Shown: positions 1 to 58,939 of the stretch, piece by piece
How the letters are laid out: the number at the start of each line of letters is the position of its first letter
How positions within the stretch are numbered: the first letter of the stretch is position 1
From: an uncultured archaeon
GTDB lineage: Archaea > Aenigmatarchaeota > Aenigmatarchaeia > QMZP01 > JACQNV01
Assembly (NCBI GenBank): GCA_964476045.1
Contig: CAYYYJ010000002.1
Coordinates: forward strand, 1 to 58,939
Length of the DNA: 58,939 bases
Reading direction: 5' to 3'
Made by a program: the position numbers and the translations under genes
Notes under the pieces: model-generated
The model's database searches: none
What the model was told of the DNA's origin: nothing
The model's input: the letters and a program-made list of their open reading frames with translations, nothing else

Positions 1-124
1 CACGTGTTCGGATTGCAAATTAGCTTATCCAATTCTCGAGGACGTGCCAGACATGTTAATAGAAGATGCGTGGCCTCTGGAGAAGGCGAAAAAAGACGGA
101 TTTAAGCACGGGCTGAAACTCTAA
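1..124 (+). CDS. Trm112-like zinc-ribbon protein, C-terminal fragment (5' end outside window)
   Basis: Frame 2 reads TCSDCKLAYPILEDVPDMLIEDAWPLEKAKKDGFKHGLKL*; the C..C..YPI.D.P.ML.EDA pattern is typical of Trm112/UPF0434. Confidence 0.5.
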   Translation, partial: TCSDCKLAYPILEDVPDMLIEDAWPLEKAKKDGFKHGLKL

Positions 125-127
125 AAA

Positions 128-321
128 CGCCGAGGACAGGAATTGAACCTGCGCTCCCCGAAGGGAATCCGCTGACTAGGGACAAAGCTGATCTTCAGAT
201 CAACTTCAACCTTTCCGTTTCTCATACAAGACTAAACCTCGTCATTTCCGCCTACTTCCGAGTCAAGCCAATTTATTCACAGAAACTCAAGGCGGACGCA
301 TTACCGCTCTGCCACCTCGGC
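128..321 (-). tRNA. tRNA-Ser(UGA), class II, with ~112-nt intron (174..285) after position 37
   Basis: Sense GCCGAGG-TG-GCA..TGC-G-TCCGC-CTTGAG[intron]A-GCGGA-TTCCCTTCGGGGAGC-GCAGG-TTCAATT-CCTGT-CCTCGGC-G; acceptor, anticodon and T stems all pair. Confidence 0.8.
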
Positions 322-590
322 ATCTTAAAGAGTTTGGCTTTATGTTTTTAAATACTATTATCAAGTCGTTTTAAGATAAGTTTAGTTGACTTTAAGCCAC
401 ACAGTAAGAGTGCTCTGCGTCAGAGCTAGCTACAAAGATAAACAATTGTTCATGATTGGACAAAGAACAAATCTAAAATAGGATCAGCTTTTGATGAAAT
501 GCAAAGGACGTATAAAATAGATAGTTCAAGGCCTCTGATAGAATTTTACAGAAGCCACAAAGAATTGATTTTGATGGTTCCTGTTCGGGA

Positions 591-1568
591 TTAGATTTTC
601 TCAACCTCCGCAGTCATAGTCTCCCCAATAATCGCCCCAATCTGTGAGATCACTTTAGAGGCCATGAAAGCGCCTATCTTGCCGCAGGTTTCTAAAGATT
701 TGTTTCTTGTGCAGCCCCAGAGGAAACCGGCTGCATAAAGGTCGCCTGCGCCTGTTGTGTCAATTACTTTGGTTGGGTATATTGGAGCTTGGATTAGGAT
801 CTGGTTTTGTTTTATCAAAGAGCCTTTTGCCCCGATTTTTACAACAGCGATCTCAGCATATTTAAAGAGTTCATTGACAGCTTCAAAAGGGTCTGCTAAA
901 CCAGTGAAAGCTAGAGCCTCCGCCTCATTCGCAAAAATAAAATCAACGCCATTGTTCAAAACTTTGGTTATTTCAGAAAACTGCCTCTTAATCAGGAAAG
1001 GGTCTGCGAGATCAAAAGAGATCTTAGTTCCATTGCTTCTAGCCACGTCCATAGAATGGAATACAGCTTCTCTTGCTGACTCTATTTCGTAAGCTGTTGA
1101 ATGAAGTATCTTGGATTTTTTCACGTGGTCTTCTGAAACATCTGCAGCAGACAGGTTTCGCGCAGCTCCCAGGTTTGCGGCAAAAGTGCGCTCAGAGTCA
1201 GGCGTGATCAAGCTGATGCATTTCCCAGTGCCTGAGATATTGCATTTTGTGAGCTGTGGATGGACCATGAGTTGTTTTAAATTACTGGAAAAGAAGTCGC
1301 CATGCGCATCGTCGCCAACCCTTCCAATAAAAGCGTATTTTCCGCCGAGGTTTGCCATGCCCATTATTGTATTTGATGCAGAGCCAGCTGGGACCATTTT
1401 CGGGTTTAGGTTTCCGATTGAAGAAAGTATGGAGTTCACTTTTTGTTCGTCCAGTTCGTTAAAAGAACCTTTTTGCAAATTGAATTTTTGTATGCGGTCC
1501 GCATCAATCTGAACAAGTATGTCTATCAGCGCATTCCCTATTCCAACAGCATCGTATTCTTTTTCCAT
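591..1568 (-). CDS. PfkB-family carbohydrate/nucleoside kinase
   Basis: 325 aa ORF; DTTGAGDLYAAGF motif and N-terminal GNALIDIL typical of the ribokinase/adenosine-kinase family. Confidence 0.85.
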   Translation of the reverse strand: MEKEYDAVGIGNALIDILVQIDADRIQKFNLQKGSFNELDEQKVNSILSSIGNLNPKMVPAGSASNTIMGMANLGGKYAFIGRVGDDAHGDFFSSNLKQLMVHPQLTKCNISGTGKCISLITPDSERTFAANLGAARNLSAADVSEDHVKKSKILHSTAYEIESAREAVFHSMDVARSNGTKISFDLADPFLIKRQFSEITKVLNNGVDFIFANEAEALAFTGLADPFEAVNELFKYAEIAVVKIGAKGSLIKQNQILIQAPIYPTKVIDTTGAGDLYAAGFLWGCTRNKSLETCGKIGAFMASKVISQIGAIIGETMTAEVEKI

Positions 1569-1619
1569 AATTATAGAGGATTTTCGAGGATTTAAGTTTT
1601 TCGGTTGAATATATAAAAT

Positions 1620-2270
1620 ATGGCTTTTAAACTAGTCGCTTTCAGTTTTAGCGGAGTTCTGGTTAATTTTGAAGGCGCCGATAACGCTTGGGATCTGATA
1701 AGGAATTTGTACAAAGTGCCTAACCTATGGAAAGAGTATATTGAAGGGAAGATGAGCAGGTACCAGGTCAAGACAGAGGAATACAAATTATGGAAAACAG
1801 CTGGAATAAAATTAGACAACCTCATGACAGATTTGAGAAAGAACACAAAGATTTTTCCTGGAGTCGAGAAGCTTCTCCACGAGTTAAGGTCAAGAAATAT
1901 TGTCCCTGCTACTGTTTCTGACAGCCCTCACGTGATTGTTGAGGATATTGCTAACAGGCTTGGAATAAAATATTTTTCTGCGAATAGGGTTCTTTTCAAC
2001 AAAGACGGGTTTGCATACGAGACAGTTCCTTCCCACCCTTCTGGAGATGGCCGCGTCTCGAAATTGATTGCGCTAAAAGATTTCACAAACAGGGAGAACA
2101 TAAGATTGAGCGAAGTCATTGCAATCGGGAATGACAGGGAGGATATAGAATTGTTCAACGTAGTTGGGCGTTCGATCGCATTCAATGCCAAAGACATGGA
2201 GACAAGGAAAGCTGCACAGATAATAGTTAATTCGAATGATCTAGAGGATGTTTTGGATTATTTGAAGTAG
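1620..2270 (+). CDS. SerB-like HAD-fold protein with degenerate catalytic motifs
   Basis: HAD/phosphoserine-phosphatase-like layout, but motif I reads VAFSFSGVLV (expected DxDGT) and motif IV reads GNDREDIELF (expected GDGxND). Confidence 0.65.
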   Translation: MAFKLVAFSFSGVLVNFEGADNAWDLIRNLYKVPNLWKEYIEGKMSRYQVKTEEYKLWKTAGIKLDNLMTDLRKNTKIFPGVEKLLHELRSRNIVPATVSDSPHVIVEDIANRLGIKYFSANRVLFNKDGFAYETVPSHPSGDGRVSKLIALKDFTNRENIRLSEVIAIGNDREDIELFNVVGRSIAFNAKDMETRKAAQIIVNSNDLEDVLDYLK

Positions 2271-2292
2271 ATTTTGTTCTAAGATGTGGATA

Positions 2293-2307
2293 TATAACAC
2301 TGTTATA
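2293..2307. promoter_or_regulatory. 15-nt palindrome TATAACACTGTTATA (copy 1 upstream of JAMM gene)
   Basis: Exact palindrome; identical copy at 2391..2405. Confidence 0.5.
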
Positions 2308-2390
2308 CAATATGCCCACCCTATTTTCTAAAAAAATACACGCCCTTTATATAGACTGGAGTTACACAGCTTCTCATCTGTAATTTCCCT

Positions 2391-2405
2391 TATAACACTG
2401 TTATA
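2391..2405. promoter_or_regulatory. 15-nt palindrome TATAACACTGTTATA (copy 2, 17 nt before ATG 2422); possible TATA-containing promoter/operator
   Basis: Exact repeat of 2293..2307; its position fits a promoter for a short-leader transcript. Confidence 0.5.
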
Positions 2406-2421
2406 CTGAGGTATCCAAGTT

Positions 2422-3033
2422 ATGCACGACATCTTCATCAACCCAAAATCCCTGAAAGCCCTAGTCCTCTCAGCAGTAGAAGTCTATAACAGGGAAACTA
2501 ACGGCTTTATTGCAGGCAGAACAGTTGTGAAAAAAATCAAAGGAAAAGAAAAGCCTGTTATATCGCTCCAAACTGTTTATCCTCTGCAAACAGCTGACAG
2601 GAAACCGTCCCAGGTTATCCACGGAAACGATCTTGCTCACAGGAGAGCAGTTACATCCCTTGCTGCGATGAAGGTCCCTATTCTAGGCGGATTCCACAGC
2701 CACACTGATTATCATCCGACTCAAGATGCACCACCAGAACTGTCTCAAGGGGATATAGATCATATCCACGAAGAAATGAGAAGCCTCAAATCCCTCAGAG
2801 GCGGAAAAGAACTAAACAAATGGCTGGAAATAATACTCTCTATCAAAAAGAAAAACTATTCCAAATCACGCGAAAACAAAATGGAGATCAGCTCATACAA
2901 GAAAAGGCTTGGTTGTACAGTCATAACAGAGCCATACAAAGGCTACAAGATTACGCTCGCAGGTTATTGGCTTCAAAATAGCTCAGCTAAACTAAAAATA
3001 TTCAAGGAAGCGAAAATATATTCTTCAACTTGA
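2422..3033 (+). CDS. JAMM/MPN+ domain metalloprotease
   Basis: Conserved Glu (AVEVYNRETNGF) plus GFHSHTDYHPTQDAPPELSQGD, i.e. HxH...SxxD. Confidence 0.7.
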   Translation: MHDIFINPKSLKALVLSAVEVYNRETNGFIAGRTVVKKIKGKEKPVISLQTVYPLQTADRKPSQVIHGNDLAHRRAVTSLAAMKVPILGGFHSHTDYHPTQDAPPELSQGDIDHIHEEMRSLKSLRGGKELNKWLEIILSIKKKNYSKSRENKMEISSYKKRLGCTVITEPYKGYKITLAGYWLQNSSAKLKIFKEAKIYSST

Positions 3034-3062
3034 TTTTTAAGCAACGAGTCTAATATAGTTCG

Positions 3063-3677
3063 ATGCCAATCAAAGCAATAATCTTCGATGCAGACGACGT
3101 CCTGATAATAAAACCTAAAATGTTCAGCCAGTATCTTGAAGAAGATTATGGAATTCCGGCATCAGTAACAGCCAAATTCTTCAAAGGTGATTTCCAGAAC
3201 TGTTTGATTGGGAAAGCTGACCTTAAAGAAGAATTGAAAAAATGTATTAAAGAATGGGGTTGGGAAGGCACTGTAGACGATCTCCTTAAATATTGGTTTA
3301 AAGTCGAGCACAATATAAATCATGAACTCGTCGAACTAATAAAAGCACTTAAAGCTAAAGGAATAAAAACTTACCTCGGAACAAATAATGAGAAGTATCG
3401 AACAGAATATATAAGAAATCAAATGGGTTTCTCCAAGTTTTTAGATCATATTTTTGCTTCAGGTGAAATAGGCCACAAAAAACCCGACCTGAAATTTTTC
3501 GGGCATGTCTTCGAGAAAATAGCCCAGGATTCCAAAGTATCTAAAAACGAAATCCTTTTCATCGACGACGATCCAGAAAATATAGAGGCCGCGAAATCAT
3601 TCGGTTTCCAGACACTTCTATACAAAAATTTCCCTGAGTTTCAAAGCTTAATAAACAGTTTCGTTAAACATACATAA
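3063..3677 (+). CDS. HAD-superfamily hydrolase (subfamily IA-like)
   Basis: IIFDADDVL motif I, GTNN motif II, K...FIDDDPENI motifs III/IV. Confidence 0.8.
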   Translation: MPIKAIIFDADDVLIIKPKMFSQYLEEDYGIPASVTAKFFKGDFQNCLIGKADLKEELKKCIKEWGWEGTVDDLLKYWFKVEHNINHELVELIKALKAKGIKTYLGTNNEKYRTEYIRNQMGFSKFLDHIFASGEIGHKKPDLKFFGHVFEKIAQDSKVSKNEILFIDDDPENIEAAKSFGFQTLLYKNFPEFQSLINSFVKHT

Positions 3678-3708
3678 GTTTAAATATATACGTGTACATA
3701 AACATATC

Positions 3709-3972
3709 ATGACGACCAAAACTATTACAATAACAGAAGATGCATACGATGCCCTTAAAGGTTCAAAGGATATGGATGAAAGCTTTAGCAAAGCAATCCT
3801 CCGTATAACCCATAAAAAATCCCTGAAAGAGTTTGTCGGCGTCTTGTCAGAGAAGAGCGGGGACAAGCTTGAAGAGGCTATAAAGGAAATGAGGAGAAGC
3901 CGGGCAGAATCCAGAGAAAAGAGAATTGTGAGAATTTCAGGCCAGCTTAAAGGCAAATATGGCAGTTCTTGA
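3709..3972 (+). CDS. VapB-type antitoxin (small DNA-binding protein)
   Basis: 87 aa ORF overlapping the start of the downstream PIN gene; N-terminus KTITITEDAYDALK is typical of archaeal VapB-like antitoxins. Confidence 0.55.
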   Translation: MTTKTITITEDAYDALKGSKDMDESFSKAILRITHKKSLKEFVGVLSEKSGDKLEEAIKEMRRSRAESREKRIVRISGQLKGKYGSS

Positions 3973-4342
3973 AACTTCTTTTTTGATCGATATCCTTAGA
4001 GGCAGAAAACAGGCTGTAGACCTGCTTAACGAGCTTGAAGAAAGGGAACCGCTCTTCATAACAACTCCGACTATCATGGAATTATGGGAAGGTGCGTTGA
4101 GATCCCAGCTCCCGGAGAAAGAGATGAAAAAGACAGGAGATATGTTAGTAGCGCTCCATATCCTGGACTTTGATGCCAAGGCAGCTAAAAAAGCTGCTGA
4201 AATAAATTACGAGCTTTTACATTCACCGATAGAGGCTGAAGATTCCATGATAGCTTCAATCGCTTTTGTGCATAATGAAGTCCTTGTCACAAAGGACGAG
4301 CATTTTGTTCGTATCAGCGGCCTGAAGATACTGAAATACTGA
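3959..4342 (+). CDS. vapC: PIN-domain toxin (VapC-like)
   Basis: 127 aa; N-terminal LETSFLIDILRG, later acidic residues; 14-nt overlap with the upstream antitoxin ORF. Confidence 0.75.
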   Translation: MAVLETSFLIDILRGRKQAVDLLNELEEREPLFITTPTIMELWEGALRSQLPEKEMKKTGDMLVALHILDFDAKAAKKAAEINYELLHSPIEAEDSMIASIAFVHNEVLVTKDEHFVRISGLKILKY

Positions 4343-4346
4343 TTCT

Positions 4347-4994
4347 ATGCCAATAATCCTCGTCCCGACCTCCCACGTAGCAGAAGAAAGTGTTAGAAAG
4401 ATAAAGGAAGTGATAGAAAAAGTAAAACCAGACTGTGTTTGTGTAGAGCTGGACGAAAACCGATATCAGGCCTTGAAAACCAAACAATCTTCATCTTTCA
4501 AATCGCTAGGACCTTCCACGTGGCTTATTTTCACTCTTCTCAAAAAGCTCCAGAAAAAAATCGGCGATATAGTAGGAGTTATGCCAGGCTCTGATATGCT
4601 GACTGCAGTTGAATTTTCAATGGAGAAAAATATTCCAGTTTTCTTCATCGACCAGCCAATCCAAACAACTTTATACAATTTCCAAAAGCTCTCCTTCCGC
4701 GAAAAAATGAAATTAATGCGCTATGCTTTAACAGCTTCCTTCTCCCTTTACACTGGAATAGGTAAATCCAGAGAAAAAATAGATTTAACTAAAGTGCCTC
4801 AAGAAGACATTATAGAAAAAGCAATGGCTGAGTTCGAAAAAATCTTCCCGAGGCTCTACAAAATTTTGCTGGAAGACAGAAATGTATACATGGCTTCCCA
4901 GATCAGCCAGCTCTCAAAAACCCACAAAAAAATAGTTGCAGTTATTGGAGCAGGACACAGGAAAGGGATAAAAAGTCTACTGGAGAATAAATGA
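4347..4994 (+). CDS. TraB/PrgY-family protein
   Basis: LVPTSHVAEESV...PDCVCVELDENR and C-terminal GAGH are typical of the TraB family. Confidence 0.7.
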   Translation: MPIILVPTSHVAEESVRKIKEVIEKVKPDCVCVELDENRYQALKTKQSSSFKSLGPSTWLIFTLLKKLQKKIGDIVGVMPGSDMLTAVEFSMEKNIPVFFIDQPIQTTLYNFQKLSFREKMKLMRYALTASFSLYTGIGKSREKIDLTKVPQEDIIEKAMAEFEKIFPRLYKILLEDRNVYMASQISQLSKTHKKIVAVIGAGHRKGIKSLLENK

Positions 4995-4995
4995 T

Positions 4996-5424
4996 ATGCC
5001 CGAATATAACGCCCCATTTTTCAACGGTTTGACAGCTGTAGTCCTAGCTTTGAAAAAAAGGTACGGAGAAGACCAAGCAATAGAAGTCATGCGCGACGTT
5101 TTTAGTTCAAGGCTAAAAGGCGTCTACGATAAGCTTGGTTTCACAAAAGGGTCACCAGAAGATTTTGTCAGAGTAGTCGGAGAAAACGACAGGATGCTCG
5201 GGCTGGAAGCCGGGCTGTTTCTAGAAAAGGGAAAAATAATTTACAGGTTTAAAACAGACCCTTTCCCAAATTTGAAAGGCCATGTGAACCCGACGAATTT
5301 CGACGATTCTTATCTGAGATTCAAAGTCGAATATCTGCTTGGAAAAAACTGGTCTTACAAAACAACAAAGCATTTGTGGGGAGGAAACTCTTGCACAGAG
5401 CACGTTATTGAGAAAAAGTTATAA
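4996..5424 (+). CDS. hypothetical protein
   Basis: 142 aa ORF tightly following the previous gene; no motif recognised. Confidence 0.45.
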   Translation: MPEYNAPFFNGLTAVVLALKKRYGEDQAIEVMRDVFSSRLKGVYDKLGFTKGSPEDFVRVVGENDRMLGLEAGLFLEKGKIIYRFKTDPFPNLKGHVNPTNFDDSYLRFKVEYLLGKNWSYKTTKHLWGGNSCTEHVIEKKL

Positions 5425-5446
5425 TACTGGAATCCCTAATAAAGAT

Positions 5447-5707
5447 ATGTTACATGGCAAAAGATTGGTTAACCCAAAACATAAAATTTTAGCATTTGTT
5501 TTCTTTGAAATGATCATTAGTTTATTATTGATACAAGCTATCAGCAATCCGGATGCTCCCTTATGTCTGCGACCAGGAAGCGGTTATACAGGAGAATGCC
5601 CCCCAGAGAAGATTGCAGGCACAGCAAGCACACTTATAATACCATTATCGATACTGTTTATAATAATCTTAATTATTGGTATTCTTGAAGTCAGAAAGAT
5701 AATCTGA
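5447..5707 (+). CDS. small predicted membrane protein
   Basis: ATG at 5447 within ORF 5339..5707; two hydrophobic segments. Confidence 0.3.
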   Translation: MLHGKRLVNPKHKILAFVFFEMIISLLLIQAISNPDAPLCLRPGSGYTGECPPEKIAGTASTLIIPLSILFIIILIIGILEVRKII

Positions 5708-5710
5708 TTG

Positions 5711-6420
5711 TCACTTCCCAAACTTCTTCTCCTGCTCTTTATACCACTTCATTATCTTGTCAAATTCTTTTTTAGTGAATTCAGGCCAGAGCGTATCTGT
5801 AAAATAAAGTTCTGCATAACTTGCCTGGTAGAGCATGAAGTTGGAAAGCCTGTGTTGCCCTCCTGTCCTTATAACAAGGTCTAAAGGTTCTTTAACCATC
5901 AAGAAATTATCGATACTCTGTATCGGTTTTCCAACAACTTTTTTCACTGCATTATTTAGTTCCAGTTTGGATCCATAAGCTAGCATTATGTTCAGTATAT
6001 TTTTCGAGTAGTGTTTTGTAGATTTAACGACCTCTTTCGCAGCTTCCTTGAGGTCTGGCCTCCACAAACTAGAGTCTCCAAGAATCCTTATTTTTATCCC
6101 CCTTTCTTTTATTACAGGATCTGTCACAATATTTTTTAATTCACTGGTGTAAATCTTCCAAAGTTCGTCCAATTCCTCTTTCGACCTTTTTAAATTCTCT
6201 GTTGAAAGTGCGTATATAGAAATCCTTTTAATTTCGGGATAGTCTTTACACCAATCCAAGAATTCCCTGGTTCTCTGCGCCCCTAAAATATGTCCTGCCC
6301 AAGGATCGCTGCCTGTAACTTTTGCAAATCTCCGGTTCCCATCAGGTTAACCCTAATCTCAGAATGCTGAAATTATATAAGCCCTAGATGGATACCTTTT
6401 TTAGACTGATTTTCAAACAT
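5711..6420 (-). CDS. uppS: cis-prenyltransferase (UPP-synthase family) with reading frame interrupted by a 29-nt insert
   Basis: Downstream frame reads PDGNRRFAKVTGSDPWAGHILGAQ...; upstream ATG 6420 gives MFENQSKKGIHLGLI then TAA. Removing 6347..6375 yields ...IHLGLIPDGNRRFA..., the family consensus. Confidence 0.7.
6347..6375 (-). other. 29-nt hairpin insert in uppS (candidate mini-intron or disruptive insertion)
   Basis: Sense TAATTTCAGCATTCTGAGATTAGGGTTAA; nt 1-22 form a 9-bp hairpin; contains TAA and shifts the frame. Confidence 0.6.
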
Positions 6421-6523
6421 ACCCGTATAAAATAAAAGAACCTGTATATATAACTATTACCCAGGTTAGATTAAGAAGTAGAAGCGAAATATCCAAAATT
6501 TTCTATATGCCTTTCGGGGAAAA

Positions 6524-7345
6524 TCACTTCCTGTTGTCTAATTCTTCCAATCTTGCAATTCTTTTTTCAACAGGCGGATGTGTTGAAAACATCCCTATGA
6601 ACCAATCCCTCTTAAACGGATTTACAATCCACAAATGGGATGTGGCAGCAGAGCCCTTTATCGGATAATTTCTTGCAGTTTCATTTATTTTTCTCAGGGC
6701 CGAGGCAAGGTATTCCGGCTTTTTCGTCAGCATAGCTCCTGTAAGGTCTGCTTTGTATTCCCTGCTTCTGGATATTGCAAGCCTCACCAAAAGCGCAGCT
6801 ATTGGAGCAAAAACGAGTATAAGTATAAGCCCTATTATATTGCTCTCCCCTTTTCTTTCCCCGCCCCAAAATAGGCTGAAGTATCCTATCTGGGCCAAAA
6901 AAGAAATTGCTCCTGCAATAGTTGCAGCCATTGCAGAAATAAGAGTATCCCTGTTTTTTATATGGGATAGTTCATGGGCTAAAACACCTTTCAGTTCCTC
7001 CTTATCCAGATCCAAAATCCCTTTTGTCACAGTTATGGCTGCGTGTTTTGGATCCCTCCCGGTTGCAAATGCATTAGGAACTTGGCTGTCGACTATATAC
7101 AAGGGAGGCTCAGGTATTTCAGCTTCTCTGGCAAGCTCAGAAATAATTTCTTTCAGCTCTTTATCATCGTATGGCTTTGCTCTATACATTTTGAGGACAA
7201 GCTTGTCTGAATACCAGTAAGAGACGAAATTAATTACAACAGCGAGAATCAGAGCTAACCCAGTCCCGATAACTCCACCAAGAACAAATCCTACAGCTAA
7301 CAAGATCACTGTTAATACTGTCAGAAGTGCGAGTTCACTGATCAT
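6524..7345 (-). CDS. htpX: HtpX-like M48 membrane zinc protease
   Basis: HELSHIKNRD (HExxH), N-terminal TM helices, C-terminal STHPP..RI. Confidence 0.9.
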   Translation of the reverse strand: MISELALLTVLTVILLAVGFVLGGVIGTGLALILAVVINFVSYWYSDKLVLKMYRAKPYDDKELKEIISELAREAEIPEPPLYIVDSQVPNAFATGRDPKHAAITVTKGILDLDKEELKGVLAHELSHIKNRDTLISAMAATIAGAISFLAQIGYFSLFWGGERKGESNIIGLILILVFAPIAALLVRLAISRSREYKADLTGAMLTKKPEYLASALRKINETARNYPIKGSAATSHLWIVNPFKRDWFIGMFSTHPPVEKRIARLEELDNRK

Positions 7346-7378
7346 ATTATAGGATAGTAAAAAGAGCTATAAATTCTG

Positions 7379-7504
7379 TTAATTATCAAAAGTCTTTTTC
7401 ATTATCTTCTTATTTGCAATCTCTTCGCTAGCAAGAAGTCTAAGCAAATCCTTGTTTTCTTTTATGGAGATTTCAGCGGTTTTTATCACATCTTCCCTTA
7501 ACAT
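7379..7504 (-). CDS. small ORF (41 aa) immediately downstream of doc; possible cognate antitoxin in reversed order
   Basis: MLREDVIKTAEISIKENKDLLRLLASEEIANKKIMKKTFDN; starts 2 nt after the doc stop. Confidence 0.25.
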   Translation of the reverse strand: MLREDVIKTAEISIKENKDLLRLLASEEIANKKIMKKTFDN

Positions 7505-7506
7505 AT

Positions 7507-7869
7507 TTAATCCGTATTCTTCTGTATCCAGTCCTGAACACTGAATATATTCTTTTTACCTTCAGCTACATCATTTATATATTCACCAGCTTGCTTTATA
7601 TCCTTTAAGCATAGTTTTTTTCCGTTTTCCCTCAAAAAGGTGTCTGCAGCTTCCAGAGCTGTTCTTTTATTCCCATCTACAAAAGTATGTGATGTTATTA
7701 TCTCATAAAGTAGCATAGCAGCTTTGTTGTAAATATCTGTTTTTGAGTTCTCAATTTTATTCACTATGAATTCTAAATTGCTCCTATCAACTATCCCACT
7801 TTCACCGCCAAATTCTTTAATTAGTTTATCGTGTATTTCAATCACTTCTTCTATTGTTAGATATTTCAT
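7507..7869 (-). CDS. doc: Doc/Fic-family toxin
   Basis: HTFVDGNKRTAL = Doc-type HxFxDGNKR motif; 120 aa. Confidence 0.85.
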   Translation of the reverse strand: MKYLTIEEVIEIHDKLIKEFGGESGIVDRSNLEFIVNKIENSKTDIYNKAAMLLYEIITSHTFVDGNKRTALEAADTFLRENGKKLCLKDIKQAGEYINDVAEGKKNIFSVQDWIQKNTD

Positions 7870-8882
7870 ACTTGTAATCTCTCCATCTCTCTCAAAAGCC
7901 TCAGAGCGTCTTTCTTTTTCTCTAGGCCAATCTCAATGCAAACTAAACCGCCTACTATTTTTTTATTATCAAAGCTTAGTTCTGGCTGCCCATACAAAAC
8001 AATAGACCCTAAAGGGGACATGATAACAGAAGGCAAAACAGCAAGATCGTCCTCGCCATTTACGAGTATTTTTGTTTTCTGCCTGCTGGTTATAGCATCT
8101 TTTACGGAATTCCACAAAGCCTTGCTAGTAATTCCAGCCTTGTTGTAAACTTTCAATTCCTTCCCGCCAAAAACGATTTTTTTTTCGAAAGCCTGTCTCC
8201 TGACTTTCCCGTCAATAACTATAATATCCGGATCTAAGCCAGCTTCCAGGAGGGCATGGCTTGATTGGTCTCCTATTACAATAATTAATCCGCCTTCTTT
8301 TTTCTCTACCCCAGAATTAACAAAATTTTCAGCTGAGCTAAAGAGCTTCCCATACGGCTTTCTGAAAACCTCCAATAGTTTCTCAGGCAGTTCTAAATCT
8401 TTCTTAATTTCAAAAGCCTCTCTAAAAATAATGTTCAAAACCTCTTCTGCAGATTCCTCTGGTTTTTTTTCTGTCGTGTCAACCTCAAAAACTTTCTCGT
8501 TCTTTTCTAAAGCGTCAGATTTGCAGACTTCCATTATCTCTGCTTCTATGTTTTCTTCTATCTTTCCTTTAAACCAACCTCTTTTCTCCAGCCTTTTTCT
8601 AAGCTCCCCTGGACTTGTTCTCAGCACAATAACAAGATCTGCATCTAATTCGTGAGAGTAATGGGATTGTATTACAGAGTCTTGTTTTATTTTTTTAATT
8701 TCAGAATTCAGCTTTTTTATATCGGCGACATCGCATTTTCTTTTTTTATCGTATTCTAAAAAAAAGCCCTCCTCTTTAGCGACCTTATTTAAATCAATCA
8801 AATCAAATCCCAGTTTTTCCCCAACTATTTTAGAAACCGCATCTTTCCCTGTTCCCGGCGTGCCTGTAACCGCGATTATCAT
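7866..8882 (-). CDS. fusion protein: adenylate-kinase/Fap7-like NTPase + DUF359 (GTP-dependent dephospho-CoA kinase family)
   Basis: N-terminus MIIAVTGTPGTGKD (P-loop with D in the S/T position). C-terminus VIGDQSS...IVIDGKVRR...NKAGITS...VNGEEDLAVLP...VLYGQP matches the DUF359 pattern. Confidence 0.7.
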   Translation of the reverse strand: MIIAVTGTPGTGKDAVSKIVGEKLGFDLIDLNKVAKEEGFFLEYDKKRKCDVADIKKLNSEIKKIKQDSVIQSHYSHELDADLVIVLRTSPGELRKRLEKRGWFKGKIEENIEAEIMEVCKSDALEKNEKVFEVDTTEKKPEESAEEVLNIIFREAFEIKKDLELPEKLLEVFRKPYGKLFSSAENFVNSGVEKKEGGLIIVIGDQSSHALLEAGLDPDIIVIDGKVRRQAFEKKIVFGGKELKVYNKAGITSKALWNSVKDAITSRQKTKILVNGEDDLAVLPSVIMSPLGSIVLYGQPELSFDNKKIVGGLVCIEIGLEKKKDALRLLREMERLQV

Positions 8883-9463
8883 AGTATCTTCAAATCCTTT
8901 ACCTCTTTAACATCCCTCCCAACAATCAGTGTTCTTATGTCAGCTGCTTTTCCTGCATCGACATCGACTTGCGTATCCCCCACGAAAACAGATTTAGATT
9001 TTTCACAGTTAAGTATCTCGAGTATCTTTAGTATGCCTGCTGGCCCAGGCTTTGGGCCAAACTCATCCCCGATCACATAATCAAAGAATTTGTAGATGTC
9101 CAGTTTTTTAAGGACCTTCTCAATGAAATCTTTATTATTGTTTGAAACAACTCCGAGGCGTATCCCCCTACTTTTCAATCCATTTAAAACCAATTCAACC
9201 CCATCAAAAATAACGATCTTATCCAAATTTTCTAAAAGAAGCCTATCTTTCCATTTTATTATTTTTTCTTCGTCTTGTTCCGAAATTTTAAAGTCTTTAC
9301 AAACGTCCCTAATATCCCGGCCCCAAAGGGTTTTGTTCCACTTCTCCCTGTCTGGTATTTCGAACCCATACCCACCAAAAATAGTTCTGTGGATATGATG
9401 CCACGCTTCCCTGGAGTCGACTAAAACACCGTCCAGGTCGAAAATCACTGCTTGAATGTCCAT
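8879..9463 (-). CDS. HAD-superfamily phosphatase (beta-PGM/PGP-like)
   Basis: MDIQAVIFDLDGVLVDS motif I, VVSNN, K...FVGDTQVDVDAG; internal Met start chosen to avoid overlap with rfcS. Confidence 0.8.
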   Translation of the reverse strand: MDIQAVIFDLDGVLVDSREAWHHIHRTIFGGYGFEIPDREKWNKTLWGRDIRDVCKDFKISEQDEEKIIKWKDRLLLENLDKIVIFDGVELVLNGLKSRGIRLGVVSNNNKDFIEKVLKKLDIYKFFDYVIGDEFGPKPGPAGILKILEILNCEKSKSVFVGDTQVDVDAGKAADIRTLIVGRDVKEVKDLKIL

Positions 9464-9528
9464 ACCGAGTATTAGTTCCTGTATATTAAATGATAACAAT
9501 AAATAATCTACAATCAAATCCCCATCTT

Positions 9529-10479
9529 ATGGTAAATCTTGAAATTTGGACAGAGAAATATCGGCCAAAAAATTTAGACGAAGTCATAGGCCAGAAGCAT
9601 GTTGTTGACCGCCTCAAAGTCTGGGCAAAGGAAAAGAGCATACCAAACATGATGTTTGCAGGGTCAGCTGGTGTCGGGAAGACAACGACAGCTCTTGCCC
9701 TCGCAAAAGAAATCTTCGGCCAGCACTGGAAAGAAAACTTCAGCGAGACCAACGCATCAGATGAAAGAGGTATAGACGTCGTGAGAGGAAAAATAAAAGA
9801 CTTCGCAAAAATCATGCCTTTCGGGGCTTCTTTCAAAATAGTTTTTCTCGACGAGGCAGACGCTTTAACAACAGAAGCGCAGCAAGCCCTAAGAAGGACA
9901 ATAGAAAAATATTCCAATGTCTGCAGGTTTGTCTTATCATGCAATTATTCGTCAAAAATAATCGAGCCGATACAGTCGAGATGCGTGGTCTTCAGGTTCA
10001 AATCCCTTACGAAAGAGCAGATAGATGATTACATAAATAGGATTGTGAAAGCGGAGAATTTACAAATAGACAAAGATGCGATGAACGCTATCTACGAATT
10101 ATCTGAAGGCGATCTTAGAAAAGTTGCGAATATCCTGCAAGCCTGCTCAAGCCACAAAAACATAACAAAAGAAATTATTTACGAAATCACAGCACAAGTA
10201 AAACCAGAAGATGTGAAAAAGATGCTTGCCGCTGTTTTGTCAGGAAATTTCGAGGAGGCCAGGAAGCAGTTGTATAATCTAACCACATCTCAAGGGATTG
10301 CCGGGGAGGAAATAATCGAGACCATTCACAAAGAATTGTTTAGTCTCCCTATAGACGAAAAAGCCAAACTCGAACTTTTAGAAAAAATAGGCGAATACGA
10401 ATTCAGATTGAACCAAGGCTCTACGCCTGAGATACAGCTTCTTGCGCTGCTTGCGCAGTTTTTGAAATACAGGAAATAG
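9529..10479 (+). CDS. rfcS: replication factor C small subunit
   Basis: WTEKYRPKNLDEVIGQ, GSAGVGKTT, FLDEADALT, IQSRCVVFRF (SRC motif). Confidence 0.9.
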   Translation: MVNLEIWTEKYRPKNLDEVIGQKHVVDRLKVWAKEKSIPNMMFAGSAGVGKTTTALALAKEIFGQHWKENFSETNASDERGIDVVRGKIKDFAKIMPFGASFKIVFLDEADALTTEAQQALRRTIEKYSNVCRFVLSCNYSSKIIEPIQSRCVVFRFKSLTKEQIDDYINRIVKAENLQIDKDAMNAIYELSEGDLRKVANILQACSSHKNITKEIIYEITAQVKPEDVKKMLAAVLSGNFEEARKQLYNLTTSQGIAGEEIIETIHKELFSLPIDEKAKLELLEKIGEYEFRLNQGSTPEIQLLALLAQFLKYRK

Positions 10480-10513
10480 CATTCTTATAATATTATCTCA
10501 CCAAATATAGAAA

Positions 10514-10942
10514 ATGGCAAGGCGGATTCTGGGTTATACAAGGGCTGAGAGGACTGCTTCAGGAAGGCTCTTAATCAATTCTGCTGAGCATGACCTTTAT
10601 CCAACTCTAGATAAACTGCACGAAGAATGGGAGGGAAACAGACTTAATGCTCTCAGGGAATCTGTAGGCAACAGAGTTGGAGAACCGCACGCAGATTATA
10701 TGGTGGAGATGGAAGATGGTAAGATGAGGTTTATCCGCCTTGAACCTGTATCGGATAAAATTTATCCTGTTAAAGGATCCCTAATAGATTACATAGGCGG
10801 ACCAATCAGAAGGTTTGTTGGGAGGGGGTATTCTGCAGTTGCCCCTTACATAAGCTTTTTTATGGGCATTTTTACAGCAGACGATGAGCAAAGAAAAAGT
10901 TCTATGGCCGAGTTCAGGAAACACTTAGACAACCGTTCCTGA
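10514..10942 (+). CDS. hypothetical protein
   Basis: 142 aa ORF, no motif recognised. Confidence 0.45.
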   Translation: MARRILGYTRAERTASGRLLINSAEHDLYPTLDKLHEEWEGNRLNALRESVGNRVGEPHADYMVEMEDGKMRFIRLEPVSDKIYPVKGSLIDYIGGPIRRFVGRGYSAVAPYISFFMGIFTADDEQRKSSMAEFRKHLDNRS

Positions 10943-11302
10943 CAAAAATGTTGTCCTCGCTTTTTTAGTGAGCTTAACAAGATTCTCAGTCTCTATAACT
11001 TTTATAATATTCAAATAAGGCGACAACTCTCTGCTTATTTTGCTGTGCTCTTTTTCGCCTTTCTTGATTAGTTTCAAAATTTTATTTTCATAAGAAAGAT
11101 GGCCTGATTTTTCCAGATCCTCCAAGTTCCTATAAAGCGCGCGCTCGCCTTTTTCTGTTAGACCCCCTTTCCTCACAATTTCTATAAAAGCGGATTTGGA
11201 AACAGAAACCTGCAAAATCCTTTCTTTCAGCCTTTTATTTGACTCCTCATACAATTTCCCCAGGACAAAAAGGATGAACTTCTGCTTTTCTGACAGCTTC
11301 AT
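10925..11302 (-). CDS. hypothetical protein, possibly winged-helix DNA-binding
   Basis: 125 aa basic ORF; helix-turn-helix-like middle region. Confidence 0.4.
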   Translation of the reverse strand: MKLSEKQKFILFVLGKLYEESNKRLKERILQVSVSKSAFIEIVRKGGLTEKGERALYRNLEDLEKSGHLSYENKILKLIKKGEKEHSKISRELSPYLNIIKVIETENLVKLTKKARTTFLSGTVV

Positions 11303-11429
11303 GTTATAGGATTGGACTCATTATTTAAAAAACAGTTGATTAAACATCCAAGGCTGCATAGAGTGGATAGGCAGGATTCAACACCAGAGACTGCGTAAAG
11401 TTTACCAACAGAACTCAAGACAATAGTTA

Positions 11430-11502
11430 TAGCCCCGCGCGGATTCGAACCGCGGTCCACCGGTCCAGAGCCGATTATACTTGGCCACTATACGACGGGG
11501 CT
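11430..11502 (-). tRNA. tRNA-Gln(CUG), intron-less
   Basis: Sense AGCCCCG...ATCGG-CTCTGGA-CCGGT-GGAC-CGCGG-TTCGAAT-CCGCG-CGGGGCT-A. Confidence 0.85.
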
Positions 11503-11572
11503 ATTTTTGTATTCTAATCTTAGTCTGAAGGTTATTAAATGTTAAATATCTAATTACTATGATTGATAAGAT

Positions 11573-13297
11573 ATGAAAATACTTTTGCTTCACTGTGATT
11601 GGGTAGAGTGGGAGCCAACCAAGAAAGCGGTCAAATCCGCAGAGGAGCCTGTAGAGATGAAGCTCACGCGCGCTGAAGACTGCCTCATTGTATTTACTTC
11701 TGTTGAGAAAGCTGACGAAAAAGATCCAGAAAAGATTGTCCAAGAATATGTGAAAAACGTGAAAGACGTCGCAGCCCAAGTCAAAGCCAAAAATATAGTT
11801 GTATACCCTTATGCGCATCTAAGCAATACCCTTTCCTCGCCTGATGTTGCATTGACGGTGTTAAAAAATTGTGAAGCCCAGATGAAAAAAGAAGGCTTCC
11901 AAGTATGGCGCGCTCCTTTCGGCTGGTACAAGAAATTCTCTTTCAAGACTAAAGGTCATCCGCTATCTGAATTGGCTAGAGAATTGAGTGTTGATGGAAA
12001 AGATTCTAAAATTGCTGTTAAAAAAGAAGTGAAGGAACAGCAAACAGGAAAAATAATCCTTGACAGGAGAAATCTCCCTCCGAATGACCACAGAATTCTT
12101 GGGCAGGATTTAAAACTTTTCCATCTGGCTGATGAAGTCGGTCCAGGCCTTCCTTTATGGATGCCGAATGGCGAGATGCTCAGACATATACTGATGGATT
12201 ACATGAGAAAAATCGAAGAGAAATATGGATACAAATATGTCGCCACATCCCATATAGCAAGGGGCTCCATATACCACGCCACAGGACACCTCCCGTATTA
12301 CAAGGATTCGATGTATCCACCAATAGACATTGACGGATCGGAATATTATCTAAAACCGATGAATTGTCCGCACCACCACATGATTTTCAAGCAGCTCGTG
12401 CAGAGCTACAAAGAATTACCTCTCAGGCTCGCTGAAGCTGGGACAGTTTACAGGAACGAATTATCTGGTGTAACTTATGGACTAGTTAGAGTGAGGGGGT
12501 TGACACAGAACGATGCTCATATCTATGTCAGGCCAGACCAGCTGAAAGAAGAGTTCATCAAAGTCCTAAAATTATTTAAAGAGGTGTATGACACAACAGG
12601 AATCAAGGGTTATTGGTTCAGGCTTTCTTTGCCAGATTTCAAGAAAAATCCTGACAAATTCACAGGCGACCCAAAAGAATGGGAGCACGCCTCCGAGGAA
12701 ATTAGAAAAGCAATGAAAGAGTTTGGGGAAAAGTTTGTGGAAGAAACAGGCGAAGCTTCATTTTACGGGCCAAAGATAGATGTGCAGATAAAGAATTCCC
12801 AGGGAAAAGAAGAGAGCATTGCGACTTCTCAGGTGGATATTGTTGTGCCGAAGAGGCTTGGGCTGACTTATACTGCCGAGAACAATGAAAAAGTAAATAG
12901 CCTCATTGTAATTCACAGGGCAATACTCGGAAGCTACGAAAGATTTATTGCCTATCTTCTGGAACAGACAGAAGGAAAGCTTCCCCTCTGGTTGTCGCCA
13001 GTTCAAGTAAAAGTTTTATCTTTCACTGACAGGAATGTAAAAGCTGTTGAAAAGCTGGTTTCAGAGCTTCTAGAAAATGGAATAAGAGCAGAAGCTGACC
13101 TGAAAGATCATACAGTAGAGCACAAGGTAAGGGATGCTGAACTTCAAAAAATCCCCTATATTTTAGTGATCGGCGATAAAGAAGAAGAGAAGGGGACTCT
13201 AGCTGTTAGGACCCGCGGATCCAAAAAAGTTGAGTTTGGCGTGAAGAAAGACGAATTTATCAAAAAGCTCGAGAAAGAAGTTGAAGGGAAGAAGTAG
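11573..13297 (+). CDS. thrS: threonyl-tRNA synthetase with archaeal-type N-terminal editing domain
   Basis: 574 aa; class II motifs (YLKPMNCPHH, FRNELSG, GLTQNDAH), C-terminal anticodon-binding domain. Confidence 0.95.
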   Translation: MKILLLHCDWVEWEPTKKAVKSAEEPVEMKLTRAEDCLIVFTSVEKADEKDPEKIVQEYVKNVKDVAAQVKAKNIVVYPYAHLSNTLSSPDVALTVLKNCEAQMKKEGFQVWRAPFGWYKKFSFKTKGHPLSELARELSVDGKDSKIAVKKEVKEQQTGKIILDRRNLPPNDHRILGQDLKLFHLADEVGPGLPLWMPNGEMLRHILMDYMRKIEEKYGYKYVATSHIARGSIYHATGHLPYYKDSMYPPIDIDGSEYYLKPMNCPHHHMIFKQLVQSYKELPLRLAEAGTVYRNELSGVTYGLVRVRGLTQNDAHIYVRPDQLKEEFIKVLKLFKEVYDTTGIKGYWFRLSLPDFKKNPDKFTGDPKEWEHASEEIRKAMKEFGEKFVEETGEASFYGPKIDVQIKNSQGKEESIATSQVDIVVPKRLGLTYTAENNEKVNSLIVIHRAILGSYERFIAYLLEQTEGKLPLWLSPVQVKVLSFTDRNVKAVEKLVSELLENGIRAEADLKDHTVEHKVRDAELQKIPYILVIGDKEEEKGTLAVRTRGSKKVEFGVKKDEFIKKLEKEVEGKK

Positions 13298-13342
13298 CTG
13301 GTTTTGTTGTCTGAGCATTGATACACTCAAAATTTCCGAGAA

Positions 13343-13891
13343 TCAATCAATAAAAAATCTTTTAGTTGGTTTTATTATAAGGGTTTCTGGGTTCTCTATA
13401 GCCAAGTATTTTCTATCTGCCCTTTCCCAATATCTCGCTGCAAGGGTTATCTCTAAACTCAAATTAACCACATCAGCAACTTTAATGTCTGGAACAATAT
13501 GCCTTAAAAATTTTAAAAGCCTCTCCATATCTCCCTGAGTTTCGTCAGGCACGCATATTTCTATTTCTGGATAGCTTCTTTCAGGTTCTTTTCCTGAAAC
13601 CTCTTTGAACATTAGAGGCACAGCTTCTAGACTCACAATAATTTTTCCGTCTATTTCCCTCTTGTTGCATGGGGTCAGAGGATAAATTTTTAGAAGTTCT
13701 GCTACTTCATTCGCTGGATTGAAAACTACAGGGGATCCCCGATAATCTGAGAGACCATCCACAACAAAACCAGTATACCTTACAGCTCTGCAAAGTCCTC
13801 TAGATATCCTGTCGCTTTCAGGTTCTAAAATTGGTTTGTACCCAATCAATTCTGCCCTAAGCACTTGCTTATCCCTAAGTTTTACTAACAT
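13343..13891 (-). CDS. hypothetical protein
   Basis: 182 aa ORF, family not recognised. Confidence 0.45.
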   Translation of the reverse strand: MLVKLRDKQVLRAELIGYKPILEPESDRISRGLCRAVRYTGFVVDGLSDYRGSPVVFNPANEVAELLKIYPLTPCNKREIDGKIIVSLEAVPLMFKEVSGKEPERSYPEIEICVPDETQGDMERLLKFLRHIVPDIKVADVVNLSLEITLAARYWERADRKYLAIENPETLIIKPTKRFFID

Positions 13892-13920
13892 CTTAATTAT
13901 TGTAGAAATAGTTTTTATTC

Positions 13921-14277
13921 TTAACGGATCACTGTGGCCTTAGCGTCGATTACTCCTCCAGCATTCACCATATCAAGAAGATCAAACTCAGTCAAAACCT
14001 GTGTTCCACTATTATAGGGACCTATACCTTTTCCATGGCTCGCAAGTCTGTAAGCTTCCCTTGTTAAATCTAGTCTAGTCTCGTGATTGGATGCGTATCG
14101 CCTCAATTCCACAATGGCATCTAATTTTCTCCCTATTCTTGTTAAAGGGTCTGGGGTTTGGGCATCTATGATAAAATAAATCCCTATTCTAGCTCTTCTA
14201 ATTTCACGTGGAGTAATCCTGAATGGCAATAAGTCTCCTCTATCAGTCTGCGTTTGGTAACCAGTATGGTTTGTCAT
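13921..14277 (-). CDS. hypothetical protein
   Basis: 118 aa ORF, family not recognised. Confidence 0.45.
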   Translation of the reverse strand: MTNHTGYQTQTDRGDLLPFRITPREIRRARIGIYFIIDAQTPDPLTRIGRKLDAIVELRRYASNHETRLDLTREAYRLASHGKGIGPYNSGTQVLTEFDLLDMVNAGGVIDAKATVIR

Positions 14278-14305
14278 AAATCACAATATATGGCTTGTAG
14301 TATAT

Positions 14306-15745
14306 TTAAACCTTCCGTATCTCCGCAATGTTCCTCTGTCCGCCGCTGGATGAAGGCAAATTAGCTGTGATAACAATATTGTCGCCTTTTTTGATTTTCT
14401 GCTTGTTTTCCAAAAAGCAAACGCCTTTTTCAATGATCTCATTCACATTGCCAACTATCGGAACTTTGTAAGCGAAGATGCCCCAGAATAAAGAAAGAAA
14501 TTTGCAGACCTCTGGTTTTGGTGTGAGAACATAAATCGGGGACTGGACTCTGTACCTTGAAAGCATTTTGGCTGCATCGCCCCTGTTAGTGAGGGATAAT
14601 ATTGCATCGGCTTTGATGGAATCTGCTGACATTGCAACTGCCTTTCCTACAATAGAATAAATGTCATCTTTTTTTATTTCATACCTGTTAATCTTGTTTC
14701 TCACTTCTTTTTCAATAGAAACAGCTATTTTATTCATCATCGAGACTGTCTCAACTGGATATTTCCCGTTTGCAGTTTCCCCAGAAAGCATAACACAGTC
14801 AGCGCCCATGTAAATTGCATTTGCAACGTCTGTCACCTCAGCTCGTGTAGGCCTCGGGTTTTCAATCATGGAATTCAGCATCTGGGTCGCCACAATCACA
14901 GGCTTTCCTGCCTGATTGCATTTTTTAACCATCTGGTATTGGAGTGTAGGCAGTGTTTCAAGAGGTACGTCCATTCCCAAATCCCCCCTCGCAACCATGA
15001 CAGCATCAGAAGACCCTATAATTTCGTCGATGTTGTTGAGCGCTTCCTGGCATTCTATTTTAGAGATTATCTGGGTCCCGTTGTTTTTCAGATAATCTTT
15101 CAGCTCCAGGACATCTTTTTTGGTTTTTACAAAAGAAGCTGCTATAAAATCCACATTGTTTTTTACGCTGTATTCTATGTCTTTCCAGTCTTTTTCAGTG
15201 AAAGTCGGGCCCTGATGGCCAGCCTGCGGGATGTTTACCCCTTTGTTGTGTTTTAGTATCCCGGAATTTTTGGCCACGCATTCAGCTGTTGTTTTATCTG
15301 ATTTCACTATTTCAAATTCAAGAAGCCCATCCTCAACCATTATGTTCCCGGCGCCTCGTTGGACACTGGTCAGCAGACCAGCGTCGTCCATTTTTGGGAA
15401 AGCCTGCACATTCACAAAAACAGTATAAGGCTTTTTATCTGCCTGAACTTCCTTTTCATCAAGAGAGAAAAATATTTTGTCGCCTGCCTTTATTTCCAGG
15501 TTTTGTTTTTCTGTGTCAACCCTTATCTCAGGACCCTTCAAGTCAGAAACAATGGTTATTGGCCTGTCCCTGGATTTATTTATTTCCTGCAAAATTTTGA
15601 TCCTGCCTCCTTTTTCTTCTGGTCCCCCATGCGAGAAATTCAGCCTTGCAACATCCATTCCTGCGGCTATCATGCTGGATATAGTCTCTTTTGTATCGCT
15701 GGCCGGCCCGAGCGTGCAGATTATCTTTGTTTTTCTTAGGGGCAT
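14306..15745 (-). CDS. pyk: pyruvate kinase
   Basis: KIICTLGPAS, NFSHG, MVARGDLG, ATQMLNSM motifs. Confidence 0.95.
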   Translation of the reverse strand: MPLRKTKIICTLGPASDTKETISSMIAAGMDVARLNFSHGGPEEKGGRIKILQEINKSRDRPITIVSDLKGPEIRVDTEKQNLEIKAGDKIFFSLDEKEVQADKKPYTVFVNVQAFPKMDDAGLLTSVQRGAGNIMVEDGLLEFEIVKSDKTTAECVAKNSGILKHNKGVNIPQAGHQGPTFTEKDWKDIEYSVKNNVDFIAASFVKTKKDVLELKDYLKNNGTQIISKIECQEALNNIDEIIGSSDAVMVARGDLGMDVPLETLPTLQYQMVKKCNQAGKPVIVATQMLNSMIENPRPTRAEVTDVANAIYMGADCVMLSGETANGKYPVETVSMMNKIAVSIEKEVRNKINRYEIKKDDIYSIVGKAVAMSADSIKADAILSLTNRGDAAKMLSRYRVQSPIYVLTPKPEVCKFLSLFWGIFAYKVPIVGNVNEIIEKGVCFLENKQKIKKGDNIVITANLPSSSGGQRNIAEIRKV

Positions 15746-15788
15746 ATCGCAAGATTAGGTAATGTATGTTTAAATTCTAGAACCTCAG

Positions 15789-16277
15789 CTAATCTTCTCT
15801 ACAAGCTTCGCACAAAATCCCATAAGTCGATTTGTTCAGGTTTTCAGAGTATTCCTCGCATTGATCGCAAAGGCCCGGGACAGAGTATTTATTCTGATTT
15901 TCTGTTATAGGAACGCTATCTGCTTTTATGTGTTCTGTCCCTTCAAACGGATAGAAGAAAAATATCTTGCTAAAGTTTCTGGCCATGTCAGCATTCTGCG
16001 GATTTATCCAGTGATAAACTTCATGCGTGTAGCAGTAAGGGCAAAGCGGGCTCTCGTTGAATTTTCCGCAGTCAAGGCACGGTTCGAAGTTGTCTGGGAT
16101 TGCTGTATTAAAATGGTTTTTCAGGTATTCGTGGAATTTTGTGAACTGTTGTGAGTATTTTGGCGGCAACCATTTTTGCACATTACTTCCGATGCAATCC
16201 ACGCATAAAAAATTCCATATTGGTTCTCTGCACAATTGGCAGATTATGGATTCCTGGCTATTTTCTAAAAACTTCAT
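15789..16277 (-). CDS. Cys-rich (multiple CxxC) zinc-finger protein
   Basis: 162 aa with at least 6 CxxC pairs. Confidence 0.5.
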   Translation of the reverse strand: MKFLENSQESIICQLCREPIWNFLCVDCIGSNVQKWLPPKYSQQFTKFHEYLKNHFNTAIPDNFEPCLDCGKFNESPLCPYCYTHEVYHWINPQNADMARNFSKIFFFYPFEGTEHIKADSVPITENQNKYSVPGLCDQCEEYSENLNKSTYGILCEACRED

Positions 16278-16307
16278 AACACCCCCTAATTTAAACTACT
16301 TCTCGTC

Positions 16308-16371
16308 TTTCTAAAGAAGGCTGGAAATTGATTGAGAAAAAATATAAAAAATCAATTTCGTCCCTTTAAAA
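16308..16371 (+). repeat. palindromic element copy A
   Basis: CTTTCTAAAGAAGGCTGGAAATTGATT[loop]AATCAATTTCGTCCCTTTAAA. Confidence 0.8.
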
Positions 16372-16574
16372 CTAACTACTAGAGAATTCTCGCACTCCTT
16401 ATAAAGGAGTTTTGCCAACTCTGTACCAAATTGAAAAATCAAAATTCCCTGATCAAGGTTTTCTAAAAAAGAAAGGCTGGAAGAAGTAATCTTAACTATT
16501 TTTCGTTCAGCCAGAAAGTCGTCAATAGCCGAACACGCTTTAACACTTAAAAAGGCGGATATTTTATATATGTA

Positions 16575-18725
16575 ATGGTTACTATGGATATTGTCGGTTT
16601 AGAAAGCGCATCTGGATTTTCAGGTACAAAGCTCCAGGACTTTGTGCAAGCTGCATACTTTGTTTTAAAAAAATATAATAGAGAAAACCCTAAAGAGCAG
16701 GAATTGATCTGGCAAGATCTCTGCAAAAATCTTTTTGCTCTAAAAGAATTTTCTGACCTAAAATTTGAAGCACAGAAGCTGCTTTTCGATTTTGTTTATG
16801 GAAAGAGGCTGACTCAGGACGGACCGCCACCAGCATGGTTCCCCTCAAAAGAAAATTTAGAAAAATCAAATCTAGCTGTTGTAATGAAGGATCTGGATTT
16901 TAAAATGGCTGGAAACCGATCGAAGATGATTGAGATTGATCCTTCGCAATTGATCCGAGATCAATCTCGTCCCTTTAGGGAGTTCCACAAATGGTCTGTA
17001 GAAAACACCGACGACTTTTGGAGTCTAGTGACAAAAAGGCTTGGAATTGTATTTAAGAAGAGTTCTCAGAGGATATCAGACCTTTCTAACGGTGCAGAAA
17101 AGCCTGTTTGGTTCCCTGGTTCTGAGATAAATATTGTTGATAGCTGTTTTAATGCCGATAAAGGAAAAATTGCTGTCTATTTTTCTAGAGAAGGCTCAGG
17201 CAAAATTCAGAGCTGGACTTATGGAGATCTAGAAAATCTCGTCAATCAAGTTGCAAATAGTTTGAAAGAAAAAGGATACGAGAATGGCGATGTTATCGCG
17301 ATCGATATGCAAATGACTCCTGAGAGTGTTGCTGTTTACCTTGGAGTAATCAAAGCCGGTTGCGTTGCTTTATCAATAGCAGATTGCTTTGCTCCGCCTG
17401 AGATTGAGAAAAGGTTGAAGATAGGGAATGCGAAATTAATTTTTACAGTGGACTATTACATGAGGGACGGGAAGAAAATCGAAATTTATAATAAAGTTAA
17501 GGAGGCTAATCCTCCGCCTATTATACTAATTCCTTATGACGAAACTTCACAGGAAAAATTAGATGTGCTGGACATCTACTGGAAAGATTTTCTTGTAGTG
17601 AAAGATGAATTTGAATCTGTAGCTTGCAGACCGCAAGAGCCCACAAATATTTTATTTTCCTCTGGGACAACAGGCGAACCTAAAGCTATTCCATGGGACC
17701 ACACAACTCCAATAAAAGCTGCATCAGACTCGTTTTTCCATCAGGATATACACCCAGATGATATTTTAGCATGGCCAACAAATCTCGGATGGATGATGGG
17801 TCCGTGGCTTATCTACGCAACTTTAGTCAACAAGGCTTCAATGGCTTTGTACACAGGATCTTATTCTGGAAAAGAGTTTGGGGAATTCGTGCAAAATACT
17901 GGAGTTACTATGTTAGGTGTGATCCCAAGCTTGGTAAACATATGGAAAACAAAAAAATGCATGGAAGACCTTGATTGGAGCAAAATAAAAAGATTTAGTT
18001 CTACAGGAGAATGCTCGAGAAAAGAAGATATGTTATATCTCATGTCACTAGCTGGCTACAAACCGATAATAGAATATTGCGGCGGGACAGAGATCGGCGG
18101 GGTTTACATAACAGGAACAATGATACAGCCTTGCTCACCGTCCACTTTCACAACAGCTGCAATGGGTGTCGATTTTTTGATTCTAGACGAGAGCGGAAAA
18201 AGAACAAAAAACGGCGAGGTATTTATTATCCCGCCTTCTATTGGGTTATCGACCCTGATCTTGAATAGGGACAATTTCCAGACATATTATGAGGGATGCC
18301 CAAAAGAAAATGGCTATCATCTAAGACGGCATGGAGACCAGGTAGAGGAATTGGCAAACAACTATTTTGTTGTCCATGGAAGGACAGATGATACGATGAA
18401 CTTGTCTGGTGTAAAGGTGAGCTCTGCTGAGATTGAGAGGACACTGCACGGACATCCCGGAATATCAGAAACAGCTGCCATAGGGATAATGCCTGCAGAC
18501 ACCCGAATAACACAGCTTATTGTTTATGCAGTGCCGTCTAACGGAAGTGTTTTGAATAAGGAAAAAATAAAATCAGATTTCCAGCAAGCAATAAAAACAA
18601 AACTAAATCCAATTTATAAAATACATGATGTGGTTATAACAAATTCTCTCCCAAGGACAGCTTCGAACAAGGTGATGAGAAGGCTGCTGAGAGACGAGTA
18701 CCAGAAAAATATCCAGGCCAGATAA
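16575..18725 (+). CDS. AMP-forming acyl-CoA synthetase (acetyl/acetoacetyl-CoA synthetase-like) carrying a 24-codon element-derived insert
   Basis: 716 aa; FSSGTTGEPK AMP-binding motif, WSVENTDDFW N-domain, C-terminal TASNKVMRRLLR. Confidence 0.85.
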   Translation: MVTMDIVGLESASGFSGTKLQDFVQAAYFVLKKYNRENPKEQELIWQDLCKNLFALKEFSDLKFEAQKLLFDFVYGKRLTQDGPPPAWFPSKENLEKSNLAVVMKDLDFKMAGNRSKMIEIDPSQLIRDQSRPFREFHKWSVENTDDFWSLVTKRLGIVFKKSSQRISDLSNGAEKPVWFPGSEINIVDSCFNADKGKIAVYFSREGSGKIQSWTYGDLENLVNQVANSLKEKGYENGDVIAIDMQMTPESVAVYLGVIKAGCVALSIADCFAPPEIEKRLKIGNAKLIFTVDYYMRDGKKIEIYNKVKEANPPPIILIPYDETSQEKLDVLDIYWKDFLVVKDEFESVACRPQEPTNILFSSGTTGEPKAIPWDHTTPIKAASDSFFHQDIHPDDILAWPTNLGWMMGPWLIYATLVNKASMALYTGSYSGKEFGEFVQNTGVTMLGVIPSLVNIWKTKKCMEDLDWSKIKRFSSTGECSRKEDMLYLMSLAGYKPIIEYCGGTEIGGVYITGTMIQPCSPSTFTTAAMGVDFLILDESGKRTKNGEVFIIPPSIGLSTLILNRDNFQTYYEGCPKENGYHLRRHGDQVEELANNYFVVHGRTDDTMNLSGVKVSSAEIERTLHGHPGISETAAIGIMPADTRITQLIVYAVPSNGSVLNKEKIKSDFQQAIKTKLNPIYKIHDVVITNSLPRTASNKVMRRLLRDEYQKNIQAR
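16905..16976 (+). repeat. palindromic element copy inserted in frame in the acyl-CoA synthetase ORF
   Basis: ATGGCTGGAAACCGATCGAAGATGATTGAGATTGATC[17 nt]GATCAATCTCGTCCCTTT; near-identical to 41503..41570. Confidence 0.8.
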
Positions 18726-18727
18726 AG

Positions 18728-19915
18728 TTATACAGGGTTGGCGAGAAGCTGAGTATCAGCCTGTTTTGAAAGGTGATAAGCTAAAATTGGTTTTATTTGT
18801 AAAACACCCCTATCTATCATTTCATGGCTTTCAATAAGTCTGGCAGTCATATCTTTCTCCAAAATATTGGTTAATGGGATTGGAAACTCGTCTATAAGCC
18901 ACGCAAGTTCCCTGTACATGGCAGCTTCATATTCTTCCATGCCTTCCAACTCCATTTCATATATCCATAAAAACAGGTTCTCAGCCACCTTCTTGTTAAT
19001 TGCCAGAGGGGAATTTGGAATAAATCTTCTGATCCTGTAATCCAATCCGTGTTTCTGGCAAAATGCCTTTATTTTCTTCCCTAGAAAAGCCCATGAACTG
19101 TCTGTTGGCGAGAATTTTGCCTGATAAAGGCCTTTGTATTTCTCTGCCAACCCTTTCCTATATTTTTCCGCGGATTCGTAGAAAGCCGATTCCTGCCTGT
19201 CGCTCAATACCAATCCGCCGCCAAGGACAAATCTGCCACTGTTTTCTTTTGTCAGCTTTACAATAGATTCAAGGTTTTCATCACTGTCTGTAATAAAAGG
19301 GAGGACAGGCATAAGGGCTGTCCCTGTATATATTCCAGCTTCTCCCAGCGTTTTCATTGAAGCAAACCTGCTTTCTATTGAAGAAGCAAAAGGTTCGAAT
19401 ATCTCCCTGTAGCCTTTCGATCCAGAAGAATTAATACTGAAAACAACGCAAGCCCATGACTTTTCATTGATCCTCTTTATCAGATCCAGATCGCGCATGA
19501 CAAGAGGCGATTTGGCAATTATGAGGGTTGGAAAACCGCGCTTATAACACACTTCCAGCATTTTTCTTGACAGCCTGAACCTGCTTTCAATAGGCTGATA
19601 ATCCCCTGTTATAATTATGTCTTTTGGGACTTTGGAAAGTTCTTTGTCTAAAATTTCTGCAGCATTTGTTTTAATCCTGACAAATTGGGAAAACGGGTCT
19701 TTGAGGTTTTTTGTTAAATTGTTTTCAGTATTCAGCCCGTACATGTCCATGCGCAAAAAACAGTATGTGCACCCATATTGGCATCCAATGTATGGGTAAG
19801 CTGAATACTTTGACCAAAACCATCCCCCATCAATGTGCTTATTGGTTTTAAGCACGCTATCAACTTTTATTTCCTGGATAACCAGATCCGCCTGTGAATA
19901 TTTTTTGATGCCCAT
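18728..19915 (-). CDS. radical SAM protein (SplB/COG1533-like)
   Basis: GCQYGCTYCF = CxxxCxxC cluster motif near the N-terminus; 395 aa. Confidence 0.75.
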   Translation of the reverse strand: MGIKKYSQADLVIQEIKVDSVLKTNKHIDGGWFWSKYSAYPYIGCQYGCTYCFLRMDMYGLNTENNLTKNLKDPFSQFVRIKTNAAEILDKELSKVPKDIIITGDYQPIESRFRLSRKMLEVCYKRGFPTLIIAKSPLVMRDLDLIKRINEKSWACVVFSINSSGSKGYREIFEPFASSIESRFASMKTLGEAGIYTGTALMPVLPFITDSDENLESIVKLTKENSGRFVLGGGLVLSDRQESAFYESAEKYRKGLAEKYKGLYQAKFSPTDSSWAFLGKKIKAFCQKHGLDYRIRRFIPNSPLAINKKVAENLFLWIYEMELEGMEEYEAAMYRELAWLIDEFPIPLTNILEKDMTARLIESHEMIDRGVLQIKPILAYHLSKQADTQLLANPV

Positions 19916-19937
19916 GATGCTATTAATGCAAGTTTAA

Positions 19938-20808
19938 TTAAATGCTTTTTGCGATCAGCCTGTAATATCCGAATTTACCTTCCAGGTAAAGCCGGATAGT
20001 GAATAAAATGTCTTTTTTCAGATCGTCAGCCATTTTCTTGCCATATTCTGGGAATAAATTTTCTATTTTCGGCCTGAAATCCCTTTCAAAAACAGGTTCG
20101 AAATGCCTAGGCATAAGCTCCCTACCCACATTACTGACGTCTTCTATTTTTGTAATTTCAAAACCAGCCCCAGCCACAAATCTCTTATACTTTTCTATGG
20201 TACCAAAAGACGGGTTTTGCCACGTCTGCCTCAATTCTAAATGCTCTTCGTCTGCGATTTTCTCTGTAATTGTCCAGTCGTCAAAAGCCAAGACCCCCCC
20301 CCCGTCTTAGCACTCTACGGAAGCCTTTCAAAGCTTCTTCTTTATCTGGTAAATGATAAAACATGTTCATTGTCCAGACAACGTCAAAACAATTATCTTC
20401 AAATTGCAAATTTCCGGCATCATGAACAGAAAAGTCAACAAGATGATCCAGACGCATCCGTTTTGTCAATCGCCTTGCTGTTATTGTCTGGAGCTCACTG
20501 ATATTGATGCCATGTATCCGGCATCCGTACCTCTTAGCCAAATAGCGCGCAGGCCCGCCAATCCCGCAACCAACATCCAAAACATAATGACTGCCTTTTA
20601 TCTCAGCCAGCTCAGCGAGCCTTTTGGTTGATTCTATTGCACCGGCTCTCCATAAGCTTCCGGTTTTCCAGATGTTCTCATCATATACCATTGGCGGATG
20701 AAGGTGGTCTCCTGACAACAATCCAATCAGACCTCCGCCAGGCAATCCATATGCATGGCCAACTCTGTCGCTATCGTAGTATTTTGCTGCCACAGATTCG
20801 TCAATCAT
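19938..20808 (-). pseudogene. class I SAM-dependent methyltransferase split by a frameshift in a G10 run
   Basis: VLDVGCGIGGPARYL motif I in ORF 20281..20808; ORF 19938..20291 continues the fold. One fewer G at 20294..20303 fuses the two ORFs. Confidence 0.75.
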
Positions 20809-20871
20809 CTAAAATAAAACACTGTAAGAAATATAAAGCGCAAAGTATCTGCTATAAGCAATGCATAACTC

Positions 20872-20917
20872 CAAACAAGGTGATGAGGCGGCTGTTAAGG
20901 GATGAATACCAGAAGAT
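20872..20917 (+). pseudogene. relic C-terminal fragment of an acyl-CoA synthetase paralogue
   Basis: Encodes NKVMRRLLRDEYQK, identical in amino acids to 18666..18707 but with 7 synonymous codon changes. Confidence 0.6.
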
Positions 20918-20927
20918 TGCTCAATGT

Positions 20928-21485
20928 TTATTTTAATTTTATACCTTGATTCTTTTTGTGTATACCTCTTTTTCCGTGTGATGGTCTAGGAGGTAGAGTT
21001 GATTCTTCTTCCAGATAGGGAGCACGCCTTATAAGATGCTCTAAAAAAGGTTCAGTATCCTCTATTATTTTCAATTCAACAGTTTTTTGCCATAAGCCTG
21101 TATCTTTATCAAAACTCCATTCAGCACCCAATAGGTCATCCATAAGACTAAGATTGCTGTCATTTTTTACCCCACTTAAAAATTCACGCTCCTCCTTAAT
21201 GCTTCTGGGATCACTGATTCTATAAAATACCAGATAAATTCCGTACCTGAAAAATTTTGCTGTGACCCTTCTGTCTGAGTAGGCTAGTATATCTCCTCTA
21301 TCTCCATTTTGTCTGGTATAAGATAGGCTGCAGTTAGGGCCATATGATAATTTTGTTTCAGCCCTGCCGAAATCAAATGTACCGTCTAAATCCAGTTTTC
21401 TCCTATCAGGGCTGACAAAATCTGCCCTGTTTGTCAAACCGCTGAAAATCTCGTATAAAGGAAGTTGTCCATTTACAGGTTGCAT
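20928..21485 (-). CDS. hypothetical protein
   Basis: 185 aa ORF. Confidence 0.45.
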   Translation of the reverse strand: MQPVNGQLPLYEIFSGLTNRADFVSPDRRKLDLDGTFDFGRAETKLSYGPNCSLSYTRQNGDRGDILAYSDRRVTAKFFRYGIYLVFYRISDPRSIKEEREFLSGVKNDSNLSLMDDLLGAEWSFDKDTGLWQKTVELKIIEDTEPFLEHLIRRAPYLEEESTLPPRPSHGKRGIHKKNQGIKLK

Positions 21486-21808
21486 CTATATGGTAGGTTA
21501 GAGAAGCTTTATATGTTTTTTGTCCTGGCCATTTCAGCTTCTCAGAGAGAATTAGACCCATCTTTGGTAATCTACGAATCTGATAAAATAAGGTCAGAAC
21601 CATTTTCTGGCATCTCTAAAATTACAGGAGGCGCATATAAAAAATAACCGTCAATACAAAAAATATAAGATTTGTGTTCAGGGACAGGAAGGAGCCAACA
21701 AACCTGTCCCCAGACACAAGAAGAGGAATTTACTAGCCTACGAATATAAGTTATTAAGGAATTCTCACGCATTATATAAAGCTTTTCCCTAGTTTAGACC
21801 CAAATTCA

Positions 21809-21902
21809 GCCCTTTCTTTTCCCGATGGACTGAAACCGATTTCCGTTCGATCTATTCGAAATCGGTTTCGACCCTTTAAAGTGTTGAGATCCCAAAGAAA
21901 AA
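21809..21902 (+). repeat. palindromic element copy G with outer arms
   Basis: GCCCTTTCTTTTCCCGATGGACTGAAACCGATTTC[loop]GAAATCGGTTTCGACCCTTTAAAG...CCCAAAGAAAAAA. Confidence 0.75.
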
Positions 21903-21994
21903 ACGTTGAGATTAAGCCTTATAACCCAAGAAAGAAAAGGATTTACACCTATACCCAAAGAAAAACAATAGGCCGAATAAAACCAATAACCAAC

Positions 21995-22639
21995 TTAAGC
22001 AACCAGTTTCCCGCTAACCAACCTCGGGATTTTTCCAGAAGTGTCGAGTTTCAAAGAAGCCATTATTTGTTTTCGGAGTATAAGTAATCTGAAAATATTT
22101 CGTATGCTGCCTTTAGTGATTTTATCTCTGCTGGATTGGAAGGTTCCAGGATCTTTATCTTCTAACAAGGATCTCAAGTAGCCAGCAAAAGTCTCATCCT
22201 CTACATTCCTTCTTTTCCCATAATCTCCCATCGGAACTAACGTTACCAGCTTCGGATTTTTCTTTTTTATATAATTAACAAGGGAAGAGCAGTTCAGAAA
22301 GCAGCCTACTATAACTTCGTCAGCTTTCTTGGCCCCCAGAATTCCTTTTGTGCCTGCATCTGTTTTTACTATCACCCTTTTTCCAATAACTTTCGCATCA
22401 ATATAATGAGGCGAATTGTAGAGATCAACTTTCCTAAAGTGCTTTATCTCCCCGCAGATCAGATCCCCGCTTTTTTTTATCTCAAAGGCTTTATCCAAAG
22501 AATCTACTGGAATAACTTCTTTTGCACCTTTTTCAAAGCACTGGACTATTGTTGAGCTTGCGTTGATTACGTCTATGATTACAACTAGGCCTTCTGCTGA
22601 TTGTGCCCCTTCCAAACAGGATTTTATTAAAACTTTCAT
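21995..22639 (-). CDS. comB: 2-phosphosulfolactate phosphatase (ComB) family protein
   Basis: LVVIIDVINASSTIVQCFEKGAKEVIPV is typical of the ComB family. Confidence 0.7.
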   Translation of the reverse strand: MKVLIKSCLEGAQSAEGLVVIIDVINASSTIVQCFEKGAKEVIPVDSLDKAFEIKKSGDLICGEIKHFRKVDLYNSPHYIDAKVIGKRVIVKTDAGTKGILGAKKADEVIVGCFLNCSSLVNYIKKKNPKLVTLVPMGDYGKRRNVEDETFAGYLRSLLEDKDPGTFQSSRDKITKGSIRNIFRLLILRKQIMASLKLDTSGKIPRLVSGKLVA

Positions 22640-22643
22640 ATTA

Positions 22644-22762
22644 CGCCATCACCCGGACTCGAACCGGGATATCCCGTCTTCTGAGAAATTGGAATGCTCA
22701 ATTTCAGTATGTGAAGGAAACAGGCTTTCCAGGCCTGCGCAGTACCATTGTGCCATGATGGC
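22644..22762 (-). tRNA. tRNA-Ser(GGA), class II, with ~37-nt intron in the variable arm
   Basis: Sense GCCATCA-TG-GCA..TGC-G-CAGGC-CTGGAAA-GCCTG-[52-nt variable region]-CCCGG-TTCGAGT-CCGGG-TGATGGC-G; the variable region is about 35 nt too long. Confidence 0.7.
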
Positions 22763-22816
22763 TTTTGATCGATCGCTTGTTTATCTAACATTATCTAGAA
22801 CAAGACTATAAATAAT

Positions 22817-23029
22817 CTATTTCATCTTTTGAGGGATACCCAGCCTAGTGTTACCCATTCTTCCCTTAACGCATTTTTTGCAAGCCCCTATGTTGTGATG
22901 ATAACAGCTCAGACAGATTATCGCACCACAGATGTTGCATGTGTATGCTGGCTTCGCTACAGATCCGCACAAATTGCATAAACCTGAGATGTTTGTCTGG
23001 GTTTCGAGAAGTCTGCTGCCAATTGCCAT
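22817..23029 (-). CDS. small zinc-ribbon protein
   Basis: CNLCG...CNICG...CLSC...CKKC. Confidence 0.45.
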   Translation of the reverse strand: MAIGSRLLETQTNISGLCNLCGSVAKPAYTCNICGAIICLSCYHHNIGACKKCVKGRMGNTRLGIPQKMK

Positions 23030-23068
23030 ACAAATACTCGGTTTTTAAGAATAAAAATGTTATCTGAT

Positions 23069-24676
23069 TTATTCATCTGCTATAAATCTTAATGTATATT
23101 CAGTGTTATCTGGTATTGTTGGTGTCTTTAGATCGCCACCTTCGACCTTTTCAGTCCTTATACACACGTAATCATCACCTATGTCATGTCCATAAGGAGC
23201 GGTTGCCTTCACTTCCCTAGGGTTTTTTATTCTTGTATCCAATGTCCAAATAGGCGATCTCCTGATTTCCCCATCGCCTTTTTTCTTAATCGTAAATTCA
23301 TACTCGACACTGCCATCTTTTCTCACTTTTCTTTCTGATATTTTTTCAAAAGGCATCTCTACTTTCGGATTTCTTCTGAGTCTGGCCTTTGATTTAGGAT
23401 TTCCATATAAAATTTGTTTTGTTGGATAAAACTGAGATGCCAGGTCTCTCATACCCATCTGTGCTGTCGGGTTTTCTTTTCTCCATTCAGCCAACCACTT
23501 TCTTTCTAAAATTGTGCCGATCTCATTTGCTAACCTTGCTTTTGTTATACTAGGCTCTTCCCCGCTTAATCTGTCAACAAGACCAAATCCATGCCTGCCA
23601 TCGAAAGTATCGAATGGGTAGCCTACCAAAACAACTGCTCCTGCATCTCTCATATAAGCTAGACAGGAAGAGTTTTCTGGATCTTCTATTCTGCCTGCCT
23701 GGCAAGTAGCTGGAAACAGGACAACTTTAGGATTTTTTGAATCAACTCTTTCTGATGTTCCGTCTGGGTGTACAAAATATAGTTTTCCATCGAAAGCAGT
23801 TGGATTAGACCCTTTGTAATTCCAGCCGCCTACTTGCCCATGAGAATTTCCGTGGCCTCCTGCCCAAACAAACAAATCTATCGATGCCCTGTTCAGTAAT
23901 CTCAGAATTTCGTCTCCGTCCCGGGAAACATAACTAGTTTTTAATTTACCATCCCCTTCAATTATAAGCTTTCTAACTTTTCCATTTGGATCCAGCTTAC
24001 CATCTTCTCCTGTTCTAGCTTCAGCATATGCAGTGCCGTTCATTGAATTATCTATAATGCCTTCTGCGCCTTTCGCAACAACATGCCTTATTTCTAGGTC
24101 AGTTGTAGATATCATCCTATAAGCTGTATCCCAATCCAGCAAACCGTCCTTGCTTTTCTGTATTGGGATCGATCCAGCTATCGCATCTGGTTCTGGATCA
24201 GGATCGATCTGAGAAGCCATGATATTGACTTTTACAGGATTGCAGGAGCTCACTGCGTCATGGATTTTTTGCCAGTTGCCTCCGTCTAATTCAGGCAAGT
24301 CTTTCAGAGCCATTTTATCTGCAGTATCCAGATAAAGAATATGCCTGAGTTTCTTTTCTTTTAACAACCCGAAAACTTCTGTAGGATCTGAATTGTATGG
24401 CGCAAATATTGCACCTTGCTTTTTTAACTCGTCAAAAGATTTCTTGCCGTTCTCATCTTTCAGCAAATTCTTTTGGACTATGACAACAAAATCTGTTTTG
24501 TCTTTGTCCTGAGCTTCCAAATTTGTGGGAGATAAAGAATATGCTACATATAAAGCAGCAGCAAGACCTGCATACCTGCCTCTTGGCTTTCTAGATGCGT
24601 ATCCTGCCTGAGCTAATGCAGAGTAACCAACTGAGTCTACTAATGTTCCCATCCTCCTATTAGAAAGTCTTGCCAT
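23069..24676 (-). CDS. membrane-anchored protein with putative clan-CD (gingipain/caspase-like) cysteine peptidase domain
   Basis: N-terminal hydrophobic segment; WAGGHGNSHG (His-Gly), then about 50 aa later FPATCQAGR (Cys), resembling the His/Cys dyad spacing. Confidence 0.4.
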   Translation of the reverse strand: MARLSNRRMGTLVDSVGYSALAQAGYASRKPRGRYAGLAAALYVAYSLSPTNLEAQDKDKTDFVVIVQKNLLKDENGKKSFDELKKQGAIFAPYNSDPTEVFGLLKEKKLRHILYLDTADKMALKDLPELDGGNWQKIHDAVSSCNPVKVNIMASQIDPDPEPDAIAGSIPIQKSKDGLLDWDTAYRMISTTDLEIRHVVAKGAEGIIDNSMNGTAYAEARTGEDGKLDPNGKVRKLIIEGDGKLKTSYVSRDGDEILRLLNRASIDLFVWAGGHGNSHGQVGGWNYKGSNPTAFDGKLYFVHPDGTSERVDSKNPKVVLFPATCQAGRIEDPENSSCLAYMRDAGAVVLVGYPFDTFDGRHGFGLVDRLSGEEPSITKARLANEIGTILERKWLAEWRKENPTAQMGMRDLASQFYPTKQILYGNPKSKARLRRNPKVEMPFEKISERKVRKDGSVEYEFTIKKKGDGEIRRSPIWTLDTRIKNPREVKATAPYGHDIGDDYVCIRTEKVEGGDLKTPTIPDNTEYTLRFIADE

Positions 24677-24748
24677 GAGAATATCTTAATTTATTGGTTT
24701 AAATATGTTCCTGTTTAGCTACCTAAAAGTAACTATGATATAAATAGA

Positions 24749-24763
24749 TATAACAATGTTATA
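24749..24763. promoter_or_regulatory. palindrome TATAACAATGTTATA
   Basis: Variant of the 2293/2391 palindrome, upstream of the minus-strand peptidase gene. Confidence 0.4.
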
Positions 24764-24824
24764 TAAATAGTAGTTGTCAAAGTAACTTCAGTTTTTGCTT
24801 AAGCGTTGAATGGATGAAAGCGGG

Positions 24825-25241
24825 TTACAAAAGCTTTAGAAATTCATCTGCTTTCACTATTTTTGTTAGGTGGAATTCTTTGAGGTTCAACAAGTGTGGA
24901 TCTCCTGTAACTATGTAGTCTGCTTTAGCTGTTACAGCACACTCTATTATTTTATTATCGTCTGGATCGTCTCTAACAGCCTGAATCGTGTTTGCCGGTT
25001 TGACAACTTTTGCATATTCCAAAATTAAAGCTATCTGACTTTCAATAAAATCGTGGTCTTCAAGAAAATCCCTTTTCAAGACCCTTTCCAACTCTTCCAA
25101 TATTTGTGGTGATGTGAAAACCTGTATTTTTCCATCTATAGCAAGCTCCACTATCTGGTGAGGTTTGCCCAGCCAGAAGACAGAGGAAACATAAATGTTG
25201 GTGTCCAAAACAACCCTAAGCTTTTCGTTTTCTTCCTTCAC
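24825..25241 (-). CDS. PIN-domain toxin
   Basis: VVLDTNIYVSSVFW...; paralogue of 31290..31691. Confidence 0.8.
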   Translation of the reverse strand: MKEENEKLRVVLDTNIYVSSVFWLGKPHQIVELAIDGKIQVFTSPQILEELERVLKRDFLEDHDFIESQIALILEYAKVVKPANTIQAVRDDPDDNKIIECAVTAKADYIVTGDPHLLNLKEFHLTKIVKADEFLKLL

Positions 25242-25482
25242 GGATTATTCTCACAACGTCTTCTTCTGATTTTATTCCTAATTTCTTTGCGTGCTTTATT
25301 CCAAAATTTGTCAGCCTTTCAAATTCTTTTGTCGGGTCTGGAATATTTATTTTTTTTAATAGGATAAAGTCCTCCATTCTGCTTACAACCAGCTGTGAAC
25401 CTTCCTCTAATTCTAATTCCTGCCTAATGTGAGAAGGTATTACAACCTGCCCTTTTGTTGAGATTGTAGTTATTTCTGCCAT
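25216..25482 (-). CDS. AbrB/SpoVT-family antitoxin
   Basis: ISTKGQVVIPSHIRQELELEEGSQL; overlaps the PIN gene. Confidence 0.8.
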   Translation of the reverse strand: MAEITTISTKGQVVIPSHIRQELELEEGSQLVVSRMEDFILLKKINIPDPTKEFERLTNFGIKHAKKLGIKSEEDVVRIIREGRKRKA

Positions 25483-25564
25483 ATAAGAATGTATTACTTT
25501 CTTACCTTATAAAGGTTTTTATTATAATTTAAGAAGCCACAATTAAGACTCAAGACCGATGACT

Positions 25565-25643
25565 GAGTACCGAAGACTGCAGGAACTGCTTACTCCTGTT
25601 CTATTGGTTAGGTCTTGGGTTCTGAGTTCTGGGTCCTGAATCC
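25565..25643 (+). repeat. repeat X (about 85% identical to 33062..33145)
   Basis: CCGAAGACTGCAGGAACTGCTTACTCCTGTTCTATTGGTTAGGTCTTGGGTTCTGAGTTCTGGGTCCTGAA. Confidence 0.75.
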
Positions 25644-25666
25644 ATAATTAAAACTGTATTGCGTGT

Positions 25667-26296
25667 TTATTTAATTACTTTGTCCAGTTTATCCACCAAA
25701 GATTTTATCAACTCTGTATTGTTATTGTTGGATTTCACAAGCTCTTCCATAAGCTGTGATATATTATTATCTACTTTAATTATATTTTTGGCAATATCTC
25801 CATATTTCCCGTCCATTGTATTGAAATTTTTATTTGTATCTTCTCTTAAATTATCAACCTTCTCTCCCACTCCACAAACCTTCCTCCCAACACCATCAAC
25901 TTTTTCTCCAACAGCATCAACATTATCCCTAACATCTGATAAAATAAGAGATCCTATCTCAAGTCTCTCCAAGTTTGTCTTCTCAAAAGGAGTTTTGGCC
26001 TCTTCTCCATAATCTATATAAAAAAATCCTAATTTTTCCTTCACACCAATAGGTGTTTCTACAATTTTATCAACATGAAGGTGAAATGGCCCCTGTTTTT
26101 TGGATTTTATATTAACTTCTTTTTTAAAAGTCTCTATTGATCTGGCTTCTCCTTGGCAGAGTATTTGTACTGTTCCATCGTGCATGTTTTGAACATATCC
26201 TTTTAATCTGAGCTTTCTAGCTATCTGATTAACTAAAGCCCTGTATCCTACACCCTGTACATTCCCTTCAGCAACAAGTTTTATTGCAGTTTCCAT
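25667..26296 (-). CDS. acylphosphatase-domain protein with C-terminal heptad-repeat/coiled region
   Basis: N-terminus VAEGNVQGVGYRALV...GYVQNMHDGTVQILCQG; middle VDAVGEK-VDGVGRK-VCGVGEK tandem heptads. Confidence 0.7.
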   Translation of the reverse strand: METAIKLVAEGNVQGVGYRALVNQIARKLRLKGYVQNMHDGTVQILCQGEARSIETFKKEVNIKSKKQGPFHLHVDKIVETPIGVKEKLGFFYIDYGEEAKTPFEKTNLERLEIGSLILSDVRDNVDAVGEKVDGVGRKVCGVGEKVDNLREDTNKNFNTMDGKYGDIAKNIIKVDNNISQLMEELVKSNNNNTELIKSLVDKLDKVIK

Positions 26297-26327
26297 AGTT
26301 GCCTATTGGCTTTTAGCATATAAATAA

Positions 26328-26500
26328 CGGGCCCGGTGGGAAACCAACTTTGCAATCGGTTCCTGCTGTCTTGTGTCCTGTGTTTTGAGTTCTGAGTCTT
26401 GACGGTCTTCTACCCGCTGTCCTGAGTCCTGTGTTTTGGGTCTTGACGGAAGTCTTCTGTCCACGTGTCTTGAGTATTGGACGACTCATTTGAAGACATG
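26328..26500 (+). repeat. duplicated tRNA-Lys 3' exon (14 nt) plus GT/CT-rich degenerate repeats
   Basis: CGGGCCCGGTGGGA is identical to 33194..33207; followed by GTCYTGAGTYCTG-type repeats, including a ~45-nt imperfect tandem pair. Confidence 0.65.
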
Positions 26501-26522
26501 AGTGGAATTGTAAGTTCCTGAT

Positions 26523-26936
26523 TTAAATTGCTATGTTTTTCTCTTGACATTTTTTGCATATACCGTCTACATTTATCTGGAAATGACAGACTTTAGCTTC
26601 GATATTTTTGAGAAAATCTATTGACTCTATATCTATATGAGTTGATTTTAGGCATTTTTCACAGGTAAAGTGTGAATGATTTCTAGAATTTGATGAATAG
26701 ACAACTTTTCCCTTACAACTATACGAATATATTCTATGTGTTTTTCGCATGTCTTTTAGGAATCTGTAGACAGTTGCGAGTCCTATGTTACCTTTTTTCT
26801 TTTTTACTTTTTCGTAGAGATCCTCAGCAGTAAAGAAGGTGCTCAGATTTTTCAATTCTTCTAATATAACCTTCTTTTGTTCTGTCTGTCTTGAAACCCT
26901 TCCCATATCCTTATTGATAATGATAGTCATTAACAT
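26523..26936 (-). CDS. Fur-family metal-responsive repressor (Zur-like by context)
   Basis: LATVYRFLKDM wHTH, C-terminal HSHFTCEKC...CKKC metal sites; divergent from the COG0523 gene. Confidence 0.8.
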   Translation of the reverse strand: MLMTIIINKDMGRVSRQTEQKKVILEELKNLSTFFTAEDLYEKVKKKKGNIGLATVYRFLKDMRKTHRIYSYSCKGKVVYSSNSRNHSHFTCEKCLKSTHIDIESIDFLKNIEAKVCHFQINVDGICKKCQEKNIAI

Positions 26937-26964
26937 TTATAAATATATACATTGAAATCCAGAC

Positions 26965-28452
26965 ATGGAAAAAGTTGATACAATATTAGTGACAGGTGTA
27001 TTGGGTTCGGGTAAAACAACAACAATTAATAGGCTAATTAGTGATTTGGATTCTAGGGGAAAAAGACTATACGGGCTTGTTAATGATATAGGGGCTTTGA
27101 ATGTCGATGCAGAAAGGATAATGCTTCCAGAAGACAGGATTGCAGGATATTCAAGCGGTTGTGTCTGTTGCGAACGCCGTGAAGACCTGCAAAAATCTTT
27201 AGCCTCTTTAGACCAAACAAATGTTGATATGCTTTTGGTTGAACCAAGCGGGGCAGCAAACCCAATTGACATTGTTGAGACGTTGATAGATGATGAAAGG
27301 ATAAACTTGAAACATGTAGTGACACTTATTCCTGTGAGACATTTTGATTCTGTAAGATCTAAAAGTTCCTTCCTTGGAGGCTTAAGTACAGCTAGTGTTG
27401 TCGGGTACACTTGGCCTACAGATCCAGAAGAGCGAAGAAAAGTTGATTCTTTTTTATCAGATCAGGGTGTGACACAGCAAAGGATTGTGGTAGATGAAAA
27501 TTTTGGATATGATTCATTGGAGAATTTGGTGGGTTGGTCAATTGAAGGATTTATTGGAGAAGAGCATGACCATCATCATGGGCATGAGCATTACAAGACA
27601 GTTATTAGGACAATAAACCCTGCGGCTAGCAGAGAAGAAGTTATTGCGGTTTTGGAAAGATTGGCAAATCACGGGATTTCTAGGGCAAAGGGTTTTGTGC
27701 CTCACTTGCATATTTCATTTGATATAGTTGGAAACAGTTTAGCAATATCCGATGGTAGGGGCAGAGGCTCTATGGCATATGCTGTTCTTATTGATGAAGG
27801 CGAACTTCCAGTTGATTTGATAGAACCTATAACAGCCCCCAGGGAAGGCGCTTTTTTTGCCGATAACGCAACTCCGCAATCAAGATTGGCAACTTTCCAT
27901 TATTATTATAGTAGATCTGCTGGTACAAGACCTGATGCTGGCGGCATTGTCCAATCCAATTTTGAAGCCCCAGACGAAGCATACATTGCAGCAAAACAAA
28001 TAGCGCTTCAAGATCGTGACACAAATCCTTTGAGGCTTGCTCTGGCCCCCTATATTGATATAAGGTTAGGGGGACTGAGGGCTTTACAAAAAAGCGCCCA
28101 ACAAAATAAAAATTATGTTGGAGTAATGTTAGGGTCTTTTGCGATACAAATGCTTGGAGAATGGGACAAAATACCATTTCAAAGCCTTGCTGATTCAAGG
28201 CAATTGGAAAAAATAAAAAAAGAAGCGGTTCCCCAATTTTTTGACTATTTGAAAGCTTTCGGTGACAAAGATATGGAACCAATAAGGGGGAAAGACGGTG
28301 ATCCTTACAGCTGCTATTTTGTAAAAATGGCAAGGCAAGCTAGTCAATATGCCAAACCTGAAGATGTGCAAACGGCTGCACGTAATATGACAGGCGTTTA
28401 TAGGAGAAATGGGAAAGAGGAAATAGTAAATATGTGGAGGCAACTAACATGA
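26965..28452 (+). CDS. COG0523-family G3E GTPase (metal chaperone-like) with long C-terminal extension
   Basis: GVLGSGKTT P-loop, GCVCCE (CxCC), His-rich EEHDHHHGHEH; about 250 extra C-terminal residues of unknown fold. Confidence 0.85.
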   Translation: MEKVDTILVTGVLGSGKTTTINRLISDLDSRGKRLYGLVNDIGALNVDAERIMLPEDRIAGYSSGCVCCERREDLQKSLASLDQTNVDMLLVEPSGAANPIDIVETLIDDERINLKHVVTLIPVRHFDSVRSKSSFLGGLSTASVVGYTWPTDPEERRKVDSFLSDQGVTQQRIVVDENFGYDSLENLVGWSIEGFIGEEHDHHHGHEHYKTVIRTINPAASREEVIAVLERLANHGISRAKGFVPHLHISFDIVGNSLAISDGRGRGSMAYAVLIDEGELPVDLIEPITAPREGAFFADNATPQSRLATFHYYYSRSAGTRPDAGGIVQSNFEAPDEAYIAAKQIALQDRDTNPLRLALAPYIDIRLGGLRALQKSAQQNKNYVGVMLGSFAIQMLGEWDKIPFQSLADSRQLEKIKKEAVPQFFDYLKAFGDKDMEPIRGKDGDPYSCYFVKMARQASQYAKPEDVQTAARNMTGVYRRNGKEEIVNMWRQLT

Positions 28453-29327
28453 ACTATAAGGCAATTGTTGTTGTGACAGGCGTGGGTTTGGGAGAAGCTA
28501 AGATGATTTTCAAACAACCTGACCCTGCCGACCTAGTAGAACTTAAAGGAAAGATGTGTAAAATGAACTCGCCTGCAGGCGCTTCTGTAGAATTAAATAA
28601 AGCCGGTTATTTGGTTTATATGCTTGGGGATTGCCTCGATTGCATGGAAACTGTTGGAAAAAACTTCATGAAAAGCGAATACTATTATGAAAAAGTGGAT
28701 CTGCTCAACAAAGAGGAGGTAAATAAAGTTTGCCAGGAAATAGCTGAACTTAAACAAAAAACTAATTTGAATGTTCATCTTGTCCATTATGGGGGAATGT
28801 CAGGAGTAGCATCTAAAGTTAAACTACCAAAAGAAACTGTTGCTTTAGATCCTTGGGAGATACCGCCAAATTCAGTTGGGCCTTTCGTTGAAGCAAATAG
28901 CGGATCGCTTCTCAGTATTCTACAGGCAATGAAAGAAATTTTCAGAAAACAGAAAAAATCTAAGATTGTAATCATTTCCGCAATCAGTGCTATAAGGACT
29001 AAAAGATTGCATACCTTAGATGCTCTTCAAAAATCCGCAATCCACGCTATGGCAAGAAGCATGGCATTGGATCTTACGAAAGAAGGAATATATATTACAG
29101 AGATAATGCCCGGCATCACTGATACAGGATTCTACGATAATCCAACAACGTTTGAGGCTATGAAATTGGCATCAGAAGAACTTGGATATAAGTATACAGA
29201 AGAAACATTCCCTGTTTTCAAATCTCAAAGGGTGGGACAGGCTGTAGTTTTTGCAATAGATATAGATGCGCATGTAAGAGAAATTTCCTTGATGCCTTAT
29301 GGACAATATCCGCATTTGGGGGCTTAA
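28449..29327 (+). CDS. divergent short-chain dehydrogenase/reductase-like protein
   Basis: VVVTGVGLGEA Rossmann motif; ATGA overlap with the upstream stop; the expected YxxxK reads DALQK. Confidence 0.55.
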   Translation: MNYKAIVVVTGVGLGEAKMIFKQPDPADLVELKGKMCKMNSPAGASVELNKAGYLVYMLGDCLDCMETVGKNFMKSEYYYEKVDLLNKEEVNKVCQEIAELKQKTNLNVHLVHYGGMSGVASKVKLPKETVALDPWEIPPNSVGPFVEANSGSLLSILQAMKEIFRKQKKSKIVIISAISAIRTKRLHTLDALQKSAIHAMARSMALDLTKEGIYITEIMPGITDTGFYDNPTTFEAMKLASEELGYKYTEETFPVFKSQRVGQAVVFAIDIDAHVREISLMPYGQYPHLGA

Positions 29328-29442
29328 TTTATTCTAAAGCTTACAACTTGAAATGCGCTTAATAATTTCAAGAGTAAAACTTTTGGGAGCTAGAAACCAT
29401 AAAAGCCGCTTCGCTTTCGCTCAGTTGGCACGTCATGAAATA

Positions 29443-30948
29443 CTATAAATTTTCAAGGAGCTTCATCAGATTTCTTTTTGGAGCATGCTTTTCTTTGATA
29501 GCAGCTATTATTTTCTGCCATTTTCCCGGGGAAATGTCCTTTATTTTCTCCAAATATGCGACAGCTGTCCTGTAATTTTCGTTTCCCATCATACGTATAT
29601 AATCCTCTGCTAAACTGAGGTATATATTTAATGCTTTATCAGCTGACACCCTTTCGGCTATCTTATTTTTCATATCTTCTGACAAACTCTTCAGTGAATA
29701 CGCTCTGCTAACATCCCCCCTTTCCAAGTATAGGCTAGCCAAAATATTTGGGCTTTTTCCATTCTTCAAATAATCAATAAGCTTTTCCCTTTCAGCTTCC
29801 CAGATATTCAGCTTTTCTGAAATTCCCCTTATTTCTTCTATGTTCCATGGGGAATGTTTAAATAGTTTCCAAGCTGTCTGAAGAGCCAATTCCAAGTCCC
29901 CTTTCTTTTTATAAAGTTCTAGAAGCTCCATATCCAACTCCCCTGATTTGGCATATTTTATTGCCTCCTCTAGTTCGCCTTTCTCAGAGAGTTTATCAAC
30001 AAGGCACTCTGTCATGTTGAAGTTTTTGCAGGTTTCAATATACTCTTTTTCTTGGCCAAGCTTTTCTACAATAAAAAGTAAAAGGGAAGCCAAGGCTTCT
30101 TTTTCCCAGCCTTCGTAACTTTTTATTTTTTCAAAAACCAGCGACTTTGTTTTTAATAACATTTTATCATTTAAACCGGACATCGGCTTCTCTATGCTTT
30201 CTTCTATTCCATAATTAGCAGCCTCTGTATACAGATCCAGCAGGTTTTCAATATCTTGCTCTGTCATCTTCTTTGCAACTTTTGAAAGGGAATCCCCTAT
30301 ACTTATAACAACATCCCCGAATTCACCATTGTCGTCAATATTGTTTATATTTTCAACGCATTTTTCTAAAAAATAAATAAGGATTTGTATAGATTCTGCA
30401 TGGAAGCCTTTATCTATAATACCATCTATTTCGTTTCTTATATCTTCAATGTTTTCAACGAATTGCGGGATGGTATTATAATCAATAAAATCAAGATCAA
30501 ATGAACTGCTAATAATGCGCATGTATTCTTTTACATCGACTGATTTATTTGCCTTCAGGGCAGTTTCTGTTTTTAGTTTTCTTAGCAGTCTCTCATTTTC
30601 CATTGAGTTTTCCAAAATAATCTCTATCAGCTTTTCTTTTTTGAATGCCTTCAGATAGGATTTTATGTCTTCTGTCCTTATTTCTTCTGTTTTGGGAGAA
30701 TTTAAATAAGCTAAAAGAGCAGCAACTATATGCTTGCAGAAGCCTTCATATGGGCAGGAACACTTCTGGCCAGATTCAGATACTTCAACAGAATACAGGG
30801 CAGAACCTCTAACCTTGGCTTTCAGTTTGTTGTCTATAAGCATCAAATTTAAAACCTTGTTATCGAAAAAGTATTTTTCTCCCCTGTAATATATTCTTTC
30901 CCCCGAAATTTCCTTTATTTTCTTGGCTGTTAGATTTTGAATGTCCAT
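29443..30948 (-). CDS. SWIM zinc-finger protein with helical-repeat C-terminal region
   Basis: CSCPYEGFCKHIVAALLAY = CxC...CxH SWIM signature; 501 aa. Confidence 0.7.
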   Translation of the reverse strand: MDIQNLTAKKIKEISGERIYYRGEKYFFDNKVLNLMLIDNKLKAKVRGSALYSVEVSESGQKCSCPYEGFCKHIVAALLAYLNSPKTEEIRTEDIKSYLKAFKKEKLIEIILENSMENERLLRKLKTETALKANKSVDVKEYMRIISSSFDLDFIDYNTIPQFVENIEDIRNEIDGIIDKGFHAESIQILIYFLEKCVENINNIDDNGEFGDVVISIGDSLSKVAKKMTEQDIENLLDLYTEAANYGIEESIEKPMSGLNDKMLLKTKSLVFEKIKSYEGWEKEALASLLLFIVEKLGQEKEYIETCKNFNMTECLVDKLSEKGELEEAIKYAKSGELDMELLELYKKKGDLELALQTAWKLFKHSPWNIEEIRGISEKLNIWEAEREKLIDYLKNGKSPNILASLYLERGDVSRAYSLKSLSEDMKNKIAERVSADKALNIYLSLAEDYIRMMGNENYRTAVAYLEKIKDISPGKWQKIIAAIKEKHAPKRNLMKLLENL

Positions 30949-30969
30949 ATTATATATTTTGTTTAACTG

Positions 30970-31275
30970 CTAAAATCTTTGCGGGACACCTAATTTCTTA
31001 CAACATTCACATTCTTCGAAAACCCTTTTTGTCGGCTTGCAGAATGTCGTCCCTTTTTTAATGAGGTCTGAAAATTCTTTGTGTGTCATTTCAGAAATTC
31101 CTTTTTCTTTTAGATTTTTGGCAATGGTTTGTATATTTTTCCAATGCGTTTTCCCGTAGTCTGGTTCTTGATCTATTACTCCACAGTTTGCACAAAAATT
31201 TCCGAAAAACCAGTTTGCCAAGTGTTCTACTTTAGCTGGCTTTTTGATTTTTGATTCTGAAAGATTTTTAATCAT
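30970..31275 (-). CDS. hypothetical Cys-containing protein
   Basis: 101 aa, CANCG and CECC pairs. Confidence 0.4.
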   Translation of the reverse strand: MIKNLSESKIKKPAKVEHLANWFFGNFCANCGVIDQEPDYGKTHWKNIQTIAKNLKEKGISEMTHKEFSDLIKKGTTFCKPTKRVFEECECCKKLGVPQRF

Positions 31276-31289
31276 ACAAGAAAAGCGAG

Positions 31290-31691
31290 TTACAGAAGCT
31301 TTAGAAATTTGTCTGGCGTCAAATTTTTTATCCCTTGAAACTCTTTCATGTCTGTAAGATCAGGATCGCCGATAACAATATAATTAGCACCTCCATCAAC
31401 AGCTGTTTCAATTATCTTGTTATCTGTTGGGTCTCTTACAACATTAAGCGTGCTGACCTTTTGTACAATGTGGTAATCATTGAAAATGGTTTCTATAAGC
31501 TTTGAAAGCTGGTCTTGAGGAAAGCCAAATTTGTTTATCAGTTTTGTCAAAAATTCTTCCAGAATTTCTTTTGAAGTGATTAAAGCATATTCTCCATTTA
31601 ATCCTCTATTAATCACTTCGTGTGGTTTGCCTCTCCAGAAAACTGAAGAGATTAGGACGTTTGTATCTGGGACAATTCTGATCTCTGGCAT
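31290..31691 (-). CDS. PIN-domain toxin (paralogue of 24825..25241)
   Basis: IVPDTNVLISSVFWRGKPH...KFLKLL. Confidence 0.8.
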   Translation of the reverse strand: MPEIRIVPDTNVLISSVFWRGKPHEVINRGLNGEYALITSKEILEEFLTKLINKFGFPQDQLSKLIETIFNDYHIVQKVSTLNVVRDPTDNKIIETAVDGGANYIVIGDPDLTDMKEFQGIKNLTPDKFLKLL

Positions 31692-31692
31692 T

Positions 31693-32001
31693 TCAATCCC
31701 CTTCTAAAACATCTTTTTCTGTTATCCCTTTTTTCTTTGCAAACTTTACGCCGAAATCCACTATTTTTTCAAATTCTTTTACAGAAGGCAGTTCCATCTT
31801 CTTGAAAATTATTGTGTCTCCACTACCATAGACTGCGAATTTTGTGCCTTCTACTATTTTCATTTTTTCCCTGATCCCCTGCGGAATAACAACCTGCCCT
31901 TTTGGAGAAGTTGTTGTCATTTCTACTTGGCTCATAACTTGGTTGGAAGCTGATTCATAGTTGGAAATTCGGTCTTTCGCCCAGCTTCGGTCTTTCACCA
32001 C
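31693..32001 (-). CDS. AbrB/SpoVT-family antitoxin (start uncertain: GTG 32001 or ATG 31920)
   Basis: TTTSPKGQVVIPQGIREKMKIVEGTKF. Confidence 0.75.
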   Translation of the reverse strand: MVKDRSWAKDRISNYESASNQVMSQVEMTTTSPKGQVVIPQGIREKMKIVEGTKFAVYGSGDTIIFKKMELPSVKEFEKIVDFGVKFAKKKGITEKDVLEGD

Positions 32002-32255
32002 CTCATATGTTAGTACAATAGTTTTACTTTCTTACTTTATAAAGGTTTGTATAACAGTTTTCTGTCCAAAAAATTAAGAAACAGCTTCTTGTTTTCTTTT
32101 GCAGTATTCCAGTCTTTTACTTTTTCAGCTTCCCTTTCGTACTTCTCTTTCAAGTTATAGTTTACAAACAGGATAAAAGTGATAAGGATGAAGCTGTTCA
32201 ATTTGCTGAAGTCTGTGGAAAGTGAAATATAAACAAAGCCGCCAAATAATCATAG

Positions 32256-32849
32256 ATGCCTGAAAAGATTAAAGCTGAAGGATTGAGAATAGAAAAACTG
32301 GAACCGAGACATAAAGAGCTGTTGAATTCTTTTCAAACTTCAAACAAGGAGCTGAAAGATTTTCTTGTTGAAGATGCATTCAAAAATCAAGAATTGGCAA
32401 TTTCAACAACTTATGTCTGGTTTTACGCAAAAACAAATGAGCTGGTTGCTTATATAACCTTGCTGACAGATTCTCTCAGAATAAGGGAAACAGAATTAGA
32501 AAAGGCATTTGTAGATAAGGGAATTTTGTATAAAAGTTTGCCTGCACTCAAAATAGGAAGACTTTGTGTGGACAACCTATTTATAGGAAGGGGCATAGGA
32601 ACCCAGACAACTTATTTTGTGATGGATGTGCTTTTGACAATCACAGATTATGCTGGCTGTAGGTTTGTAGTTCTCGATGCAAAACCAGAAGCAGTGGAGT
32701 TTTACAAGAAACTCGGATTTCAAATACTGAAACAAGCAGATAAAGAAACTGTCCCAATGTATTATGATATGAGGGCCGGTATTGACCTTTACAGAAAAGG
32801 TGAGCTTAAGCTATCTGAATATTTTTTGAAAACTTTTCGAGCTCTCTAG
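32256..32849 (+). CDS. GNAT-family N-acetyltransferase
   Basis: RLCVDNLFIGRGIGTQ acetyl-CoA binding motif; FYKKLGF. Confidence 0.8.
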   Translation: MPEKIKAEGLRIEKLEPRHKELLNSFQTSNKELKDFLVEDAFKNQELAISTTYVWFYAKTNELVAYITLLTDSLRIRETELEKAFVDKGILYKSLPALKIGRLCVDNLFIGRGIGTQTTYFVMDVLLTITDYAGCRFVVLDAKPEAVEFYKKLGFQILKQADKETVPMYYDMRAGIDLYRKGELKLSEYFLKTFRAL

Positions 32850-32964
32850 CTAATTCTCTATCCTTTTCTGTCGGAGCTGAATTGTTCTTTTTAATCATGT
32901 TCTCCAAAAATCTTCTCGCATCTTCACCAGTAATTTCTGGTGTTGGTTCAATTGGCTTTGCCAT
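32806..32964 (-). CDS. small convergent ORF (52 aa), unverified
   Basis: MAKPIEPTPEITGEDARRFLENMIKKNNSAPTEKDRELARELEKFSKNIQIA; overlaps the GNAT 3' end. Confidence 0.25.
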   Translation of the reverse strand: MAKPIEPTPEITGEDARRFLENMIKKNNSAPTEKDRELARELEKFSKNIQIA

Positions 32965-33061
32965 ATGATATTTAATTTATTTAACAGTTTATAAGCTTTC
33001 AGGAGCGTGTTTTTCAATGCTTTCCCCTTCTTATACATTTCCATCAAAAAACTCTGAAAGC

Positions 33062-33145
33062 CGTAGACCGAAGACTTTGTAGGGAACTGCTTATTCCTGT
33101 TCTATTGGTTAGGTCATGTGTCCTGAGTTCTGGGTCTTGAAGACC
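33062..33145 (+). repeat. repeat Y (matches 25565..25643), lies in the trailer of tRNA-Lys
   Basis: CCGAAGACTTTGTAGGGAACTGCTTATTCCTGTTCTATTGGTTAGGTCATGTGTCCTGAGTTCTGGGTCTTGAA. Confidence 0.75.
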
Positions 33146-33193
33146 GTAGACTGAAGACTCAGGACTTCGGAGAGAACTGCATTTGGTATGAAG

Positions 33194-33510
33194 CGGGCCC
33201 GGTGGGATTTTCAGTCTTGAGTCCTGAGTTTTGAGTATTGTTATTGACCCAACTGTATTTGTATTGTAGTTTTCTTGGATACGGTAGCCTTCTTCTAAAA
33301 GAAGGCTAGCATTTGAACCCACGACCTTCCAGGTTTTCGCTTTTCAGCAAATCACTATCCGGTATCTTCTATCAGCCGAGTTGCACATTTTCTATCATCG
33401 CAGATTTCTGTCTGCTAAATATGCTTTTAACGACATCGTTTTGAAATAAGCAATGCCTATATCAAACAATATTAAAAGCCGGGTGCTCTACCAGGCTGAG
33501 CTACGAGCCC
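33194..33510 (-). tRNA. tRNA-Lys(UUU) with two introns: anticodon-loop (33335..33472, ~138 nt) and T-loop (33207..33310, ~104 nt)
   Basis: Exons GGGCTCG-TA-GCTC..GAGC-A-CCCGG-CTTTTA / A-CCTGG-AAGGTC-GTGGG-TTCAAAT / CCCAC-CGGGCCC-G. Acceptor and T stems pair only when all three pieces are joined; one C-U mismatch in the anticodon stem. Confidence 0.65.
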
Positions 33511-33570
33511 TTTAATTTGAGATTATTGTCTCTGAGTTTATTTAAATAGTAGAAATCAATTAAACAAGAT

Positions 33571-33744
33571 GCCCAGGTTGTGTAGCGGCCTAGCATAGAG
33601 CCCTGTCATGTAAGCTTTTGTCACAAAAGCTTAAGCAAAAAAGGAGCCTAAAATTCTTTCGCTTCGGCTCAGAATTTTTACGGCTTCCACGGAAAAGGCT
33701 TATACGGATCGGCTCTGACCCGGGTTCAAATCCCGGCCTGGGCG
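33571..33744 (+). tRNA. tRNA-Asp(GUC) with ~101-nt intron (33609..33709)
   Basis: GCCCAGG...GAGCC-CTGTCA[intron]C-GGCTC-TGAC-CCGGG-TTCAAAT-CCCGG-CCTGGGC-G. Confidence 0.85.
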
Positions 33745-33778
33745 CCTGTTTTTTAAAATTAACCCTCTTTGAGTAAAT

Positions 33779-34078
33779 CTACTCCCCAAAAATAGCGCCA
33801 AAGCCTGCTTGGGCAGATTCGTCCTGCTTTTGTATAATTTCTAGAATTTTATCTTTGTCGTTTCCTGTAAGCTCTTTCGTTAAATCTTTTAGAAGTTTTT
33901 TTGCTTCTTCCACAGCTTCTTCTGAGCAGTCCATCTCCAGATAGTAGCCTGTCTCTTTCAACCCAAGAGAACCAGCCTCCCTGAAATTGATTGACTGCCT
34001 TGCCAACAGGTCGTTTTTTAGAACAATATCACTGGCCTTCTGGTACTTGTCTTTTTCGAGATAAAATAATAGTTTCAT
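33779..34078 (-). CDS. hypothetical protein with ribosomal-stalk-like C-terminal tail
   Basis: 99 aa ending QDESAQAGFGAIFGE, resembling the archaeal P1/aL12 C-terminal ...AGLGALFG peptide. Confidence 0.45.
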   Translation of the reverse strand: MKLLFYLEKDKYQKASDIVLKNDLLARQSINFREAGSLGLKETGYYLEMDCSEEAVEEAKKLLKDLTKELTGNDKDKILEIIQKQDESAQAGFGAIFGE

Positions 34079-34081
34079 GAT

Positions 34082-34468
34082 TCAGTTCCCCTCTAATATT
34101 CTAACTTTAGCCGTACCTAATAATCTGACAGCATTTGAAGTCAGGCTATCAATAGTTGCTGTGTCGTATCCTTTTTTCCTAAGATGGTCTCTCAGATCAA
34201 CTGACTTGCCGTCACTTCTTTTAAATTCTAATTTTTCATAAATGCCATCTGATCCTATATCAATGCCTATTAATGTAAAGTCTTGTTCCGTGTGCCTGAG
34301 CTCAACTATTGTTTTATCTTTATAGACTTCAACAACAGCTCTGTTACCTTCTATATCACCTGTATAAATTGCTGGTGTATTGTATTTGTTGTATGAAAAC
34401 CAAGCTGCGTCTAAAAGTAATCCCGCTACTGTTACTTTTCTCCATCCAACATTAATTTTATATCTCAT
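34082..34468 (-). CDS. hypothetical protein
   Basis: 128 aa ORF packed between neighbouring genes. Confidence 0.45.
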   Translation of the reverse strand: MRYKINVGWRKVTVAGLLLDAAWFSYNKYNTPAIYTGDIEGNRAVVEVYKDKTIVELRHTEQDFTLIGIDIGSDGIYEKLEFKRSDGKSVDLRDHLRKKGYDTATIDSLTSNAVRLLGTAKVRILEGN

Positions 34469-34470
34469 GG

Positions 34471-35865
34471 TTATGTTAAATCTTCCTCCAGATATTTTTT
34501 TACTGTATCCAATAAATCCTGGTCTCCTGTTTTTAATACCTGGTTTGGGCCTAAAACTTTAAATCCTTTGCTCATGGAATCGGCCATGTGGGTAGCGAGC
34601 CCCTTTGCTTTCAGCACCTTTGAAGAAGCAGATAGTGTGTGGACAAGTTTCTTATCAGCTTTCCTGAAAATTCTAGACACTTCAGCAACCCACCTGTCCT
34701 CTTCAACCCAGACCCTGCCAATTTTCCTGTACTTTTCCACAAAGTCCTGCGAATTTTTTATTGCGAAAACAGGAGGCCCAACGACTCTCCTTATATTTGG
34801 GAGGCTCCCATTCTCAACTTCTAATAAAACAATGCACGTTTTCTCGTCTGTCCACACAAACTGTCCTATACATACAAATTCATATTCTTTCAAGATTTCA
34901 ACCAGCCTTTTAGAAGTTTTTCTGAGCTGCGGATATATTATATCGTCTACAATAGCAGGTCTCTTGAATCTTACTGCCAAAAATAACGTTCCTCTTGATT
35001 TTATTTTTCTCAGAAGCTCGGATGGTTTTATTTTTATTTCTTTTTTCTGGAAGTATGTTTCAGATGGCTTGTCCAAAAATTCCTGGACGAGATTCACGAA
35101 TTTTACAAAAACAGCAGGCGAAAGCGCTGCCGCCACATTCCTTTTCGGATCAACAGGATCTATAACAACAAGAGGCTGCCCCCTAAACTCTTGTTTAGTT
35201 CCAGAATATCTCCCTTCCAAATCGATAAACACCTGGCCAGGAATCCAATTAGACGTCTCTTTTAAAAGTGTTTTGAAGTCATCGTATTTTACAATCAGAA
35301 GTTCGCAGAGATATCCGGAAAGCCCTTGGGTTTTCAGGTCAGAACCATAAAGCCCATTCCTCTTGCAAAAAGTTTTGAGCAGTCTGGCCTCATTCGACTG
35401 GTGTGGATGGAGTTTTTTTGACAGGTATTGGTTGTGGAATGGGGTGCGATCTACAGCGGAAATTATTTTCTCAGCAGATTCAACTTTGTAGCAAGGGACA
35501 ATATCCACATCATACCCTTTGATTTTTGATCTCACATAAGGGTGCTCTGCATAAGCTATTTCAAAAAATCCCTTGAACGATCTCACAATCCTCTTGCCTA
35601 ATTCCAGTCCTTTCTTCTCTAAATCTTCGCGCCCAACATCAACAGGAAATTGTATGAAAATATCGAACTCTTTTTTGTGGGAAAGCCAAGTGTTTCTTGT
35701 AAAGGAGCCTGCGAGCACAACAGACAGTCCGAGGGGTTTTATTATTCTTTCTGTCTCAGCAAGCACATCTTCGATCACAGCGTGGACAGCATTCTTCTCC
35801 TGTTCAGAAGGGACTATCTTTTTGAGTATAGATTCGAGAATTAAATCGAGGTTTTTTTGAGTCAT
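34471..35865 (-). CDS. cca: archaeal class I CCA-adding tRNA nucleotidyltransferase
   Basis: 464 aa; LAGSFTRNTWL...FDIFIQF NTase core, archaeal CCA domain order. Confidence 0.9.
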   Translation of the reverse strand: MTQKNLDLILESILKKIVPSEQEKNAVHAVIEDVLAETERIIKPLGLSVVLAGSFTRNTWLSHKKEFDIFIQFPVDVGREDLEKKGLELGKRIVRSFKGFFEIAYAEHPYVRSKIKGYDVDIVPCYKVESAEKIISAVDRTPFHNQYLSKKLHPHQSNEARLLKTFCKRNGLYGSDLKTQGLSGYLCELLIVKYDDFKTLLKETSNWIPGQVFIDLEGRYSGTKQEFRGQPLVVIDPVDPKRNVAAALSPAVFVKFVNLVQEFLDKPSETYFQKKEIKIKPSELLRKIKSRGTLFLAVRFKRPAIVDDIIYPQLRKTSKRLVEILKEYEFVCIGQFVWTDEKTCIVLLEVENGSLPNIRRVVGPPVFAIKNSQDFVEKYRKIGRVWVEEDRWVAEVSRIFRKADKKLVHTLSASSKVLKAKGLATHMADSMSKGFKVLGPNQVLKTGDQDLLDTVKKYLEEDLT

Positions 35866-35901
35866 GTATTTTATTTGTGTGAAGTTGTATTTAACGAGGG
35901 A

Positions 35902-35916
35902 TATAACAGTGTTATA
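35902..35916. promoter_or_regulatory. palindrome TATAACAGTGTTATA upstream of cca
   Basis: Same palindrome family as 2293/2391/24749; 37-51 nt upstream of the cca ATG. Confidence 0.45.
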
Positions 35917-36158
35917 TTAAAATCAACCTATTTAAAACCCCAAGTCTATGTATATTAAAATCATAATCATTAAGTCCTTGAATAGAGATCAATAGAATAA
36001 TTTCATGATTCATGCCTGGATTTCATATCCTGTATATTCATGATCACTCTCATCCAACTTTGGGCTAATACCCAATTATAAACTTAAGGCTGTTTTAAAC
36101 AGCAGTGTAAAATCTCTAGTTCTATTGGACTTTTTTGATATTTGAAGGAGTGATTAAT

Positions 36159-37487
36159 ATGTCAAAATTAGCCCCAAATGCAACAAAGTATATCATTAAA
36201 GCAAAAATTAATGCAAACGGAGTCGTTGAAAAACCAGATGTCATCGGCGCAATTTTCGGCCAAACAGAAGGCGTCATGGGCGCAGACCTTAACCTAAGAG
36301 AGCTTCAGCGAACAGGAAAGATCGGCCGTGTCGAAGTAAAAATAAAATCCGAAAACGGCAAATCTGAAGGCACAATAATCATCCCATCATCTTTGACTAC
36401 TTCTGAAACAGCTCTCATAGCAGCTACCCTAGAAACAATAGATCGAATCGGTCCGTGCACAGCTGAAGTAAAACTAGAAAGCGTTGAAGATGTCATGGAG
36501 GACAAAAGAAAGCAAATCATAGAAAAAGCAAAGGGCATCCTGAAAAACATGATAGAAGTAAACGCCCCTGACACAGAGGAGATCTCAGAGCAAATAAAAG
36601 AATCTGTGAGATCAGAGGAAATCACATTGTTCGAGGGGCTCCCAGCAGGTCCTGGCATAAAAGAGTCCGATTCAGTCATAGTAGTCGAAGGCCGCGCAGA
36701 CGTAATTACACTACTAAAATTCGGAATAAGAAACACAATAGGAATCGAAGGGACTTCAGTCCCAAAACCAGTAGCAGACCTCTGTAAAGAAAAAGAGTGC
36801 ATAGTCCTCACAGACGGCGACCGTGGAGGTCTTCTGATAGTAAAAGAGTTAATGCAAGTCACAGATGTTGATTTTGTAGCACGTGCTCCTGAAGGAAAAG
36901 AGGTTGAAGAGCTCTCGAAAAAGGAGATTTTCAAAGCGCTCAGAGACAAAGTCTCCTCTCAGCAGTTCAAAAACGAACTAAGCTTTATAGAAAAAGGCCT
37001 TCCAGAAAAAGCATCGAAACAATCCAAAATAGAAACAGCTTCGGAATCCCCAACCAGTTCAGTCACCGGCGCATTCAAACCAAGAACAGCATATACGCCT
37101 AGAACAGATTTCAAGTCCGCGAGAGGAAGGAAACAAACATACGAAGCAAAGCCATTATACGCTCCAAGGCCCCCTATGTCAAGGCCAGCGAGATTAAGGC
37201 CAGACGAGAAAAAACTTTACCAAAAAACTCTAGAAGAGCTTATCGGGACACGCGCAGCCTGCATATTCGACAGCAAAGGAGAGCTTTTGGGAAGGGTCCC
37301 TTCAAAAGAGTTAGCAAACACAATCAAAACCCTCGAAAATGTCCACACAATAGTCTTCGACGGCAAAGTTGATCCAGAGATCGATTACGTGGCCAGAAGA
37401 AAAGGAGTGCGCCTCCTGATTTGCATGGAAAAAGATCCTAACCTAAGGTCTTCAATGACTATACTGTCTAAAGAGGATCTTAATTAA
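36159..37487 (+). CDS. dnaG: archaeal DnaG-type primase (TOPRIM)
   Basis: TKYIIKAKINANGVVEKPDVIGAIFGQTEG N-terminus, VVEGRADV and TDGDRGG TOPRIM motifs; GGAG 8 nt upstream of the ATG. Confidence 0.9.
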   Translation: MSKLAPNATKYIIKAKINANGVVEKPDVIGAIFGQTEGVMGADLNLRELQRTGKIGRVEVKIKSENGKSEGTIIIPSSLTTSETALIAATLETIDRIGPCTAEVKLESVEDVMEDKRKQIIEKAKGILKNMIEVNAPDTEEISEQIKESVRSEEITLFEGLPAGPGIKESDSVIVVEGRADVITLLKFGIRNTIGIEGTSVPKPVADLCKEKECIVLTDGDRGGLLIVKELMQVTDVDFVARAPEGKEVEELSKKEIFKALRDKVSSQQFKNELSFIEKGLPEKASKQSKIETASESPTSSVTGAFKPRTAYTPRTDFKSARGRKQTYEAKPLYAPRPPMSRPARLRPDEKKLYQKTLEELIGTRAACIFDSKGELLGRVPSKELANTIKTLENVHTIVFDGKVDPEIDYVARRKGVRLLICMEKDPNLRSSMTILSKEDLN

Positions 37488-37546
37488 CCTTTTTCTTAAA
37501 AAGTTTAAGTTTAAGCAAAAACCTGATTAATTTTTTTATTCGGATT

Positions 37547-37951
37547 TTATTTCGAATTTGGTATTATTTTCACTTCCCCTCTAACAGGCACCACTTCCAG
37601 GCTTCCTTTGTAAATCTGCACGATCCCAACCAGACTAATCTTTGCCCCATCTTTTATCTCAGCTGCTTTAATCCCGGATAATAGTTCAAACTGCTCCAGT
37701 ATACTATTCCAAACAACAACCCTTATTTTCTTCTCGCCTTCCATCAAATTAAAGAAAAGTCCAGTGTCAGTTTTCTTAATGCCTGAAGCAACTCCTGTAA
37801 TATTCACATACTTCCCGTCAAAGCTCTTGTCTATTTTTCCAATTGCAATCTCTTTCGCCTCCATGTTAGATGCAAAAATAAAAAGCAGAATTAACCCAAT
37901 TATACTGCCTGCCAGAGAAATTTTCAATAAGAGGCTTTCACTAATAATCAT
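37547..37951 (-). CDS. membrane-anchored OB-fold (nucleic-acid-binding-like) protein
   Basis: N-terminal TM helix, then an OB-fold-like pattern VNITGV...IRVVVW...ISLVGIVQIYKGSLEV. Confidence 0.55.
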   Translation of the reverse strand: MIISESLLLKISLAGSIIGLILLFIFASNMEAKEIAIGKIDKSFDGKYVNITGVASGIKKTDTGLFFNLMEGEKKIRVVVWNSILEQFELLSGIKAAEIKDGAKISLVGIVQIYKGSLEVVPVRGEVKIIPNSK

Positions 37952-37952
37952 A

Positions 37953-38513
37953 TCATCCTAAAGTAAACGTTTTAATTGGAGTATACACCGGCCCGATTCC
38001 TGTCAAACTGCTTTGGAAAAGTTTAATCTCTTCCACCCGCATCTCTCCAATATAGATCTTCTCCAACTCTTTTAATTTATCCAATAGTTTCTTTCTGTCA
38101 GTAACAATCCCAACCCTCGCAAAAGTCAGATGCGGGCGGGGGTCATAATCTTCCTTTCTGAAATCCTCCAATTTCTCATTCAACGCATTTTCGAGATGTA
38201 TTATCTGGTCCTTTCCCTGATTAACTTCTAAAAAGACCACTGTTATATAGGACGGATTATTGAAAAAAGATAATCCAGAAACAGAAATATTGAAAGGATC
38301 TGTTAACTTAGAAGCAGATTTTATACGTTCGGCTAGTTCAGTAACACTGTTATCTGAAACCTCTCCAAGAAATTTCAGTGTAAAATGAAAATTTTTCCTC
38401 TCAACTATCTTCAAGTCAGCAAATCCTCCAGCTTCGCCCAAAAACCTTTTCTGAAATTGCAAAACTTTTTCTTTCAGTTGTTCATCCAAATCTATCGCAA
38501 CAAACAATCTCAT
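37953..38513 (-). CDS. 2'-5' RNA ligase / 2H phosphoesterase (LigT/ThpR)
   Basis: Two HxT motifs: HFTLKFLG and HLTFARV. Confidence 0.8.
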   Translation of the reverse strand: MRLFVAIDLDEQLKEKVLQFQKRFLGEAGGFADLKIVERKNFHFTLKFLGEVSDNSVTELAERIKSASKLTDPFNISVSGLSFFNNPSYITVVFLEVNQGKDQIIHLENALNEKLEDFRKEDYDPRPHLTFARVGIVTDRKKLLDKLKELEKIYIGEMRVEEIKLFQSSLTGIGPVYTPIKTFTLG

Positions 38514-38642
38514 CTTTTTATTTAGAGATCAGTAATTAAAAAGGAGAAAAAAAGTATTCACACCATCTTCACGCCACCAAGATATATAAGCCAGGTTACC
38601 ATAAACTGTGTATCTTAAAAAATCAAATAAAATTTCAAGAAT

Positions 38643-38692
38643 GGATCAAACTGATTTCAGACCAATTGGTTAGGAAATCAATTTCAGCCATC
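38643..38692 (+). repeat. palindromic element copy F
   Basis: GGATCAAACTGATTTCAGACCAATTGGTTAGGAAATCAATTTCAGCCATC; about 90% identical to copy E. Confidence 0.8.
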
Positions 38693-38693
38693 T

Positions 38694-39770
38694 ATGGAGC
38701 CTATGAACGGATACCTCGACCTGAACTCAGCGTATACAAAAAACTTTGGCTGGAGATCCAATCCTTTTTCTTTCAAAATTGTCCCAGAGCTCTTTGTTGG
38801 CTACCAAAAAGAAGTCAGCACAATTTTTAACGGAGTAAACGACGGCTCTAGATTCTCTCTAATTTTAGGCCAATCAGGGACAGGAAAAACAACTTTTATG
38901 AAACATGTGCAGAGAAATCTCAGCGAGAAAAATAAAATCCTCTATCTCCCGAAAGCTCCAACAGACCCAAAAGACCTAGTTGAAATACTAACTAACAACC
39001 TAGGATTGAGTCCAGAAAATTCAGGCAAAGAAATAAACCTCTACAACATCGGAGACTTCCTAAACAAAGAAGTCAGGGATTTCAAAATAATCCTTTTCAT
39101 AGACGAGTGCCAAGAAGCGCCGAAGGAAACTTTCGAATGGCTCAGATCTCTGTCAGACCAGATAGACAATATCTCTATTGTATTATCCGGCCTCCCAGAA
39201 TTCGAGTCCATACTCAAAACAGAAATCCACAGTCTACTCAACCGCGTAAATATCAGGGTTGAAATGGGAAATCTCAGCAGATTAGAAACACTTGATCTAA
39301 TCAAGAAAAGAATAGAGTTTGTAGGCGGTATAGATACACAACCTTTCACACACGACGCGATAGAGATAATCTACGACAAAACAGCTGGCTACCCCAGAGA
39401 GATCCTAAGAGTCTGCGAAGAAGTCGCTCAAAAAGCTGCAATCAAAAATATTTCTATAGTAGACGCAGAGTTTGTCCAAGAGCAAGAAACCCTGAAATCA
39501 GTAGAAAAGCCTTCGATGCATGATCTCTCTGGAAGACAGAAAGCAATAATAGAATCCTTGATTTCCCACAAAACCCTTACACCGTCACAAATGGTAGCAA
39601 AGATCGACTGTAATGAATACAAAACAAAAGACAACGCAGTCCGCTCAGTCAACAACATCCTGAAAAGAATGACTGAAGAAGGCAAATTAATCCGAAAGAA
39701 AAGGGATAAAGCCTTTGTTTATGAGTTAGCGCCAAGAATGCAATCTGCTTTTAGTTTAGGAAAAGCTTAA
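38694..39770 (+). CDS. AAA+ ATPase with C-terminal winged-helix (ExeA- or Orc1/Cdc6-like; not resolved)
   Basis: GQSGTGKTT Walker A, LFIDECQE Walker B, C-terminal wHTH-like segment. Confidence 0.6.
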   Translation: MEPMNGYLDLNSAYTKNFGWRSNPFSFKIVPELFVGYQKEVSTIFNGVNDGSRFSLILGQSGTGKTTFMKHVQRNLSEKNKILYLPKAPTDPKDLVEILTNNLGLSPENSGKEINLYNIGDFLNKEVRDFKIILFIDECQEAPKETFEWLRSLSDQIDNISIVLSGLPEFESILKTEIHSLLNRVNIRVEMGNLSRLETLDLIKKRIEFVGGIDTQPFTHDAIEIIYDKTAGYPREILRVCEEVAQKAAIKNISIVDAEFVQEQETLKSVEKPSMHDLSGRQKAIIESLISHKTLTPSQMVAKIDCNEYKTKDNAVRSVNNILKRMTEEGKLIRKKRDKAFVYELAPRMQSAFSLGKA

Positions 39771-39868
39771 AGAATCCAAAACCCCCCTTAACGTATTTTT
39801 TAGAAAAACCCGAAAAGAAAAAGTTCTTTATTCTTAACCTCGATTCAAACAACTCTACTGTTTTCTAA

Positions 39869-40129
39869 CTATTTAACTTCTTTCTCTGCAACTATAACAA
39901 AATCCCCGACAGACCTGACTGCAGAAAACGGAACTAAAACCCTTCCCTTGTCATCTTGCTGTAAGTTCAGTTCTGTCGCATGCCTTGTTGGCTGGGTCAA
40001 AACAAGATTTATGAGTTCTCCTGATTCTGTGATGTAGTCTAAATCTCCAACAACACCAAATTTCTTTCCGCTTTCATCAGAAATAAGGACTTTTCCCAAC
40101 AATTCTCTGCTCTTCAACCTTTCCACCAT
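39869..40129 (-). CDS. PRC-barrel domain protein
   Basis: 86 aa; LLGKVLISDESGKKFGVVGDL...SVGDFVIV. Confidence 0.7.
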   Translation of the reverse strand: MVERLKSRELLGKVLISDESGKKFGVVGDLDYITESGELINLVLTQPTRHATELNLQQDDKGRVLVPFSAVRSVGDFVIVAEKEVK

Positions 40130-40134
40130 ATTCT

Positions 40135-40234
40135 ACCCTTTCTTTTCAAAGAAGGATGGAAGTTGATTTCCTATCCAATTTATCTGAAATCAACTTCGTC
40201 CCTTTAGAAAGGCTACAGTACCCAAAGAAAAGGG
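40135..40234 (+). repeat. palindromic element copy B with outer arms, 6 nt from the PRC-barrel start codon
   Basis: ACCCTTTCTTTTCAAAGAAGGATGGAAGTTGATTT[loop]AAATCAACTTCGTCCCTTTAGAAAGGCTACAGTACCCAAAGAAAAGGG. Confidence 0.8.
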
Positions 40235-40377
40235 TTTAGTAACCTTTCTGTTAACTATATTCTAAATTAACCGATTAAATATATAAAGGGTACTAAACTT
40301 TAAAAACTTAATGTGGTTCGTCCCCTTTGCAATAAATAAAGGTCGTTTTCAAGAATAATTTACCCAAAGAAACAAAA

Positions 40378-41127
40378 TTAGTCAGAAGTAGGCGTAACCT
40401 TTACCCCAATTTCTTCCAGTTTTTCCTTAAACTTCTCTAAAGCCCTGTTAATATCCTCTATGCTATGGGCTCCTGTACAAATTATTTTTCCAGAACTGAA
40501 CAAAAGGAATGCAACTCTAGGTTCTGTTATCCTGAAAACCAACCCAGGGAACTGCTCTGGCTCGTACTCAGCATTCTCTAGCATGAAAGCAATCTCTTCT
40601 AAATTTAGCTTTGCCAGGATCTTAGTTGAAGCAACAATATTCTCAACCTCTATTGGGAATTTTTTTGGCACATTGAACCCTACGCTGCGTATTGTTTCAG
40701 CCACTTTTTGCATCGCAATCTTGGCATTCTCTATACTCTTTGCGCCTGTACAAACAACCTTGCCCGAGCTGAAAATTAAAGCTGCTGCCCTAGGGTTTGT
40801 AGGCCTGTAAACAAGACCAGGGAACTGCTCAGGTTCATATTCAGTATTCTCTACCTCTTTAACAAGCTTTTCCAATTGAATATCAACTCCAAGTGTAGCA
40901 AAAGCAACTACGTTCTCAACTTTTATTTTAAAATCACTAGGTAAGTGTATAATCGGGCTACTCTCACTGCTGGGACTCTTCGTATTCTCCCCCTGATGAA
41001 CCGGTTCTTTAATTTTATGCTCTTTACCCTTTGTTGCTTTTAAATCTAGGGCCTTCTTTCCACTAATCTTTTTCATTTTGGGTTTAGTTTTTTTAGAAAT
41101 CGATTTCTTATCTTTAGCCATATCCAA
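40378..41127 (-). CDS. tbp: TATA-box binding protein with ~65-aa Lys-rich N-terminal extension
   Basis: Two TBP repeats (ENVVAFATL...EQFPGLVYR; ENIVASTKI...EQFPGLVFR). Confidence 0.9.
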   Translation of the reverse strand: MDMAKDKKSISKKTKPKMKKISGKKALDLKATKGKEHKIKEPVHQGENTKSPSSESSPIIHLPSDFKIKVENVVAFATLGVDIQLEKLVKEVENTEYEPEQFPGLVYRPTNPRAAALIFSSGKVVCTGAKSIENAKIAMQKVAETIRSVGFNVPKKFPIEVENIVASTKILAKLNLEEIAFMLENAEYEPEQFPGLVFRITEPRVAFLLFSSGKIICTGAHSIEDINRALEKFKEKLEEIGVKVTPTSD

Positions 41128-41224
41128 TCAGACATCGATAGTGGAATGTCGTCCACTCGCTGAAATATAAAACAAGAGCGTAAGCTTTATATTAGTATAC
41201 TATATATCGTGCTCCCTATATATA

Positions 41225-41268
41225 CTAAGCTTTTGTCATCAAAGCCTTAAGCAAAAAAGGATCCTAAA
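41225..41268 (+). repeat. copy of the 5' part of the tRNA-Asp intron
   Basis: TAAGCTTTTGTCATCAAAGCCTTAAGCAAAAAAGGATCCTAAAT versus 33611..33653, about 40/44 identical. Confidence 0.75.
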
Positions 41269-41279
41269 TGTTATGTTTG

Positions 41280-41474
41280 CTATCTCTCAAACTGTCCAAT
41301 TTCCTTCACCATATCCACATTGGATATCAAGATGGATCTGCAACAAAACTTCTCAATTCCTAAAGAATCTAGAACAACCTTCGAATCTTCCCCAGCGGCT
41401 AACCTGTCTTTATACTTCTCCCATACATGGGATATAGGTTTTCCACAGGAAAAACATCTCACAGGTATAATCAT
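41280..41474 (-). CDS. rpoN: DNA-directed RNA polymerase subunit N (Rpo10)
   Basis: MIIPVRCFSCGKPI...CCR. Confidence 0.9.
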   Translation of the reverse strand: MIIPVRCFSCGKPISHVWEKYKDRLAAGEDSKVVLDSLGIEKFCCRSILISNVDMVKEIGQFER

Positions 41475-41480
41475 AAGCTA

Positions 41481-41618
41481 TCCTTTTCTTTCCAAAAGAA
41501 GAGTGGAAACCGATCGAAGATGGTTGAGATTGATCTTGGATCAGCTGCGAAGGATCAATCTCGTCCCTTTGTGATCGGTTTCGTCCCTTTAAGTATACCG
41601 TACCCAAAAAGAAAGGGT
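41481..41618 (+). repeat. palindromic element copy C: one element nested in the loop of another
   Basis: Outer GTGGAAACCGATC...GATCGGTTTCGTCCCTTTA encloses inner GAAGATGGTTGAGATTGATC[17]GATCAATCTCGTCCCTTT; outer arms TCCTTTTCTTTCC / CCCAAAAAGAAAGGG. Confidence 0.8.
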
Positions 41619-41717
41619 TTAGTTAATCAATAAAATAGGTATAATCTCTTTTGTACAACAATCTATAACATATCTAATGTAAGGTTTAAATAGGTTTCTG
41701 CAGGTCAATAGTAAGTT

Positions 41718-42536
41718 ATGATTGATGTTCACTGTCACCTGGAACAAAAGGAATTCGAGAACGGCCTAGACAAAGTAATACAATCTTGTAAATCTGTAGG
41801 TATAAAAGCCCTGGTAACATCTTGCTGCAACCCAAAGGATCTGGAGAAAACCCTCGAAATCCAGGAAGAGTATAAGAACTTTGTTTTCGCCTGTGCAGGC
41901 CTGCATCCAGAGTACATAAAAGAAATCTCTCAGAAAGAAGCTGACTCTTATCTAGACCTTCTAAAGAAGAACAAAAACAAACTAATAGCAATCGGGGAAA
42001 TAGGCCTCGACTATTTCTGGATAAAAGAGCCTTCCTGGCAAGCCAAACAGAGAGAACAGTTCGCAGAGTTAATCAGGTTTGCTAAAGAGCTAAAAAAGCC
42101 TTTAGTTGTTCATTCCAGGAACTCACATCCTGACACAGTAAACATCCTCGAAAAAGAAGATGCGAAACAAGTCCTTCTCCACATGTTCGGCGGAAAAGAC
42201 CTGATCAAAAGAATTGTCCAAAACAATTGGTTAATTTCCATAAACTACCTCATAACCAGAAGCAAAGACTACAAAAAAATAGCGAGGGACACACCTCTAG
42301 AGAATATTTGTCTCGAAACAGATGCTCCTTGGAACGGAATACAAAAACCTTCCGACCAACTTTCTAAATCAGATGTAATTTTCCGAGAAAACAAAGAAAC
42401 AAAAATCACAACTTTGAGGAATGACCCAACAACAATCCTTCCCACCGCGCAAAAAATAGCTGAGATCAAAAAGGTCTCTTTCGAACAAGTCTGGAAAAAC
42501 TGCGGGGAAAACGCGAAGAAGTTTTTCAACATCTAG
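41718..42536 (+). CDS. tatD: TatD-family metal-dependent hydrolase
   Basis: MIDVHCHL, GEIGLDY, VVHSR, ETDAPW. Confidence 0.85.
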   Translation: MIDVHCHLEQKEFENGLDKVIQSCKSVGIKALVTSCCNPKDLEKTLEIQEEYKNFVFACAGLHPEYIKEISQKEADSYLDLLKKNKNKLIAIGEIGLDYFWIKEPSWQAKQREQFAELIRFAKELKKPLVVHSRNSHPDTVNILEKEDAKQVLLHMFGGKDLIKRIVQNNWLISINYLITRSKDYKKIARDTPLENICLETDAPWNGIQKPSDQLSKSDVIFRENKETKITTLRNDPTTILPTAQKIAEIKKVSFEQVWKNCGENAKKFFNI

Positions 42537-42542
42537 TTTTTA

Positions 42543-42953
42543 TCATTCCTGTATCGGCTTCACATAATACTTCCCACCGCACGCATCGCATTTCAAGAAG
42601 TTCATTCTCCCTTCCTTAATTATATGCGTGTCTGGCCTTCCGCACTCTTTGCAAATAACATATTGGTTTACGTAAAGCTCAATTTTCTTGTCCACTGAAA
42701 AATTATTGAATTTCCCAAAAACAGTGACCCTTTTGTTTTTAATCTCCCCTGAAGTGGCAAGCTCTTTAAGCAAAAACTTCAGCAAATGAGATTCGTCTCG
42801 CCCAAGAGTAGCAGCCAGCTCAGAAAAGTTCACAATTATTGTTTTTAGCCCATCAGCCTGCGTCTGCGACTTCGGCATCACAAACCTCTCGCCTGTGTCA
42901 GTCTTCTTCGGAACCTTCTCCATTAGCTTGTCCAGCATCTCTTCATAATTCAT
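42543..42953 (-). CDS. translation initiation factor aIF2 beta subunit
   Basis: C-terminal CKECGRPDT...CDACG zinc ribbon and typical N-domain. Confidence 0.9.
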   Translation of the reverse strand: MNYEEMLDKLMEKVPKKTDTGERFVMPKSQTQADGLKTIIVNFSELAATLGRDESHLLKFLLKELATSGEIKNKRVTVFGKFNNFSVDKKIELYVNQYVICKECGRPDTHIIKEGRMNFLKCDACGGKYYVKPIQE

Positions 42954-43054
42954 ATCTCTCTATTAAGATACTCAGGTTTAAAAAGTCTCCTAATTTGGTA
43001 TATTGGCACAGGTTGTCAATAGGCAAGTATATATAATTTCCCATTAAAAACAGT

Positions 43055-43327
43055 ATGATGCCAAACCAAAGAGTAGAATATGTGCCTGGAATGAGAGGGC
43101 CAGATTTTGAAAGACATTCAAGACGCTTAGGAATGGACAGTCCAGGAACAATATCTGATGTACTTCGTGTAAGAATAGCTGGGGATCTTGTTTATTTCGA
43201 TGGTTATGCGAGTCATGATTTAACGTGTGCCAGTGCATCAAAAAGAGTTCTACAAGCCGAAATGATGATACCTCCAGAAGAAATCCAAATATACAAAAAA
43301 CTTATAACAGTGGAAGAAGTCAGATAA
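43055..43327 (+). CDS. hypothetical protein
   Basis: 90 aa ORF. Confidence 0.35.
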   Translation: MMPNQRVEYVPGMRGPDFERHSRRLGMDSPGTISDVLRVRIAGDLVYFDGYASHDLTCASASKRVLQAEMMIPPEEIQIYKKLITVEEVR

Positions 43328-43518
43328 ATATTATTTCTCCAATCACTGTTTTTAGAAAATAAATCCCAAAGCTATCTACCCAAAAAGCATATAACACTGT
43401 AATCTTTATAAATCCCAGATCGATATAAATATTAGCAAATCTTCACGCAAAACCTAAATCCCACAAAATCAGTAAACAGCACTTCTTTTGCTGATGCAAA
43501 AGACCTGCACTAGAAAAC

Positions 43519-43633
43519 GACAAACAGAAATCGTTTGGCGACGATTCCTTTTTGAGACGAAAATTGTTTTCAAAACCAACTTTGGCGAGTTGTTTTGAAT
43601 CGTATTTGGAAAATAACTTGAAACAGACAATTG
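43519..43633 (+). repeat. three ~48-nt-spaced hairpins with identical TTGGCG loops
   Basis: AATCGT-TTGGCG-ACGATT (43519..43536); CAACT-TTGGCG-AGTTG (43567..43582); CAGACAA-TTGGCG-TTGTCTG (43614..43633). Confidence 0.75.
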
Positions 43634-43746
43634 GCGTTGTCTGATCTACTTACTGTAATGTATAAACATTAGCGGTAGGTTTAAAAAGTGTTTGTATACT
43701 GGAGTATATACTTCTGTTACAATCATCCATCTTAAAATCTACGAAA

Positions 43747-43797
43747 GACCGAAACTGATTTCAGACCAATTGGTTAACAAATCAGTTTCCGTCCATC
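43747..43797 (+). repeat. palindromic element copy E, 15 nt upstream of ftsZ
   Basis: GACCGAAACTGATTTCAGACCAATTGGTTAACAAATCAGTTTCCGTCCATC followed by TATGGAGG-N6-ATG. Confidence 0.8.
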
Positions 43798-43811
43798 TAT
43801 GGAGGTAAAAT

Positions 43812-44939
43812 ATGAATTCAATAATCGAGCAAGCTTTCAGTAAAAGCTTAGAACAGGCGCCTGATCCTGAACAGCAAAGGAAAACAATAATGGAAGAGTT
43901 CGGTCTCGATCTCAAGGATGCCAAAATAGTAGTAGTCGGCTGCGGTGGCGCAGGAAGCAACACAATAAACAGGCTTACAAACATGGGAGTACAGGGAGCC
44001 AAGACAGTGGCACTAAACACAGACGTGAAACATCTTTCAAGAACAAATGCCCACCACAAACTCTTGATAGGAAAAGAGCTGACAAGAGGACTTGGCGCTG
44101 GAGGTTATCCAGAAGTAGGCAAAAACGCAGCCCTTGAAAGCGAAAAAGACATCAAGAAAGTTTTAACTGACGCTGACATGGTTTACATTGTAGCAGGCCT
44201 CGGCGGTGGAACAGGGACTGGTTCAGCTCCCGTTGTCGCAAAAATAGCAAAAGAAATGGGCGCAATCACAATAGGCGCTGTAACAATGCCTTTCAAAATA
44301 GAGGGCGCAAGAATGGCTAAGGCAGAAGACGGCTTGTTCCAGTTACGGCAAAGATGCGACACAGCAATAGTAATAGAAAACGACAGGCTTCTCAAAGTCG
44401 CAGGAGACCTACCAATCGACCAGGCTTTCGCAGTCTCTGACAACATAATCGCAACAATGATCAAAGGCGTGACAGAAACAATCTCCATGCCCTCTTTAGT
44501 CAACCTAGATTACGCAGACGTGAAAACAATCATGCATTCTGGCGGCGTCGCAACAGTCGGCTTCGGGGAATCTGATACAGACCACAGGGCAGAAGAAGCT
44601 GTTGTAAAAGCTTTAACAAACCCTCTGCTAGATGTCGATTACACAGGTGGATCTGGCGCTTTACTCCACATAACAGGCGGGAATGACCTGAGATTAGAAG
44701 AAGTCAACCTGATTGGAGAGTATGTCTCCAAACAACTAGATCCAGATGCCCAAGTTATCTGGGGTTCGAGAATCGATCCAACCTTCAGCGGAAAGATCCG
44801 TGTAATAACAATAATAACAGGAGTAAGCTCGCCTTACATTGTAGGTCCTCTTGCGAAAAGGCAGGCCCTCCAAAAGCAACAAACTGAACTCAGAAGCCTC
44901 TCAGAAGAGTTTGGGATCAAGATGATGGTTGAAGGCTAA
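43812..44939 (+). CDS. ftsZ: cell division GTPase FtsZ
   Basis: GCGGAGSN, GLGGGTGTGSAPVVA tubulin signature. Confidence 0.95.
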   Translation: MNSIIEQAFSKSLEQAPDPEQQRKTIMEEFGLDLKDAKIVVVGCGGAGSNTINRLTNMGVQGAKTVALNTDVKHLSRTNAHHKLLIGKELTRGLGAGGYPEVGKNAALESEKDIKKVLTDADMVYIVAGLGGGTGTGSAPVVAKIAKEMGAITIGAVTMPFKIEGARMAKAEDGLFQLRQRCDTAIVIENDRLLKVAGDLPIDQAFAVSDNIIATMIKGVTETISMPSLVNLDYADVKTIMHSGGVATVGFGESDTDHRAEEAVVKALTNPLLDVDYTGGSGALLHITGGNDLRLEEVNLIGEYVSKQLDPDAQVIWGSRIDPTFSGKIRVITIITGVSSPYIVGPLAKRQALQKQQTELRSLSEEFGIKMMVEG

Positions 44940-45032
44940 TTTATTTTTTCCAGGGGTTTTCCCCCCAATTCTATTTTCTAATACGAAAATCTCTTAAAAT
45001 AGCTTTTAAGAGCTCACACACAATATTATTGA

Positions 45033-46124
45033 ATGAAGCGTTATTTTTTTGTTCTGGCCGCGGTTTTCTTTATTCTGATTATCCCTAACTTTGCGAAAGC
45101 TGAGGAAAAATCTATACTTGAAATAGGCCATGCATTAATGAGCCAAGACAATAAAACAGTCCGATTCATTGCAGCCTACGCGGAAAACTCCACAAGTGTT
45201 GTTAGTCTGATACCCAAAGCAGACTGTAAAATCTCTTTCACTGACCAGCCATCCCCGAAGCCAATGTCATATAATCCAGGAACCAGTTACGATTTCACAC
45301 GGGTATTCACAGAATCAGCTAAAATAGATTATACAGTAACCTGCTCAAGCCAGAATTATACACAGCAAACAAAATCCAAGCGCTTGGAGCTGGTCACTGA
45401 CTTTCTTGAAGTCGTTCTGATTAGTCCCCAAAACACTGTGACAACCCGAAACGTCAATTTCATCTGTGAAGTCCGCGGAAACAAGCCAAATGCAATAAAC
45501 CTTTACTCAGACACTTCAGGCGAATGGAAGCTGAGAGCCTCATCGCAAATCAAAACAACAAGATCCCCTTTCCGTGTAAACTTCACAGAAGATTATGTCT
45601 CAGATGGATCTTACAAATGGAATTGCGAAGCAGAAACAGGCAAGGGAACTAAATTCGCCCCTTCTGACAAAAAGTTTACACTAAAATTCTCACCCAAAGT
45701 CCCTGATTGTTTTGAAGCAGTTGATTGCACTTCCTGGGAACCACAGACATGTTCTGGAGACAAACAAACAAGATCATGCAACAAAACAGCTGAATGCAGT
45801 TATACACAATCCAGAAACTGCACACTCCCAGCAACAAGCCCTGACAACGGGATTGTCCTGCAGTCCCCTATACCAACGTTACCAGATACTCCTGGTTCGG
45901 CTAAAAGCAAAGACACAGGATTAGGCATACTCCCTATCCTCCTTTTAGTTTTAGTAATCGCCGGAGTCGGAGCCTTCCTCTTGATAAAGTTCAAAAGAAA
46001 AAAGCAGGCAAGTAAAGACAAAGAAAAAGAAGGCGACATCTTCGACGAGCTGGCGACAGAAGAGCTGCCAGAAGAACCTGAAGACCAAGAAAATCAAGAA
46101 CCAGAGGATGAGGACAAGAAATAA
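45033..46124 (+). CDS. secreted, C-terminally membrane-anchored protein with acidic tail
   Basis: Signal-like MKRYFFVLAAVFFILIIPNFAKA; C-terminal TM helix LGILPILLLVLVIAGVGAFLLI; EEPEDQENQEPEDEDKK tail. Confidence 0.6.
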   Translation: MKRYFFVLAAVFFILIIPNFAKAEEKSILEIGHALMSQDNKTVRFIAAYAENSTSVVSLIPKADCKISFTDQPSPKPMSYNPGTSYDFTRVFTESAKIDYTVTCSSQNYTQQTKSKRLELVTDFLEVVLISPQNTVTTRNVNFICEVRGNKPNAINLYSDTSGEWKLRASSQIKTTRSPFRVNFTEDYVSDGSYKWNCEAETGKGTKFAPSDKKFTLKFSPKVPDCFEAVDCTSWEPQTCSGDKQTRSCNKTAECSYTQSRNCTLPATSPDNGIVLQSPIPTLPDTPGSAKSKDTGLGILPILLLVLVIAGVGAFLLIKFKRKKQASKDKEKEGDIFDELATEELPEEPEDQENQEPEDEDKK

Positions 46125-46190
46125 TAGAGTAACAGGTTATTTTAATTTGAAACGCCTAAACATTTAAACCTAAATAAATTAGTACAACTT

Positions 46191-46617
46191 ATGATATCTA
46201 TACAAAATGCAGCAAAAGAGGATTTTATCCAGATAGAAGAAATATTAAAAGAAAATGAGATGTTGGTTCCGTATATAGACGGAAAAGAAGCCATGGAAAG
46301 GATCAAAAAAATCCGGAAGATACTTTTTGGTAGCAAAAGATGCTGATGCTGTTATTGGCTTTATCAGGGCTGTTTATGATGGCTCTAGAGCATTAATACA
46401 TCAAATGGCTGTTAGGAAATCCAACCAAAGAAAAGGTATCGGGAAAAAACTTATTTTAGAAATCTGTAAAAGGCTTAAAGAGGATGGAGCGCCAACAGTG
46501 TCTGTCACTGTAACAGAGAAATCAGCTTCCTATTATCAAAGCCTATCTTTTAAAAAGCTGCCTATCACGCTTATGCTAGCTGACGACATAAATAAAGTTA
46601 TAGGATTAACAGGTTGA
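46191..46617 (+). pseudogene. GNAT acetyltransferase with frameshift in an A7 run
   Basis: Frame 1 MISIQNAAKEDFIQIEEILK...ERIKK; frame 2 continues SGRYFLVAKDADAVIGFIRA...RKGIGKKL; shift at 46305..46311. Confidence 0.65.
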
Positions 46618-46707
46618 CACAACAGACTTTCCCTGGACACGTATCCTTACCTATTTAAATATACCTATTATATATCTAGAAATAAGCTGTTGAGTCCGGC
46701 ACTATTT

Positions 46708-46809
46708 GCCCTTTTGGGTACAGTAGCCGATTCGGCTGGAAACCGATTTTCTAAGCAATTGGTCTAAAATCGGTTTCGTCCCTCTAAAGCTCCCGGAAAA
46801 GGCTACTAT
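46708..46809 (+). repeat. palindromic element copy D; right arm overlaps the S15 start codon
   Basis: GCCCTTTTGGGTACAGTAGCCGATTCGGCTGGAAACCGATTTT[loop]AAAATCGGTTTCGTCCCTCTAAAGCTCCCGGAAAAGGCTACTATG. Confidence 0.8.
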
Positions 46810-47260
46810 GGCAAAGATGCATTCAAGAAAAAAAGGGAAGCATGGAAGCAAGAAACCGATGCAGAAAATCGCGCCTTGGGTCAGCTATACGCCTAAAGAA
46901 ATAGAAGAGATAGTTCTAAAGCTCCAGAGGCAGGGGATGCAGTCAGCTAAGATCGGCCTTCTCCTTCGAGACCAATACGGAATTCCCTCTACCCGTGTTT
47001 CAGCAAACAAGAAAGTCACAAAAATAATGAAAGAAAACAAAGTCTATCCGGCACTCCCAGAAGAAATCCTAAACTTATTAAAGAAAGCCGTAACCCTCAG
47101 AATGCACTTGGGAAAAAACAAAAAAGATTACACTTCTTACAGAGGCCTCGAGTTAACAGAATCCAAAATCAGAAGGCTCGCAAAATACTATAAGAGAGAA
47201 AAAGTCCTTCCAGCAGACTGGGTGTATGATCCAGAGAGAGCAGTGCTGTTGGTAAAGTAA
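46808..47260 (+). CDS. rps15: 30S ribosomal protein S15 (uS15)
   Basis: MAKMHSRKKGKHGSKKP N-terminus and 150-aa length are typical of archaeal S15P/S13e. Confidence 0.9.
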   Translation: MAKMHSRKKGKHGSKKPMQKIAPWVSYTPKEIEEIVLKLQRQGMQSAKIGLLLRDQYGIPSTRVSANKKVTKIMKENKVYPALPEEILNLLKKAVTLRMHLGKNKKDYTSYRGLELTESKIRRLAKYYKREKVLPADWVYDPERAVLLVK

Positions 47261-47266
47261 ATTTTT

Positions 47267-48427
47267 TTATTCGCTTAACCCTATTAGTTTTCTAGCTAGT
47301 TTCCCAGGATCATGTCTTAATAATCGAGACCTGCTTTCTGTACCGCTTATGAAATCTCCAGTTATGGGTTTTGATCCTAGTCTCTCCAATCCATCAGTAT
47401 CAACAGTGACAGGATATTTCTGTTCTCGAGCGTATGCAGCTAAAAGTTCTGGAGAAACATCAGTATTCGTATTACAAACAACAAAGTCAACAGGTCCAAT
47501 ATGATTTCTGACCCTTTCTAAGTGTCCTGAAGTTGTAAGTCCATTAGTCTCACCATGTTTCGTAACAAGATTGCAAACATAAACAACAATTGCACCTCTT
47601 TTTCTGGCCTCTGCAACAGCTTCAGGAAAACCATTCACAATAGTATTTGGTAGTACTGAAGTCCATAGATCTCCAGGGCCCATCACAATCGTATCTGCTT
47701 CTATAAGCGCATCTTCAGCTTGATAATATAATTCGGCTGGCCTCTGAGAGTCTTGCCTAAAAAGAGTAATCCTCTTGATAGGCCTTCTAGGCTCATGTCT
47801 AGGTACATCAATTCTATGTTCCCCATCAACCCTTTCCCCTGTATCCAGCTCAGCAATCAGAGTCACATCATTTATCGTTACAGGCAAAACCTTACCCCTG
47901 ATGTCTAACATCCTTGAGGCTTTTTCAAGCCCAGGCCCATAACCCCCTGTTATTTCGATCAGTGCTGTGAGTATAAGATTCCCTAGGGCATGCCCTTCGA
48001 CAGGATCGTTCTCTCTAAAACCATATTTTCGAAGTCTCCTGGCCAGGCTTTCTCCTAAAATATTTTGATCAAAAAGTTGGCCTAGTTTTCCAGTATAGTC
48101 TCTGTCAGGTCCTTGCATATCAGACAAAGCTCTAAGTAAGAGTTTCTCTACTGTCTGATCTCTCAAATAGCCCTCCCCTATTAATCTATACTCGAAAATT
48201 CTTGCGAGTTTGTTTTGTTCTTCTGCTAAAGAACAAAGAACTTTTCTCGCATCCCCGACAGCAGGAATTCTGTGGTAATTTCTAATCCTTCCTGTGCTAC
48301 CGCCCTCATCGGCCGTGGTTACTATCGCTGTTGGATACATTCCCTGGCCTTTTAATCCTGTACAAACAGTAGATGTCCCGCCACCTCCACCAACCACAAC
48401 AAATCTTTTCCCTACATATTCTACCAT
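47267..48427 (-). CDS. CofD/YvcK-family (UPF0052) protein
   Basis: FVVVGGGGGTSTV glycine-rich N-terminus; internal Met start chosen. Confidence 0.75.
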   Translation of the reverse strand: MVEYVGKRFVVVGGGGGTSTVCTGLKGQGMYPTAIVTTADEGGSTGRIRNYHRIPAVGDARKVLCSLAEEQNKLARIFEYRLIGEGYLRDQTVEKLLLRALSDMQGPDRDYTGKLGQLFDQNILGESLARRLRKYGFRENDPVEGHALGNLILTALIEITGGYGPGLEKASRMLDIRGKVLPVTINDVTLIAELDTGERVDGEHRIDVPRHEPRRPIKRITLFRQDSQRPAELYYQAEDALIEADTIVMGPGDLWTSVLPNTIVNGFPEAVAEARKRGAIVVYVCNLVTKHGETNGLTTSGHLERVRNHIGPVDFVVCNTNTDVSPELLAAYAREQKYPVTVDTDGLERLGSKPITGDFISGTESRSRLLRHDPGKLARKLIGLSE

Positions 48428-48505
48428 AAACAAGATGTCACAAAAACTTTTAAATTGCTTTCCCCATATCCAAGATATATTTATAATCACAGAAGAATAC
48501 AAATT

Positions 48506-49405
48506 ATGAAAGTCTATCTTACAATCCTCCGTCCTGGAAATTGCCTGATGTCAATAATCGCTGTCCTGATAGGCAGTTTCTTGATCCTCAAAACTTTTAA
48601 TCCAACTATCCTCTTGGCTTCGATAGCAGTCTTCCTAATCACAGGGGCAGGAAATGTGATAAATGATTACGTTGACATAGACGCCGATAAGGTCAACAGG
48701 CCGAAGAGGCCAATCCCGTCAGGCAAAATAAAACCAAAAACAGCTTTAGTATATTCAGTTATTTTATTTGGAATCGGATTAGCTCTATCTTTTTTCACAA
48801 CATGGTTTGCGTTCAGCCTGGCTTTAATCAACAGCTTCCTTCTGGTCGCCTACTCCTTCTCACTCAAAGAAAAAATGTTTTTAGGAAATGCTGTCGTCTC
48901 CTATCTAGTCGGCTCAACCTTCCTCTTCGGCAGCCTCGCTGTAATATCTGCAGTTACCCCAACTGTCTTGGTCCTTCCTCTCCTTCTAATGCTACTCGCA
49001 ACCCTCTCCAATTTCAGCAGAGAAATCGTCAAAACCTTAGAAGATTTAGAAGGAGACAAGCTAGCCTTTATCAAAAAAGTTGTCCAAAAAGCGAAAGCAA
49101 AAATCCTCCAGAAATTCAAAATAGAAAAAGAAAACGTAAAGCTAAGATATAGTGAAAGGTTCACAGCATCTATTGCTGTCCTCAGCCTGATAATTGTAAT
49201 AGCAATAAACCCTCTGCCTTACCTATTAGGGCTTTTCGGGATCTCCTATCTTTTTGTTGTTATCCCAACAGATCTAGTATTCCTATACGCAATTTCGTCC
49301 TTACTCCTCTCCAAAAACAAGAAAAAATATTCTAAAGCCAGCAAGCTGATAAAGATAGGGATGTTCCTGGGTTTAATATCCTACATTGTAGGTATAGTAT
49401 TTTAG
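48506..49405 (+). CDS. UbiA-family prenyltransferase, DGGGP-synthase-like
   Basis: NVINDYVDIDADKVNRPKRPIPSG motif, multiple TM helices. Confidence 0.8.
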   Translation: MKVYLTILRPGNCLMSIIAVLIGSFLILKTFNPTILLASIAVFLITGAGNVINDYVDIDADKVNRPKRPIPSGKIKPKTALVYSVILFGIGLALSFFTTWFAFSLALINSFLLVAYSFSLKEKMFLGNAVVSYLVGSTFLFGSLAVISAVTPTVLVLPLLLMLLATLSNFSREIVKTLEDLEGDKLAFIKKVVQKAKAKILQKFKIEKENVKLRYSERFTASIAVLSLIIVIAINPLPYLLGLFGISYLFVVIPTDLVFLYAISSLLLSKNKKKYSKASKLIKIGMFLGLISYIVGIVF

Positions 49406-49558
49406 AAATTATTATAAATGATCTTAACTTATTTCTTTAACTACAACTTTTTTTATAATATTTCTATAACTCAGTTTTTATCAAAAAGCTTATTTATAAA
49501 CTCTCTGTCCCCTCTAAATAAACAAAGTACATCAGAATACCCATCATTTTGTTTTGAT

Positions 49559-51682
49559 ATGTCAAACTCATCAGTTCTCTTAGATGATGTGCGGTCTTTA
49601 GGGATTTCCCCAGCCAAGCATACGATTTATGCTAATAGGGATCTCAGATACTCGGATCAAGATCCTACAGGATATCCAAAACTCAGAGAAAACAGAGACG
49701 GAACTGTTTCTTTCGGAACACCTTTTAGGCTGCCAGATGTTTATAGAAGGGAAATAGACAGGCGCCACAGGGAAGTTCCAGAACAAGAACCTGTGCAAGA
49801 AGAAACAAGGCATCCAGCAAGAAAACTTTATAGCTCTAGATCTTCAGGAAAGGTAGCTGCCGCTATCTTACCCATAATCGCTACAGCATTAGCTGCCACC
49901 CCTATCATAATCAGCCAGAACCAAAACCCACGAAACAAAAGAATCGTAGTTTCAGCAAGAGCAGAACAAAACGGTAGACCAATAAACTATAATCTAATCC
50001 TAGAAGGTCCTGAAGAGGTACCCCAAGGCGAAACACCTACCTATACGATGAGGTTAGAAACAGATGGTCTTATTCATTATGTATTTTCAGCTGCAGCAAT
50101 CTCTCCAGACAAAAATGGGAATTTCGGTGAAGTTAGATCCTTTAAGACTTATCCTAATTCCTCTGGAAGAAAACCAATGGACTGGAGGGCCCCGCATTTT
50201 CTGGATCCTATGAAAGGCGATCCAAGATATAAGGCAGCAGAAGAAGGCCTGCAAAAAGTTCGAGATGAGTTGGCTAAATTGGCAGATGAAGGCGGAAAAT
50301 TACTAAGAAAGGTGGGCGCTGATCCAGATATGCTTCTTGCTGACAACAGATTTGTTGCCAAAGCATCGGAGTATAGGCCTCTTGTTTTCTGGGATAAAAA
50401 AGCAAAGTGTATTCAAATTTTTAATTCAGCTTACTCTGACGGATCAGAGATTATTGGCTGGTCAGCAGTCGAGCATGAATTGCCTATTGAAGTTTTGGAT
50501 AATCTGAACTTCACCGTTTTTGCGTATCCAAGCCCTGAACCTGTTCAGGTCGACTACAAAAAACTAGCAGCTAGTATGAAAATAAAGGCCAAAAAGAAAG
50601 AAGAGCCTCCACAAAAAACCACGAGAACAATTTCAGCTTCTACTGAAAAAGAAATAGAAAAACCTTCAGGTGACACACACCTGTTGAAAACATACACAGG
50701 CAAGGTAGGTGGAGACAGAGAACCCGTTGTTCTTGAGATTTATTCAGATCACGCCGAACTTACTTTGTCTAACAACGGATCGCGGATTGTTTATACTGAT
50801 GACGGTCCAAATGGCCACTTTGATAGAATGACTATAAATGTGACAGGGAAACCTGTTGAATCTAGAGATTTTTCACAGTGGGAAAGAAAAGGAGGCGAAC
50901 TCTCGAGGAGAGCAGAAATATTTTCCCAGGTAGCATCTAACCAATTGTCGATAGAAGCTTTCGGAAAACCCCTTTTTGCCATTCTAGCTGAGGTTTTAGA
51001 CAGTCCAGATGGAAAAGCTATAAATAGAACAGAACTCGCAGATAAGGAGTCTCCACGAAATCGAGAACCAAAAAAAGACAATGACAAGATCCTGGAAACT
51101 TTTGAAGTAAAGCTATCAGGCTATGATGTAACTAATGTAAAAATCACTCTTTTTCCCAATAGATCTGTTTTAGAATATGATGATACAGATGGACGCAAAA
51201 CTCGTGTAACTGATTACGGGCCTGACAAAGTTTTCGATGAAGGATCACAAACAGATGGGACCGGAAATACTATAGAGAGAAATCTGGCTGAGGAGAGGAG
51301 AACAGGGAAAAAGCCAGACGGGAGAGAATCTGATGCAGGAAAACTTTCCAACGAGTCGAATAATGTAATAGTCCACGCCCTTACTAACGCGATAATCGAT
51401 AGAAATAAGGCAAGATTTAGGGGAGTAATTGCAGCTTCAGGATATGCAAGAAAATTTAATGAAGCTTTTAGAGGCATTGGTTTCGAAATGGAGGAAACTG
51501 CGCCGAGTGATAGACCAGCTGATGCTGATATAGAAGATTTAAAGATTTTTGGTCTGTACAAATCAGAAGTAATAGCCATGCTAGATCAAAAAAGACGCGA
51601 AGGGGTGAGAAGCCAACCTGGTTTTCAATTTCCTGGAAATTTTGGAGGTTTAGATAGCATTCCCGACAGGTTTGGAAGATAA
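49559..51682 (+). CDS. large hypothetical membrane-anchored protein with internal ~60-aa repeat
   Basis: TM helix VAAAILPIIATALAATPIII; repeat YTGKVGGDREPVVLEIY...VYTDDGPNGHFD / FEVKLSGYDVTNVKITLF...VTDYGPDKVFD. Confidence 0.5.
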   Translation: MSNSSVLLDDVRSLGISPAKHTIYANRDLRYSDQDPTGYPKLRENRDGTVSFGTPFRLPDVYRREIDRRHREVPEQEPVQEETRHPARKLYSSRSSGKVAAAILPIIATALAATPIIISQNQNPRNKRIVVSARAEQNGRPINYNLILEGPEEVPQGETPTYTMRLETDGLIHYVFSAAAISPDKNGNFGEVRSFKTYPNSSGRKPMDWRAPHFLDPMKGDPRYKAAEEGLQKVRDELAKLADEGGKLLRKVGADPDMLLADNRFVAKASEYRPLVFWDKKAKCIQIFNSAYSDGSEIIGWSAVEHELPIEVLDNLNFTVFAYPSPEPVQVDYKKLAASMKIKAKKKEEPPQKTTRTISASTEKEIEKPSGDTHLLKTYTGKVGGDREPVVLEIYSDHAELTLSNNGSRIVYTDDGPNGHFDRMTINVTGKPVESRDFSQWERKGGELSRRAEIFSQVASNQLSIEAFGKPLFAILAEVLDSPDGKAINRTELADKESPRNREPKKDNDKILETFEVKLSGYDVTNVKITLFPNRSVLEYDDTDGRKTRVTDYGPDKVFDEGSQTDGTGNTIERNLAEERRTGKKPDGRESDAGKLSNESNNVIVHALTNAIIDRNKARFRGVIAASGYARKFNEAFRGIGFEMEETAPSDRPADADIEDLKIFGLYKSEVIAMLDQKRREGVRSQPGFQFPGNFGGLDSIPDRFGR

Positions 51683-51854
51683 TTTATGCCAAGAGCAAAA
51701 TTAGCTGCAGTGGCTGCCAGTGTTGGGTTGGTTTCTGCAACCCTGTCTTGAAAATTTATAGTGTCAGTCTTGCCGCTGCAGAGAAGACGCCCCCTGCAAA
51801 TCACTTTTTCTTTCCGGATAACTTTATATATCACATGTTACAATAATGTAATAT

Positions 51855-52394
51855 ATGTTACAAAAAAGTAGTATGGATAAGATCCTGGAGGTTTTTTTCA
51901 TCAACCCAACAAAACCCCACTATTTAATTGATATCAGCAGGAAAATACAGTTGGCTCACACGTCGGTGAAAAGGGATCTTGACAATCTGGTCAATCTGGG
52001 AATTATCACGGAATCCATAGAGAAAAGGGGGAAAAGAAAATTCCCTGTTTATAAATCCAACCTTAATAGTAAGTTATTTAAAAAATACAAAATCATGTAC
52101 AATTTTAATTCTATTCTCGAATCTAAGATTGCGGAATTTATATGGGAGAAGCTTGCCCCTAAATCGATTGTGCTTTTTGGAAGTTATTCAAGAGGCGAAG
52201 ACATAGAGGACAGTGACATAGACATCTTTGTCGAATGTAAAAAAGACAATATGGACCTTAAATCCTTTGAAAAAAAACTCGGCAGGAAAATAGAGCTGCA
52301 TTTCAATGAAAGCTTCAGATCATACAGCAAGGAGCTAAAAAACAATATTATCAATGGAATTGTAATAAGCGGATTCTTGGAGGGCTTTAAATGA
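51855..52394 (+). CDS. wHTH + minimal nucleotidyltransferase (MNT) protein
   Basis: LFGSYSRGEDIEDSDIDIFV NTase motif; 4-nt overlap with the downstream HEPN gene. Confidence 0.75.
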   Translation: MLQKSSMDKILEVFFINPTKPHYLIDISRKIQLAHTSVKRDLDNLVNLGIITESIEKRGKRKFPVYKSNLNSKLFKKYKIMYNFNSILESKIAEFIWEKLAPKSIVLFGSYSRGEDIEDSDIDIFVECKKDNMDLKSFEKKLGRKIELHFNESFRSYSKELKNNIINGIVISGFLEGFK

Positions 52395-52807
52395 TTATAA
52401 ACATAAGGCCAGATAAAGAAAAAGCTGCTGCCCTAAAGAAAATGGCAGCGATAACAATGGAGAGGCTGGGAAAAACAGATGCAGAAAAATATCCCAGCAA
52501 CACACTCGTGGATTATTATGATATCATCCATAAACTAATGGAAGCCCTTACCTTGCGTGAAGGAATTAAGATAAAAGGCGAAGGCGCGCATCAGGAACTT
52601 ATAGATTTTCTTGCCAAGAACAAAGTTTTTGATGAGCAGTCAAGAGCCTTTCTGCAGCAAATGAGGGACATCAGAAACCAAATATCCTATGAGGGTTTCA
52701 TGGTGCATAACAACTATGTTACTCTGAATATGAAACAGATAAAATCTGTTATTAGCCTCCTGTTTGGCAGGCTCGAAAAAGAAAAGCCTGTTGAGCCCAA
52801 CAAATAA
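52391..52807 (+). CDS. HEPN-domain protein (partner of the MNT)
   Basis: Helical 138-aa protein, MRDIRNQISYEG region, operonic with the MNT. Confidence 0.6.
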   Translation: MIINIRPDKEKAAALKKMAAITMERLGKTDAEKYPSNTLVDYYDIIHKLMEALTLREGIKIKGEGAHQELIDFLAKNKVFDEQSRAFLQQMRDIRNQISYEGFMVHNNYVTLNMKQIKSVISLLFGRLEKEKPVEPNK

Positions 52808-52855
52808 AGCAGTCAATCTAACTGCTCTGCCTCAAGGAAAAGAAATCCGCATCTC

Positions 52856-54112
52856 TTATTTCTGTTTTCCCAAGAGAAACTTGAAAGCAGGCACCACTGA
52901 AATAGTTTTCCCGTCAAACCGCCTCTCGCCCGTCTTTTCATAAGAAACTATAATACCTTTATCAACTTTAAATCTATCCATAAATACCGAAAGCCCTTGG
53001 AAATCAGTTTTCCCATATTTGATTTCTATAGGGACGATTTTCCCATCTGCAAGCACCGCGTCAACCTCATTTTTATAAGGATCTCTCCAGAAAAATCCTG
53101 CATTTAGCTGATTCACAATCACGCATTCAAAAACTTTTGATCTCGAAAGATCGTCCCCTCTAAATACCATGTCAGGAGAGATAACTGTGGGATAATATTT
53201 CTTAAGTTTTCTTTCTGTTTTTCTCCTATTACCTGAGAAATTGTAAAGCTTTTTTATAAGGAAAGACTGTTCAAGATAAGAAAGATATTTTGAAAGCGTC
53301 TGCCTGGAAATGTGGAAATCGTTTCCAAGGCTTGACAAGTCAATCAACTGACCAGGCTCTTCCATGAAAATATTCAGAATAGATTCTATAACTGCGGGAT
53401 CGCTGACCTTGAAAAGCTTTGGTATGTCTTTGTACACAACTTTGTCTATTATGCTTTCTTTCACGTATTTTTTAATTATTTCCTTATCCCGGATTCCTAC
53501 AAGCTCAGGAAAACCAAGAGTATACAGAAATTCCTCGAACATCCTGAGCAGCTCTTTTTCGTATATATCTATTGGCCTAAACTCAACATTTTTAAAGACG
53601 AGGAATTCGCTGAAAGAAAGAGGTTCGACCTTAAATTCAAATATTCTCCCACCGAGCGTTTCTTTCGACTTGTTTTTTATGAAAAGGGATTCTGATCCAG
53701 AAATAACCACTTTCACATTACTAAACGCATCATAAACAGATTTTAATTTATCTTCCCATGAAGACAACTTTTGAATCTCGTCAAGGAGCAGCATGAATTT
53801 CCCTTTTCGAATATCCTTTCCAAAAAGCTGCTCATACTCTTTTATAACATCAGTTATTCCAATATCCTTGAATTCGTCAAAAGGGAAATAGATTATATCC
53901 TTTGGATCCAGACCAGCTTTAATCGCATCTTCAGCTAGTTTTAACATGATGGTCGTTTTCCCAACCCTTCTCAGGCCTGTCAGAGCTATTATCTGTTTAA
54001 GACCCATGAACTTCTGCAGTTTCTTATGAATCTCCCTCTCCTTGAATTCCAGTTTAAACAATTCTCTCCACCAAATATTCCTCTCGACGAGGATATCTCT
54101 AATTTGTGTCAT
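52856..54112 (-). CDS. AAA+ ATPase of the COG1373/DUF4143 type
   Basis: LTGLRRVGKTT Walker A, LLLDEIQ Walker B, C-terminal DUF4143-like region. Confidence 0.8.
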   Translation of the reverse strand: MTQIRDILVERNIWWRELFKLEFKEREIHKKLQKFMGLKQIIALTGLRRVGKTTIMLKLAEDAIKAGLDPKDIIYFPFDEFKDIGITDVIKEYEQLFGKDIRKGKFMLLLDEIQKLSSWEDKLKSVYDAFSNVKVVISGSESLFIKNKSKETLGGRIFEFKVEPLSFSEFLVFKNVEFRPIDIYEKELLRMFEEFLYTLGFPELVGIRDKEIIKKYVKESIIDKVVYKDIPKLFKVSDPAVIESILNIFMEEPGQLIDLSSLGNDFHISRQTLSKYLSYLEQSFLIKKLYNFSGNRRKTERKLKKYYPTVISPDMVFRGDDLSRSKVFECVIVNQLNAGFFWRDPYKNEVDAVLADGKIVPIEIKYGKTDFQGLSVFMDRFKVDKGIIVSYEKTGERRFDGKTISVVPAFKFLLGKQK

Positions 54113-54405
54113 ATACAGTTAACCTATAATCGATTCTATGTTAATTATATATAACACGGTATTTATAAGCTTTGGGTTCAGTCCAAGCGTTTCTAATTGC
54201 CGCCGCAAAGATAGCTGTCTGGATTTTCTAGGGCAAAAACTTGTTTCCTATGATCTTTTCAACTTTTTCTTTTCTTCCGCATATTTGAAGTGACTTGCCA
54301 GCGTTTTCATGACTTCCAAAAATTGTACTTCTTCTCCAAGCAGTGGTGCGACATCACTATGATAAGCTGGCGAAGACCCAATTTTTTTCTGCTCCAATAT
54401 ACACC

Positions 54406-54945
54406 TCACTGACTTATCAGCTCATCTATCCTGTTTACAAAATCAGAGGCGTCTTTGCGTATTTCCTCAGCCTCTTCCCTAGTCAAAGATATGTCAACAA
54501 AGTATTGCGCCATTATCCTTCTCCTTTTAGCTGCCCTTATTTTTGAGACATATAGTTCCTCAAGGTTTCTTGCTCTTTTCAGGCTATCCATATACTTTTC
54601 TTCAAGCTCCCCTTTATGCACAAAGTTATGCCATAAGGCAAGTATTGTTGCTTTATGACTATCACTTTTAATTTCAATGCTAGCCAAAGCCGCCATGGCA
54701 GCATGGTACATTGAATAGTAAGATATGACAATAACCCAATCATAGCCTTCATATGCTTCGCTTATTTTCAGAAGTTTCTTTGCATCCCTTTCCTCTGAAA
54801 GGTTCCATAGAGCTGCAGCTGTCTCGAGATTGTGCCTGGCTTTATACATGAAATTTCCTGTAAGCCGTTTTATGCCCCCTGTTTTTGTCAATAAGCCTTT
54901 TCTCTCAAATTTTCTTATTTGGGCCTCTGCTTTTCTTATATCCAT
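54406..54945 (-). CDS. HEPN-domain protein
   Basis: 179-aa helical protein starting 1 nt after the upstream MNT gene. Confidence 0.6.
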   Translation of the reverse strand: MDIRKAEAQIRKFERKGLLTKTGGIKRLTGNFMYKARHNLETAAALWNLSEERDAKKLLKISEAYEGYDWVIVISYYSMYHAAMAALASIEIKSDSHKATILALWHNFVHKGELEEKYMDSLKRARNLEELYVSKIRAAKRRRIMAQYFVDISLTREEAEEIRKDASDFVNRIDELISQ

Positions 54946-54946
54946 T

Positions 54947-55555
54947 TCAGACCTCGCTTAACAATTCCCAGAAATGCTCAAAGCCGTGCAGTATTATTTT
55001 GTCTATAATGGCTTCTCTCACCACGTTCTGGTCTTTTGAGCCTGCCATTTTTTTAAACATTTCCTGATCAACAATCACAGGGTTTATTGCCTTTCCGTAC
55101 CTTGTTTCAAGTGTATTTAATTCTTCATGGACTGCCTCATCTTCCTTTTTCGACATTATAATCAGCAGATCAATGTCGCTTGCCTTTTTTTCCCTGCCTT
55201 TTGCATAGCTCCCGAACAGGACTATGGAATAAAGTGTTTTTGTTTTTTGTCCGAGCCTCTGGACAGCCTCTTCAAGCATTTTGGACAAAACCTTGTTTTT
55301 TGACAGGAATGCGTCTGTCTTTTTTTGGGAAGCAAGGGAGAGCAGAAGCCTGGCTTTCCTGTTTTCAATGTTTATCGAACAGATTGTAGACCTTCCAACT
55401 TTTTTGCTTATCAAGACATTTTCTTGTATCATCTTCTGGACATTTTTATAGAGGTAGCTGTATGTCAGCCCAAGATTTCTAGCCATCTCATTCATTGAGA
55501 TCCCCTTTTCATGGTCCTTTTCATATACCCCTATTATTTTCAGTTCAGTCTCCAT
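54947..55555 (-). CDS. wHTH + minimal nucleotidyltransferase (MNT) protein
   Basis: LFGSYAKGREKKASDIDLLII NTase motif; N-terminal wHTH. Confidence 0.75.
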   Translation of the reverse strand: METELKIIGVYEKDHEKGISMNEMARNLGLTYSYLYKNVQKMIQENVLISKKVGRSTICSINIENRKARLLLSLASQKKTDAFLSKNKVLSKMLEEAVQRLGQKTKTLYSIVLFGSYAKGREKKASDIDLLIIMSKKEDEAVHEELNTLETRYGKAINPVIVDQEMFKKMAGSKDQNVVREAIIDKIILHGFEHFWELLSEV

Positions 55556-55565
55556 AATCTCACCT

Positions 55566-55581
55566 GAGATAACATTATCTC
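55566..55581. promoter_or_regulatory. inverted repeat GAGATAACATTATCTC, candidate operator of the MNT/HEPN operon
   Basis: Perfect 7+7 palindrome 11 nt upstream of the MNT start, followed by a third half-site AGATAAT. Confidence 0.4.
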
Positions 55582-55844
55582 GTATAAGATAATGGAGAAT
55601 CTTGTATATATGCTTTCGGCATCTGCCAAATCTGCCGTTTAACTGATAGGCGGTTTTTTTGGCTAACTCAATGCGGTCTTGGGTTTTGTTTCCGTGGTTT
55701 GCGCTAAAATCTCTGTTATAATCCTTTTTATAATAAGGACCAAATTCTTTCTAACCCATAGGTGGGGTTTTTAGGTCTTGCAGGTAATCTATAAAAAACA
55801 GGGTAGCAAAAGCTATAGCTTTCTTGTCAGATCTTGTGATTATT

Positions 55845-56843
55845 ATGAACAGGCGTGTTGGTTTTATTGCGGTGGGTGCAGGGCTTGTTGGGGCCTATAT
55901 ATTGCCTGAAGCGCCAAGAGGTTATTTGCGGGCTTTGTTTGGCGGTTCGGGGGACGGCTATCCAACTGCGCAAATACCGGGGGAAGGTTCTGGGAATGTT
56001 TTGAGGGTGGACGATGATGACTCGACTAGAGAATCTAAAGACTCATTAGACATTATTAGAGGCATTTCAGTAGCTCAGAATGACCAAGCTATTGACAGGC
56101 ATCTTTTAACTCTTTATAATAGAGATAGACACGTTTTTGACATTTTTTTTAGTTTACCTGTTTCAGTAACTGGTTATGATGTGAAAGATATAAATAGTAG
56201 ACTTCAACATCCAGCGAAAACCTTAGGTCTATTATTCGCAAGCGGTGTATACCCATTATCTGAATTTTTGCAGAGTCGTGATAAGAAAATGCTCGAATTG
56301 TTTAAATCTCGATCGGAGGCTGATCGGATTAAAAATAAACTAGGGGTGTTATGCGAACTTTATATGCAGAGAGAGCTTGGAAGACTTAACAGAAAAGAGG
56401 AATTGAGTAGAGACATAGAAAGAATGCAAGAGGCGCTAAAAGATATCGAAACCGTTCCGGAAGATCAACGAGATGCGGAAAAAATCGGCGAACTTAAGCT
56501 CTCTAACAGTATTTTATCCCGTTTACTAGTAACAGGCTTGCCTGATGATGTAAGCATACCTGAATATGTGAGAGCAGAGGGGACAAATTTTGGTTTATCT
56601 CCTTACGAAACAGGATTATTTTCCAAGTTTTTAGGAGTTTCAGAAGCTTTTGTAAAACAAGCTGATAAAAATAGGGGCGATGTATTCAATCCGGAATCAG
56701 AATTACCTAAGTTGGAAGATGGGGATAGAGAATTTTATCAGAACACAAGAGTTATATGGACAGGAGCCAGAAAAATTGGTGGGGGAATGGATCATGTCAA
56801 CAGACATGGACGGTTAGATGCAATGATTAAAGGACAAAATTAA
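55845..56843 (+). CDS. hypothetical protein with N-terminal TM helix
   Basis: ATG 55845 within ORF 55824..56843; FIAVGAGLVGAYIL helix. Confidence 0.45.
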   Translation: MNRRVGFIAVGAGLVGAYILPEAPRGYLRALFGGSGDGYPTAQIPGEGSGNVLRVDDDDSTRESKDSLDIIRGISVAQNDQAIDRHLLTLYNRDRHVFDIFFSLPVSVTGYDVKDINSRLQHPAKTLGLLFASGVYPLSEFLQSRDKKMLELFKSRSEADRIKNKLGVLCELYMQRELGRLNRKEELSRDIERMQEALKDIETVPEDQRDAEKIGELKLSNSILSRLLVTGLPDDVSIPEYVRAEGTNFGLSPYETGLFSKFLGVSEAFVKQADKNRGDVFNPESELPKLEDGDREFYQNTRVIWTGARKIGGGMDHVNRHGRLDAMIKGQN

Positions 56844-58939
56844 CGCTCTTTTCCAGGCCAGCTTGTTTTCACGTATTTTGCATGTAAAACTGCTATTGTA
56901 CAATCAGCTCCTGCGGATAAGATCCATCCAGCCGGACCAGAACCTAATTTAGTTGCCTTGAGACCAGAGCTAATACCAAATCCGGCTGTTGTTGCGGCTG
57001 CACTAAAATAACTGCTGTAATCTTCCTCATAGCAAAAATTATACCCATCGCCTTTGTTTTCGTGTTTGGATTTGTCAGATTTAACAATTATAGCAGGTAT
57101 TTTACAATTATTTGCAGACAGTTTGTCGACTTTGCCATCGTAATCGCTGTCTATATATACGACAGCACCCTCATTCGGAGAACTTACAAGACCAGAACCT
57201 CCTGTTCTTACATGCTGCAAATAATCTATAACACCATCACCCTCATTAATGTCGCTTTTCTTGCCTTCGTCTTTCATTGCAATTTTCACCCCCTCTGTTA
57301 GCGAGGCAAATCCAGAAACAGACGAGTAAGTATAGTCCAATTCCAGAGCAAAAAATCTCTTTAATTCAGATTTTTCATCTAAAACACCGTATAACCTAGA
57401 ATCCATTTTGAATTGAGTAGACGAACCTGTAGAGAACGTGACTGCTCCTCTTACCAAAGACACATCACACTGTAAGATATCTTTGTCATCTTGTTTTACT
57501 GTTCTGCAAGTAGGGCTATTTAGTTTAGGCTCTGTTATTCTTTCTGTTTTTTCCGGTACTGGCGACAACAATTTACCATTGTCTTTTGAAATCAAATCCA
57601 CCCTGTTTAATCCTTTATTATAATAATATCTAATTTTATTAATAGGATCATCTATCTCTATTCTATCTTTTACAGAATAGTCTGACAAAGTTTCCCCTAA
57701 AATAATTGTGCCTGGAAAGATTTTATATTTCCCTATATTTTTTATGATATCCAGTTCCGTATTTTTCATTTCTTCCGGTCTCGGACCATTATCGCTGAAA
57801 CTGAAAGGATACCAAGGTATGTCACTGCAAGTTACTCTGTTTTCAAATATACCTTTTTTATCTGCTTCGCATGTTGTGAATTTAGTAGACATGTCATAAT
57901 TGTAATTTTCACAACCAGTTTCACCCTTTTCTATGGTAAAGTCGGCTTTGCACGGAGATGCGGAATAAAACGGCTTATTCCCCGATCCCCATTGGGGTCT
58001 TTTAAGGATTATTGGCATGCTCACGCGTCCAGTTATGGGGCCTTCTATCTCAAGATTTTCTAATTGAAACGGTTTTCTTAAACCTTTACTATTCATCGAG
58101 TTTTGTACAACTAAAGAGTTTGGATGTTTATCCGTGAATTTGCCGAATTCGCTATCTAACCTTGCTAGAAAATATGATGTCCCAGTATCTGCACCAACAT
58201 AGCTCAAAAATCTTACTGTTCCAGCAGTTTTTGGATTAAGGATATATTTTGATATAAAATCGCCTATAGAAGCCTTTCCGGTGGCTTGAGTTACAATTTG
58301 CGGTATCTCTTCCGGTGGAAGTAACTTAGCCAGATTCACACTAGATATACCGCTATAATCCTTTTTGGCTACGTTGTCAAAAAGTTGTTTTATAGCATTC
58401 GTTTCTGCATTGTTTACAGGATCCCTGGTAGCCCTAAGGAAATAAGATGTAGAGCTGCCTCCATATTTTTCTATAATTGCCTTATTCATCAGAGCTGTTC
58501 CAGTTGCAGCTGCAACACCTCTCTCTCCACTTGCGGTTATTGCAGCAGCTAATCGTGCCTCTGTAGATGCTTGTTGACCTACTATCTTTTCTAAAGCAGT
58601 TATCCGTGCCTCTAAATTTTGTATCCTTCTATTTTGTAGATGGGTTTTCAGAGTTTCAAATGGAGCTATAATCGGTTTAAGAAGCTTTAATCCGTGACTC
58701 AGGCAAATTCCAGTAAACATAAGGTTGCCGAAATCTTTGTACCAGGCAGATTGGCCTGACCACGATTTTTCTTGACCTGCTGGAAAAACATTGGAATAAA
58801 CAACATACTTCGGATCCCCTGCAGCAGCAATCCAGTTGAAGTCTGTGGTTGCATCTACTGGACCCATCTTCAGGCCATACTCCTCAAACTCCTGCGGCAA
58901 ATTAAAGTTCTTGACGTCGCATGCCACTTCTGCTTTTGT
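56840..58939 (-). CDS. large hypothetical protein, 5' end probably outside the window
   Basis: Frame stays open to the window edge (TKAE precedes the GTG at 58927); coiled segment LQNRRIQNLEARITALEKIV; no family recognised. Confidence 0.5.
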   Translation of the reverse strand, partial: TKAEVACDVKNFNLPQEFEEYGLKMGPVDATTDFNWIAAAGDPKYVVYSNVFPAGQEKSWSGQSAWYKDFGNLMFTGICLSHGLKLLKPIIAPFETLKTHLQNRRIQNLEARITALEKIVGQQASTEARLAAAITASGERGVAAATGTALMNKAIIEKYGGSSTSYFLRATRDPVNNAETNAIKQLFDNVAKKDYSGISSVNLAKLLPPEEIPQIVTQATGKASIGDFISKYILNPKTAGTVRFLSYVGADTGTSYFLARLDSEFGKFTDKHPNSLVVQNSMNSKGLRKPFQLENLEIEGPITGRVSMPIILKRPQWGSGNKPFYSASPCKADFTIEKGETGCENYNYDMSTKFTTCEADKKGIFENRVTCSDIPWYPFSFSDNGPRPEEMKNTELDIIKNIGKYKIFPGTIILGETLSDYSVKDRIEIDDPINKIRYYYNKGLNRVDLISKDNGKLLSPVPEKTERITEPKLNSPTCRTVKQDDKDILQCDVSLVRGAVTFSTGSSTQFKMDSRLYGVLDEKSELKRFFALELDYTYSSVSGFASLTEGVKIAMKDEGKKSDINEGDGVIDYLQHVRTGGSGLVSSPNEGAVVYIDSDYDGKVDKLSANNCKIPAIIVKSDKSKHENKGDGYNFCYEEDYSSYFSAAATTAGFGISSGLKATKLGSGPAGWILSAGADCTIAVLHAKYVKTSWPGKER

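Follow-up and report, generated by a model that had tools for sequence, protein, structure and literature searches.

In the window, the whole stretch of 58,939 nucleotides of archaeal DNA analysed here, tRNA introns and intergenic palindromes appear to be assembled from shared sequence modules. This raises the question whether non-canonical tRNA introns are tied to a dispersed element family, and how such a family would have come to occupy both tRNA genes and the DNA around them. An earlier note on this DNA proposed that tie, and viewed it as intron transposition of the type suggested for Thermoproteales. The tie holds well beyond chance, also with related genomes included, and transposition in the Thermoproteales style is borne out by homologous introns in different tRNAs and at different positions.

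A covarying hairpin family and the tRNA introns of the window

The principal module, designated HP, is a hairpin of 45-60 nt with the consensus GG-NTG-GAAnnnGAT...ATCnnnTTC-GTC-CC and the loop CAATTG. Its 12-bp stem covaries, with 95.9 % pairing in the main helix and two-sided changes at 6 of the 12 pairs, and its 3x3 internal loop (NUG opposite GUC) is non-complementary yet conserved in sequence, as is the CAATTG loop. Copies were detected with a covariance model (CM) of the hairpin family, R1, and with a second model, R2, trained on 18 non-tRNA copies only. The window contains approximately 10 HP copies in 59 kb (about one per 6 kb), most of which have CM E-values of 1e-13 to 1e-21, and the related loci in other genomes with which it was compared (L005, L007, L025, L072, and others) contain approximately 50 copies in 259 kb; by extrapolation, a genome of ~1 Mb is estimated to carry in the order of 100 copies or more. 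Beyond this lineage, searches of 185,579 genomes and of metagenomes gave chance matches only, and HP matched no Rfam family. Besides HP, the module set comprises M2/M4, a hairpin with a pyrimidine arm and a purine arm of which the 3' tail is either GGCTACNGTAYCCAAAGAAAA or GCCTTATAACCCARAAAGAAA; M3, of the tRNA-Asp-intron type; and M6, a double hairpin. The units occur at the tips of one another's hairpins.

The existence of the four intron-bearing tRNA genes named in the note was confirmed by Rfam, ARAGORN with introns allowed, a custom finder, and manual reading:

128..321, minus strand: tRNA-Ser(UGA), with a 112-nt intron (174-285) at the canonical 37/38 site (Rfam tRNA, 42.7 bits; ARAGORN with introns)
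22644..22762, minus strand: tRNA-Ser(GGA), the variable region of which spans 52 nt (22669-22720) (Rfam tRNA, 52.7 bits, variable arm carrying a 49-nt insertion)
33195..33510, minus strand: tRNA-Lys(UUU), with a 104-nt T-loop intron (33208-33311) (manual reading and custom tRNA finder)
33571..33746, plus strand: tRNA-Asp(GUC), with a 101-nt intron (33609-33709) at 37/38 (ARAGORN with introns and custom finder)

The tRNA-Lys gene escaped ARAGORN and both Rfam scans, and tRNA-Asp escaped default ARAGORN and both Rfam scans.

The 3' end of the tRNA-Ser(UGA) intron (173-218, minus strand), for which family membership had been suggested, is indeed a short-loop HP copy in sense orientation (R1 19.2 bits, E 0.003 over the whole window; R2 19.3 bits, E 0.008), and aligns in one sub-family, c2/C, with the copies at 16905-16979 and 41494-41594. 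The variable region of tRNA-Ser(GGA) probably holds a short intron, but its proposed place in the family was not upheld: the insert scored 4.2 bits (E 0.36, even with just 131 nt searched), reached a BLAST score matched in 124 of 300 shuffles, and has only a 7-bp stem (GAAAUUG/CAAUUUC) in common with the family. Ungapped BLAST of the two Ser introns was likewise no better than shuffles.

The tRNA-Lys T-loop intron has a canonical bulge-helix-bulge (BHB), GUGGG-UUCA-[AAU]...UGAA-[AAU]-CCCAC, and begins with M2 (33269-33309), composed of the hairpin UAGCCUUCUU/AAGAAGGCUA and the tail CCGUAUCCAAGAAAAC; another 144 nt are inserted in the anticodon region of this gene (33328-33471). The module GGCTACNGTAYCCAA, reported earlier from this intron and from the intergenic copies B and D, was found exactly at 33275-33289 (minus), 40211-40225 (plus), and 46714-46728 (minus), and the partial match described in copy C is present with 2 mismatches at 41593-41607. 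These are 4 matches at up to 2 mismatches, where 0.22 were expected and none of 100 shuffles reached four. Recurrence of RAAGAAGGMT between the flank of copies A and B and the Lys hairpin is weak, at 5 matches against 1.8 expected, which 3 of 100 shuffles equalled.

The tRNA-Asp intron has the canonical hBHBh' form GAGCC-CUGU-[CAU]-GUAAGC...GCUUAU-ACGG-[AUC]-GGCUC and corresponds to module M3, consisting of the hairpin AAGCUUUUGUCACAAAAGCUU and GGAGCCUAAAAUU...AAUUUUUACGGCUUCC. The link previously drawn through the intron end GGAAAAGGCT... amounts to an 11-mer, and a far better non-tRNA copy had been missed at 41226-41268 (plus strand): intron nucleotides 3-44 match it at 90.7 % over 43 nt, a BLAST score that none of 300 dinucleotide shuffles reached. 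Moreover, a D-loop intron in the tRNA-Gln of L019 and non-tRNA copies in L010 and L069 are homologous to it.

It is therefore extremely unlikely that the resemblances reflect chance likeness of AT-rich low-complexity hairpins, the outcome that the note itself had named as refuting. Such an explanation suits the Ser(GGA) insert and the RAAGAAGGMT recurrence, both at or near chance level, as well as the two Ser introns, but is at odds with the E-values of most copies, the detection of intron copies by the independent model R2, the three exact GGCTACNGTAYCCAA 15-mers, the 91 % Asp-intron match that beat 300 of 300 shuffles, and long collinear alignments between genomes; for HP, M2, and M3 it is ruled out.

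Module copies outside tRNA genes

Outside tRNA genes, the following copies were identified in the window:

16313..16370, plus strand: HP copy A, in a divergent intergenic region upstream of an acyl-CoA synthetase gene (CM 61-63 bits)
16905..16970, plus strand: c2, a 66-nt in-frame insertion in the acyl-CoA synthetase ORF at 16575-18725 (CM match 16921-16979, E 1e-10)
21806..21946, plus strand: G, not in a tRNA, a pyrimidine/purine hairpin of M2 type whose tip carries HP (CM 56-57 bits)
38636..38696, plus strand: HP copy within the 5' leader of the gene for an AAA_22 ATPase (CM 52 bits)
40133..40242, plus strand: B, a forward M2 hairpin that carries HP at its tip and continues into the M2 tail GGCTACAGTACCCAAAGAAAAGGGTTTAGTAA (CM 78-80 bits)
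41226..41269, plus strand: copy of the tRNA-Asp intron's 5' part outside any tRNA (TAAGCTTTTGTCATCAAAGCCTTAAGCAAAAAAGGATCCTAAAT), between the divergent TBP and TatD genes
41476..41626, plus strand: C, a triple-nested palindrome (inverted-repeat finder; CM matches for both HP layers)
43740..43800, no strand assigned: HP copy directly 5' of the Shine-Dalgarno sequence and start codon (43812) of ftsZ (CM 52-53 bits)
46704..46806, plus strand: D, a reverse M2 (CCCTTTTGGGTACAGTAGCC ... GGCTAC) whose loop holds a forward HP (CM 70-72 bits)

Nesting is most apparent in the composites. In the module census, the hairpin of G is followed by the tail GTGTTGAGATCCCAAAGAAAA and then by an M4 tail (GCCTTATAACCC...), and the whole runs collinearly with T-loop introns of tRNA-Thr (L025, L073) and tRNA-Gly (L072) over their 5' two-thirds, as seen by alignment and by BLAST to L025. 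Copy B, with a fold z of -5.05, lies between two minus-strand genes encoding a PRC-barrel protein and TBP (Pfam). In C, an outer M2-like stem encloses an HP with a second HP in its loop, followed by a partial M2 tail (ATACCGTACCCAAAAAGAAAGGGTTTAGTTAA), and the element folds as one hairpin of 150 nt (-51.7 kcal/mol, z = -4.85). Copy D stops 1 nt short of the start codon for ribosomal protein S15 (Pfam S15), and a composite with identical ends adjoins a tRNA-Thr gene in L073.

Protein-coding sequence is also occupied, which bears out the extension to ORFs that had been proposed; the endonuclease-removed introns that this proposal implied for UTR and ORF copies are not supported. Insert c2 consists of the outer-left HP arm plus one complete inner HP and codes for the 22 amino acids MAGNRSKMIEIDPSQLIRDQSR. 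It is missing from the L005 orthologue of the acyl-CoA synthetase (an ORF assigned by Pfam domains) in DNA and protein, and from three more distant homologues in protein; neither c1 nor c2 is found in the L005 orthologue. Copy A and a decayed HP-like copy at 16471-16512 in the same intergenic region are both missing from the aligned orthologous region of L005. Furthermore, Kae1 of the related L073 carries an in-frame HP insert of ~10 amino acids, as judged against solved Kae1 structures. Both inserts are stop-free and use the identical element frame (TCT CGT CCC, S-R-P).

Several HP copies lie 7-25 nt from start codons. The ftsZ-leader copy (FtsZ by Pfam) scores nearly equally on either strand, and the AAA_22 leader copy has a Shine-Dalgarno-like 3' flank, CCATCTATGGAG. 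It is kept at the orthologous site in L070 and L039, with compensatory stem changes, orthology being judged through the common promoter CACCAAGATATATAA. HP might be a functional cis-element, either a 5' leader RNA hairpin or a DNA operator for a host protein, with the intron copies secondary, through hitch-hiking or co-option. Such a role would account for conservation of CAATTG and of the 3x3 loop, which pairing does not need, for the retained AAA_22 position in 3 genomes, and for the copies adjoining the translation start signals (Shine-Dalgarno sequence or start codon) of ftsZ, rpS15, rpS4, rpL34e, and a proteasome beta gene. Nevertheless it is considered unlikely, given the random orientation in introns, leader copies that are antisense to their gene, ORF-internal copies, presence/absence differences among close relatives, the lack of a matching Rfam family, and an estimated ~100 or more copies per ~1 Mb genome, which resembles a selfish repeat more than a regulon. 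The conserved AAA_22 leader copy, the copies near start codons, and the conserved unpaired loops nonetheless make some copies look constrained instead of junk-like, which tells against a selfish repeat.

The modules in introns of related genomes

At least a dozen tRNAs have HP, M2/M4, or M3 in their D-loop, T-loop, or 37/38 introns, and these modules recur in 5' leaders and intergenic DNA; tRNA hosts at related loci were assigned by a custom heuristic and reading rather than by a calibrated tool. R2 by itself detected HP in D-loop, T-loop, and anticodon introns of ten tRNAs at 54-72 bits (L072, L073, L025, L068, L061, L007, L011, L009, L014, L019). The introns are modular and 74 to ~230 nt long. 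The T-loop intron is homologous across Lys, Trp, Thr, Gly, and Ala, and within a single contig one M4 unit serves as both a D-loop and a T-loop intron. Units come and go at homologous sites: the T-loop introns of Thr and Gly contain HP and those of Lys and Trp do not, and M6, lacking in the Lys T-loop intron of the window, is present in L007 and also, in inverted form and displaced by 9 nt, in L025 and L073.

With respect to its host unit, and likewise to its host tRNA, HP was seen in either orientation. The tallies, ~8 sense and ~6 antisense inside tRNA introns (best-scoring CM strand versus tRNA strand) and, measured against the asymmetric M2/M4 tail, ~9 forward and ~7 reverse (hand-corrected), overstate the number of events, since homologous introns were inherited or copied as units and the examples are not independent. 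Flanking DNA is directly repeated at elements in L073 (10 nt) and L072 (36 nt, three times); target-site duplication is inconsistent, with two direct repeats of differing length and none visible at the D or M6 sites.

In every intron read, the M2/M4 hairpin begins 0-2 nt past the 5' splice site, and it probably replaces the inner helix of the BHB motif. The same arrangement would be expected if the units were mobile BHB introns, excised by the tRNA splicing endonuclease and RtcB ligase from tRNA, leader, and ORF transcripts alike, which in its strict form would mean genome-wide mRNA splicing in an archaeon. The non-tRNA copy at 21806 begins directly after AAAU, as T-loop introns do, elements abut start codons or sit within ORFs that stay intact, and both broad-specificity DPANN endonucleases and archaeal mRNA BHB introns are documented (PMC5829648). 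However, the non-tRNA copies follow the T-loop intron for no more than its 5' two-thirds and end without the UGAAAAU splice end, and so lack the 3' half that pairs with the exon as central helix. In addition, HP, and likewise whole composites, may point either way with respect to the host gene or tRNA, and both ORF inserts keep the host reading frame, contain no stop, and use one common element frame, which would be needless if they were spliced (joint chance ~0.02, a rough estimate). A generic BHB scan, with ~900 matches per strand, had no discriminating power. General excision is thus quite improbable; a DNA-level repeat tolerated in introns fits the orientations, the missing 3' splice half, and the in-frame, stop-free ORF copies better than introns entering mRNAs.

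Comparison with known systems and interpretation

Several families of small repeats share features with the elements described here. Rickettsia palindromic elements (RPEs) are tolerated in frame in protein genes and in RNA genes, and have no transposase of their own; reportedly (Ogata et al. 2000), they are short palindromic repeats dispersed in a small genome. The present elements resemble RPEs in being palindromic, dispersed through a small genome, in frame in protein genes, present in RNA genes, and without their own transposase, and differ in being archaeal and in building tRNA introns; RPEs are bacterial and are not known as components of proteinaceously spliced tRNA introns. REP/BIME elements are high-copy imperfect palindromes with conserved unpaired positions, associated with RAYT transposases and with IS elements for which REP loops are the target. 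Their imperfect palindromy, unpaired but conserved positions, abundance, tendency to cluster and to nest in hairpin loops, and strand-specific features despite palindromy recur here, whereas a GTAG-type 5' tetranucleotide is absent, no RAYT/Y1 transposase was detected in the 318 kb examined, and introns and ORFs are occupied while REPs are extragenic. Archaeal MITEs, such as the SM elements of Sulfolobus, are small, non-autonomous, inverted-repeat-bounded, multi-copy, and nested in one another, all of which applies here; the differences are inconsistent target-site duplication, no parent IS found, and strong tRNA-intron association. As in Thermoproteales, where spread is presumed to occur at the DNA level (PMC4090602, PMC4033280), there are several introns per tRNA. 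In contrast, the host is not a member of Thermoproteales, as it is DPANN-like, possesses FtsZ, and has 39 % G+C, its unusually long introns (74 to ~230 nt) are modular, and the modules also lie outside tRNA genes, in leaders, intergenic DNA, and ORFs; no report of intron modules beyond tRNA genes was found in the literature searched, including the reviews PMC4090602 and PMC4033280.

The preferred reading, held at a probability of roughly 0.6, is that small nested palindromic DNA repeats, MITE- or RPE-like, colonised the non-coding DNA of this lineage, which is of DPANN type and probably related to Aenigmatarchaeota, in addition to intron spread of the Thermoproteales type. Units would be copied at the DNA level, either by an enzyme acting in trans or through recombination or repair promoted by the hairpins. 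The 40 window ORFs and a rough tblastn probe of 318 kb yielded no transposase, integrase, or RAYT-like gene, so that the copying mechanism is wholly inferred. The presence or absence of units at homologous sites, as for M6 and HP in T-loop introns and for c1 and c2 relative to L005, is in line with such copying. Units would survive only where they are harmless, namely in short intergenic leaders, in tRNA introns, and rarely, if in frame, in protein surface loops. Within tRNA introns, the splicing endonuclease would take them out together with the intron, and whole introns built from such units could then spread between tRNAs and between positions. The findings point to tRNA introns as a safe landing place for a selfish palindromic DNA element.

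tRNA introns of the window and the hairpin family that they share

The window is archaeal, has a G+C content of 37-42 %, and encodes FtsZ, TBP, an archaeal-type ThrRS, the CCA-adding enzyme, RFC, and ribosomal protein S15. At 12.8-18.7 kb it is syntenic with L005, a related locus from CAZVWU01, at a nucleotide identity of 70-77 %. The sole tRNA reported in the window by default ARAGORN was tRNA-Gln, and a Rfam scan recovered tRNA-Gln, tRNA-Ser(GGA), and tRNA-Ser(UGA) and missed tRNA-Lys and tRNA-Asp. The following tRNA genes carry introns or inserts:

128-321, minus strand: tRNA-Ser(UGA), intron of 112 nt at 37/38 (174-285); found by Rfam and intron-allowing ARAGORN
22644-22762, minus strand: tRNA-Ser(GGA), variable region of 52 nt (22669-22720); found by Rfam and intron-allowing ARAGORN
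33195-33510, minus strand: tRNA-Lys(UUU), T-loop intron of 104 nt (33208-33311) and an insert of 144 nt in the anticodon region; found by hand reading and our own finder
33571-33746, plus strand: tRNA-Asp(GUC), intron of 101 nt at 37/38 (33609-33709); found by intron-allowing ARAGORN

The tRNA-Lys(UUU) gene was rebuilt by hand and then recovered with a simple, purpose-written finder. Intron removal restores the cloverleaf in the intron-bearing tRNA genes of the window. The 144 nt that separate the anticodon loop from the variable loop of tRNA-Lys (33328-33471, minus strand) may consist of two introns, since no single excision at 37/38 gives a perfect anticodon stem (single-excision candidates CCGGA, CCUGG, or CCGG+G); no modules of the repeat family were recognised in this insert. 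On 14 related loci Rfam gave zero matches, tRNAs included, because long multi-intron tRNAs escape detection.

Elsewhere, a 14-nt copy of the tRNA-Lys 3' exon (CGGGCCCGGTGGGA, the 3' strands of the T-stem and the acceptor) was observed at 26329-26480 (plus strand). It is followed by GU-rich repeats (GTCTTGNGTCCTGNGTTTTGAGT) as in the 3' part of the Lys T-loop intron, which occur again at 33100-33165, and a TTTAAAT box precedes it on the minus strand. A tRNA fragment, a pseudogene, and an att-like remnant are possible identities of this copy.

Copies of HP, a family of 45-60 nt hairpins, were recovered in the window by an inverted-repeat finder and a GTCCC-anchored script:

16313-16370: HP copy
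16921-16979: HP copy
21821-21880: HP copy
38636-38696: HP copy
40148-40208: HP copy
41494-41594: HP pair, one nested in the loop of the other
43740-43800: HP copy
46728-46788: HP copy

The HP consensus reads (GAAGG)-NTG-GAAnnnGATyy-[loop with CAATTG]-rrATCnnnTTC-GTC-CCTTTA. Across 17 aligned copies its 12-bp helix is 95.9 % paired, with both-sided changes at six pairs, and the triplets NTG and GTC are opposed, conserved, and non-complementary. No Rfam family matched HP at the gathering score or at E <=1; the window gave only tRNAs and two spurious sub-threshold matches. Assignment to K-turns, C/D boxes, or H/ACA was rejected, as tandem G.A pairs, RUGAUGA/CUGA boxes, and an ACA tail are lacking, and the 3x3 internal loop is not a BHB motif, its unpaired triplets being directly opposed and not offset by 4 bp.

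The earlier note had proposed that the tRNA-Ser(UGA) intron has the layout of the intergenic hairpins, which was confirmed with R1, a covariance model of HP whose training set did not contain this copy: the 3' end of the intron (173-218, sense) scored 19.2 bits (E 0.003 over the full window). Because the R1 training set includes at least four tRNA-intron copies from other genomes, a second model (R2) was built from 18 copies of which the context was read as non-tRNA. R2 scored the Ser(UGA) intron copy at 19.3 bits (E 0.008), and intron copies of HP in ten tRNAs from other genomes at 54-72 bits. Moreover, the composite TGGAAACCGATCGAAGATGRTTGAGATTGATC is common to the Ser(UGA) intron copy, the nested copy at 41494-41594, and c2, a copy inside the ORF of an acyl-CoA synthetase. 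A proposed module shared by the Lys intron and dispersed elements, GGCTACNGTAYCCAA, was found exactly at 33275-33289 (minus strand), 40211-40225 (plus strand), and 46714-46728 (minus strand), and with two mismatches at 41593-41607; the expected number of matches was 0.22, and four were reached in 0 of 100 shuffles. Nucleotides 3-44 of the Asp intron, a case absent from the earlier note, recur at 41226-41268 (90.7 % over 43 nt; score reached in 0 of 300 shuffles). The variable-region insert of tRNA-Ser(GGA) could not be upheld as a family member, having only a 7-bp stem in common (4.2 bits, not significant at E 0.36 when 131 nt were searched), and a purine-rich 10-mer said to recur in the Lys intron and the dispersed elements was only mildly enriched (5 versus 1.8 expected; as many were present in 3 of 100 shuffles).

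Module-built introns and their distribution

The related loci show that these introns are modular. M2 and M4 consist of a pyrimidine-arm/purine-arm hairpin, e.g., UAGCCUUCUU/AAGAAGGCUA, and a tail that reads GGCTACNGTAYCCAAAGAAAA in M2 and GCCTTATAACCCARAAAGAAA in M4. They begin 0-2 nt past the 5' splice site in all introns read, which comprise the T-loop introns of tRNA-Lys (window), tRNA-Trp (L007), tRNA-Thr (L025, L073), tRNA-Gly (L072), and tRNA-Ala (L068), as well as D-loop introns in L007, L009, L061, L068, L073, and L025. The same T-loop introns, from five tRNA identities, align end to end and differ in whether they contain HP and the double hairpin M6. In L068 a single M4 unit accounts for the whole of a 74-nt T-loop intron, in tRNA-Ala, and for the greater part of a D-loop intron. 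The window's tRNA-Asp 37/38 intron, of type M3, has a homologue in the D-loop intron of the L019 tRNA-Gln, which holds an antisense HP within the M3 loop, and M3 copies are also found outside tRNAs, in L010 and L069.

Intron transposition between tRNAs has been described for Thermoproteales (PMC4090602, PMC4033280), and the fit with that idea seen by the earlier note agrees with the occurrence of like introns in different tRNAs and at different tRNA positions, related loci included. The spread of the module-built introns is intron transposition as in Thermoproteales, and matches it in passing from intron to intron.

A tRNA-Trp(CCA) gene in L007 (4600-5135, minus strand) contains three introns (D-loop, 37/38, and T-loop) of more than 450 nt in total. 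All three are assembled from M2, M4, M6, and short-loop HP (two copies, antisense), and a C/D-box guide of the type of euryarchaeal tRNA-Trp introns was not apparent in them.

The taxonomic distribution was assessed by scanning one genome per species, for 185,579 species, with a degenerate HP-family pattern. Clustered matches were confined to three archaeal MAGs, i.e., CAZVWU01 ('uncultured archaeon'), JACQNV01 ('Candidatus Aenigmatarchaeota archaeon'), and DATDTO01 ('archaeon'), and approximately 15 scattered matches had non-complementary arms and were about as numerous as expected by chance. A metagenome scan yielded 21 more loci with true members of the family. The HP pattern had no match in viral contigs, where a single match to the M4 pattern, in a coding region and lacking a hairpin, was put down to chance; element C, a non-tRNA copy of the window, matched nothing in plasmid and phage collections.

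Probable DNA-repeat behaviour and the mobile-intron alternative

Orientation, nesting, presence or absence, truncation, ORF insertions, and flanking duplications all favour a view of the units as DNA repeats over one of RNA-level introns. Within introns approximately 8 HP copies are sense and 6 antisense, and relative to the asymmetric tail of M2/M4 a hand-corrected tally gave approximately 9 forward and 7 reverse copies. HP sits at the tips of M2/M4, M3, or another HP, and the element at 41476-41626 folds into a single triple hairpin of 150 nt (z = -4.85). M6 is missing in the Lys intron of the window, present in L007, and inverted, 9 nt away, in L025 and L073, and both copies at the acyl-CoA synthetase gene (c1 and c2) are missing in the L005 orthologue. 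Like MITEs, the family has terminal inverted repeats, small size, and many copies. Flanking duplications were seen in L073 (2424-2556, plus strand), where the 10 nt of the tRNA-Thr 5' end (GCCTCCGTAG) lie on both sides of an M2+HP composite with ends identical to window element D (46704-46806), and in L072 (1980-2300, minus strand), where an ORF start of 36 nt (MFEEISAYFYKH) is present three times around two identical M4 units, with a 98-nt period. No direct repeat is visible at element D or at the M6 sites of L007 and L025.

The insertions in ORFs point in the same direction. Copy c2 is a 66-nt, 22-codon insertion that separates the N-terminal extension of the acyl-CoA synthetase from its ACAS_N domain, and it is without counterpart in the orthologue and three remote homologues. 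In L073 (2-604, plus strand; element 130-175) a short-loop HP lies in frame in Kae1, of tRNA t6A synthesis, and contributes approximately 10 residues (AGDGSSDPSRPS) to a loop of the protein, judged relative to solved Kae1 structures and Kae1 of P. abyssi and M. jannaschii. Both insertions are stop-free and in the same element frame, with S-R-P encoded by TCT CGT CCC, and the predicted peptides are ...IEIDPSQLIRDQSRPF... and ...GDGSSDPSRPS.... As splicing does not require insertions to be in frame, stop-free, and in the same frame, they were counted in favour of DNA repeats over RNA-level introns. In-frame, stop-free repeats in conserved protein genes, here those of acyl-CoA synthetase and the L073 Kae1, recall what is generally known of Rickettsia palindromic elements.

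Alternatively, the palindromic units could be mobile introns proper, which the host's tRNA splicing endonuclease recognises by a hairpin-plus-bulge supplied by the element. Within tRNAs, a textbook BHB was read from the sequence for the Asp intron (helix CUGU/ACGG, bulges CAU and AUC) and the Lys T-loop intron (helix UUCA/UGAA, bulges AAU and AAU), and a BHB of two 3-nt bulges around a 4-bp helix was also read in L025, L072, and L068. Copies G (21806-21946) and B (40133-40242), both outside tRNAs, align collinearly with the T-loop intron over its 5' two-thirds only and are without its UGAAAAU end, the part that pairs with the T loop. A generic BHB scan found approximately 900 motifs per strand of the window and, swamped by such chance motifs, has no power on the spliceability of non-tRNA copies. 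We consider mobile introns improbable. If they were real, leader and ORF copies would be excised from mRNAs, protein-enzyme-dependent mRNA splicing would be widespread in this probably DPANN lineage, and the elements would provide the vehicle, long sought, by which archaeal tRNA genes gain introns.

For the DNA repeats, no transposase or integrase was found among the 40 window ORFs or by rough tblastn of 318 kb of loci, and the latter contained no significant Y1-transposase-like match, a weak negative with approximate probe sequences. Since such genes were not found and the units are absent from the viral, plasmid, and phage collections, we infer the mode of their copying, which would take place at the DNA level. 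In REP/RAYT systems a conserved 5' GTAG-type tetranucleotide stands beside an imperfect palindrome, and the genome carries a RAYT gene. The HP family differs, with a GG-NTG flank and GTC opposite. Its palindromes, imperfect and with unpaired bases that are conserved, are reminiscent of REP elements as these are generally known. The literature searched held no report of archaeal tRNA-intron modules as dispersed repeats in leaders, intergenic DNA, or ORFs, nor one for DPANN archaea.

Leader copies and significance of the repeat family

Some leader copies of HP may have gained a function: three genomes (window, L070, and L039) keep the HP upstream of an AAA_22 ATPase gene, with compensatory changes; a distance of 7-25 nt separates several copies from start codons; and the loop sequence is conserved. 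The similarity of the AAA_22 ATPase (38694-39770, plus strand) to TIGR03015 falls far short of the cut-off, and its match to TnsC is weak (E 7e-4). A role of HP as an origin-recognition box by an Orc1/Cdc6 gene was dismissed, the gene at 38694 being that of the AAA_22 ATPase and not Orc1/Cdc6. At L002 6510-6570, L006 2258-2316, L059 311-373, and L008 1004-1064, HP was observed 7-25 nt upstream of an opposite-strand start codon with no Shine-Dalgarno sequence between them; should the mRNAs be leaderless, HP would coincide with the promoter region. Among the three copies of the L072 ORF start, only the first has a Shine-Dalgarno sequence, and the last, complete copy lies approximately 28 nt downstream of CCTTATAA in M4, which suggests that M4 might be a portable promoter for leaderless mRNA, with CCTTATAA as its candidate box. 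Boxes of the TTTAAATA type serve the tRNA and ribosomal-protein genes here.

Further genes of the window include an NTP_transf_2 nucleotidyltransferase ORF adjoining a HEPN ORF (54406-55555), which is likely a toxin-antitoxin module, a second NTP_transf_2 ORF (51855-52807) with a neighbour ORF (52391-52807), an AAA_14/DUF4143 ATPase (52856-54112), and a protein of 501 aa (29443-30948, minus strand) with a SWIM zinc finger as its only recognisable feature. The large ORFs 23069-24676, 49418-51682, and 56840-58927 had no Pfam or NCBIfam match.

To our knowledge, intron 'transposition' in Thermoproteales has been inferred without a vehicle and without copies outside tRNAs. The window shows intron building blocks elsewhere in the genome, which bears on how archaeal tRNA genes gain introns. 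For tRNA annotation, the family means that standard finders overlook many tRNAs in this lineage, as almost every host in the related loci escaped both default ARAGORN and Rfam. Moreover, essential proteins such as Kae1 have taken in repeat-derived peptides. Finally, with insertion and absence from site to site and genome to genome, nesting, inversion, and in-frame ORF insertion, the family offers a concrete, testable candidate for the mobile agent.

Follow-up and report, generated by a model that had tools for sequence, protein, structure and literature searches.

A candidate bulge-helix-bulge mini-intron in the uppS gene of an aenigmarchaeon and its counterparts in related genomes

The interrupted uppS gene

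The window, that is, the whole stretch of 58,939 nucleotides analyzed here, has a G+C content of about 39% and contains a set of archaeal marker genes, namely those for TBP, aIF2-beta, the RFC small subunit, ThrRS with the archaeal editing domain, ribosomal protein S15, and the CCA-adding enzyme. The best matches of its proteins come from metagenome-assembled Aenigmarchaeota (DPANN). On the minus strand of the window, the cis-prenyltransferase gene uppS, an essential gene for a lipid-carrier synthase, is split by 29 nt that cannot be read through, leaving an exon 1 of 15 codons and an exon 2 of 211 codons (Table 1); in this respect the sequence is as described in an earlier note on this DNA. 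The frame that opens with the ATG at 6420 encodes MFENQSKKGIHLGLI and then runs into TAA. The frame of PDGNRRFAK... is closed on its 5' side by TAG and TAA, and its product, PDGNRRFAKVTGSDPWAGH..., continues to the stop codon at 5713..5711. The third frame ends in TGA; hence no single frameshift gets through the insert. The database protein for this locus, P0009, is a 182-aa fragment with a TTG start.

Removal of the 29 nt, either as 6375..6347 or, to the same effect, as 6376..6348, yields a protein of 226 aa with the segment ...HLGLIPDGNRR..., a full cis-prenyltransferase, in agreement with the rejoining proposed in the note. The rejoined product matches the Pfam family Prenyltransf (PF01255) over positions 1-219 of 219 (E 4e-60) and is 80-89% identical to the uninterrupted relatives P0001-P0008, which read ...KGIHLGLIPDGNRRFAK.... 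The consensus of uninterrupted relatives at the break is ...KGIH[LI]G[LI]IPDGNRRFAK..., and the exon 1 peptide ...KGIHLGLI corresponds to their N-termini. Residues 11-225 of the spliced UppS align to residues 20-244 of the E. coli UPPS (1jp3). By the offset of this alignment, D17 of the spliced protein is equivalent to E. coli D26, and the break falls between the equivalents of E. coli I24 and M25, one codon ahead of the Asp of the DGNRR/DGNGR motif. This Asp (E. coli D26) is needed for catalysis in cis-prenyltransferases.

The TATA-like box upstream of exon 1, which is found as the same AGTTATATATAGG box ahead of the intact gene in the closest relative (L167), suggests a promoter and a uppS transcript that would be leaderless or carry a very short leader.

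Table 1. Features of the uppS locus and intron-containing tRNA genes in the window. Helices, bulges and cleavage positions are predicted; an arrow marks a cut.
Feature	Position	Strand	Remarks
TATA-like box TTATATATA	6445..6453	-	About 29 nt 5' of the uppS start codon; read from sequence
uppS exon 1	6377..6420	-	44 nt, MFENQSKKGIHLGL plus bases 1-2 of the Ile codon (AU)
Outer helix h, 5' strand (UCCAUC-U-AGG), exon 1	6383..6392	-	Pairs with 6346..6338 in the MFE and BHB folds
Central helix H, 5' strand (GCUU)	6379..6382	-	Final Gly base and Leu codon; 4/4 with GGGU 6353..6350
Bulge 1 (A U↓A)	6376..6378	-	Predicted 5' cleavage 6377/6376; canonical BHB register
Putative 29-nt intron, BHB register, AUAAUUUCAGCAUUCUGAGAUUAGGGUUA	6348..6376	-	Same spliced product as 6347..6375
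Inner helix h', 9-bp hairpin UAAUUUCAG-CAUU-CUGAGAUUA	6354..6375	-	Abuts H; -6.2 kcal/mol folded alone
Central helix H, 3' strand (GGGU)	6350..6353	-	Intron positions -6 to -3
Bulge 2 (U A↓A)	6347..6349	-	Predicted 3' cleavage 6348/6347
Outer helix h, 3' strand (CCUGAUGGG)	6338..6346	-	Exon 2 Pro-Asp-Gly codons
uppS exon 2	5711..6347	-	Last Ile base, PDGNRRFAK...KKFGK, stop
tRNA-Ser(UGA)	128-321		112-nt intron at 37/38
tRNA-Ser(GGA)	22644-22762		35-nt variable-arm BHB intron

RNA fold of the insert

A substrate of the tRNA-splicing endonuclease EndA has a central helix H of 4 bp with a 3-nt bulge 3' of each strand, and it is cut after the second base of each bulge. This geometry, known from Marck and Grosjean in 2003, derives from the canonical tRNA intron at 37/38. 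A region of 91 nt around the insert is more stable than its shuffles (z = -3.1, with none of 200 shuffles as good), and the 9-bp hairpin formed by UAAUUUCAG and CUGAGAUUA, as claimed earlier, is present in the minimum free energy (MFE) fold. The relaxed pairing of the flanks, UUA with UAA, that had been proposed around the hairpin gave way to a canonical bulge-helix-bulge (BHB) structure with H = GCUU/GGGU, the bulges AU↓A and UA↓A, and a register shifted by 1 nt in the 5' direction. A BHB built on UUA/UAA, with cuts at C30↓U31 and G59↓G60 in the numbering of the folded segment, would likewise excise 29 nt, yet its product would retain an in-frame UAA, and this pairing is disfavored by the comparative data, which point to GCUU/GGGU. 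Thus, the splice sites of the earlier note give the right product at slightly different positions: the predicted cleavage lies 1 nt further 5', and the spliced product is the same in both registers because an A stands on each side.

In the window, all four pairs of H can form if G.U pairs are counted, with 3-nt bulges on opposite strands. H is flanked by two stacked helices: h, in which UCCAUC.AGG pairs with CCUGAUGGG over 9 bp with one bulge, and h', the 9-bp hairpin. The BHB conformation has a predicted energy of -24.6 kcal/mol vs. -25.8 kcal/mol for the MFE fold, a gap of 1.2 kcal/mol. No other H in the family is as weak as that of the window, in which three of the four pairs are G.U and one is C-G, and it is because of these G.U pairs that the MFE fold draws a 7x7 internal loop in its place. 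Given the weak H and the MFE preference, folding energies indicate that the window's own copy of uppS could splice poorly.

A search of Rfam with positions 6250-6520 gave no family match, only noise. The heptamer AGCATTC, once seen as a link between the hairpin tip and the tRNA-Ser intron, occurs 10 times in the window vs. 11.6 expected, and the coincidence is attributable to chance.

Inserts at the same site in relatives

Comparison of uppS in related genomes, a check suggested together with the intron, revealed similar inserts at the identical Ile-Pro junction in scattered Aenigmarchaeota. The database contains several proteins with odd N-termini that start just ahead of PDGNRR, such as MKLQSKPDGNRR, MSTPDGNRR, MACAKSKPDGNRR, and MAARQSRPDGNRR. 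We obtained the DNA for proteins with odd N-termini and, in addition, scanned species-representative genomes and metagenomes. The DNA behind such proteins contains a normal exon 1 (ATG ... H-I-G-L-I), a short insert, and then CCN GAT GG.... At least six database proteins are mis-called through the intron (P0009, P0017, P0019, P0033, P0053, and P0063).

Altogether, eight distinct inserts are observed at this site (site 1), one in the window and seven others, with the common junction AU↓A-CCN. Their lengths are 17 nt (L168), 19 nt (L102), 20 nt (L006), 22 nt (L001, L002, and L003, identical in three independent assemblies), 25 nt (L004), 29 nt (the window), 30 nt (L025 and L027, identical in two species), and 32 nt (L005). 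In seven of the eight the length is not a multiple of 3, and the 30-nt insert contains four in-frame stops. The inserts are dissimilar apart from a conserved H' tetramer near the 3' end. About 42 other distinct uppS sequences from Aenigmarchaeota, including the closest relatives of the window, lack an insert. Every carrier retains the start codon and the conserved peptide of exon 1, and this conservation is understandable only if the two exons become joined.

These observations bear on the possibility that the insert is an artefact of assembly or sequencing and is absent from the real genome. The contig is of the metagenome type, and at least one other gene of the window, for a methyltransferase, is broken by a frameshift at a G10 run; this frameshift is gene damage or a sequence error, so one or the other does occur in the assembly, and in a homopolymer of this kind a misread is possible. 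The 29 nt, however, are complex sequence with no homopolymer. At least 10 further contigs, produced by different projects and assemblers, have analogous inserts at this very nucleotide, and the identity of the 22-nt insert in three independent assemblies means that the inserts are not assembly noise. The probability of an artefact is practically negligible.

Shared geometry, covariation, and selection

All eight site-1 inserts fit a single canonical hBHBh' register, with four of four pairs in H, 3-nt bulges, and an adjoining h'. The helix h has at least 4 bp in all site-1 introns except that of L005 (2 bp); it begins with GG/CC and then runs into CCAU/AUGG. H is formed by exon GCUU or GCUC and intron positions -6 to -3, with the intron consensus RRGY against exon GCUY: exon GCUU is paired with AAGC, AAGU, GAGC, or GGGU (the last in the window), and exon GCUC with GAGC or GAGU. 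Eight of nine site-1 loci (seven of the eight distinct inserts) have AU↓A as bulge 1, L168 being the exception with AU↓U; bulge 2 follows the pattern NN↓N. In the BHB register, the Ile codon of L004 becomes AUU. Within 10 nt on either side, no alternative register combines four of four pairs in H with an h of at least 3 bp. Shuffled introns equal the observed fit in 0.1-1.6% of trials each, a significance that is overstated, the carriers being not fully independent.

Because the hairpins vary in length, a fixed-length mini-alignment was built that takes 18 nt from exon 1, 4 bases from the start and 9 from the end of the intron, and 12 nt from exon 2. In this alignment 94.4% of cells are paired, compared to 26-56% when the partners are slid. 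Five pairs demonstrate double changes; in H, U-A is replaced by C-G, and the third pair of h alternates between A-U and C-G, with four loci each. Across loci h is 95% paired, with A-U/C-G covariation. The covariation score of 0.319, as against 0.184 in shuffles, was reached by none of 500 shuffles, with the carriers treated as independent.

On the exon side, h and H consist of codons, and hence a functional structure should constrain synonymous sites only in intron carriers. The motif GGGCTYAT is present in 9 of 9 carriers and in 3 of 42 intron-less genes (Fisher p = 7e-8, overstated since the carriers are not fully independent). At the level of single codons, Gly is encoded by GGG in 9/9 carriers vs. 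16/42 intron-less genes, Asp by GAT in 9/9 vs. 17/42, and His by CAT in 8/9 vs. 17/42. A further example is provided by L025 and L027: their exons 2 share 82% nucleotide identity (61% at third positions), whereas the 30-nt intron is 100% identical, unlike a neutral insert. The double changes, the constrained synonymous sites, and the identical 30-nt intron all point to a structure kept by selection.

A second putative intron site

Two other loci, L034 and L035, from a more basal group of Aenigmarchaeota, contain inserts of 23 and 13 nt, respectively, at a site 11 nt downstream of site 1, inside ...PDG↓NRR... (site 2). Site 1 is intact in both. The sole BHB-compatible register at site 2 has H = ACGG/CCGG (three of four pairs) and cuts at GGN A↓AC. 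For h, L034 has CCUG/CAGG and L035 has CCGG/CCGG, a compensatory change. In L034, excision between the flanking repeats would lead to DGDRR, and only the cuts predicted from the BHB would give the invariant DGNRR. The predicted restoration of this Asn is an independent check on the BHB model. In L035, with its intron of 13 nt, h' is missing and the structure is similar to a bulge-helix-loop. Taken over both sites, the predicted cuts restore ...HLGLIPDGNRR... in 10 of 10 intron variants.

The full set of inserts allows us to consider two scenarios that do not involve EndA. The first is translational recoding of the unspliced mRNA, either by bypassing of the T4 gene 60 type or by two frameshifts. 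The window does have a stop codon right after the last codon of exon 1 together with the start of a hairpin, which superficially resembles the take-off site of gene 60. Bypassing requires matching take-off and landing codons, but the take-off AUA matches the landing triplet in only one of the eight variants (UAA, AAA, ACU, AAA, AGA, CUA, AAA, and AUA before CCN). Besides, the gaps vary from 13 to 32 nt and contain stops in all frames, and it is the helix-bulge geometry that is conserved and covaries, not the codons. We know of no case of ribosomal bypassing in Archaea, and recoding appears highly improbable.

The second scenario is removal of the insert at the RNA level by a self-cleaving element or by some other nuclease-ligase pair. 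Group I and group II self-splicing introns have a ribozyme core of hundreds of nucleotides, and inserts of 13-32 nt are far too small to belong to either class. Rfam yields no match in the region, and what is conserved is precisely the set of features by which EndA substrates are defined. Such a route is extremely improbable.

Splicing machinery and other candidates in the window

Pfam scans identified no EndA or RtcB genes within the 59-kb window. To our knowledge, EndA is universal in Archaea. This universality and the two intron-containing tRNA genes of the window (Table 1) imply that both EndA and RtcB are probably encoded in the genome: an organism with two such tRNAs must possess an endonuclease and a ligase for BHB motifs beyond the anticodon loop. 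In particular, the variable-arm intron of tRNA-Ser(GGA), with H = CUUC/GAAG (four of four pairs), indicates a working splicing system at non-anticodon positions. A canonical BHB is cleavable by any type of EndA.

The tRNA introns of the window are missed by strict BHB criteria; they were recovered by allowing at least three of four pairs in H, combined with an ARAGORN check. ARAGORN alone overlooks both intron-containing tRNA genes. A scan of the entire window for BHB motifs, coupled with an ORF-merging filter for further interrupted genes, produced 4256 motif matches and 604 ORF merges, essentially noise. Three candidates from the window were rejected as introns: 9489-9510 joins a spurious antisense ORF to a HAD hydrolase gene, 28395-28471 joins two separate genes (cobW-like and SDR), and 20288-20333 is actually a 1-nt frameshift in the G10 run of the methyltransferase gene, at 20294-20303.

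Proposed mechanism

Most probably (with a probability of roughly 0.88), the 29-nt insert is a BHB intron of the uppS pre-mRNA. The idea of a mini-intron for the archaeal splicing endonuclease, first put forward from the window alone, is now supported by the inserts in relatives, their common hBHBh' geometry, the covariation, and the synonymous constraint specific to carriers. Directly visible in the compared sequences are the anatomy of the element, the way it is conserved and covaries in relatives, and the restoration of the reading frame of the gene. From these we infer cleavage, ligation, and the enzymes responsible.

The following mechanism can be proposed. In the pre-mRNA, UCCAUC.AGG of exon 1 would pair with CCUGAUGGG of exon 2 to form the outer helix h, and GCUU at the end of exon 1 would pair with GGGU of the intron to form the 4-bp central helix H. 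The 9-bp hairpin of the intron would serve as h', so that the two 3-nt bulges, AU↓A and UA↓A, remain on opposite strands. EndA would then cut after base 2 of each bulge, and an RtcB-type ligase would join ...GGGCUUAU to ACCUGAUGG.... The joined mRNA would have the Ile codon AUA restored and would encode the complete enzyme with its ...HLGLIPDGNRR... active-site segment. The predicted exon-exon junction is GGGCTTAT↓ACCTGATGG or, in a longer form, 5'-CCATCTAGGGCTTAT↓ACCTGATGGGAACCGGAG-3'.

The main worry for the window copy, because of its weak H helix, is that uppS is here a pseudogene disrupted by the 29-nt insertion, and at most carries a decaying descendant of an intron that was once spliced. 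A central helix weaker than in any other member of the family would fit such decay, as would the frameshift in another gene of the window. DPANN genomes are reduced, and these organisms may rely on their hosts for lipids, which also counts for a dispensable uppS. A decaying gene, however, is hard to reconcile with an exon 1 that keeps its ATG and KGIHLGLI and an exon 2 that is open for 211 codons, with 89% identity to the nearest relative. The TATA-like box is retained, as in L167. Moreover, the insert resides at the same nucleotide as seven others and keeps every element of the BHB, and a related intron (that of L025 and L027) appears to be under purifying selection. We consider loss of the gene to be very unlikely and retain the spliced BHB intron as the preferred explanation.

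Distribution and evolutionary history

A quick neighbor-joining tree was constructed from exon-2 proteins, that is, from a single protein. The intron carriers are scattered on this tree, mostly next to intron-less sisters: L167 and L007 for the window, L037 for L001, L009 for L004, and L029 for L034. In one case, that of L006 and L168, both sisters bear an intron. The intron ends are alike in neighboring hosts. Thus, the introns of L001 and L005 end with AAAGCAA, those of the window and L025 start with AUAAUU, and those of L006 and L168 share GAGC. Our tentative explanation, and the most likely one, is that the uppS intron is an old element of the Aenigmarchaeota clade, inherited vertically and precisely lost many times, as proposed for cbf5. 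Another scenario that may apply to the scattered carriers is repeated gain of introns, instead of one old gain followed by losses.

Beyond the individual locus, one may ask how general such introns are. It is possible, although rather doubtful at this stage, that in DPANN the stretch of uppS encoding HIGLIPDGNRR is a landing pad repeatedly used by BHB introns (two sites and at least ten variants), that selection keeps these introns, with EndA splicing gating the supply of the polyprenyl carrier for envelope glycosylation, and that BHB introns in DPANN protein genes are far more common than cbf5 alone would suggest. If common, they would be hidden, because gene callers produce truncated ORFs such as MKLQSKPDGNRR....

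If the BHB reading is correct, mRNA splicing by EndA would extend to a metabolic enzyme and to the DPANN superphylum. The uppS introns would then form a natural series of mRNA introns of 13-32 nt with covariation, ready substrates for studies of EndA specificity, and a case of gain and loss dynamics at two adjacent sites. They would also be an example of intron-bearing genes truncated by automatic annotation. Finally, the intron would constrain the choice of exon codons, a rare RNA-processing signal in the synonymous sites of a prokaryotic gene.

Comparison with known systems

According to papers from 2020 (PMC7714728) and 2023, cbf5 of Crenarchaeota contains the only BHB intron in an archaeal coding sequence and HVO_1309 the only one in a UTR, and more probably exist. 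In a literature search with incomplete coverage of subscription journals, no paper emerged that connects BHB introns with uppS or undecaprenyl synthase, or that describes protein-gene introns in DPANN or Aenigmarchaeota. With uppS, to judge from its sequence features, the archaeal protein-coding gene families known to depend on tRNA-type splicing would number just two.

The closest known case is the pre-mRNA intron of the pseudouridine synthase gene cbf5 in Crenarchaeota (Watanabe 2002; Yoshinari 2006; Yokobori 2009, PMC2738675). In both genes, a short intron in the coding sequence has a BHB-type structure formed by exon and intron, and its removal is required for a functional enzyme. The cbf5 intron disrupts a catalytic codon, and in uppS one site precedes the catalytic Asp by one codon and the other interrupts the Asn codon. 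The distribution of both introns is patchy, which for cbf5 is explained by lineage-specific loss. Four differences can be noted: (i) uppS encodes a cis-prenyltransferase and its carriers are DPANN Aenigmarchaeota, whereas the hosts of the cbf5 intron belong to TACK; (ii) the uppS motif is a canonical hBHBh', whereas that of cbf5 is more relaxed according to the 2023 review; (iii) uppS has two intron sites 11 nt apart; and (iv) splicing of cbf5 has been shown experimentally, whereas that of uppS is predicted from sequence and comparative evidence. The uppS element is not a homolog of the cbf5 intron, since its host gene is uppS (PF01255) of Aenigmarchaeota and not cbf5 of Desulfurococcales or Sulfolobales; the mechanism would be analogous.

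The 5' UTR of HVO_1309 in Haloferax volcanii contains a 46-nt BHB intron. Its processing by the tRNA-splicing endonuclease was confirmed with circRNA-seq and with cleavage in vitro (Schwarz et al. 2020, PMC7714728). As in uppS, an mRNA contains a BHB motif and a short intron. The HVO_1309 intron differs in its location in the 5' UTR, where it leaves the reading frame uninterrupted, and in its occurrence in Halobacteria.

Introns at non-canonical positions of archaeal tRNAs were reportedly described by Marck and Grosjean in 2003. Such introns, including the 35-nt intron of tRNA-Ser(GGA) in the window, have the same hBHBh' geometry and size range as those of uppS, and the enzymes are presumably the same. 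In uppS, by contrast, the host RNA is an mRNA, splicing would set the reading frame, and the exon halves of the helices are codons, which limits the synonymous sites.

A more distant parallel is the splicing of eukaryotic HAC1/XBP1, where stem-loops of an mRNA are cut by a non-spliceosomal endonuclease and the exons are ligated by an RtcB-type enzyme or a tRNA ligase, with a change of reading frame as the outcome. A role of RtcB in XBP1 splicing is noted in PMC8718801. The HAC1/XBP1 system differs from the one proposed for uppS by its nuclease, Ire1, by another recognition motif, and by its role in a regulated stress response.

Other genes of the window

Two tRNA-Ser genes of the window are interrupted, and neither was called by ARAGORN. 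The tRNA-Ser(GGA) gene was found by Rfam; its intron (AUACUG...CAGAAGAC) can be folded into a bulge-helix-bulge (BHB) structure with the central helix CUUC/GAAG and the bulges ACA and ACG, each with the predicted cut after the C. In the tRNA-Ser(UGA) intron, the outer exon-exon helix has 6 bp, and three of the four positions of the central helix are paired. Another split gene encodes a class I SAM-methyltransferase. This gene is not interrupted by an intron; a 1-nt frameshift, located within ten consecutive G (G10, 20294-20303), divides it into two overlapping ORFs between ...RRVLRRGGG and VLAFDDW.... There are two explanations for it: a sequencing error in the homopolymer, or a real frameshift that is possibly phase-variable.

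The window also encodes two RNA-end-processing enzymes, a LigT-type protein and a CCA-adding enzyme, ~30 kb away from uppS. Toxin-antitoxin-type genes are numerous for a small genome. They encode three PIN-domain proteins, a Fic/Doc protein (its gene adjoins uppS and htpX) and two nucleotidyltransferases; of the latter genes, the one at 54950-55555 adjoins a HEPN-domain gene, and the one at 51855-52391 adjoins an ORF without a Pfam match. The ~730-nt region 33050-33780 contains only short, low-quality ORFs of 52-92 aa, and a search of this region against Rfam gave no match even at E <= 0.1; it may encode a non-coding RNA not described so far, or else consist of degraded genes.

Coordinates of the genes and introns (window positions unless an accession is given)
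Feature	Location	Strand	Details
tRNA-Ser(UGA)	128-321	minus	112-nt intron, canonical 37/38 position
tRNA-Ser(GGA)	22644-22762	minus	35-nt BHB intron in variable arm
Class I SAM-methyltransferase	20284-20808 and 19941-20291	minus	two overlapping ORFs
CCA-adding enzyme	34474-35865	minus
LigT-type 2',5'-RNA ligase / cyclic phosphodiesterase	37956-38513	minus
Toxin-antitoxin-type genes	3959-4339, 7510-7869, 24828-25241, 31293-31691, 51855-52804, 54409-55555
Second-site uppS intron, L034	JBHIDR010000003.1, L034:1020-1290		23-nt insert; GTDB Aenigmatarchaeota MAG
Second-site uppS intron, L035	JACQIB010000001.1, L035:1020-1290		13-nt insert; GTDB Aenigmatarchaeota MAG

Probable uppS introns in related genomes

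The uppS loci of two species, L025 (JACQNV010000008.1) and L027 (DATDTO010000099.1), share a 30-nt intron that is 100% identical; the nucleotide identity of exon 2 between them is 82%, and 61% at third positions. The length of this intron is a multiple of 3, yet it contains four in-frame stops. Public calls of intron-bearing uppS genes are truncated or begin at spurious intron codons (database proteins P0009, P0017, P0019, P0033, P0053, and P0063), one example of a miscalled N-terminus being MKLQSKPDGNRR. Such calls are a recognizable annotation signature for these introns.

The Aenigmatarchaeota locus L038 (WVZE01000003.1) contains two uppS-like genes ~760 nt apart, neither of them interrupted, with the D codons of the PDGNRR motifs at locus positions ~460 and ~1222. 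Thus, uppS copy number varies within the phylum.

A second intron site is observed in L034 and L035, where the insert lies within the Gly-Asn codons of the DGNRR motif, 11 nt downstream of the intron site in the window. The L035 insert has no inner helix and, to our knowledge, is among the shortest archaeal introns.

Follow-up and report, generated by a model that had tools for sequence, protein, structure and literature searches.

Palindromic elements of probable mobility in spacers, coding sequence and tRNA introns of an uncultured archaeon related to Aenigmatarchaeota

Short palindromic repeats have been described in several settings. MITEs include the archaeal Sulfolobus MITEs and the TA-targeting Correia elements of Neisseria, REP/REPIN sequences are mobilised by RAYT (HUH/Y1) transposases, hairpins form the ends of IS200/IS605 elements and their PATE derivatives, and Rickettsia palindromic elements (RPEs) are known from alphaproteobacteria. 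Transposed tRNA introns have been reported in Thermoproteales (Fujishima et al. 2010, as cited in PMC4090602), and disrupted tRNA genes in DPANN archaea (PMC5829648). Here we analysed a window of 58,939 nt (GCA_964476045.1, contig CAYYYJ010000002.1, positions 1-58,939, forward strand) from an uncultured archaeon (GTDB Aenigmatarchaeota; Aenigmatarchaeia; QMZP01; JACQNV01). Its dispersed hairpin-like repeats are probably small, non-coding, non-autonomous mobile DNA palindromes of a MITE/REP/RPE-like kind, belonging to a narrow Aenigmatarchaeota-related clade.

Detection and anatomy of the family

The original prediction listed eight copies, and all eight lie where it placed them and form a single family (Table 1). 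As it had recommended, the copies were used to build a covariance model, which with filters off gives them scores of 53.7-77.2 bits and E-values of 4e-11 to 5e-17. In a shuffled-sequence control, likewise recommended, 0/100 shuffles reached the eight occurrences of the right-flank 13-mer TTTCGTCCCTTTA (<=2 mismatches), against 2.5 expected; the left-flank motif on its own shows hardly any enrichment (52 matches vs 37 expected). A loop-deleted copy at 171-215(-) was missing from the original list, and a remnant that the covariance model did not detect may be a collapsed core, lying where the relative L135 has a full copy (7109-7168, 43.7 bits). Real copies were found in MAGs of three GTDB species, and 60 kb of three more distant Aenigmatarchaeota-related genomes contained zero; as far as found, the family is confined to uncultured Aenigmatarchaeota-related archaea (DPANN) of one narrow clade.

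Table 1. Elements and element fragments in the window
Feature	Coordinates	Strand	Score and context
Loop-deleted core copy GGTTGAAGTTGATC-TGAA-GATCAGCTTTGTCCCTAG	171..215	-	Covariance-model hit 25.2 bits, E 5.5e-4
Copy A, core	16316..16372	+	64.1 bits; divergent spacer, 162-aa ORF vs AMP-binding (ACS-like) gene
In-ORF copy, outer left arm and complete inner core	16905..16981	+	64.2 bits
Composite G: M1-like left arm, core 21824-21882, M1-like right units	21795..21970	+	Core 68.9 bits; M1 hits 21913-21945; fills spacer between 66-aa ORF and ComB-like gene
"Empty" M1 without core	33261..33308	-	nhmmer E 1.6e-5
Copy F, core	38634..38692	-	60.7 bits; 10 nt upstream of conserved ATG (38703) of AAA_22 ATPase
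Composite B: M1 left arm, core 40151-40210, M1 right arm	40130..40242	+	Core 77.2 bits; M1 hit 40209-40240; abuts start codon (40127-40129, minus strand) of PRC-barrel gene
Putative collapsed core remnant GACATCGAT..ATGTCGTCC	41129..41156	+	By-eye reading of alignments; just upstream of TBP gene
Composite C: M1 left arm, outer core arms 41503-41515/41576-41591, inner core 41516-41575, M1 right arm	41478..41625	+	Inner core 53.7 bits; between rpoN and TatD-like gene
Copy E, core	43738..43797	-	65.9 bits; 14 nt from ftsZ ATG (43812)
Copy D: core 46731-46790, inverted M1-right fragment to left (46698-46732)	46698..46790	+	67.2 bits; M1 hit 46702-46730(-)

The mobile unit is best explained as a core of ~58 bp, AAGG-CTG-GAARYYGATTTC / loop centred on CAATTG / GAAATCRRYTTC-GTC-CCTTTAG, in which the right flank GTCCCTT hardly varies among copies. 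The CAATTG noted originally in the loops occupies the loop centre in 18/30 copies. Closure of the 3x3 internal loop by GG/CC holds in part: one G-C pair is present in 27/30 copies and never varies, and the other is paired in 17/30. The outer arms ascribed to B, C and G do exist and constitute a second, separate repeat module, M1 (CCCTTTCTTTT..AAAGAAGG-CTACNGTACCCAAAGAAAGGGTTTAG); the core is often embedded within M1 or within the loop of another core. The earlier description also requires correction in that the orientation of E and F is opposite to that of the remaining copies and C is a nested element, its inner core lying within outer arms. The in-ORF copy is nested in the same way but lacks the outer right arm, and further nested copies occur at L037, L105 and L137. 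Copies are found in both orientations relative to transcription, decayed remnants and solo arms also occur, and stem variants are genome-specific; for instance, all four L135 copies have a GAAATAG stem.

Stem covariation and comparison with relatives

In an alignment of 30 copies, drawn from 15 loci and the window, pairing in the main helix reaches 98.2%, with double-sided changes at 9/12 stem pairs; 0/500 shuffles reached the observed covariation score, and slid-control alignments drop to 31-59% paired. The arms thus covary beyond simple duplication, as originally claimed. It gives no indication of an RNA function, because stem mismatches (6 G:T vs 4 A:C) show no strand bias, because both orientations occur in transcribed contexts, and because part of the dyad symmetry extends across the loop centre.

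Comparison with a syntenic relative (L134/L135; FtsZ 91% identical, ACS-like protein 73-75% identical) and with the further relatives L136 and L137 spoke against conservation at orthologous loci. The syntenic relative lacks six of the eight copies (A, in-ORF, G, B, E and D), and at the C site L135 carries a different, simple core of opposite orientation within the same M1 frame. At the A site, L134 and L132 have only ~20 bases, unrelated or a half-element, and neither has a copy at the G site. Relative to L135, B forms a clean insertion of 111 nt between TA...TA flanks. E is absent in L135 and L136, and L137 has a nested copy at the same place (flanks CTA...CTA in the window, TAG...TAG in L137); L135, L136 and L137 all lack D upstream of S15. 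L135 has extra copies of its own (7109-7168 and 19223-19282), and copies have been both acquired and lost among genomes with gene identities of 73-91%. The flanks of filled sites read TA, CTA or TAG, and three or four filled/empty pairs, a number and a flank length at which chance is possible, suggest a 2-3 bp target-site duplication at TA/TAG.

F is the sole window copy retained at the same site in a relative (L134 12659-12718, L135 4671-4730), and its orthologues differ by paired changes in both arms. Persistence at one site in two genomes with such paired changes could mean selection for a local function.

Compensatory change in F upstream of the AAA_22 gene, together with the strong covariation of the stem, would suit a cis-regulatory RNA hairpin in 5' leaders, selected for its structure and either occluding or exposing the RBS or start codon or serving as an RNA-processing site. 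E would suit it too, lying within the probable ftsZ leader between a conserved promoter block and the GGAGGT ribosome-binding site, as would the position of most window copies 0-55 nt from a start codon. Such proximity is little telling, because in a compact genome almost any intergenic insertion falls near one. D does not overlap the S15 AUG as had been predicted, ending at 46790, 17 nt upstream of the ATG at 46808. We consider this reading quite unlikely, with a G:U excess on neither strand, no Rfam match for the elements, and copies in both orientations, within a CDS and within discarded tRNA introns. Relatives that lack the ftsZ, S15 and PRC-barrel copies and have the same genes and conserved promoter blocks weigh heavily against the proposal of a regulator occluding the start codon or RBS, which is unsupported. 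Six of the seven intergenic window copies turn the same end towards the nearest start codon, a mild bias in orientation that is not required of a purely selfish element.

Alternatively, the invariant, dyad-symmetric skeleton GA....GAT / ATC....TC with its CAATTG centre, and the placement of copies beside ftsZ, the PRC-barrel gene and TBP, might indicate a DNA-level site for a dimeric protein (an operator, nucleoid-protein site or origin recognition box) with a regulon that includes the ftsZ and PRC-barrel cell-division genes. This is highly improbable, and the corresponding part of the original prediction fares poorly: the same genes in close relatives have no upstream sites, a protein site needs no covariation at variable stem positions, copies also occur in CDS and tRNA introns, and they are spread across 30 kb and not clustered round an AT-rich unwinding element. 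The suggested likeness to mini-ORB sites finds no support, the adjacent AAA_22 ATPase being rejected as Orc1/Cdc6 at 17.9 bits against the NCBIfam model (cut-off 181).

Insertions in coding sequence and tRNA introns

Inserted in frame, the in-ORF copy adds 66 nt and thereby 22 aa (MAGNRSKMIEIDPSQLIRDQSR) and is missing from 9/9 aligned homologues, including those 75-76% identical; 2/6 of its reading frames are open. The homologue P0005 has a separate 21-aa insertion at another position in the protein, which back-translates to ...GAAACCGATCC...GATCGGTTTCGAC... and is presumably an independent insertion of the element.

A link to tRNA introns had gone unnoticed in the original prediction. The 171-215(-) copy lies at the 3' end of a 112-115-nt intron in tRNA-Ser(UGA) (127-322(-)), and the M1 at 33261..33308(-) is located within a T-loop intron. 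The tRNA in the latter case (~33195-33510(-)) is unannotated and has two introns, and ARAGORN accepts it after removal of the T-loop intron. The nhmmer HMM for this M1 was built solely from intron copies of other genomes and gave 0 hits in 20 shuffled windows. Bulge-helix-bulge (BHB) introns holding cores or M1 occur in D-loop, anticodon-loop and T-loop positions, in tRNA-Thr (L008), tRNA-Arg (L010) and tRNA-Lys (L071) as well as in the two window tRNAs, and ARAGORN accepts the spliced forms of the tRNAs hosting them. T-loop introns of different tRNAs have common ends, M1 at the 5' end and ..CTGAAAAT at the 3' end, and G resembles the T-loop intron of the L008 tRNA-Thr.

The elements might instead be RNA-level mobile intron modules, spreading as parts of BHB introns (e.g., by reverse splicing or ligation, reverse transcription and recombination), with the non-tRNA copies as off-target integrations. 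The tRNA genes with M1 or cores in their introns, at least five across several genomes, the common ends of the T-loop introns, and the few T-loop-like bases that G apparently carries (AAAT|TCAGCCC, cf. the L008 intron) all point this way, and intron transposition is held to be real in the literature, its mechanism unknown (PMC4090602). We nevertheless find the idea unlikely. Sequence inspection indicates that the core is not a splicing-endonuclease substrate, because its 3x3 internal loop is opposed and does not form two bulges staggered by a 4-bp helix; both orientations are found inside introns, B, E and D sit in non-tRNA DNA without recognisable BHB ends, and no reverse transcriptase was seen.

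Proposed mobility and comparison with known systems

Among the four roles originally offered, the MITE-like mobile palindrome agrees with presence/absence in close relatives, in-frame insertion in a CDS, nesting, both orientations and occurrence in tRNA introns. On the best reading, the elements behave as small selfish mobile DNA and not as conserved gene-control switches, with insertions in tRNA introns, in spacers beside start codons and, in frame, within coding sequence. We infer that insertion would target TA/TAG sites at the DNA level and produce a short duplication, and that an enzyme encoded outside the window would catalyse it in trans, recognising the folded (hairpin or cruciform) form and the conserved right flank; a requirement for the folded form would explain both the arm covariation and the lack of strand preference. 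Counting against mobility, Pfam scans found no transposase or other mobilising gene in the window, and no fetched locus held a long element with the same ends. For the host, copies would be mostly passengers: in tRNA genes they would be carried in introns and removed by the splicing endonuclease, in coding sequence the survivors would be the in-frame, stop-free copies only, and upstream of genes they would lengthen the leader or displace the promoter. Speculatively, some copies, e.g., D or B, may act as donors of TATA-like sequence.

The elements resemble MITEs in being short, non-coding and multi-copy with terminal inverted repeats, in their presence/absence among close relatives, apparent TA/TAG flanking duplication and nesting, and in inserting beside promoters and start codons. 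They differ in that we found no parent insertion sequence sharing their ends, a single hairpin makes up the entire element instead of two ends around unrelated DNA, and the arms vary yet stay complementary, which is unusual for terminal inverted repeats read as double-stranded DNA. With REP/REPIN sequences and IS200/IS605 ends they share imperfect palindromes with covarying stems, a conserved asymmetric flank next to the hairpin, inverted units that build higher-order palindromes, and genome-specific variants; however, REPs are bacterial, 20-40 nt long and typically have a GTAG head, absent here, and no RAYT, TnpA or TnpB gene was seen. RPEs are likewise palindromic repeats in-frame in protein genes, tolerated as extra peptide segments, here with two presumably independent insertions in one enzyme family, but RPEs are 100-150 bp, are unrelated in sequence and host, and are not known from tRNA introns. 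As in the transposed introns of Thermoproteales and the disrupted tRNA genes of DPANN, the junction BHB motifs here splice to canonical tRNAs; in contrast to those introns, the core module has no BHB motif of its own, and the modules also lie outside tRNA genes, polymorphic in spacers and coding sequence. This occurrence in tRNA introns and polymorphic non-tRNA sites alike represents the most interesting lead.

Anatomy and covariation of the palindromic core

All eight copies of the original prediction (A to G and one within an ORF) are present in the window, and R1, a covariance model (CM) built from window copies, scores them at 53.7-77.2 bits. R1 also detects a ninth, loop-deleted copy on the reverse strand (171-215, 25.2 bits), which brings the copies found by CM to nine in 59 kb, plus one collapsed remnant recognised by eye. 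Shuffled controls bear out the enrichment of the right-flank 13-mer, which with up to two mismatches occurs eight times against 2.5 expected, a count reached in none of 100 shuffles; the left-flank 9-mer by itself is hardly enriched in the window (52 matches versus 37 expected).

The core is a unit of about 58 nt with a left flank of the form (A/T)(A/T)GGNT(G/T). In an alignment of 30 copies, each taken on its best strand, 24 share an unchanged right flank, GTCCCTT, whereas the left flank is variable. Homology of the copies extends through the loops, with E and F inverted relative to the remaining copies. Copy C is nested within outer arms, and the copy within the gene for an ACS-like protein is of the same nested type, though lacking the outer right arm. 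The right arm of D had been thought to overlap the S15 AUG, but a 17-nt gap lies between them, and the proximity of copies to start codons is largely expected because the genome is compact with short spacers.

The claim that both stem arms change together proved correct. The 12-bp stem is 98.2% paired, with changes on both sides in nine pairs; 0 of 500 shuffles reached the observed covariation score, and pairing falls to 31-59% when the partner is displaced by 1-3 columns. The outer AAGG/CCTT pairing is 74% paired, and the GG/CC closure proposed for the 3x3 internal loop is kept only in part, and it never covaries in the 30 copies. The few stem mismatches (6 G:T versus 4 A:C) favour neither strand, and strand-specific RNA selection on the stem was therefore rejected. 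The loop centre is CAATTG in 18 of the 30 copies, so that the dyad symmetry runs on into the loop. In a bulge-helix-bulge (BHB) motif, a 4-bp helix lies between two 3-nt bulges, one on each strand. The core itself was ruled out as such a motif by inspection, as its 3x3 loop is symmetric, with CTG facing GTC, and shifting the register by 4 bp gives no pairing; likewise, the registers of this loop, compared by hand, do not fit a K-turn.

Gain, loss and replacement among relatives

Syntenic contigs were reached via homologues of the ACS-like protein and FtsZ: L134/L135 (FtsZ 91%, ACS-like protein 73-75% identical), L136 (FtsZ 84%) and L137 (83%, from the CAZVWU01 MAG). Each was scanned with R1 and then aligned site by site, the orthologous-locus comparison proposed with the original prediction.

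Palindromic copies and unannotated tRNA genes of the window, with the state of each site in syntenic relatives
Feature	Window position	Strand	Structure, site or flanks	State in relatives
Copy A				missing
Copy B			clean 111-nt insertion (M1 + core) against PRC-barrel start codon; flanks TA..TA	
Copy C	41516-41575 (inner core)		nested; outer arms GGAAACCGATC and GATCGGTTTCGTCCC	M1 frame in common with L135, whose simple core has opposite orientation
Copy D			upstream of S15	missing in all three
Copy E			flanks CTA..CTA	missing in L135 and L136; nested copy in L137, flanks TAG..TAG
Copy F			upstream of AAA_22 gene	retained, with paired changes in both arms
Copy G				missing
In-ORF copy				missing
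Collapsed remnant (by eye)	41129-41156			site equivalent to L135 7109-7168
Two-intron tRNA	~33195-33510	(-)	introns of 137 nt (anticodon loop) and ~105 nt (T-loop); unannotated	
tRNA-Asp(GTC)	33571-33746	(+)	101-nt anticodon-loop intron; unannotated	

L135 has four copies in 21 kb, all with the stem variant GAAATAG, which is found in no window copy; those at 7109-7168 and 19223-19282 are not in the window. The repeated flanks of B, E and the L137 copy are too few and too short to establish a target-site duplication of fixed length, and the junctions of A and of the in-ORF copy are not clean. Taken together, gain, loss, replacement and genome-specific variants are the pattern of mobile repeats, unlike that of conserved regulators. 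Among the roles first proposed, only the MITE-like mobile palindrome is supported. Absences in relatives, the two orientations or the score of the AAA_22 gene contradict each of the rival readings, namely a leader RNA switch, a protein operator (or regulon) and origin boxes. For instance, a cell-division regulon suggested by ftsZ and the PRC-barrel gene was rejected because copies are missing upstream of both genes in relatives. The loose resemblance to mini-ORB half-sites fares no better: ORB and mini-ORB repeats are clustered around an AT-rich unwinding element beside an orc1/cdc6 gene, whereas the copies are dispersed across 30 kb and the adjacent AAA_22 gene is not Orc1/Cdc6 (17.9 bits versus a cut-off of 181.3).

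Coding sequence has also been invaded. The in-ORF copy forms a 66-nt, 22-aa in-frame insertion missing from nine aligned homologues, two of them 75-76% identical. Just two of the six frames in which it can be read are open, and in-frame survival is therefore a filter rather than a design feature. In P0005, a homologue of the same protein, an insertion of 21 aa lies about 100 residues further along, and its back-translation would correspond to the core arms GAAACCGATCC ... GATCGGTTTCGAC.

With regard to how the elements move, we infer insertion at TA/TAG targets with target duplication. Mobilisation would occur in trans by a putative enzyme, which might recognise the folded form together with the conserved right flank.

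Several further features were observed in these comparisons. Right arms standing alone, ..GGTTTCGTCCCTTTAAGC and GTGGTTCGTCCCCTTTGC, lie along with weak CM matches at L136 7754(-) directly downstream of ftsZ, at L137 11131-11189 and at window 40313-40330, which suggests old, decayed copies at additional sites. Upstream of ftsZ, a block (window ~43640-43720, L135 ~9850-9930, L136, L137) is almost identical in four genomes and far better conserved than the adjacent palindromic repeat; it consists of two small hairpins, ACAGACAATTGGCGTTGTCTG and CTCTAATGTATAAACATTAGAG, then GGTTTAAAAAGTGTTTGTATACTGGAG, and is probably the ftsZ promoter with a conserved leader or regulatory element. A direct duplication of ~0.8 kb (24817-25640 and 31282-33141, in blocks 73-92% identical) brackets ~6.5 kb missing from L134, and the arrangement may reflect either integration of an element or segmental duplication. 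In L132 (1-682), a replication factor C large-subunit-like gene contains an intein (Intein_splicing and LAGLIDADG_3 matches), another selfish element of that genome neighbourhood.

Palindromic modules in tRNA introns

The loop-deleted copy at 171-215(-) sits within the intron of a tRNA-Ser(UGA), and in four loci of other genomes (L071, L111, L008 and L010) the flanks of the core are tRNA exon pieces. Rfam finds no match on the multi-intron tRNA loci, and these were consequently reconstructed by hand: BHB junctions were placed, and the spliced sequences were given to ARAGORN, which calls canonical tRNA-Thr(TGT), tRNA-Arg(TCG) and tRNA-Lys(CTT) for L008, L010 and L071, respectively. Each of these genes has two or three introns, located at 37/38 or within the D-loop or T-loop, and the introns contain M1, the outer-arm module, with or without a core in either orientation. 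BHB junctions are present in the module-containing introns and use exon bases.

With an HMM of M1 trained solely on intron copies taken from other genomes, a complete "empty" M1 was detected at 33261-33308 of the window (E 1.6e-5; 0 matches in 20 shuffles), and half-hits of this HMM, albeit weak, fall exactly on the outer arms described for B, C and G. The empty M1 lies in the T-loop intron of the two-intron tRNA gene, which standard tools miss and which reads as Lys-UUU by eye, while ARAGORN calls Leu-taa once the T-loop intron is removed. The neighbouring tRNA-Asp(GTC) is missed by Rfam and default ARAGORN. Long introns occur in four of the five tRNA genes of the window. The tRNA-Asp intron carries a repeat, AAGCTTTTGTCACAAAAGCTTAAGCAAAAAAGG, with further copies at 41227-41259 (in the spacer between TBP and rpoN), 42759-42791 and 56644-56676; it is a third repeat module common to an intron and spacers. 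A tRNA-Ser(GGA) at 22644-22762(-) carries an insert with CTGAAATTG..CAATTTCTCAG, a short hairpin resembling the core arms of A; L134 and L132 also have this insert, in diverged form.

Similar introns common to different tRNAs have been described in Thermoproteales (PMC4090602), and DPANN genomes have many disrupted, probably undetected tRNA genes (PMC5829648). The 3' ends of the T-loop introns (..GAAAAT or CGAAT) resemble a second copy of the palindromic TTCGAA/TTCAAA target, and they form the central helix, a hint that the splice motif could arise through insertion with duplication. We speculate, while regarding it as rather unlikely, that M1 and the core are DNA-level vehicles that give the tRNA genes of this DPANN clade their non-canonical introns. 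A module would transpose into a tRNA gene, and a short duplication of a self-complementary target (e.g., TTCGAA of the T-loop or AGCT of the D-arm) would yield the 4-bp central helix and two bulges of a BHB; the host splicing endonuclease would excise the insert, so that the insertion would be tolerated, and copies in spacers and coding sequence would be unspliced by-products. As a rival to a mobile DNA family, intron mobility at the RNA level is possible, if less likely. Should M1 and the core indeed act as DNA-level vehicles, archaeal "intron transposition" would gain the mechanism that it has lacked.

The wider value of the family lies in modules that reside both in introns of several tRNA genes (in the D-loop, anticodon loop or T-loop) and elsewhere as recent polymorphic insertions. 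One family is represented in this clade by filled as well as empty sites, by nested intermediates and by copies in introns, which makes the question of archaeal intron transposition testable. There is also a warning for annotation: the multi-intron tRNA genes found here are invisible to standard tRNA finders, two being missed in this window, and the repeats lengthen enzymes by peptide segments and leaders by long hairpins, which can mislead annotation.

Host range and likeness to known systems

The window (G+C 39%) has genes for TBP, RpoN, FtsZ, S15, eIF2-beta and a PRC-barrel protein, among others. Its FtsZ is identical in sequence to that on Logan metagenome contigs, and the nearest named relatives are Candidatus Aenigmatarchaeota (DPANN; 68-72% identity). 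An exact two-arm pattern matched nine stretches in GTDB species genomes, of which R1 confirmed six; these belong to three MAGs, all archaeal (CAZVWU01, DATDTO01 and JACQNV01, the last from Aenigmatarchaeota). Metagenomes were scanned with a looser pattern, and among the matches listed R1 confirmed copies in 12 of 120 loci; about 90% of the loci are chance matches, so that these figures are no guide to copy number. In 60 kb from three relatives at a greater distance (FtsZ 68-71% identical), no copy was found. Given the few confirmed genomes and this absence, the family is confined to a narrow clade. A viral or plasmid origin was rejected, as the exact pattern had no match in viral contigs and blastn of the composite copy B had none in phage records. 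Rfam gave no match besides tRNAs, either across the whole window at the gathering score or at E<=1 across 38000-47500.

A Pfam search of about 40 window ORFs for a mobilising gene gave nothing convincing, and the sole lead is a 501-aa SWIM-zinc-finger protein (29443-30948), whose ORF lies in the DNA bracketed by the direct duplication. ORFs between paired copies in the tRNA-Lys locus L071 and in L130 are ordinary genes, no autonomous element or transposase gene with matching ends was found in the window or the fetched loci, and no RAYT (Y1/HUH) gene was seen in ~250 kb of fetched loci without systematic annotation. Literature searches on Aenigmarchaeota tRNA introns and on archaeal MITE, palindromic and tRNA-intron elements yielded no earlier description of the family, which is the first set of selfish palindromic repeats in this DPANN clade of which we are aware; taken alone, it is another set of such repeats.

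The family is best read as non-autonomous mobile DNA that forms hairpins, similar to MITEs, REPs or Rickettsia palindromic elements (RPEs). REP/REPIN sequences have a conserved GT[AG]G head at the 5' end of a 20-40-nt imperfect palindrome, from which the core differs in having no such head, a conserved GTCCCTT on its 3' side and a length of ~58 nt. RPEs likewise insert in frame into conserved protein genes, a behaviour in common rather than homology. As with MITEs, the units are short (<600 bp), non-coding and numerous (nine by CM in 59 kb), their terminal inverted repeats are 98% complementary over 12 bp, and they vary in presence at orthologous sites, with copies A, B, D, E and G missing in relatives, as is the in-ORF copy, and L135 having extra copies.

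Follow-up and report, generated by a model that had tools for sequence, protein, structure and literature searches.

A 716-aa AMP-forming acyl-CoA synthetase encoded in a 58.9-kb stretch of archaeal DNA (the whole stretch that was analysed, hereafter the window) contains an in-frame segment of 72 nt which is a copy of a small hairpin repeat of Aenigmatarchaeota (DPANN), probably non-autonomous, similar in behaviour to REP and Rickettsia palindromic elements and translated through as part of the protein. The segment belongs to a repeat family with members elsewhere in the window and is present in this lineage only; further in-frame inserts of the family were identified in pyruvate kinase and Kae1 genes. 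Coordinates of all features are shown in Table 1.

Three Pfam domains (ACAS_N, AMP-binding and AMP-binding_C) were identified in the synthetase, and its NCBIfam matches remained under every curated cut-off. The protein starts with a family-specific domain of ∼110 aa, and homology to acetyl-CoA synthetases in the PDB begins at residue 134, directly after the insert. The gene and its orthologues in five related loci (L003-L007) are syntenic; a protein scan of genome contigs with the synthetase gave no match. Since the base-for-base identical sequence is present in two other assemblies (L001, ERR4904390; L002, ERR4904391), the insert is not an assembly artefact. As an earlier note on this DNA had proposed, codons 111-134 are an element copy, stop-free and in frame: among the three sense frames of the insert only one is free of stops, and it is the one used.

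Table 1 Features of the window (positions are those of the whole stretch)
Feature	Position	Strand	Remarks
Intron-containing tRNA-Leu(GAG) gene	128-321	-	Rfam
Short-loop family-like hairpin	172-215	-	in second (variable-region) intron of tRNA-Leu(GAG); covariance model 21.8 bits, E = 0.007
Pyruvate kinase insert, 13 aa	15353-15391	-	MDDAGLLTSVQRG; host gene 14306-15745 (-), neighbour of synthetase
Family copy	16316-16371	+	∼200 nt 5' of synthetase start codon; absent or unrecognisable at the orthologous site in L005
Acyl-CoA synthetase gene, 716 aa, AMP-forming	16575-18725	+	resembles acetate/acetoacetate-CoA ligases
In-frame element copy, 72 nt, codons 111-134	16905-16976	+	translation MAGNRSKMIEIDPSQLIRDQSRPF
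Outer-hairpin 5' arm	16911-16921	+	GGAAACCGATC; same as 41505-41515; partner arm absent in synthetase copy
Inner hairpin	16932-16968	+	arms 16932-16941 and 16959-16968, 10 bp, perfect; 17-nt loop 16942-16958
Conserved family tail	16969-16976	+	GTCCCTTT; encodes (R)PF, aligned to x-Tyr of homologues
Family copy	21824-21881	+	flanks AATTCAGCCCTTTCTTTT ... AAAGTGTTGAGATCC as in tRNA T-loop introns of relatives
Family copy	38635-38693	-	adjoins start of AAA_22 ATPase gene
Family copy	40151-40209	+	convergent intergenic region 5' of 3' end of TBP gene; 81.2 bits
Complete nested composite	41504-41590	+	closest relative of synthetase copy; divergent intergenic region between TBP and TatD genes
Composite, outer arms	41505-41515 and 41573-41582	+	
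Composite, inner arms	41526-41535 and 41553-41562	+	loop 41536-41552
Composite, two tails	41563-41570 and 41583-41590	+	GTCCCTTT
Family copy	43739-43797	-	directly 5' of ftsZ start codon
Family copy	46731-46789	+	∼20 nt 5' of ribosomal protein S15 start codon

The closest relative of the insert is the nested composite at 41.5 kb, to which nucleotide homology extends from 16910 to 16976/7. The flank identities given in the earlier note were reproduced on recomputation: the left flank (GGAAACCGATCGAAGATGATTGAGATTGATC, 16911-16941) differs from 41505-41535 by one mismatch (30/31; chance expectation 0.00), and no position differs between the right flank (GATCAATCTCGTCCCTTT, 16959-16976) and 41553-41570 (18/18). 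The combination of 10-bp arms GAGATTGATC/GATCAATCTC with a 17-nt loop was found at these two copies only (0.02 expected by chance). In the complete composite, 41505-41515 pairs with 41573-41582 and the whole element folds into one long hairpin (-44.3 kcal/mol, z = -3.56). The synthetase copy has neither the outer 3' arm nor the second tail (GTGATCGGTTTCGTCCCTTT, 41571-41590), just as had been noticed before. The insert scored 58.1 bits with covariance model R1, whose training sequences included it.

The family unit consists of a TGG head, a perfect palindrome with arms of 10-12 bp, a loop of 4-17 nt and a CGTCCC(T)TT tail; the head and the tail CGTCCCTTT are conserved, and the arms are perfectly compensated. 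About 10 copies could be identified in the window (chance expectation ∼0), including eight with long loops and two with short loops, of which one lies within the pyruvate kinase gene and the other within a tRNA intron. Over 23 copies, the 12-bp stem was 96.5% paired and 6 of its 12 pairs changed on both sides, statistics which are partly inflated because some copies were found by searches demanding complementary arms. The family is also present in further Aenigmatarchaeota MAGs and metagenomes, the assignment to this taxon being based on matches of threonyl-tRNA synthetase, and a second nested composite was observed in L052 (4242-4340). With Rfam at the gathering threshold, only tRNAs were recovered and no family matched the hairpins. 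Neither in the window (∼30 ORFs scanned) nor in the fetched loci was a transposase or other mobilising enzyme seen.

Three other readings of the hairpins themselves were considered. A K-turn or C/D-box for the CTG/GTC internal loop was rejected by eye, as it lacks tandem G·A pairs. A replication-origin (ORB) function, prompted by copies around the AAA_22 ATPase gene that share TGGAAAC, was set aside because the copies are spread over >30 kb, variation in their arms is compensated and there is no GC-skew switch. A role as transcription-factor operators was disfavoured since both arms change together between copies.

Comparison with homologues showed that the segment is extra. It was found in 0 of 115 synthetase homologues and is missing from syntenic orthologues, both at the DNA level and in the protein (for example, an orthologue at 73% identity). 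The earlier note had held that homologues possess only a short linker here and that excision of the 72 nt gives a conventional junction. The second statement needs to be corrected: all 115 homologues have two additional residues at the junction, x-Tyr (Tyr conserved in at least 90%), and this dipeptide would be missing after a 72-nt excision. The x-Tyr pair aligns with the PF encoded by the element tail, and the net gain is thus 22 aa (66 nt) rather than 24 aa; the conserved Tyr of the family is Phe in the synthetase with the insert. The absence of the conserved x-Tyr codons means that more than a simple insertion took place. Neither a clean target-site duplication nor an empty site could be defined at this locus; upstream of the synthetase, the aligned orthologues are too diverged. 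The site without the insert would read GATTTTAAA, then ∼6 nt, then AGGGAG.

Judged from these alignments, the synthetase segment is a derived insertion of a repeated palindromic element and not ancestral protein sequence. The opposite reading, in which an ancestral or lineage-specific protein segment, or an assembly chimera, resembles the repeat only secondarily, draws on the open frame and on nothing else. It is refuted by the absence of the segment from all homologues and from the syntenic orthologues and by the agreement of three independent assemblies; moreover, the orphan outer arm and the GTCCCTTT tail are repeat-specific, non-coding features identical to those of the intergenic copy. 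We therefore assign it a negligible probability.

The synthetase copy begins at the outer unit's left end and stops at the inner unit's right end, and its source would be a nested composite like that at 41.5 kb. By one putative route, mobilisation started at the outer left end and ended at the first right end encountered; equally possible, 20 nt may have been lost between the two direct GTCCCTTT tails. By either route the length is divisible by three, and with the only stop-free sense frame in use the gene stays open. Mobility would take place at the DNA level through some enzyme.

The inverted loop described in the earlier note was confirmed and proved to be a general property of the family. 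The 17-nt loops of the synthetase and 41.5-kb copies match at 14 of 17 positions as reverse complements and at 2 of 17 directly (for one pair, the binomial estimate of the probability of at least 14/17 as reverse complement is ∼1e-6). Similar relationships were found between L056 and L057 (15/15 as reverse complement, 6/15 direct) and between L014 and L041 (15/16 as reverse complement). Both loop orientations thus occur across the family. It should be noted that the core of the loop, CAATTG, is palindromic, so that a gapped comparison could not tell flip from flop, and the orientations were resolved by comparison in the same register. Frequent recombination or template switching between the element's own arms might account for the flip, and would also hold the arms perfectly complementary.

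The next question is whether the insert is translated or removed from the mRNA, the two outcomes left open in the earlier note. An archaeal-type intron, cut out by EndA and an RNA ligase so that a conventional protein is made, has a precedent in the cbf5 mRNA intron of Crenarchaeota, which is spliced by the tRNA splicing endonuclease route. The same hairpin family is located within very long non-canonical tRNA introns whose excision is obligatory (tRNA-Thr in L024 and L058, tRNA-Glu in L057, one in L049, and tRNA-Leu in the window), and RNA-level removal is therefore not absurd in this lineage. In addition, a relaxed bulge-helix-bulge motif is common to three T-loop introns, and a DPANN endonuclease of broad substrate specificity has been described (PMC3488258). 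However, a bulge-helix-bulge scan, which recovered the genuine canonical tRNA intron of a related genome (L024), detected at the synthetase insert no in-frame motif with boundaries restoring the family junction, under either strict or relaxed settings. The sole decent candidate, at 16905/16967 (h = 7, H = 4, h' = 2), would cut out 62 nt, which puts the message out of frame and produces a TAG stop, and no splice motif supports removal of 66 nt. The tRNA-intron motif is formed by sequences far outside the hairpin, and those sequences are missing at the synthetase; the insert region folds no better than shuffled sequence does (z = -0.44); a 72-nt removal loses the conserved x-Tyr; and the pyruvate kinase and Kae1 inserts likewise lack an in-frame motif. 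Splicing of this mRNA is thus quite unlikely, and by analogy we infer that the insert would be transcribed and translated.

Structure prediction, like alignment one of the checks proposed in the earlier note, points to a tolerated insert. The AlphaFold (AF2) model of the synthetase had a mean pLDDT of 90.4 and a pTM of 0.89, and confidence was low at residues 111-130 only (∼50-58), which the model places between two confidently folded domains; a predicted helix (123-143) runs on into the conserved core. The insert is most likely a surface loop at a place where the modelled fold tolerates it. Its ∼22 additional residues would form a flexible loop and lengthen the first ACS-core helix, in the region that joins the family-specific N-terminal domain to the catalytic core and in which the enzyme may accommodate them.

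Another reading is a recent neutral or mildly harmful insertion in a dispensable gene, whose product is impaired or which is becoming a pseudogene, and whose frame is open by youth rather than tolerance. The near identity of the flanks to those of the 41.5-kb relative suggests a recent event, and Phe stands in place of the conserved Tyr. A peptide search with the insert against 1.84 billion representatives returned one match, an unrelated-looking repeat protein of 144 aa (GNRS[EK]QMEIDPNKW, four repeats). Furthermore, since the nearest insert-free homologue is just 74% identical, the age of the insert's persistence is undatable. On the other hand, 716 of 716 codons are intact, the other invariant residues of the family are all retained and the AF2 model is confident everywhere but in the insert. 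Being in phase and having the single open frame each have a chance of ∼1/3. The synthetase may be dispensable, and its intact frame is therefore weaker evidence than that of Kae1, where sister cases have lasted through ∼17% protein divergence. On balance, we regard this reading as unlikely.

Further in-frame inserts give the behavioural comparison with Rickettsia palindromic elements, made in the earlier note, a firmer basis. The element in pyruvate kinase runs antisense to its host gene and reads TG-GACACTGGTC-AGCA-GACCAGCGTC-GTCCATTT on the plus strand; it was recovered by the hairpin finder, and the encoded insert is missing from a 77% identical orthologue (467 vs 479 aa). The peptide across this insert is MDDAGLLTSVQR. 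Its arms GACACTGGTC are also present in the Kae1 insert of L060. The Kae1 genes of relatives (L058 and L060) contain in-frame inserts of the family, one site being occupied by at least two hairpin variants, and neither solved Kae1 structures nor relatives at 80-82% identity have these inserts. Between P0241 and P0242 (83% identical), the Kae1 insert has been kept in frame with amino-acid divergence. As far as can be read from the sequences, an element insert is tolerated in the essential gene Kae1. At the pyruvate kinase and Kae1 sites, no target-site duplication was definable and no in-frame splice motif was found.

A different possibility is that the hairpin has been co-opted, as a ribosome-slowing RNA structure between domains, a protein-binding site or an internal start for an N-terminally truncated enzyme. 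Intergenic copies are located directly 5' of the start codons of the ftsZ, S15 and AAA_22 ATPase genes, and at the orthologous site of the last (L005, 12660-12718) a hairpin with different, fully complementary arms has been retained. The insert also falls exactly on the domain boundary, and the element supplies ATG codons at 16905 and 16926 beside a TTTTAAAA stretch. Nothing specific for a function was observed, however, and the insert is missing from all relatives. Copies at orthologous sites are most similar to other copies of their own genome, which fits repeat homogenisation rather than functional conservation. Co-option at the synthetase is accordingly very improbable, and a tolerated, translated repeat copy is still the preferred reading.

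The presence of the family in tRNA introns leads to a broader and more tentative proposal, namely that one mobile-hairpin family could have given rise, in Aenigmatarchaeota, to in-frame protein insertions as well as to new non-canonical tRNA introns; we consider this possible but on the whole doubtful. The family would spread by hairpin-based copying, yielding flip/flop loops and perfectly matched arms, and the host would neutralise insertions either via EndA splicing in tRNA genes or via read-through translation as an in-frame surface loop. Consistent with this proposal, homologous element-bearing introns were found at one T-loop position (59/60) in tRNA-Thr and tRNA-Glu, the copy at 21.8 kb is intron-like but no tRNA exons are recognisable around it, and two hairpin variants occupy one site in Kae1. 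None of the intron-rich tRNA genes was found by ARAGORN, and none of the element-bearing tRNA genes in related loci by Rfam.

Among ∼14 orthologous protein pairs compared with a sister species, the only insertions of at least 5 aa in window proteins were the two hairpin elements, in the synthetase and pyruvate kinase. In this DPANN lineage, the elements thus contribute measurably to new protein segments, and they do so in a very small genome. As modules of unusually long tRNA introns, they could link the origin of tRNA introns with the survival of selfish DNA in essential genes. Annotation of DPANN MAGs, whether by gene callers or by homology, will come across such inserts in proteins, and tRNA finders miss the intron-laden genes. 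We found no earlier report of in-frame palindromic repeats in archaeal genes in the searchable literature.

In-frame palindromic repeats in housekeeping genes are a curiosity known from Rickettsia and a handful of other bacteria. The Rickettsia palindromic elements (RPEs) were reportedly described by Ogata et al. in 2000/2002. Like them, the archaeal family is repeated palindromic DNA that occurs both between genes and in frame within unrelated housekeeping genes of small reduced genomes, where the gene stays open and the insert lies where the fold can tolerate it. In behaviour, the family can be considered RPE-like: it is a multicopy palindrome in one genome with in-frame copies in synthetase, pyruvate kinase and Kae1 genes. 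It does not belong to the Rickettsia RPE families proper (RPE-1 to RPE-10), from which it was set apart by archaeal host, length (37-72 nt), different architecture and a peptide search that gave one unrelated-looking match. The archaeal units have no apparent sequence relationship to RPEs and are shorter (∼35-72 vs ∼100-150 nt); their arms are perfect, highly variable between copies and fully compensated, their loops flip, copies are also found in tRNA introns and no conserved RPE-like peptide is encoded. RPEs have been reviewed (PMC10969869).

Two of the RPE families, RPE-4 and RPE-6, are members of the CGTC-tagged REP superfamily, which has been reported from five bacterial phyla but not from archaea and has no known dedicated transposase (Di Nocera et al. 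2013, PMC3733652). In both groups the unit is a short stem-loop that carries a conserved tetranucleotide at one end and has a brief unpaired tail, stems and loops are heterogeneous within the family, and occasional copies are intragenic; the archaeal units end in ...GTTT-CGTC-CC, with ...CCA(G) as the tail of the other strand. Family alignment A3 shows conservation of both CGTC and TGG/CCA, but their arrangement mirrors the published layout: the archaeal CGTC is 3' of the stem (complement GACG...CCA), whereas the bacterial order is 5'-CGTC...CCA-3'. The archaeal stems (10-12 vs 8-9 bp) and loops (up to 17 vs 4-5 nt) are also longer. The resemblance may be coincidental. No RAYT or IS200/IS605-type tyrosine transposase was detected in the window or the fetched loci, which cover a small part of any genome.

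Several MITEs, including ERIC, Correia/NEMIS and the Coxiella QMITE, form in-frame fusions (PMC10969869, PMC5896051). As in MITEs, the archaeal elements are non-autonomous and multicopy, are able to nest and can add peptide segments to host proteins. They are far smaller than typical MITEs, and the inverted repeat is the whole element; no separate terminal inverted repeats, target-site duplication or parent insertion sequence was identified.

Archaeal bulge-helix-bulge introns offer another comparison, and putatively mobile tRNA introns of Thermoproteales have reportedly been described by Fujishima et al. in 2010. Family members lie inside non-canonical tRNA introns, and the pattern at T-loop position 59/60 recalls intron transposition. 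In contrast, the ORF copy has no usable, frame-restoring splice motif, its spliced product would not match homologues, and the hairpin is an internal module of the intron rather than the splice signal.

Finally, inversion of hairpin loops is known from small plastid inversions, quasipalindrome template-switch mutations and the flip/flop of parvovirus terminal hairpins. In these systems, as in the archaeal family, the loop occurs in two orientations, although the inverted arms around it are identical and the flanks are not turned; in the archaeal case, however, the two orientations are seen across dispersed copies of a repeat.

The acyl-CoA synthetase gene (16575-18725, plus strand) encodes 716 aa with ACAS_N, AMP-binding and AMP-binding_C domains, and its codons 111-134 (16905-16976) read MAGNRSKMIEIDPSQLIRDQSRPF. 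Within this 72-nt segment, 16911-16941 matched 41505-41535 over 31 nt with one mismatch, the right-hand 18 nt were identical to 41553-41570, and the two loops agreed at 14 of 17 positions as reverse complements and at 2 of 17 in direct orientation. These comparisons confirmed the observation in the earlier note that a repeat copy lies in frame within the synthetase ORF with its loop inverted relative to its closest relative, the copy at 41504-41590. A perfect 10-bp hairpin with a 17-nt loop was found at these two sites only (chance expectation 0.02), and of its three sense frames the 72-nt segment had just one without stop codons, the frame used. Because two more assemblies (loci L001 and L002) carry the identical sequence, an assembly artefact was excluded. 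The 41.5 kb copy folds into a single long hairpin (-44.3 kcal/mol, z = -3.56) and is a composite in which one unit is nested within the loop of another, each terminating in GTCCCTTT. Another locus (L052, 4242-4340) showed this nesting too, its inner tail adjoining the outer 3' arm. The ORF copy comprises, in order, the outer left end, spacer, inner hairpin and inner tail, and lacks the 20 nt GTGATCGGTTTCGTCCCTTT completing the composite. It could have arisen if the mobilised segment began at the outer left end and stopped at the first right end, or if the 20 nt separating the two direct tails were lost; either route would convert a composite whose length is not divisible by three into exactly this 72-nt piece.

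The possibility that the segment is ancestral protein sequence was examined by searching 5.8 billion proteins, which yielded close homologues of 672-729 aa. No homologue had residues opposite positions 111-132, whether 14 or 116 sequences were aligned. The best orthologue (P0003, 73% identity) is encoded on five contigs in the same gene order as in the window (pyruvate kinase, a 162-aa gene, synthetase), and its DNA reads TTT CAC AAT TAT AAG GAC where the window has TTT AAA [72 nt] AGG GAG. Thus, as the earlier note proposed, the segment was inserted. Its further claim that excision restores a conventional junction was slightly off: homologues have an x-Tyr dipeptide, with Tyr conservation of at least 90%, where the element contributes its tail codons CCC TTT (PF), so that the net gain is 66 nt or 22 aa, not 24. 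Two other features of the synthetase region were observed. Just 5' of the start codon, a motif conserved in three species, ATCGTC-N4-GCCGAA-N6-7-T(T/A)AACA(C/T)TTAA (window 16500-16575; L005 1860-1920; L014 6201-6243), may be a promoter or leader element. At 2.2 kb beyond the real gene end, a remnant of a synthetase 3' end, about 50 nt long (20869-20914 versus 18661-18706, 80% nucleotide identity), encodes SNKVMRRLLRDEYQK; in the sister species, the syntenic region has neither the radical-SAM and methyltransferase genes that lie in between nor the 185-aa ORF past the remnant (20928-21485), which suggests an inserted block or a rearrangement.

The insert could be translated or removed from the mRNA. 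With a purpose-written bulge-helix-bulge scanner, which recovered the canonical 44-nt intron of the tRNA-Thr gene in locus L024, no in-frame motif with sensible boundaries was detected at the insert. The single candidate of reasonable quality there (16905/16967) would excise 62 nt and introduce a TAG stop. The insert region folded no better than shuffled sequence (z = -0.44). In an AlphaFold2 model based on the 116-sequence alignment (mean pLDDT 90.4, pTM 0.89), low pLDDT was confined to residues 111-130 (about 50-58, and below 50 at 114-118), and a predicted helix (123-143) begins within the insert and merges with the conserved ACAS_N helix. Since similarity to solved acetyl-CoA synthetases starts at residue 134, the insert falls precisely within the linker that joins the catalytic core to an N-terminal domain specific to this family, and such a site could plausibly accommodate an additional loop. 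On balance, translation is likely and better supported than splicing. The overall interpretation in the earlier note was partly supported: insertion and loop inversion were real, and removal from the mRNA was unsupported.

Other genes, in the window and in related Aenigmatarchaeota (Kae1), carry in-frame inserts of this family. The pyruvate kinase gene (14306-15745, minus strand), two genes upstream of the synthetase, has 13 extra aa (MDDAGLLTSVQRG) missing from its 77%-identical orthologue. Their DNA (15353-15391, plus strand), TG-GACACTGGTC-AGCA-GACCAGCGTC-GTCCATTT, has the family layout in a short-loop subtype (4-nt loop), antisense to the gene. In the Kae1 gene of locus L058, an insert at 133-176, GCTG-GAGATGGATC-TTCT-GATCCATCTC-GTCCCTCT, scored 32.9 bits with the covariance model of the element and is read as AGDGSSDPSRPS, in the phase of the synthetase insert (AG...SRP(F/S)). 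It is missing from solved Kae1 structures and from relatives of 80-82% identity, and an 83%-identical relative retains a diverged insert, GGGWSSGQSRPS. No in-frame splice motif was found in the pyruvate kinase or L058 Kae1 insert, the two scanned. The Kae1 gene of locus L060 (about 3055-4077) has a different hairpin, GACACTGGTC-TGCA-GACCAGTGTC, within the same flanks (CAGCT[GA] ... CCCTCTCATG), and shares its arms with the pyruvate kinase insert of the window; two variants at one site reflect either an insertion hot spot or a single gain followed by precise losses. Among about 14 orthologous protein pairs of the window and the sister species, the two hairpin elements were the only insertions of at least 5 aa in window proteins. 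The sole match of the insert peptide in 1.84 billion representative proteins was a 144-aa protein (P0361) with tandem repeats GNRS(E/K)QMEIDPNKWKSIRT, which may represent translation of a related DNA repeat arranged in tandem.

Alignment of the copies (see table) gave the consensus ...GG-(C/T)TG-[GA(A/G)(A/G)YYGAT.. arm]-loop-[arm]-CGTCCC(T)TT. In 23 copies from the window and other genomes, part of which came from searches demanding complementary arms, the 12-bp stem was 96.5% paired, both sides changed at six pairs, and none of 500 shuffles reached the covariation score. Two collection scans, of genomes and of metagenomes, used degenerate patterns that did not demand arm complementarity; in the latter, archaeal matches had 0-1 arm mismatches versus 2-4 in chance matches. 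Loop inversion was family-wide: with orientation set by the asymmetric head and tail, loops of 15-17 nt formed two classes that are mutual reverse complements, as in L056 and L057 (15/15 as reverse complements, 6/15 direct, with the same arms), L014 and L041 (15/16) and L024 and the window's 38.6 kb copy (14/15). If the two arms of a palindrome often recombined or served for template switching, the loops would flip and the arms would stay perfectly compensated, which fits both features of these sequences. The copies at 38635-38693 and, in the sister species, L005 12660-12718 occupy an orthologous site with different, fully complementary arms, and since each resembles others of its own genome or sample, homogenisation among copies is suggested. 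Copies were also noted directly 5' of the AAA_22 ATPase (38635-38700) and ftsZ (43739-43810) start codons, and likewise at L005 12660-12740, followed by shared CCATCTATGGAG; these could reflect a 5'-leader or regulatory role, or site-specific reinsertion.

Copies of the hairpin element in the window and its occurrence elsewhere
Feature	Location	Strand	Remark
Long-loop copy	16316-16371		
Long-loop copy	16924-16980		inside synthetase ORF
Long-loop copy	21824-21881		
Long-loop copy	38635-38693	-	
Long-loop copy	40151-40209		
Long-loop copy	41518-41574		nested in outer unit
Long-loop copy	43739-43797	-	
Long-loop copy	46731-46789		
Element	CAZVWU01		four loci
Element	DATDTO01		
Element	JACQNV01		labelled Aenigmatarchaeota
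Element	JGI sample 3300025317		sample also has orthologue locus L005
Element	GCA_053536795.1		

Elements were also located in tRNA introns, which in the related loci are very long and non-canonical. Removal of the 44-nt canonical intron and of a 218-nt intron at T-loop position 59/60, which contains the hairpin, from L024 (7175-7514) gave a 74-nt tRNA-Thr(UGU) accepted by ARAGORN. In the tRNA-Thr(UGU) gene of L058 (2545-2870), introns of about 55 nt and 197 nt interrupt the D-loop and the T-loop, respectively, and the tRNA-Glu(UUC) gene of L057 (minus strand, around 11300-11700) has a homologous T-loop intron of 164 nt; the element is present in the introns of these genes as well. All three T-loop introns (164-218 nt) are homologous and share a relaxed bulge-helix-bulge motif in which the 5-bp T-stem and a 4-bp UUCR/UGAA helix are combined with AAU bulges and hardly any inner helix. 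By sequence inspection, a tRNA in L049 (2367-2640) appears to have an element-bearing D-loop intron of about 104 nt. These four long-intron genes were missed by ARAGORN and by Rfam at gathering threshold. In the window, tRNA-Leu(GAG) (128-321, minus strand) has a canonical intron and a second, variable-region intron with a short-loop family-like hairpin (172-215); a second intron-containing tRNA gene lies at 22644-22762 (minus strand). The 21.8 kb copy (21760-21990) has flanks of the T-loop-intron type, AATTCAGCCCTTTCTTTT ... AAAGTGTTGAGATCC, preceded by a promoter-like box, TTATATAAAGC, with no recognisable tRNA exons around it; it may descend from a tRNA gene that was disrupted, or be an intron-like element standing on its own. 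From these findings, the element may be linked to the gain of tRNA introns; as the splice signals of these introns lie outside the hairpin, the verdict on the ORF copy is unchanged.

The host is a DPANN archaeon. The best named relatives of the window's threonyl-tRNA synthetase (up to 83% identity) were Candidatus Aenigmarchaeota/Aenigmatarchaeota MAGs, and the window (G+C about 39%) also encodes intron-containing tRNA genes, TBP, FtsZ and CofD. This synthetase (11573-13297) has 574 aa, whereas that of the sister species (L003 3890-6082) has 730 aa and an extra tRNA_edit domain; similarly, the sister RFC gene (L003 1-682) contains an intein (Intein_splicing, LAGLIDADG) that the window's RFC (9490-10479) lacks. 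Several direct repeats of 40-70 nt (73-92% identity, spacing about 6.5-7.5 kb), including low-complexity GGTTAGGTCTTGGGTTCTGAGTTCTGGG, link 24817-25640 with 31282-33141, suggesting a diverged segmental duplication.

Rfam contained no family matching the hairpin element, and our full-text literature search yielded no prior account of such elements for archaea or Aenigmatarchaeota. No transposase was seen in the limited DNA examined. Of the MITE hallmarks examined, a target-site duplication and a parent insertion sequence, the element showed neither. The wider family pattern is of more interest than the single ORF copy. CGTC-tagged REPs include the Rickettsia palindromic elements RPE-4 and RPE-6, and no transposase is known for this class (PMC3733652). 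The archaeal element resembles them in the conserved CGTC beside the stem and in a CCA-like tail, but differs by its mirrored layout and different dimensions, which makes it no more than a possible member of the class. It behaves like RPEs, which are in-frame palindromic repeats (PMC10969869), although it does not belong to them by sequence or host. In this DPANN archaeon, the ORF copy represents a coding hairpin repeat of RPE/REP-like type.
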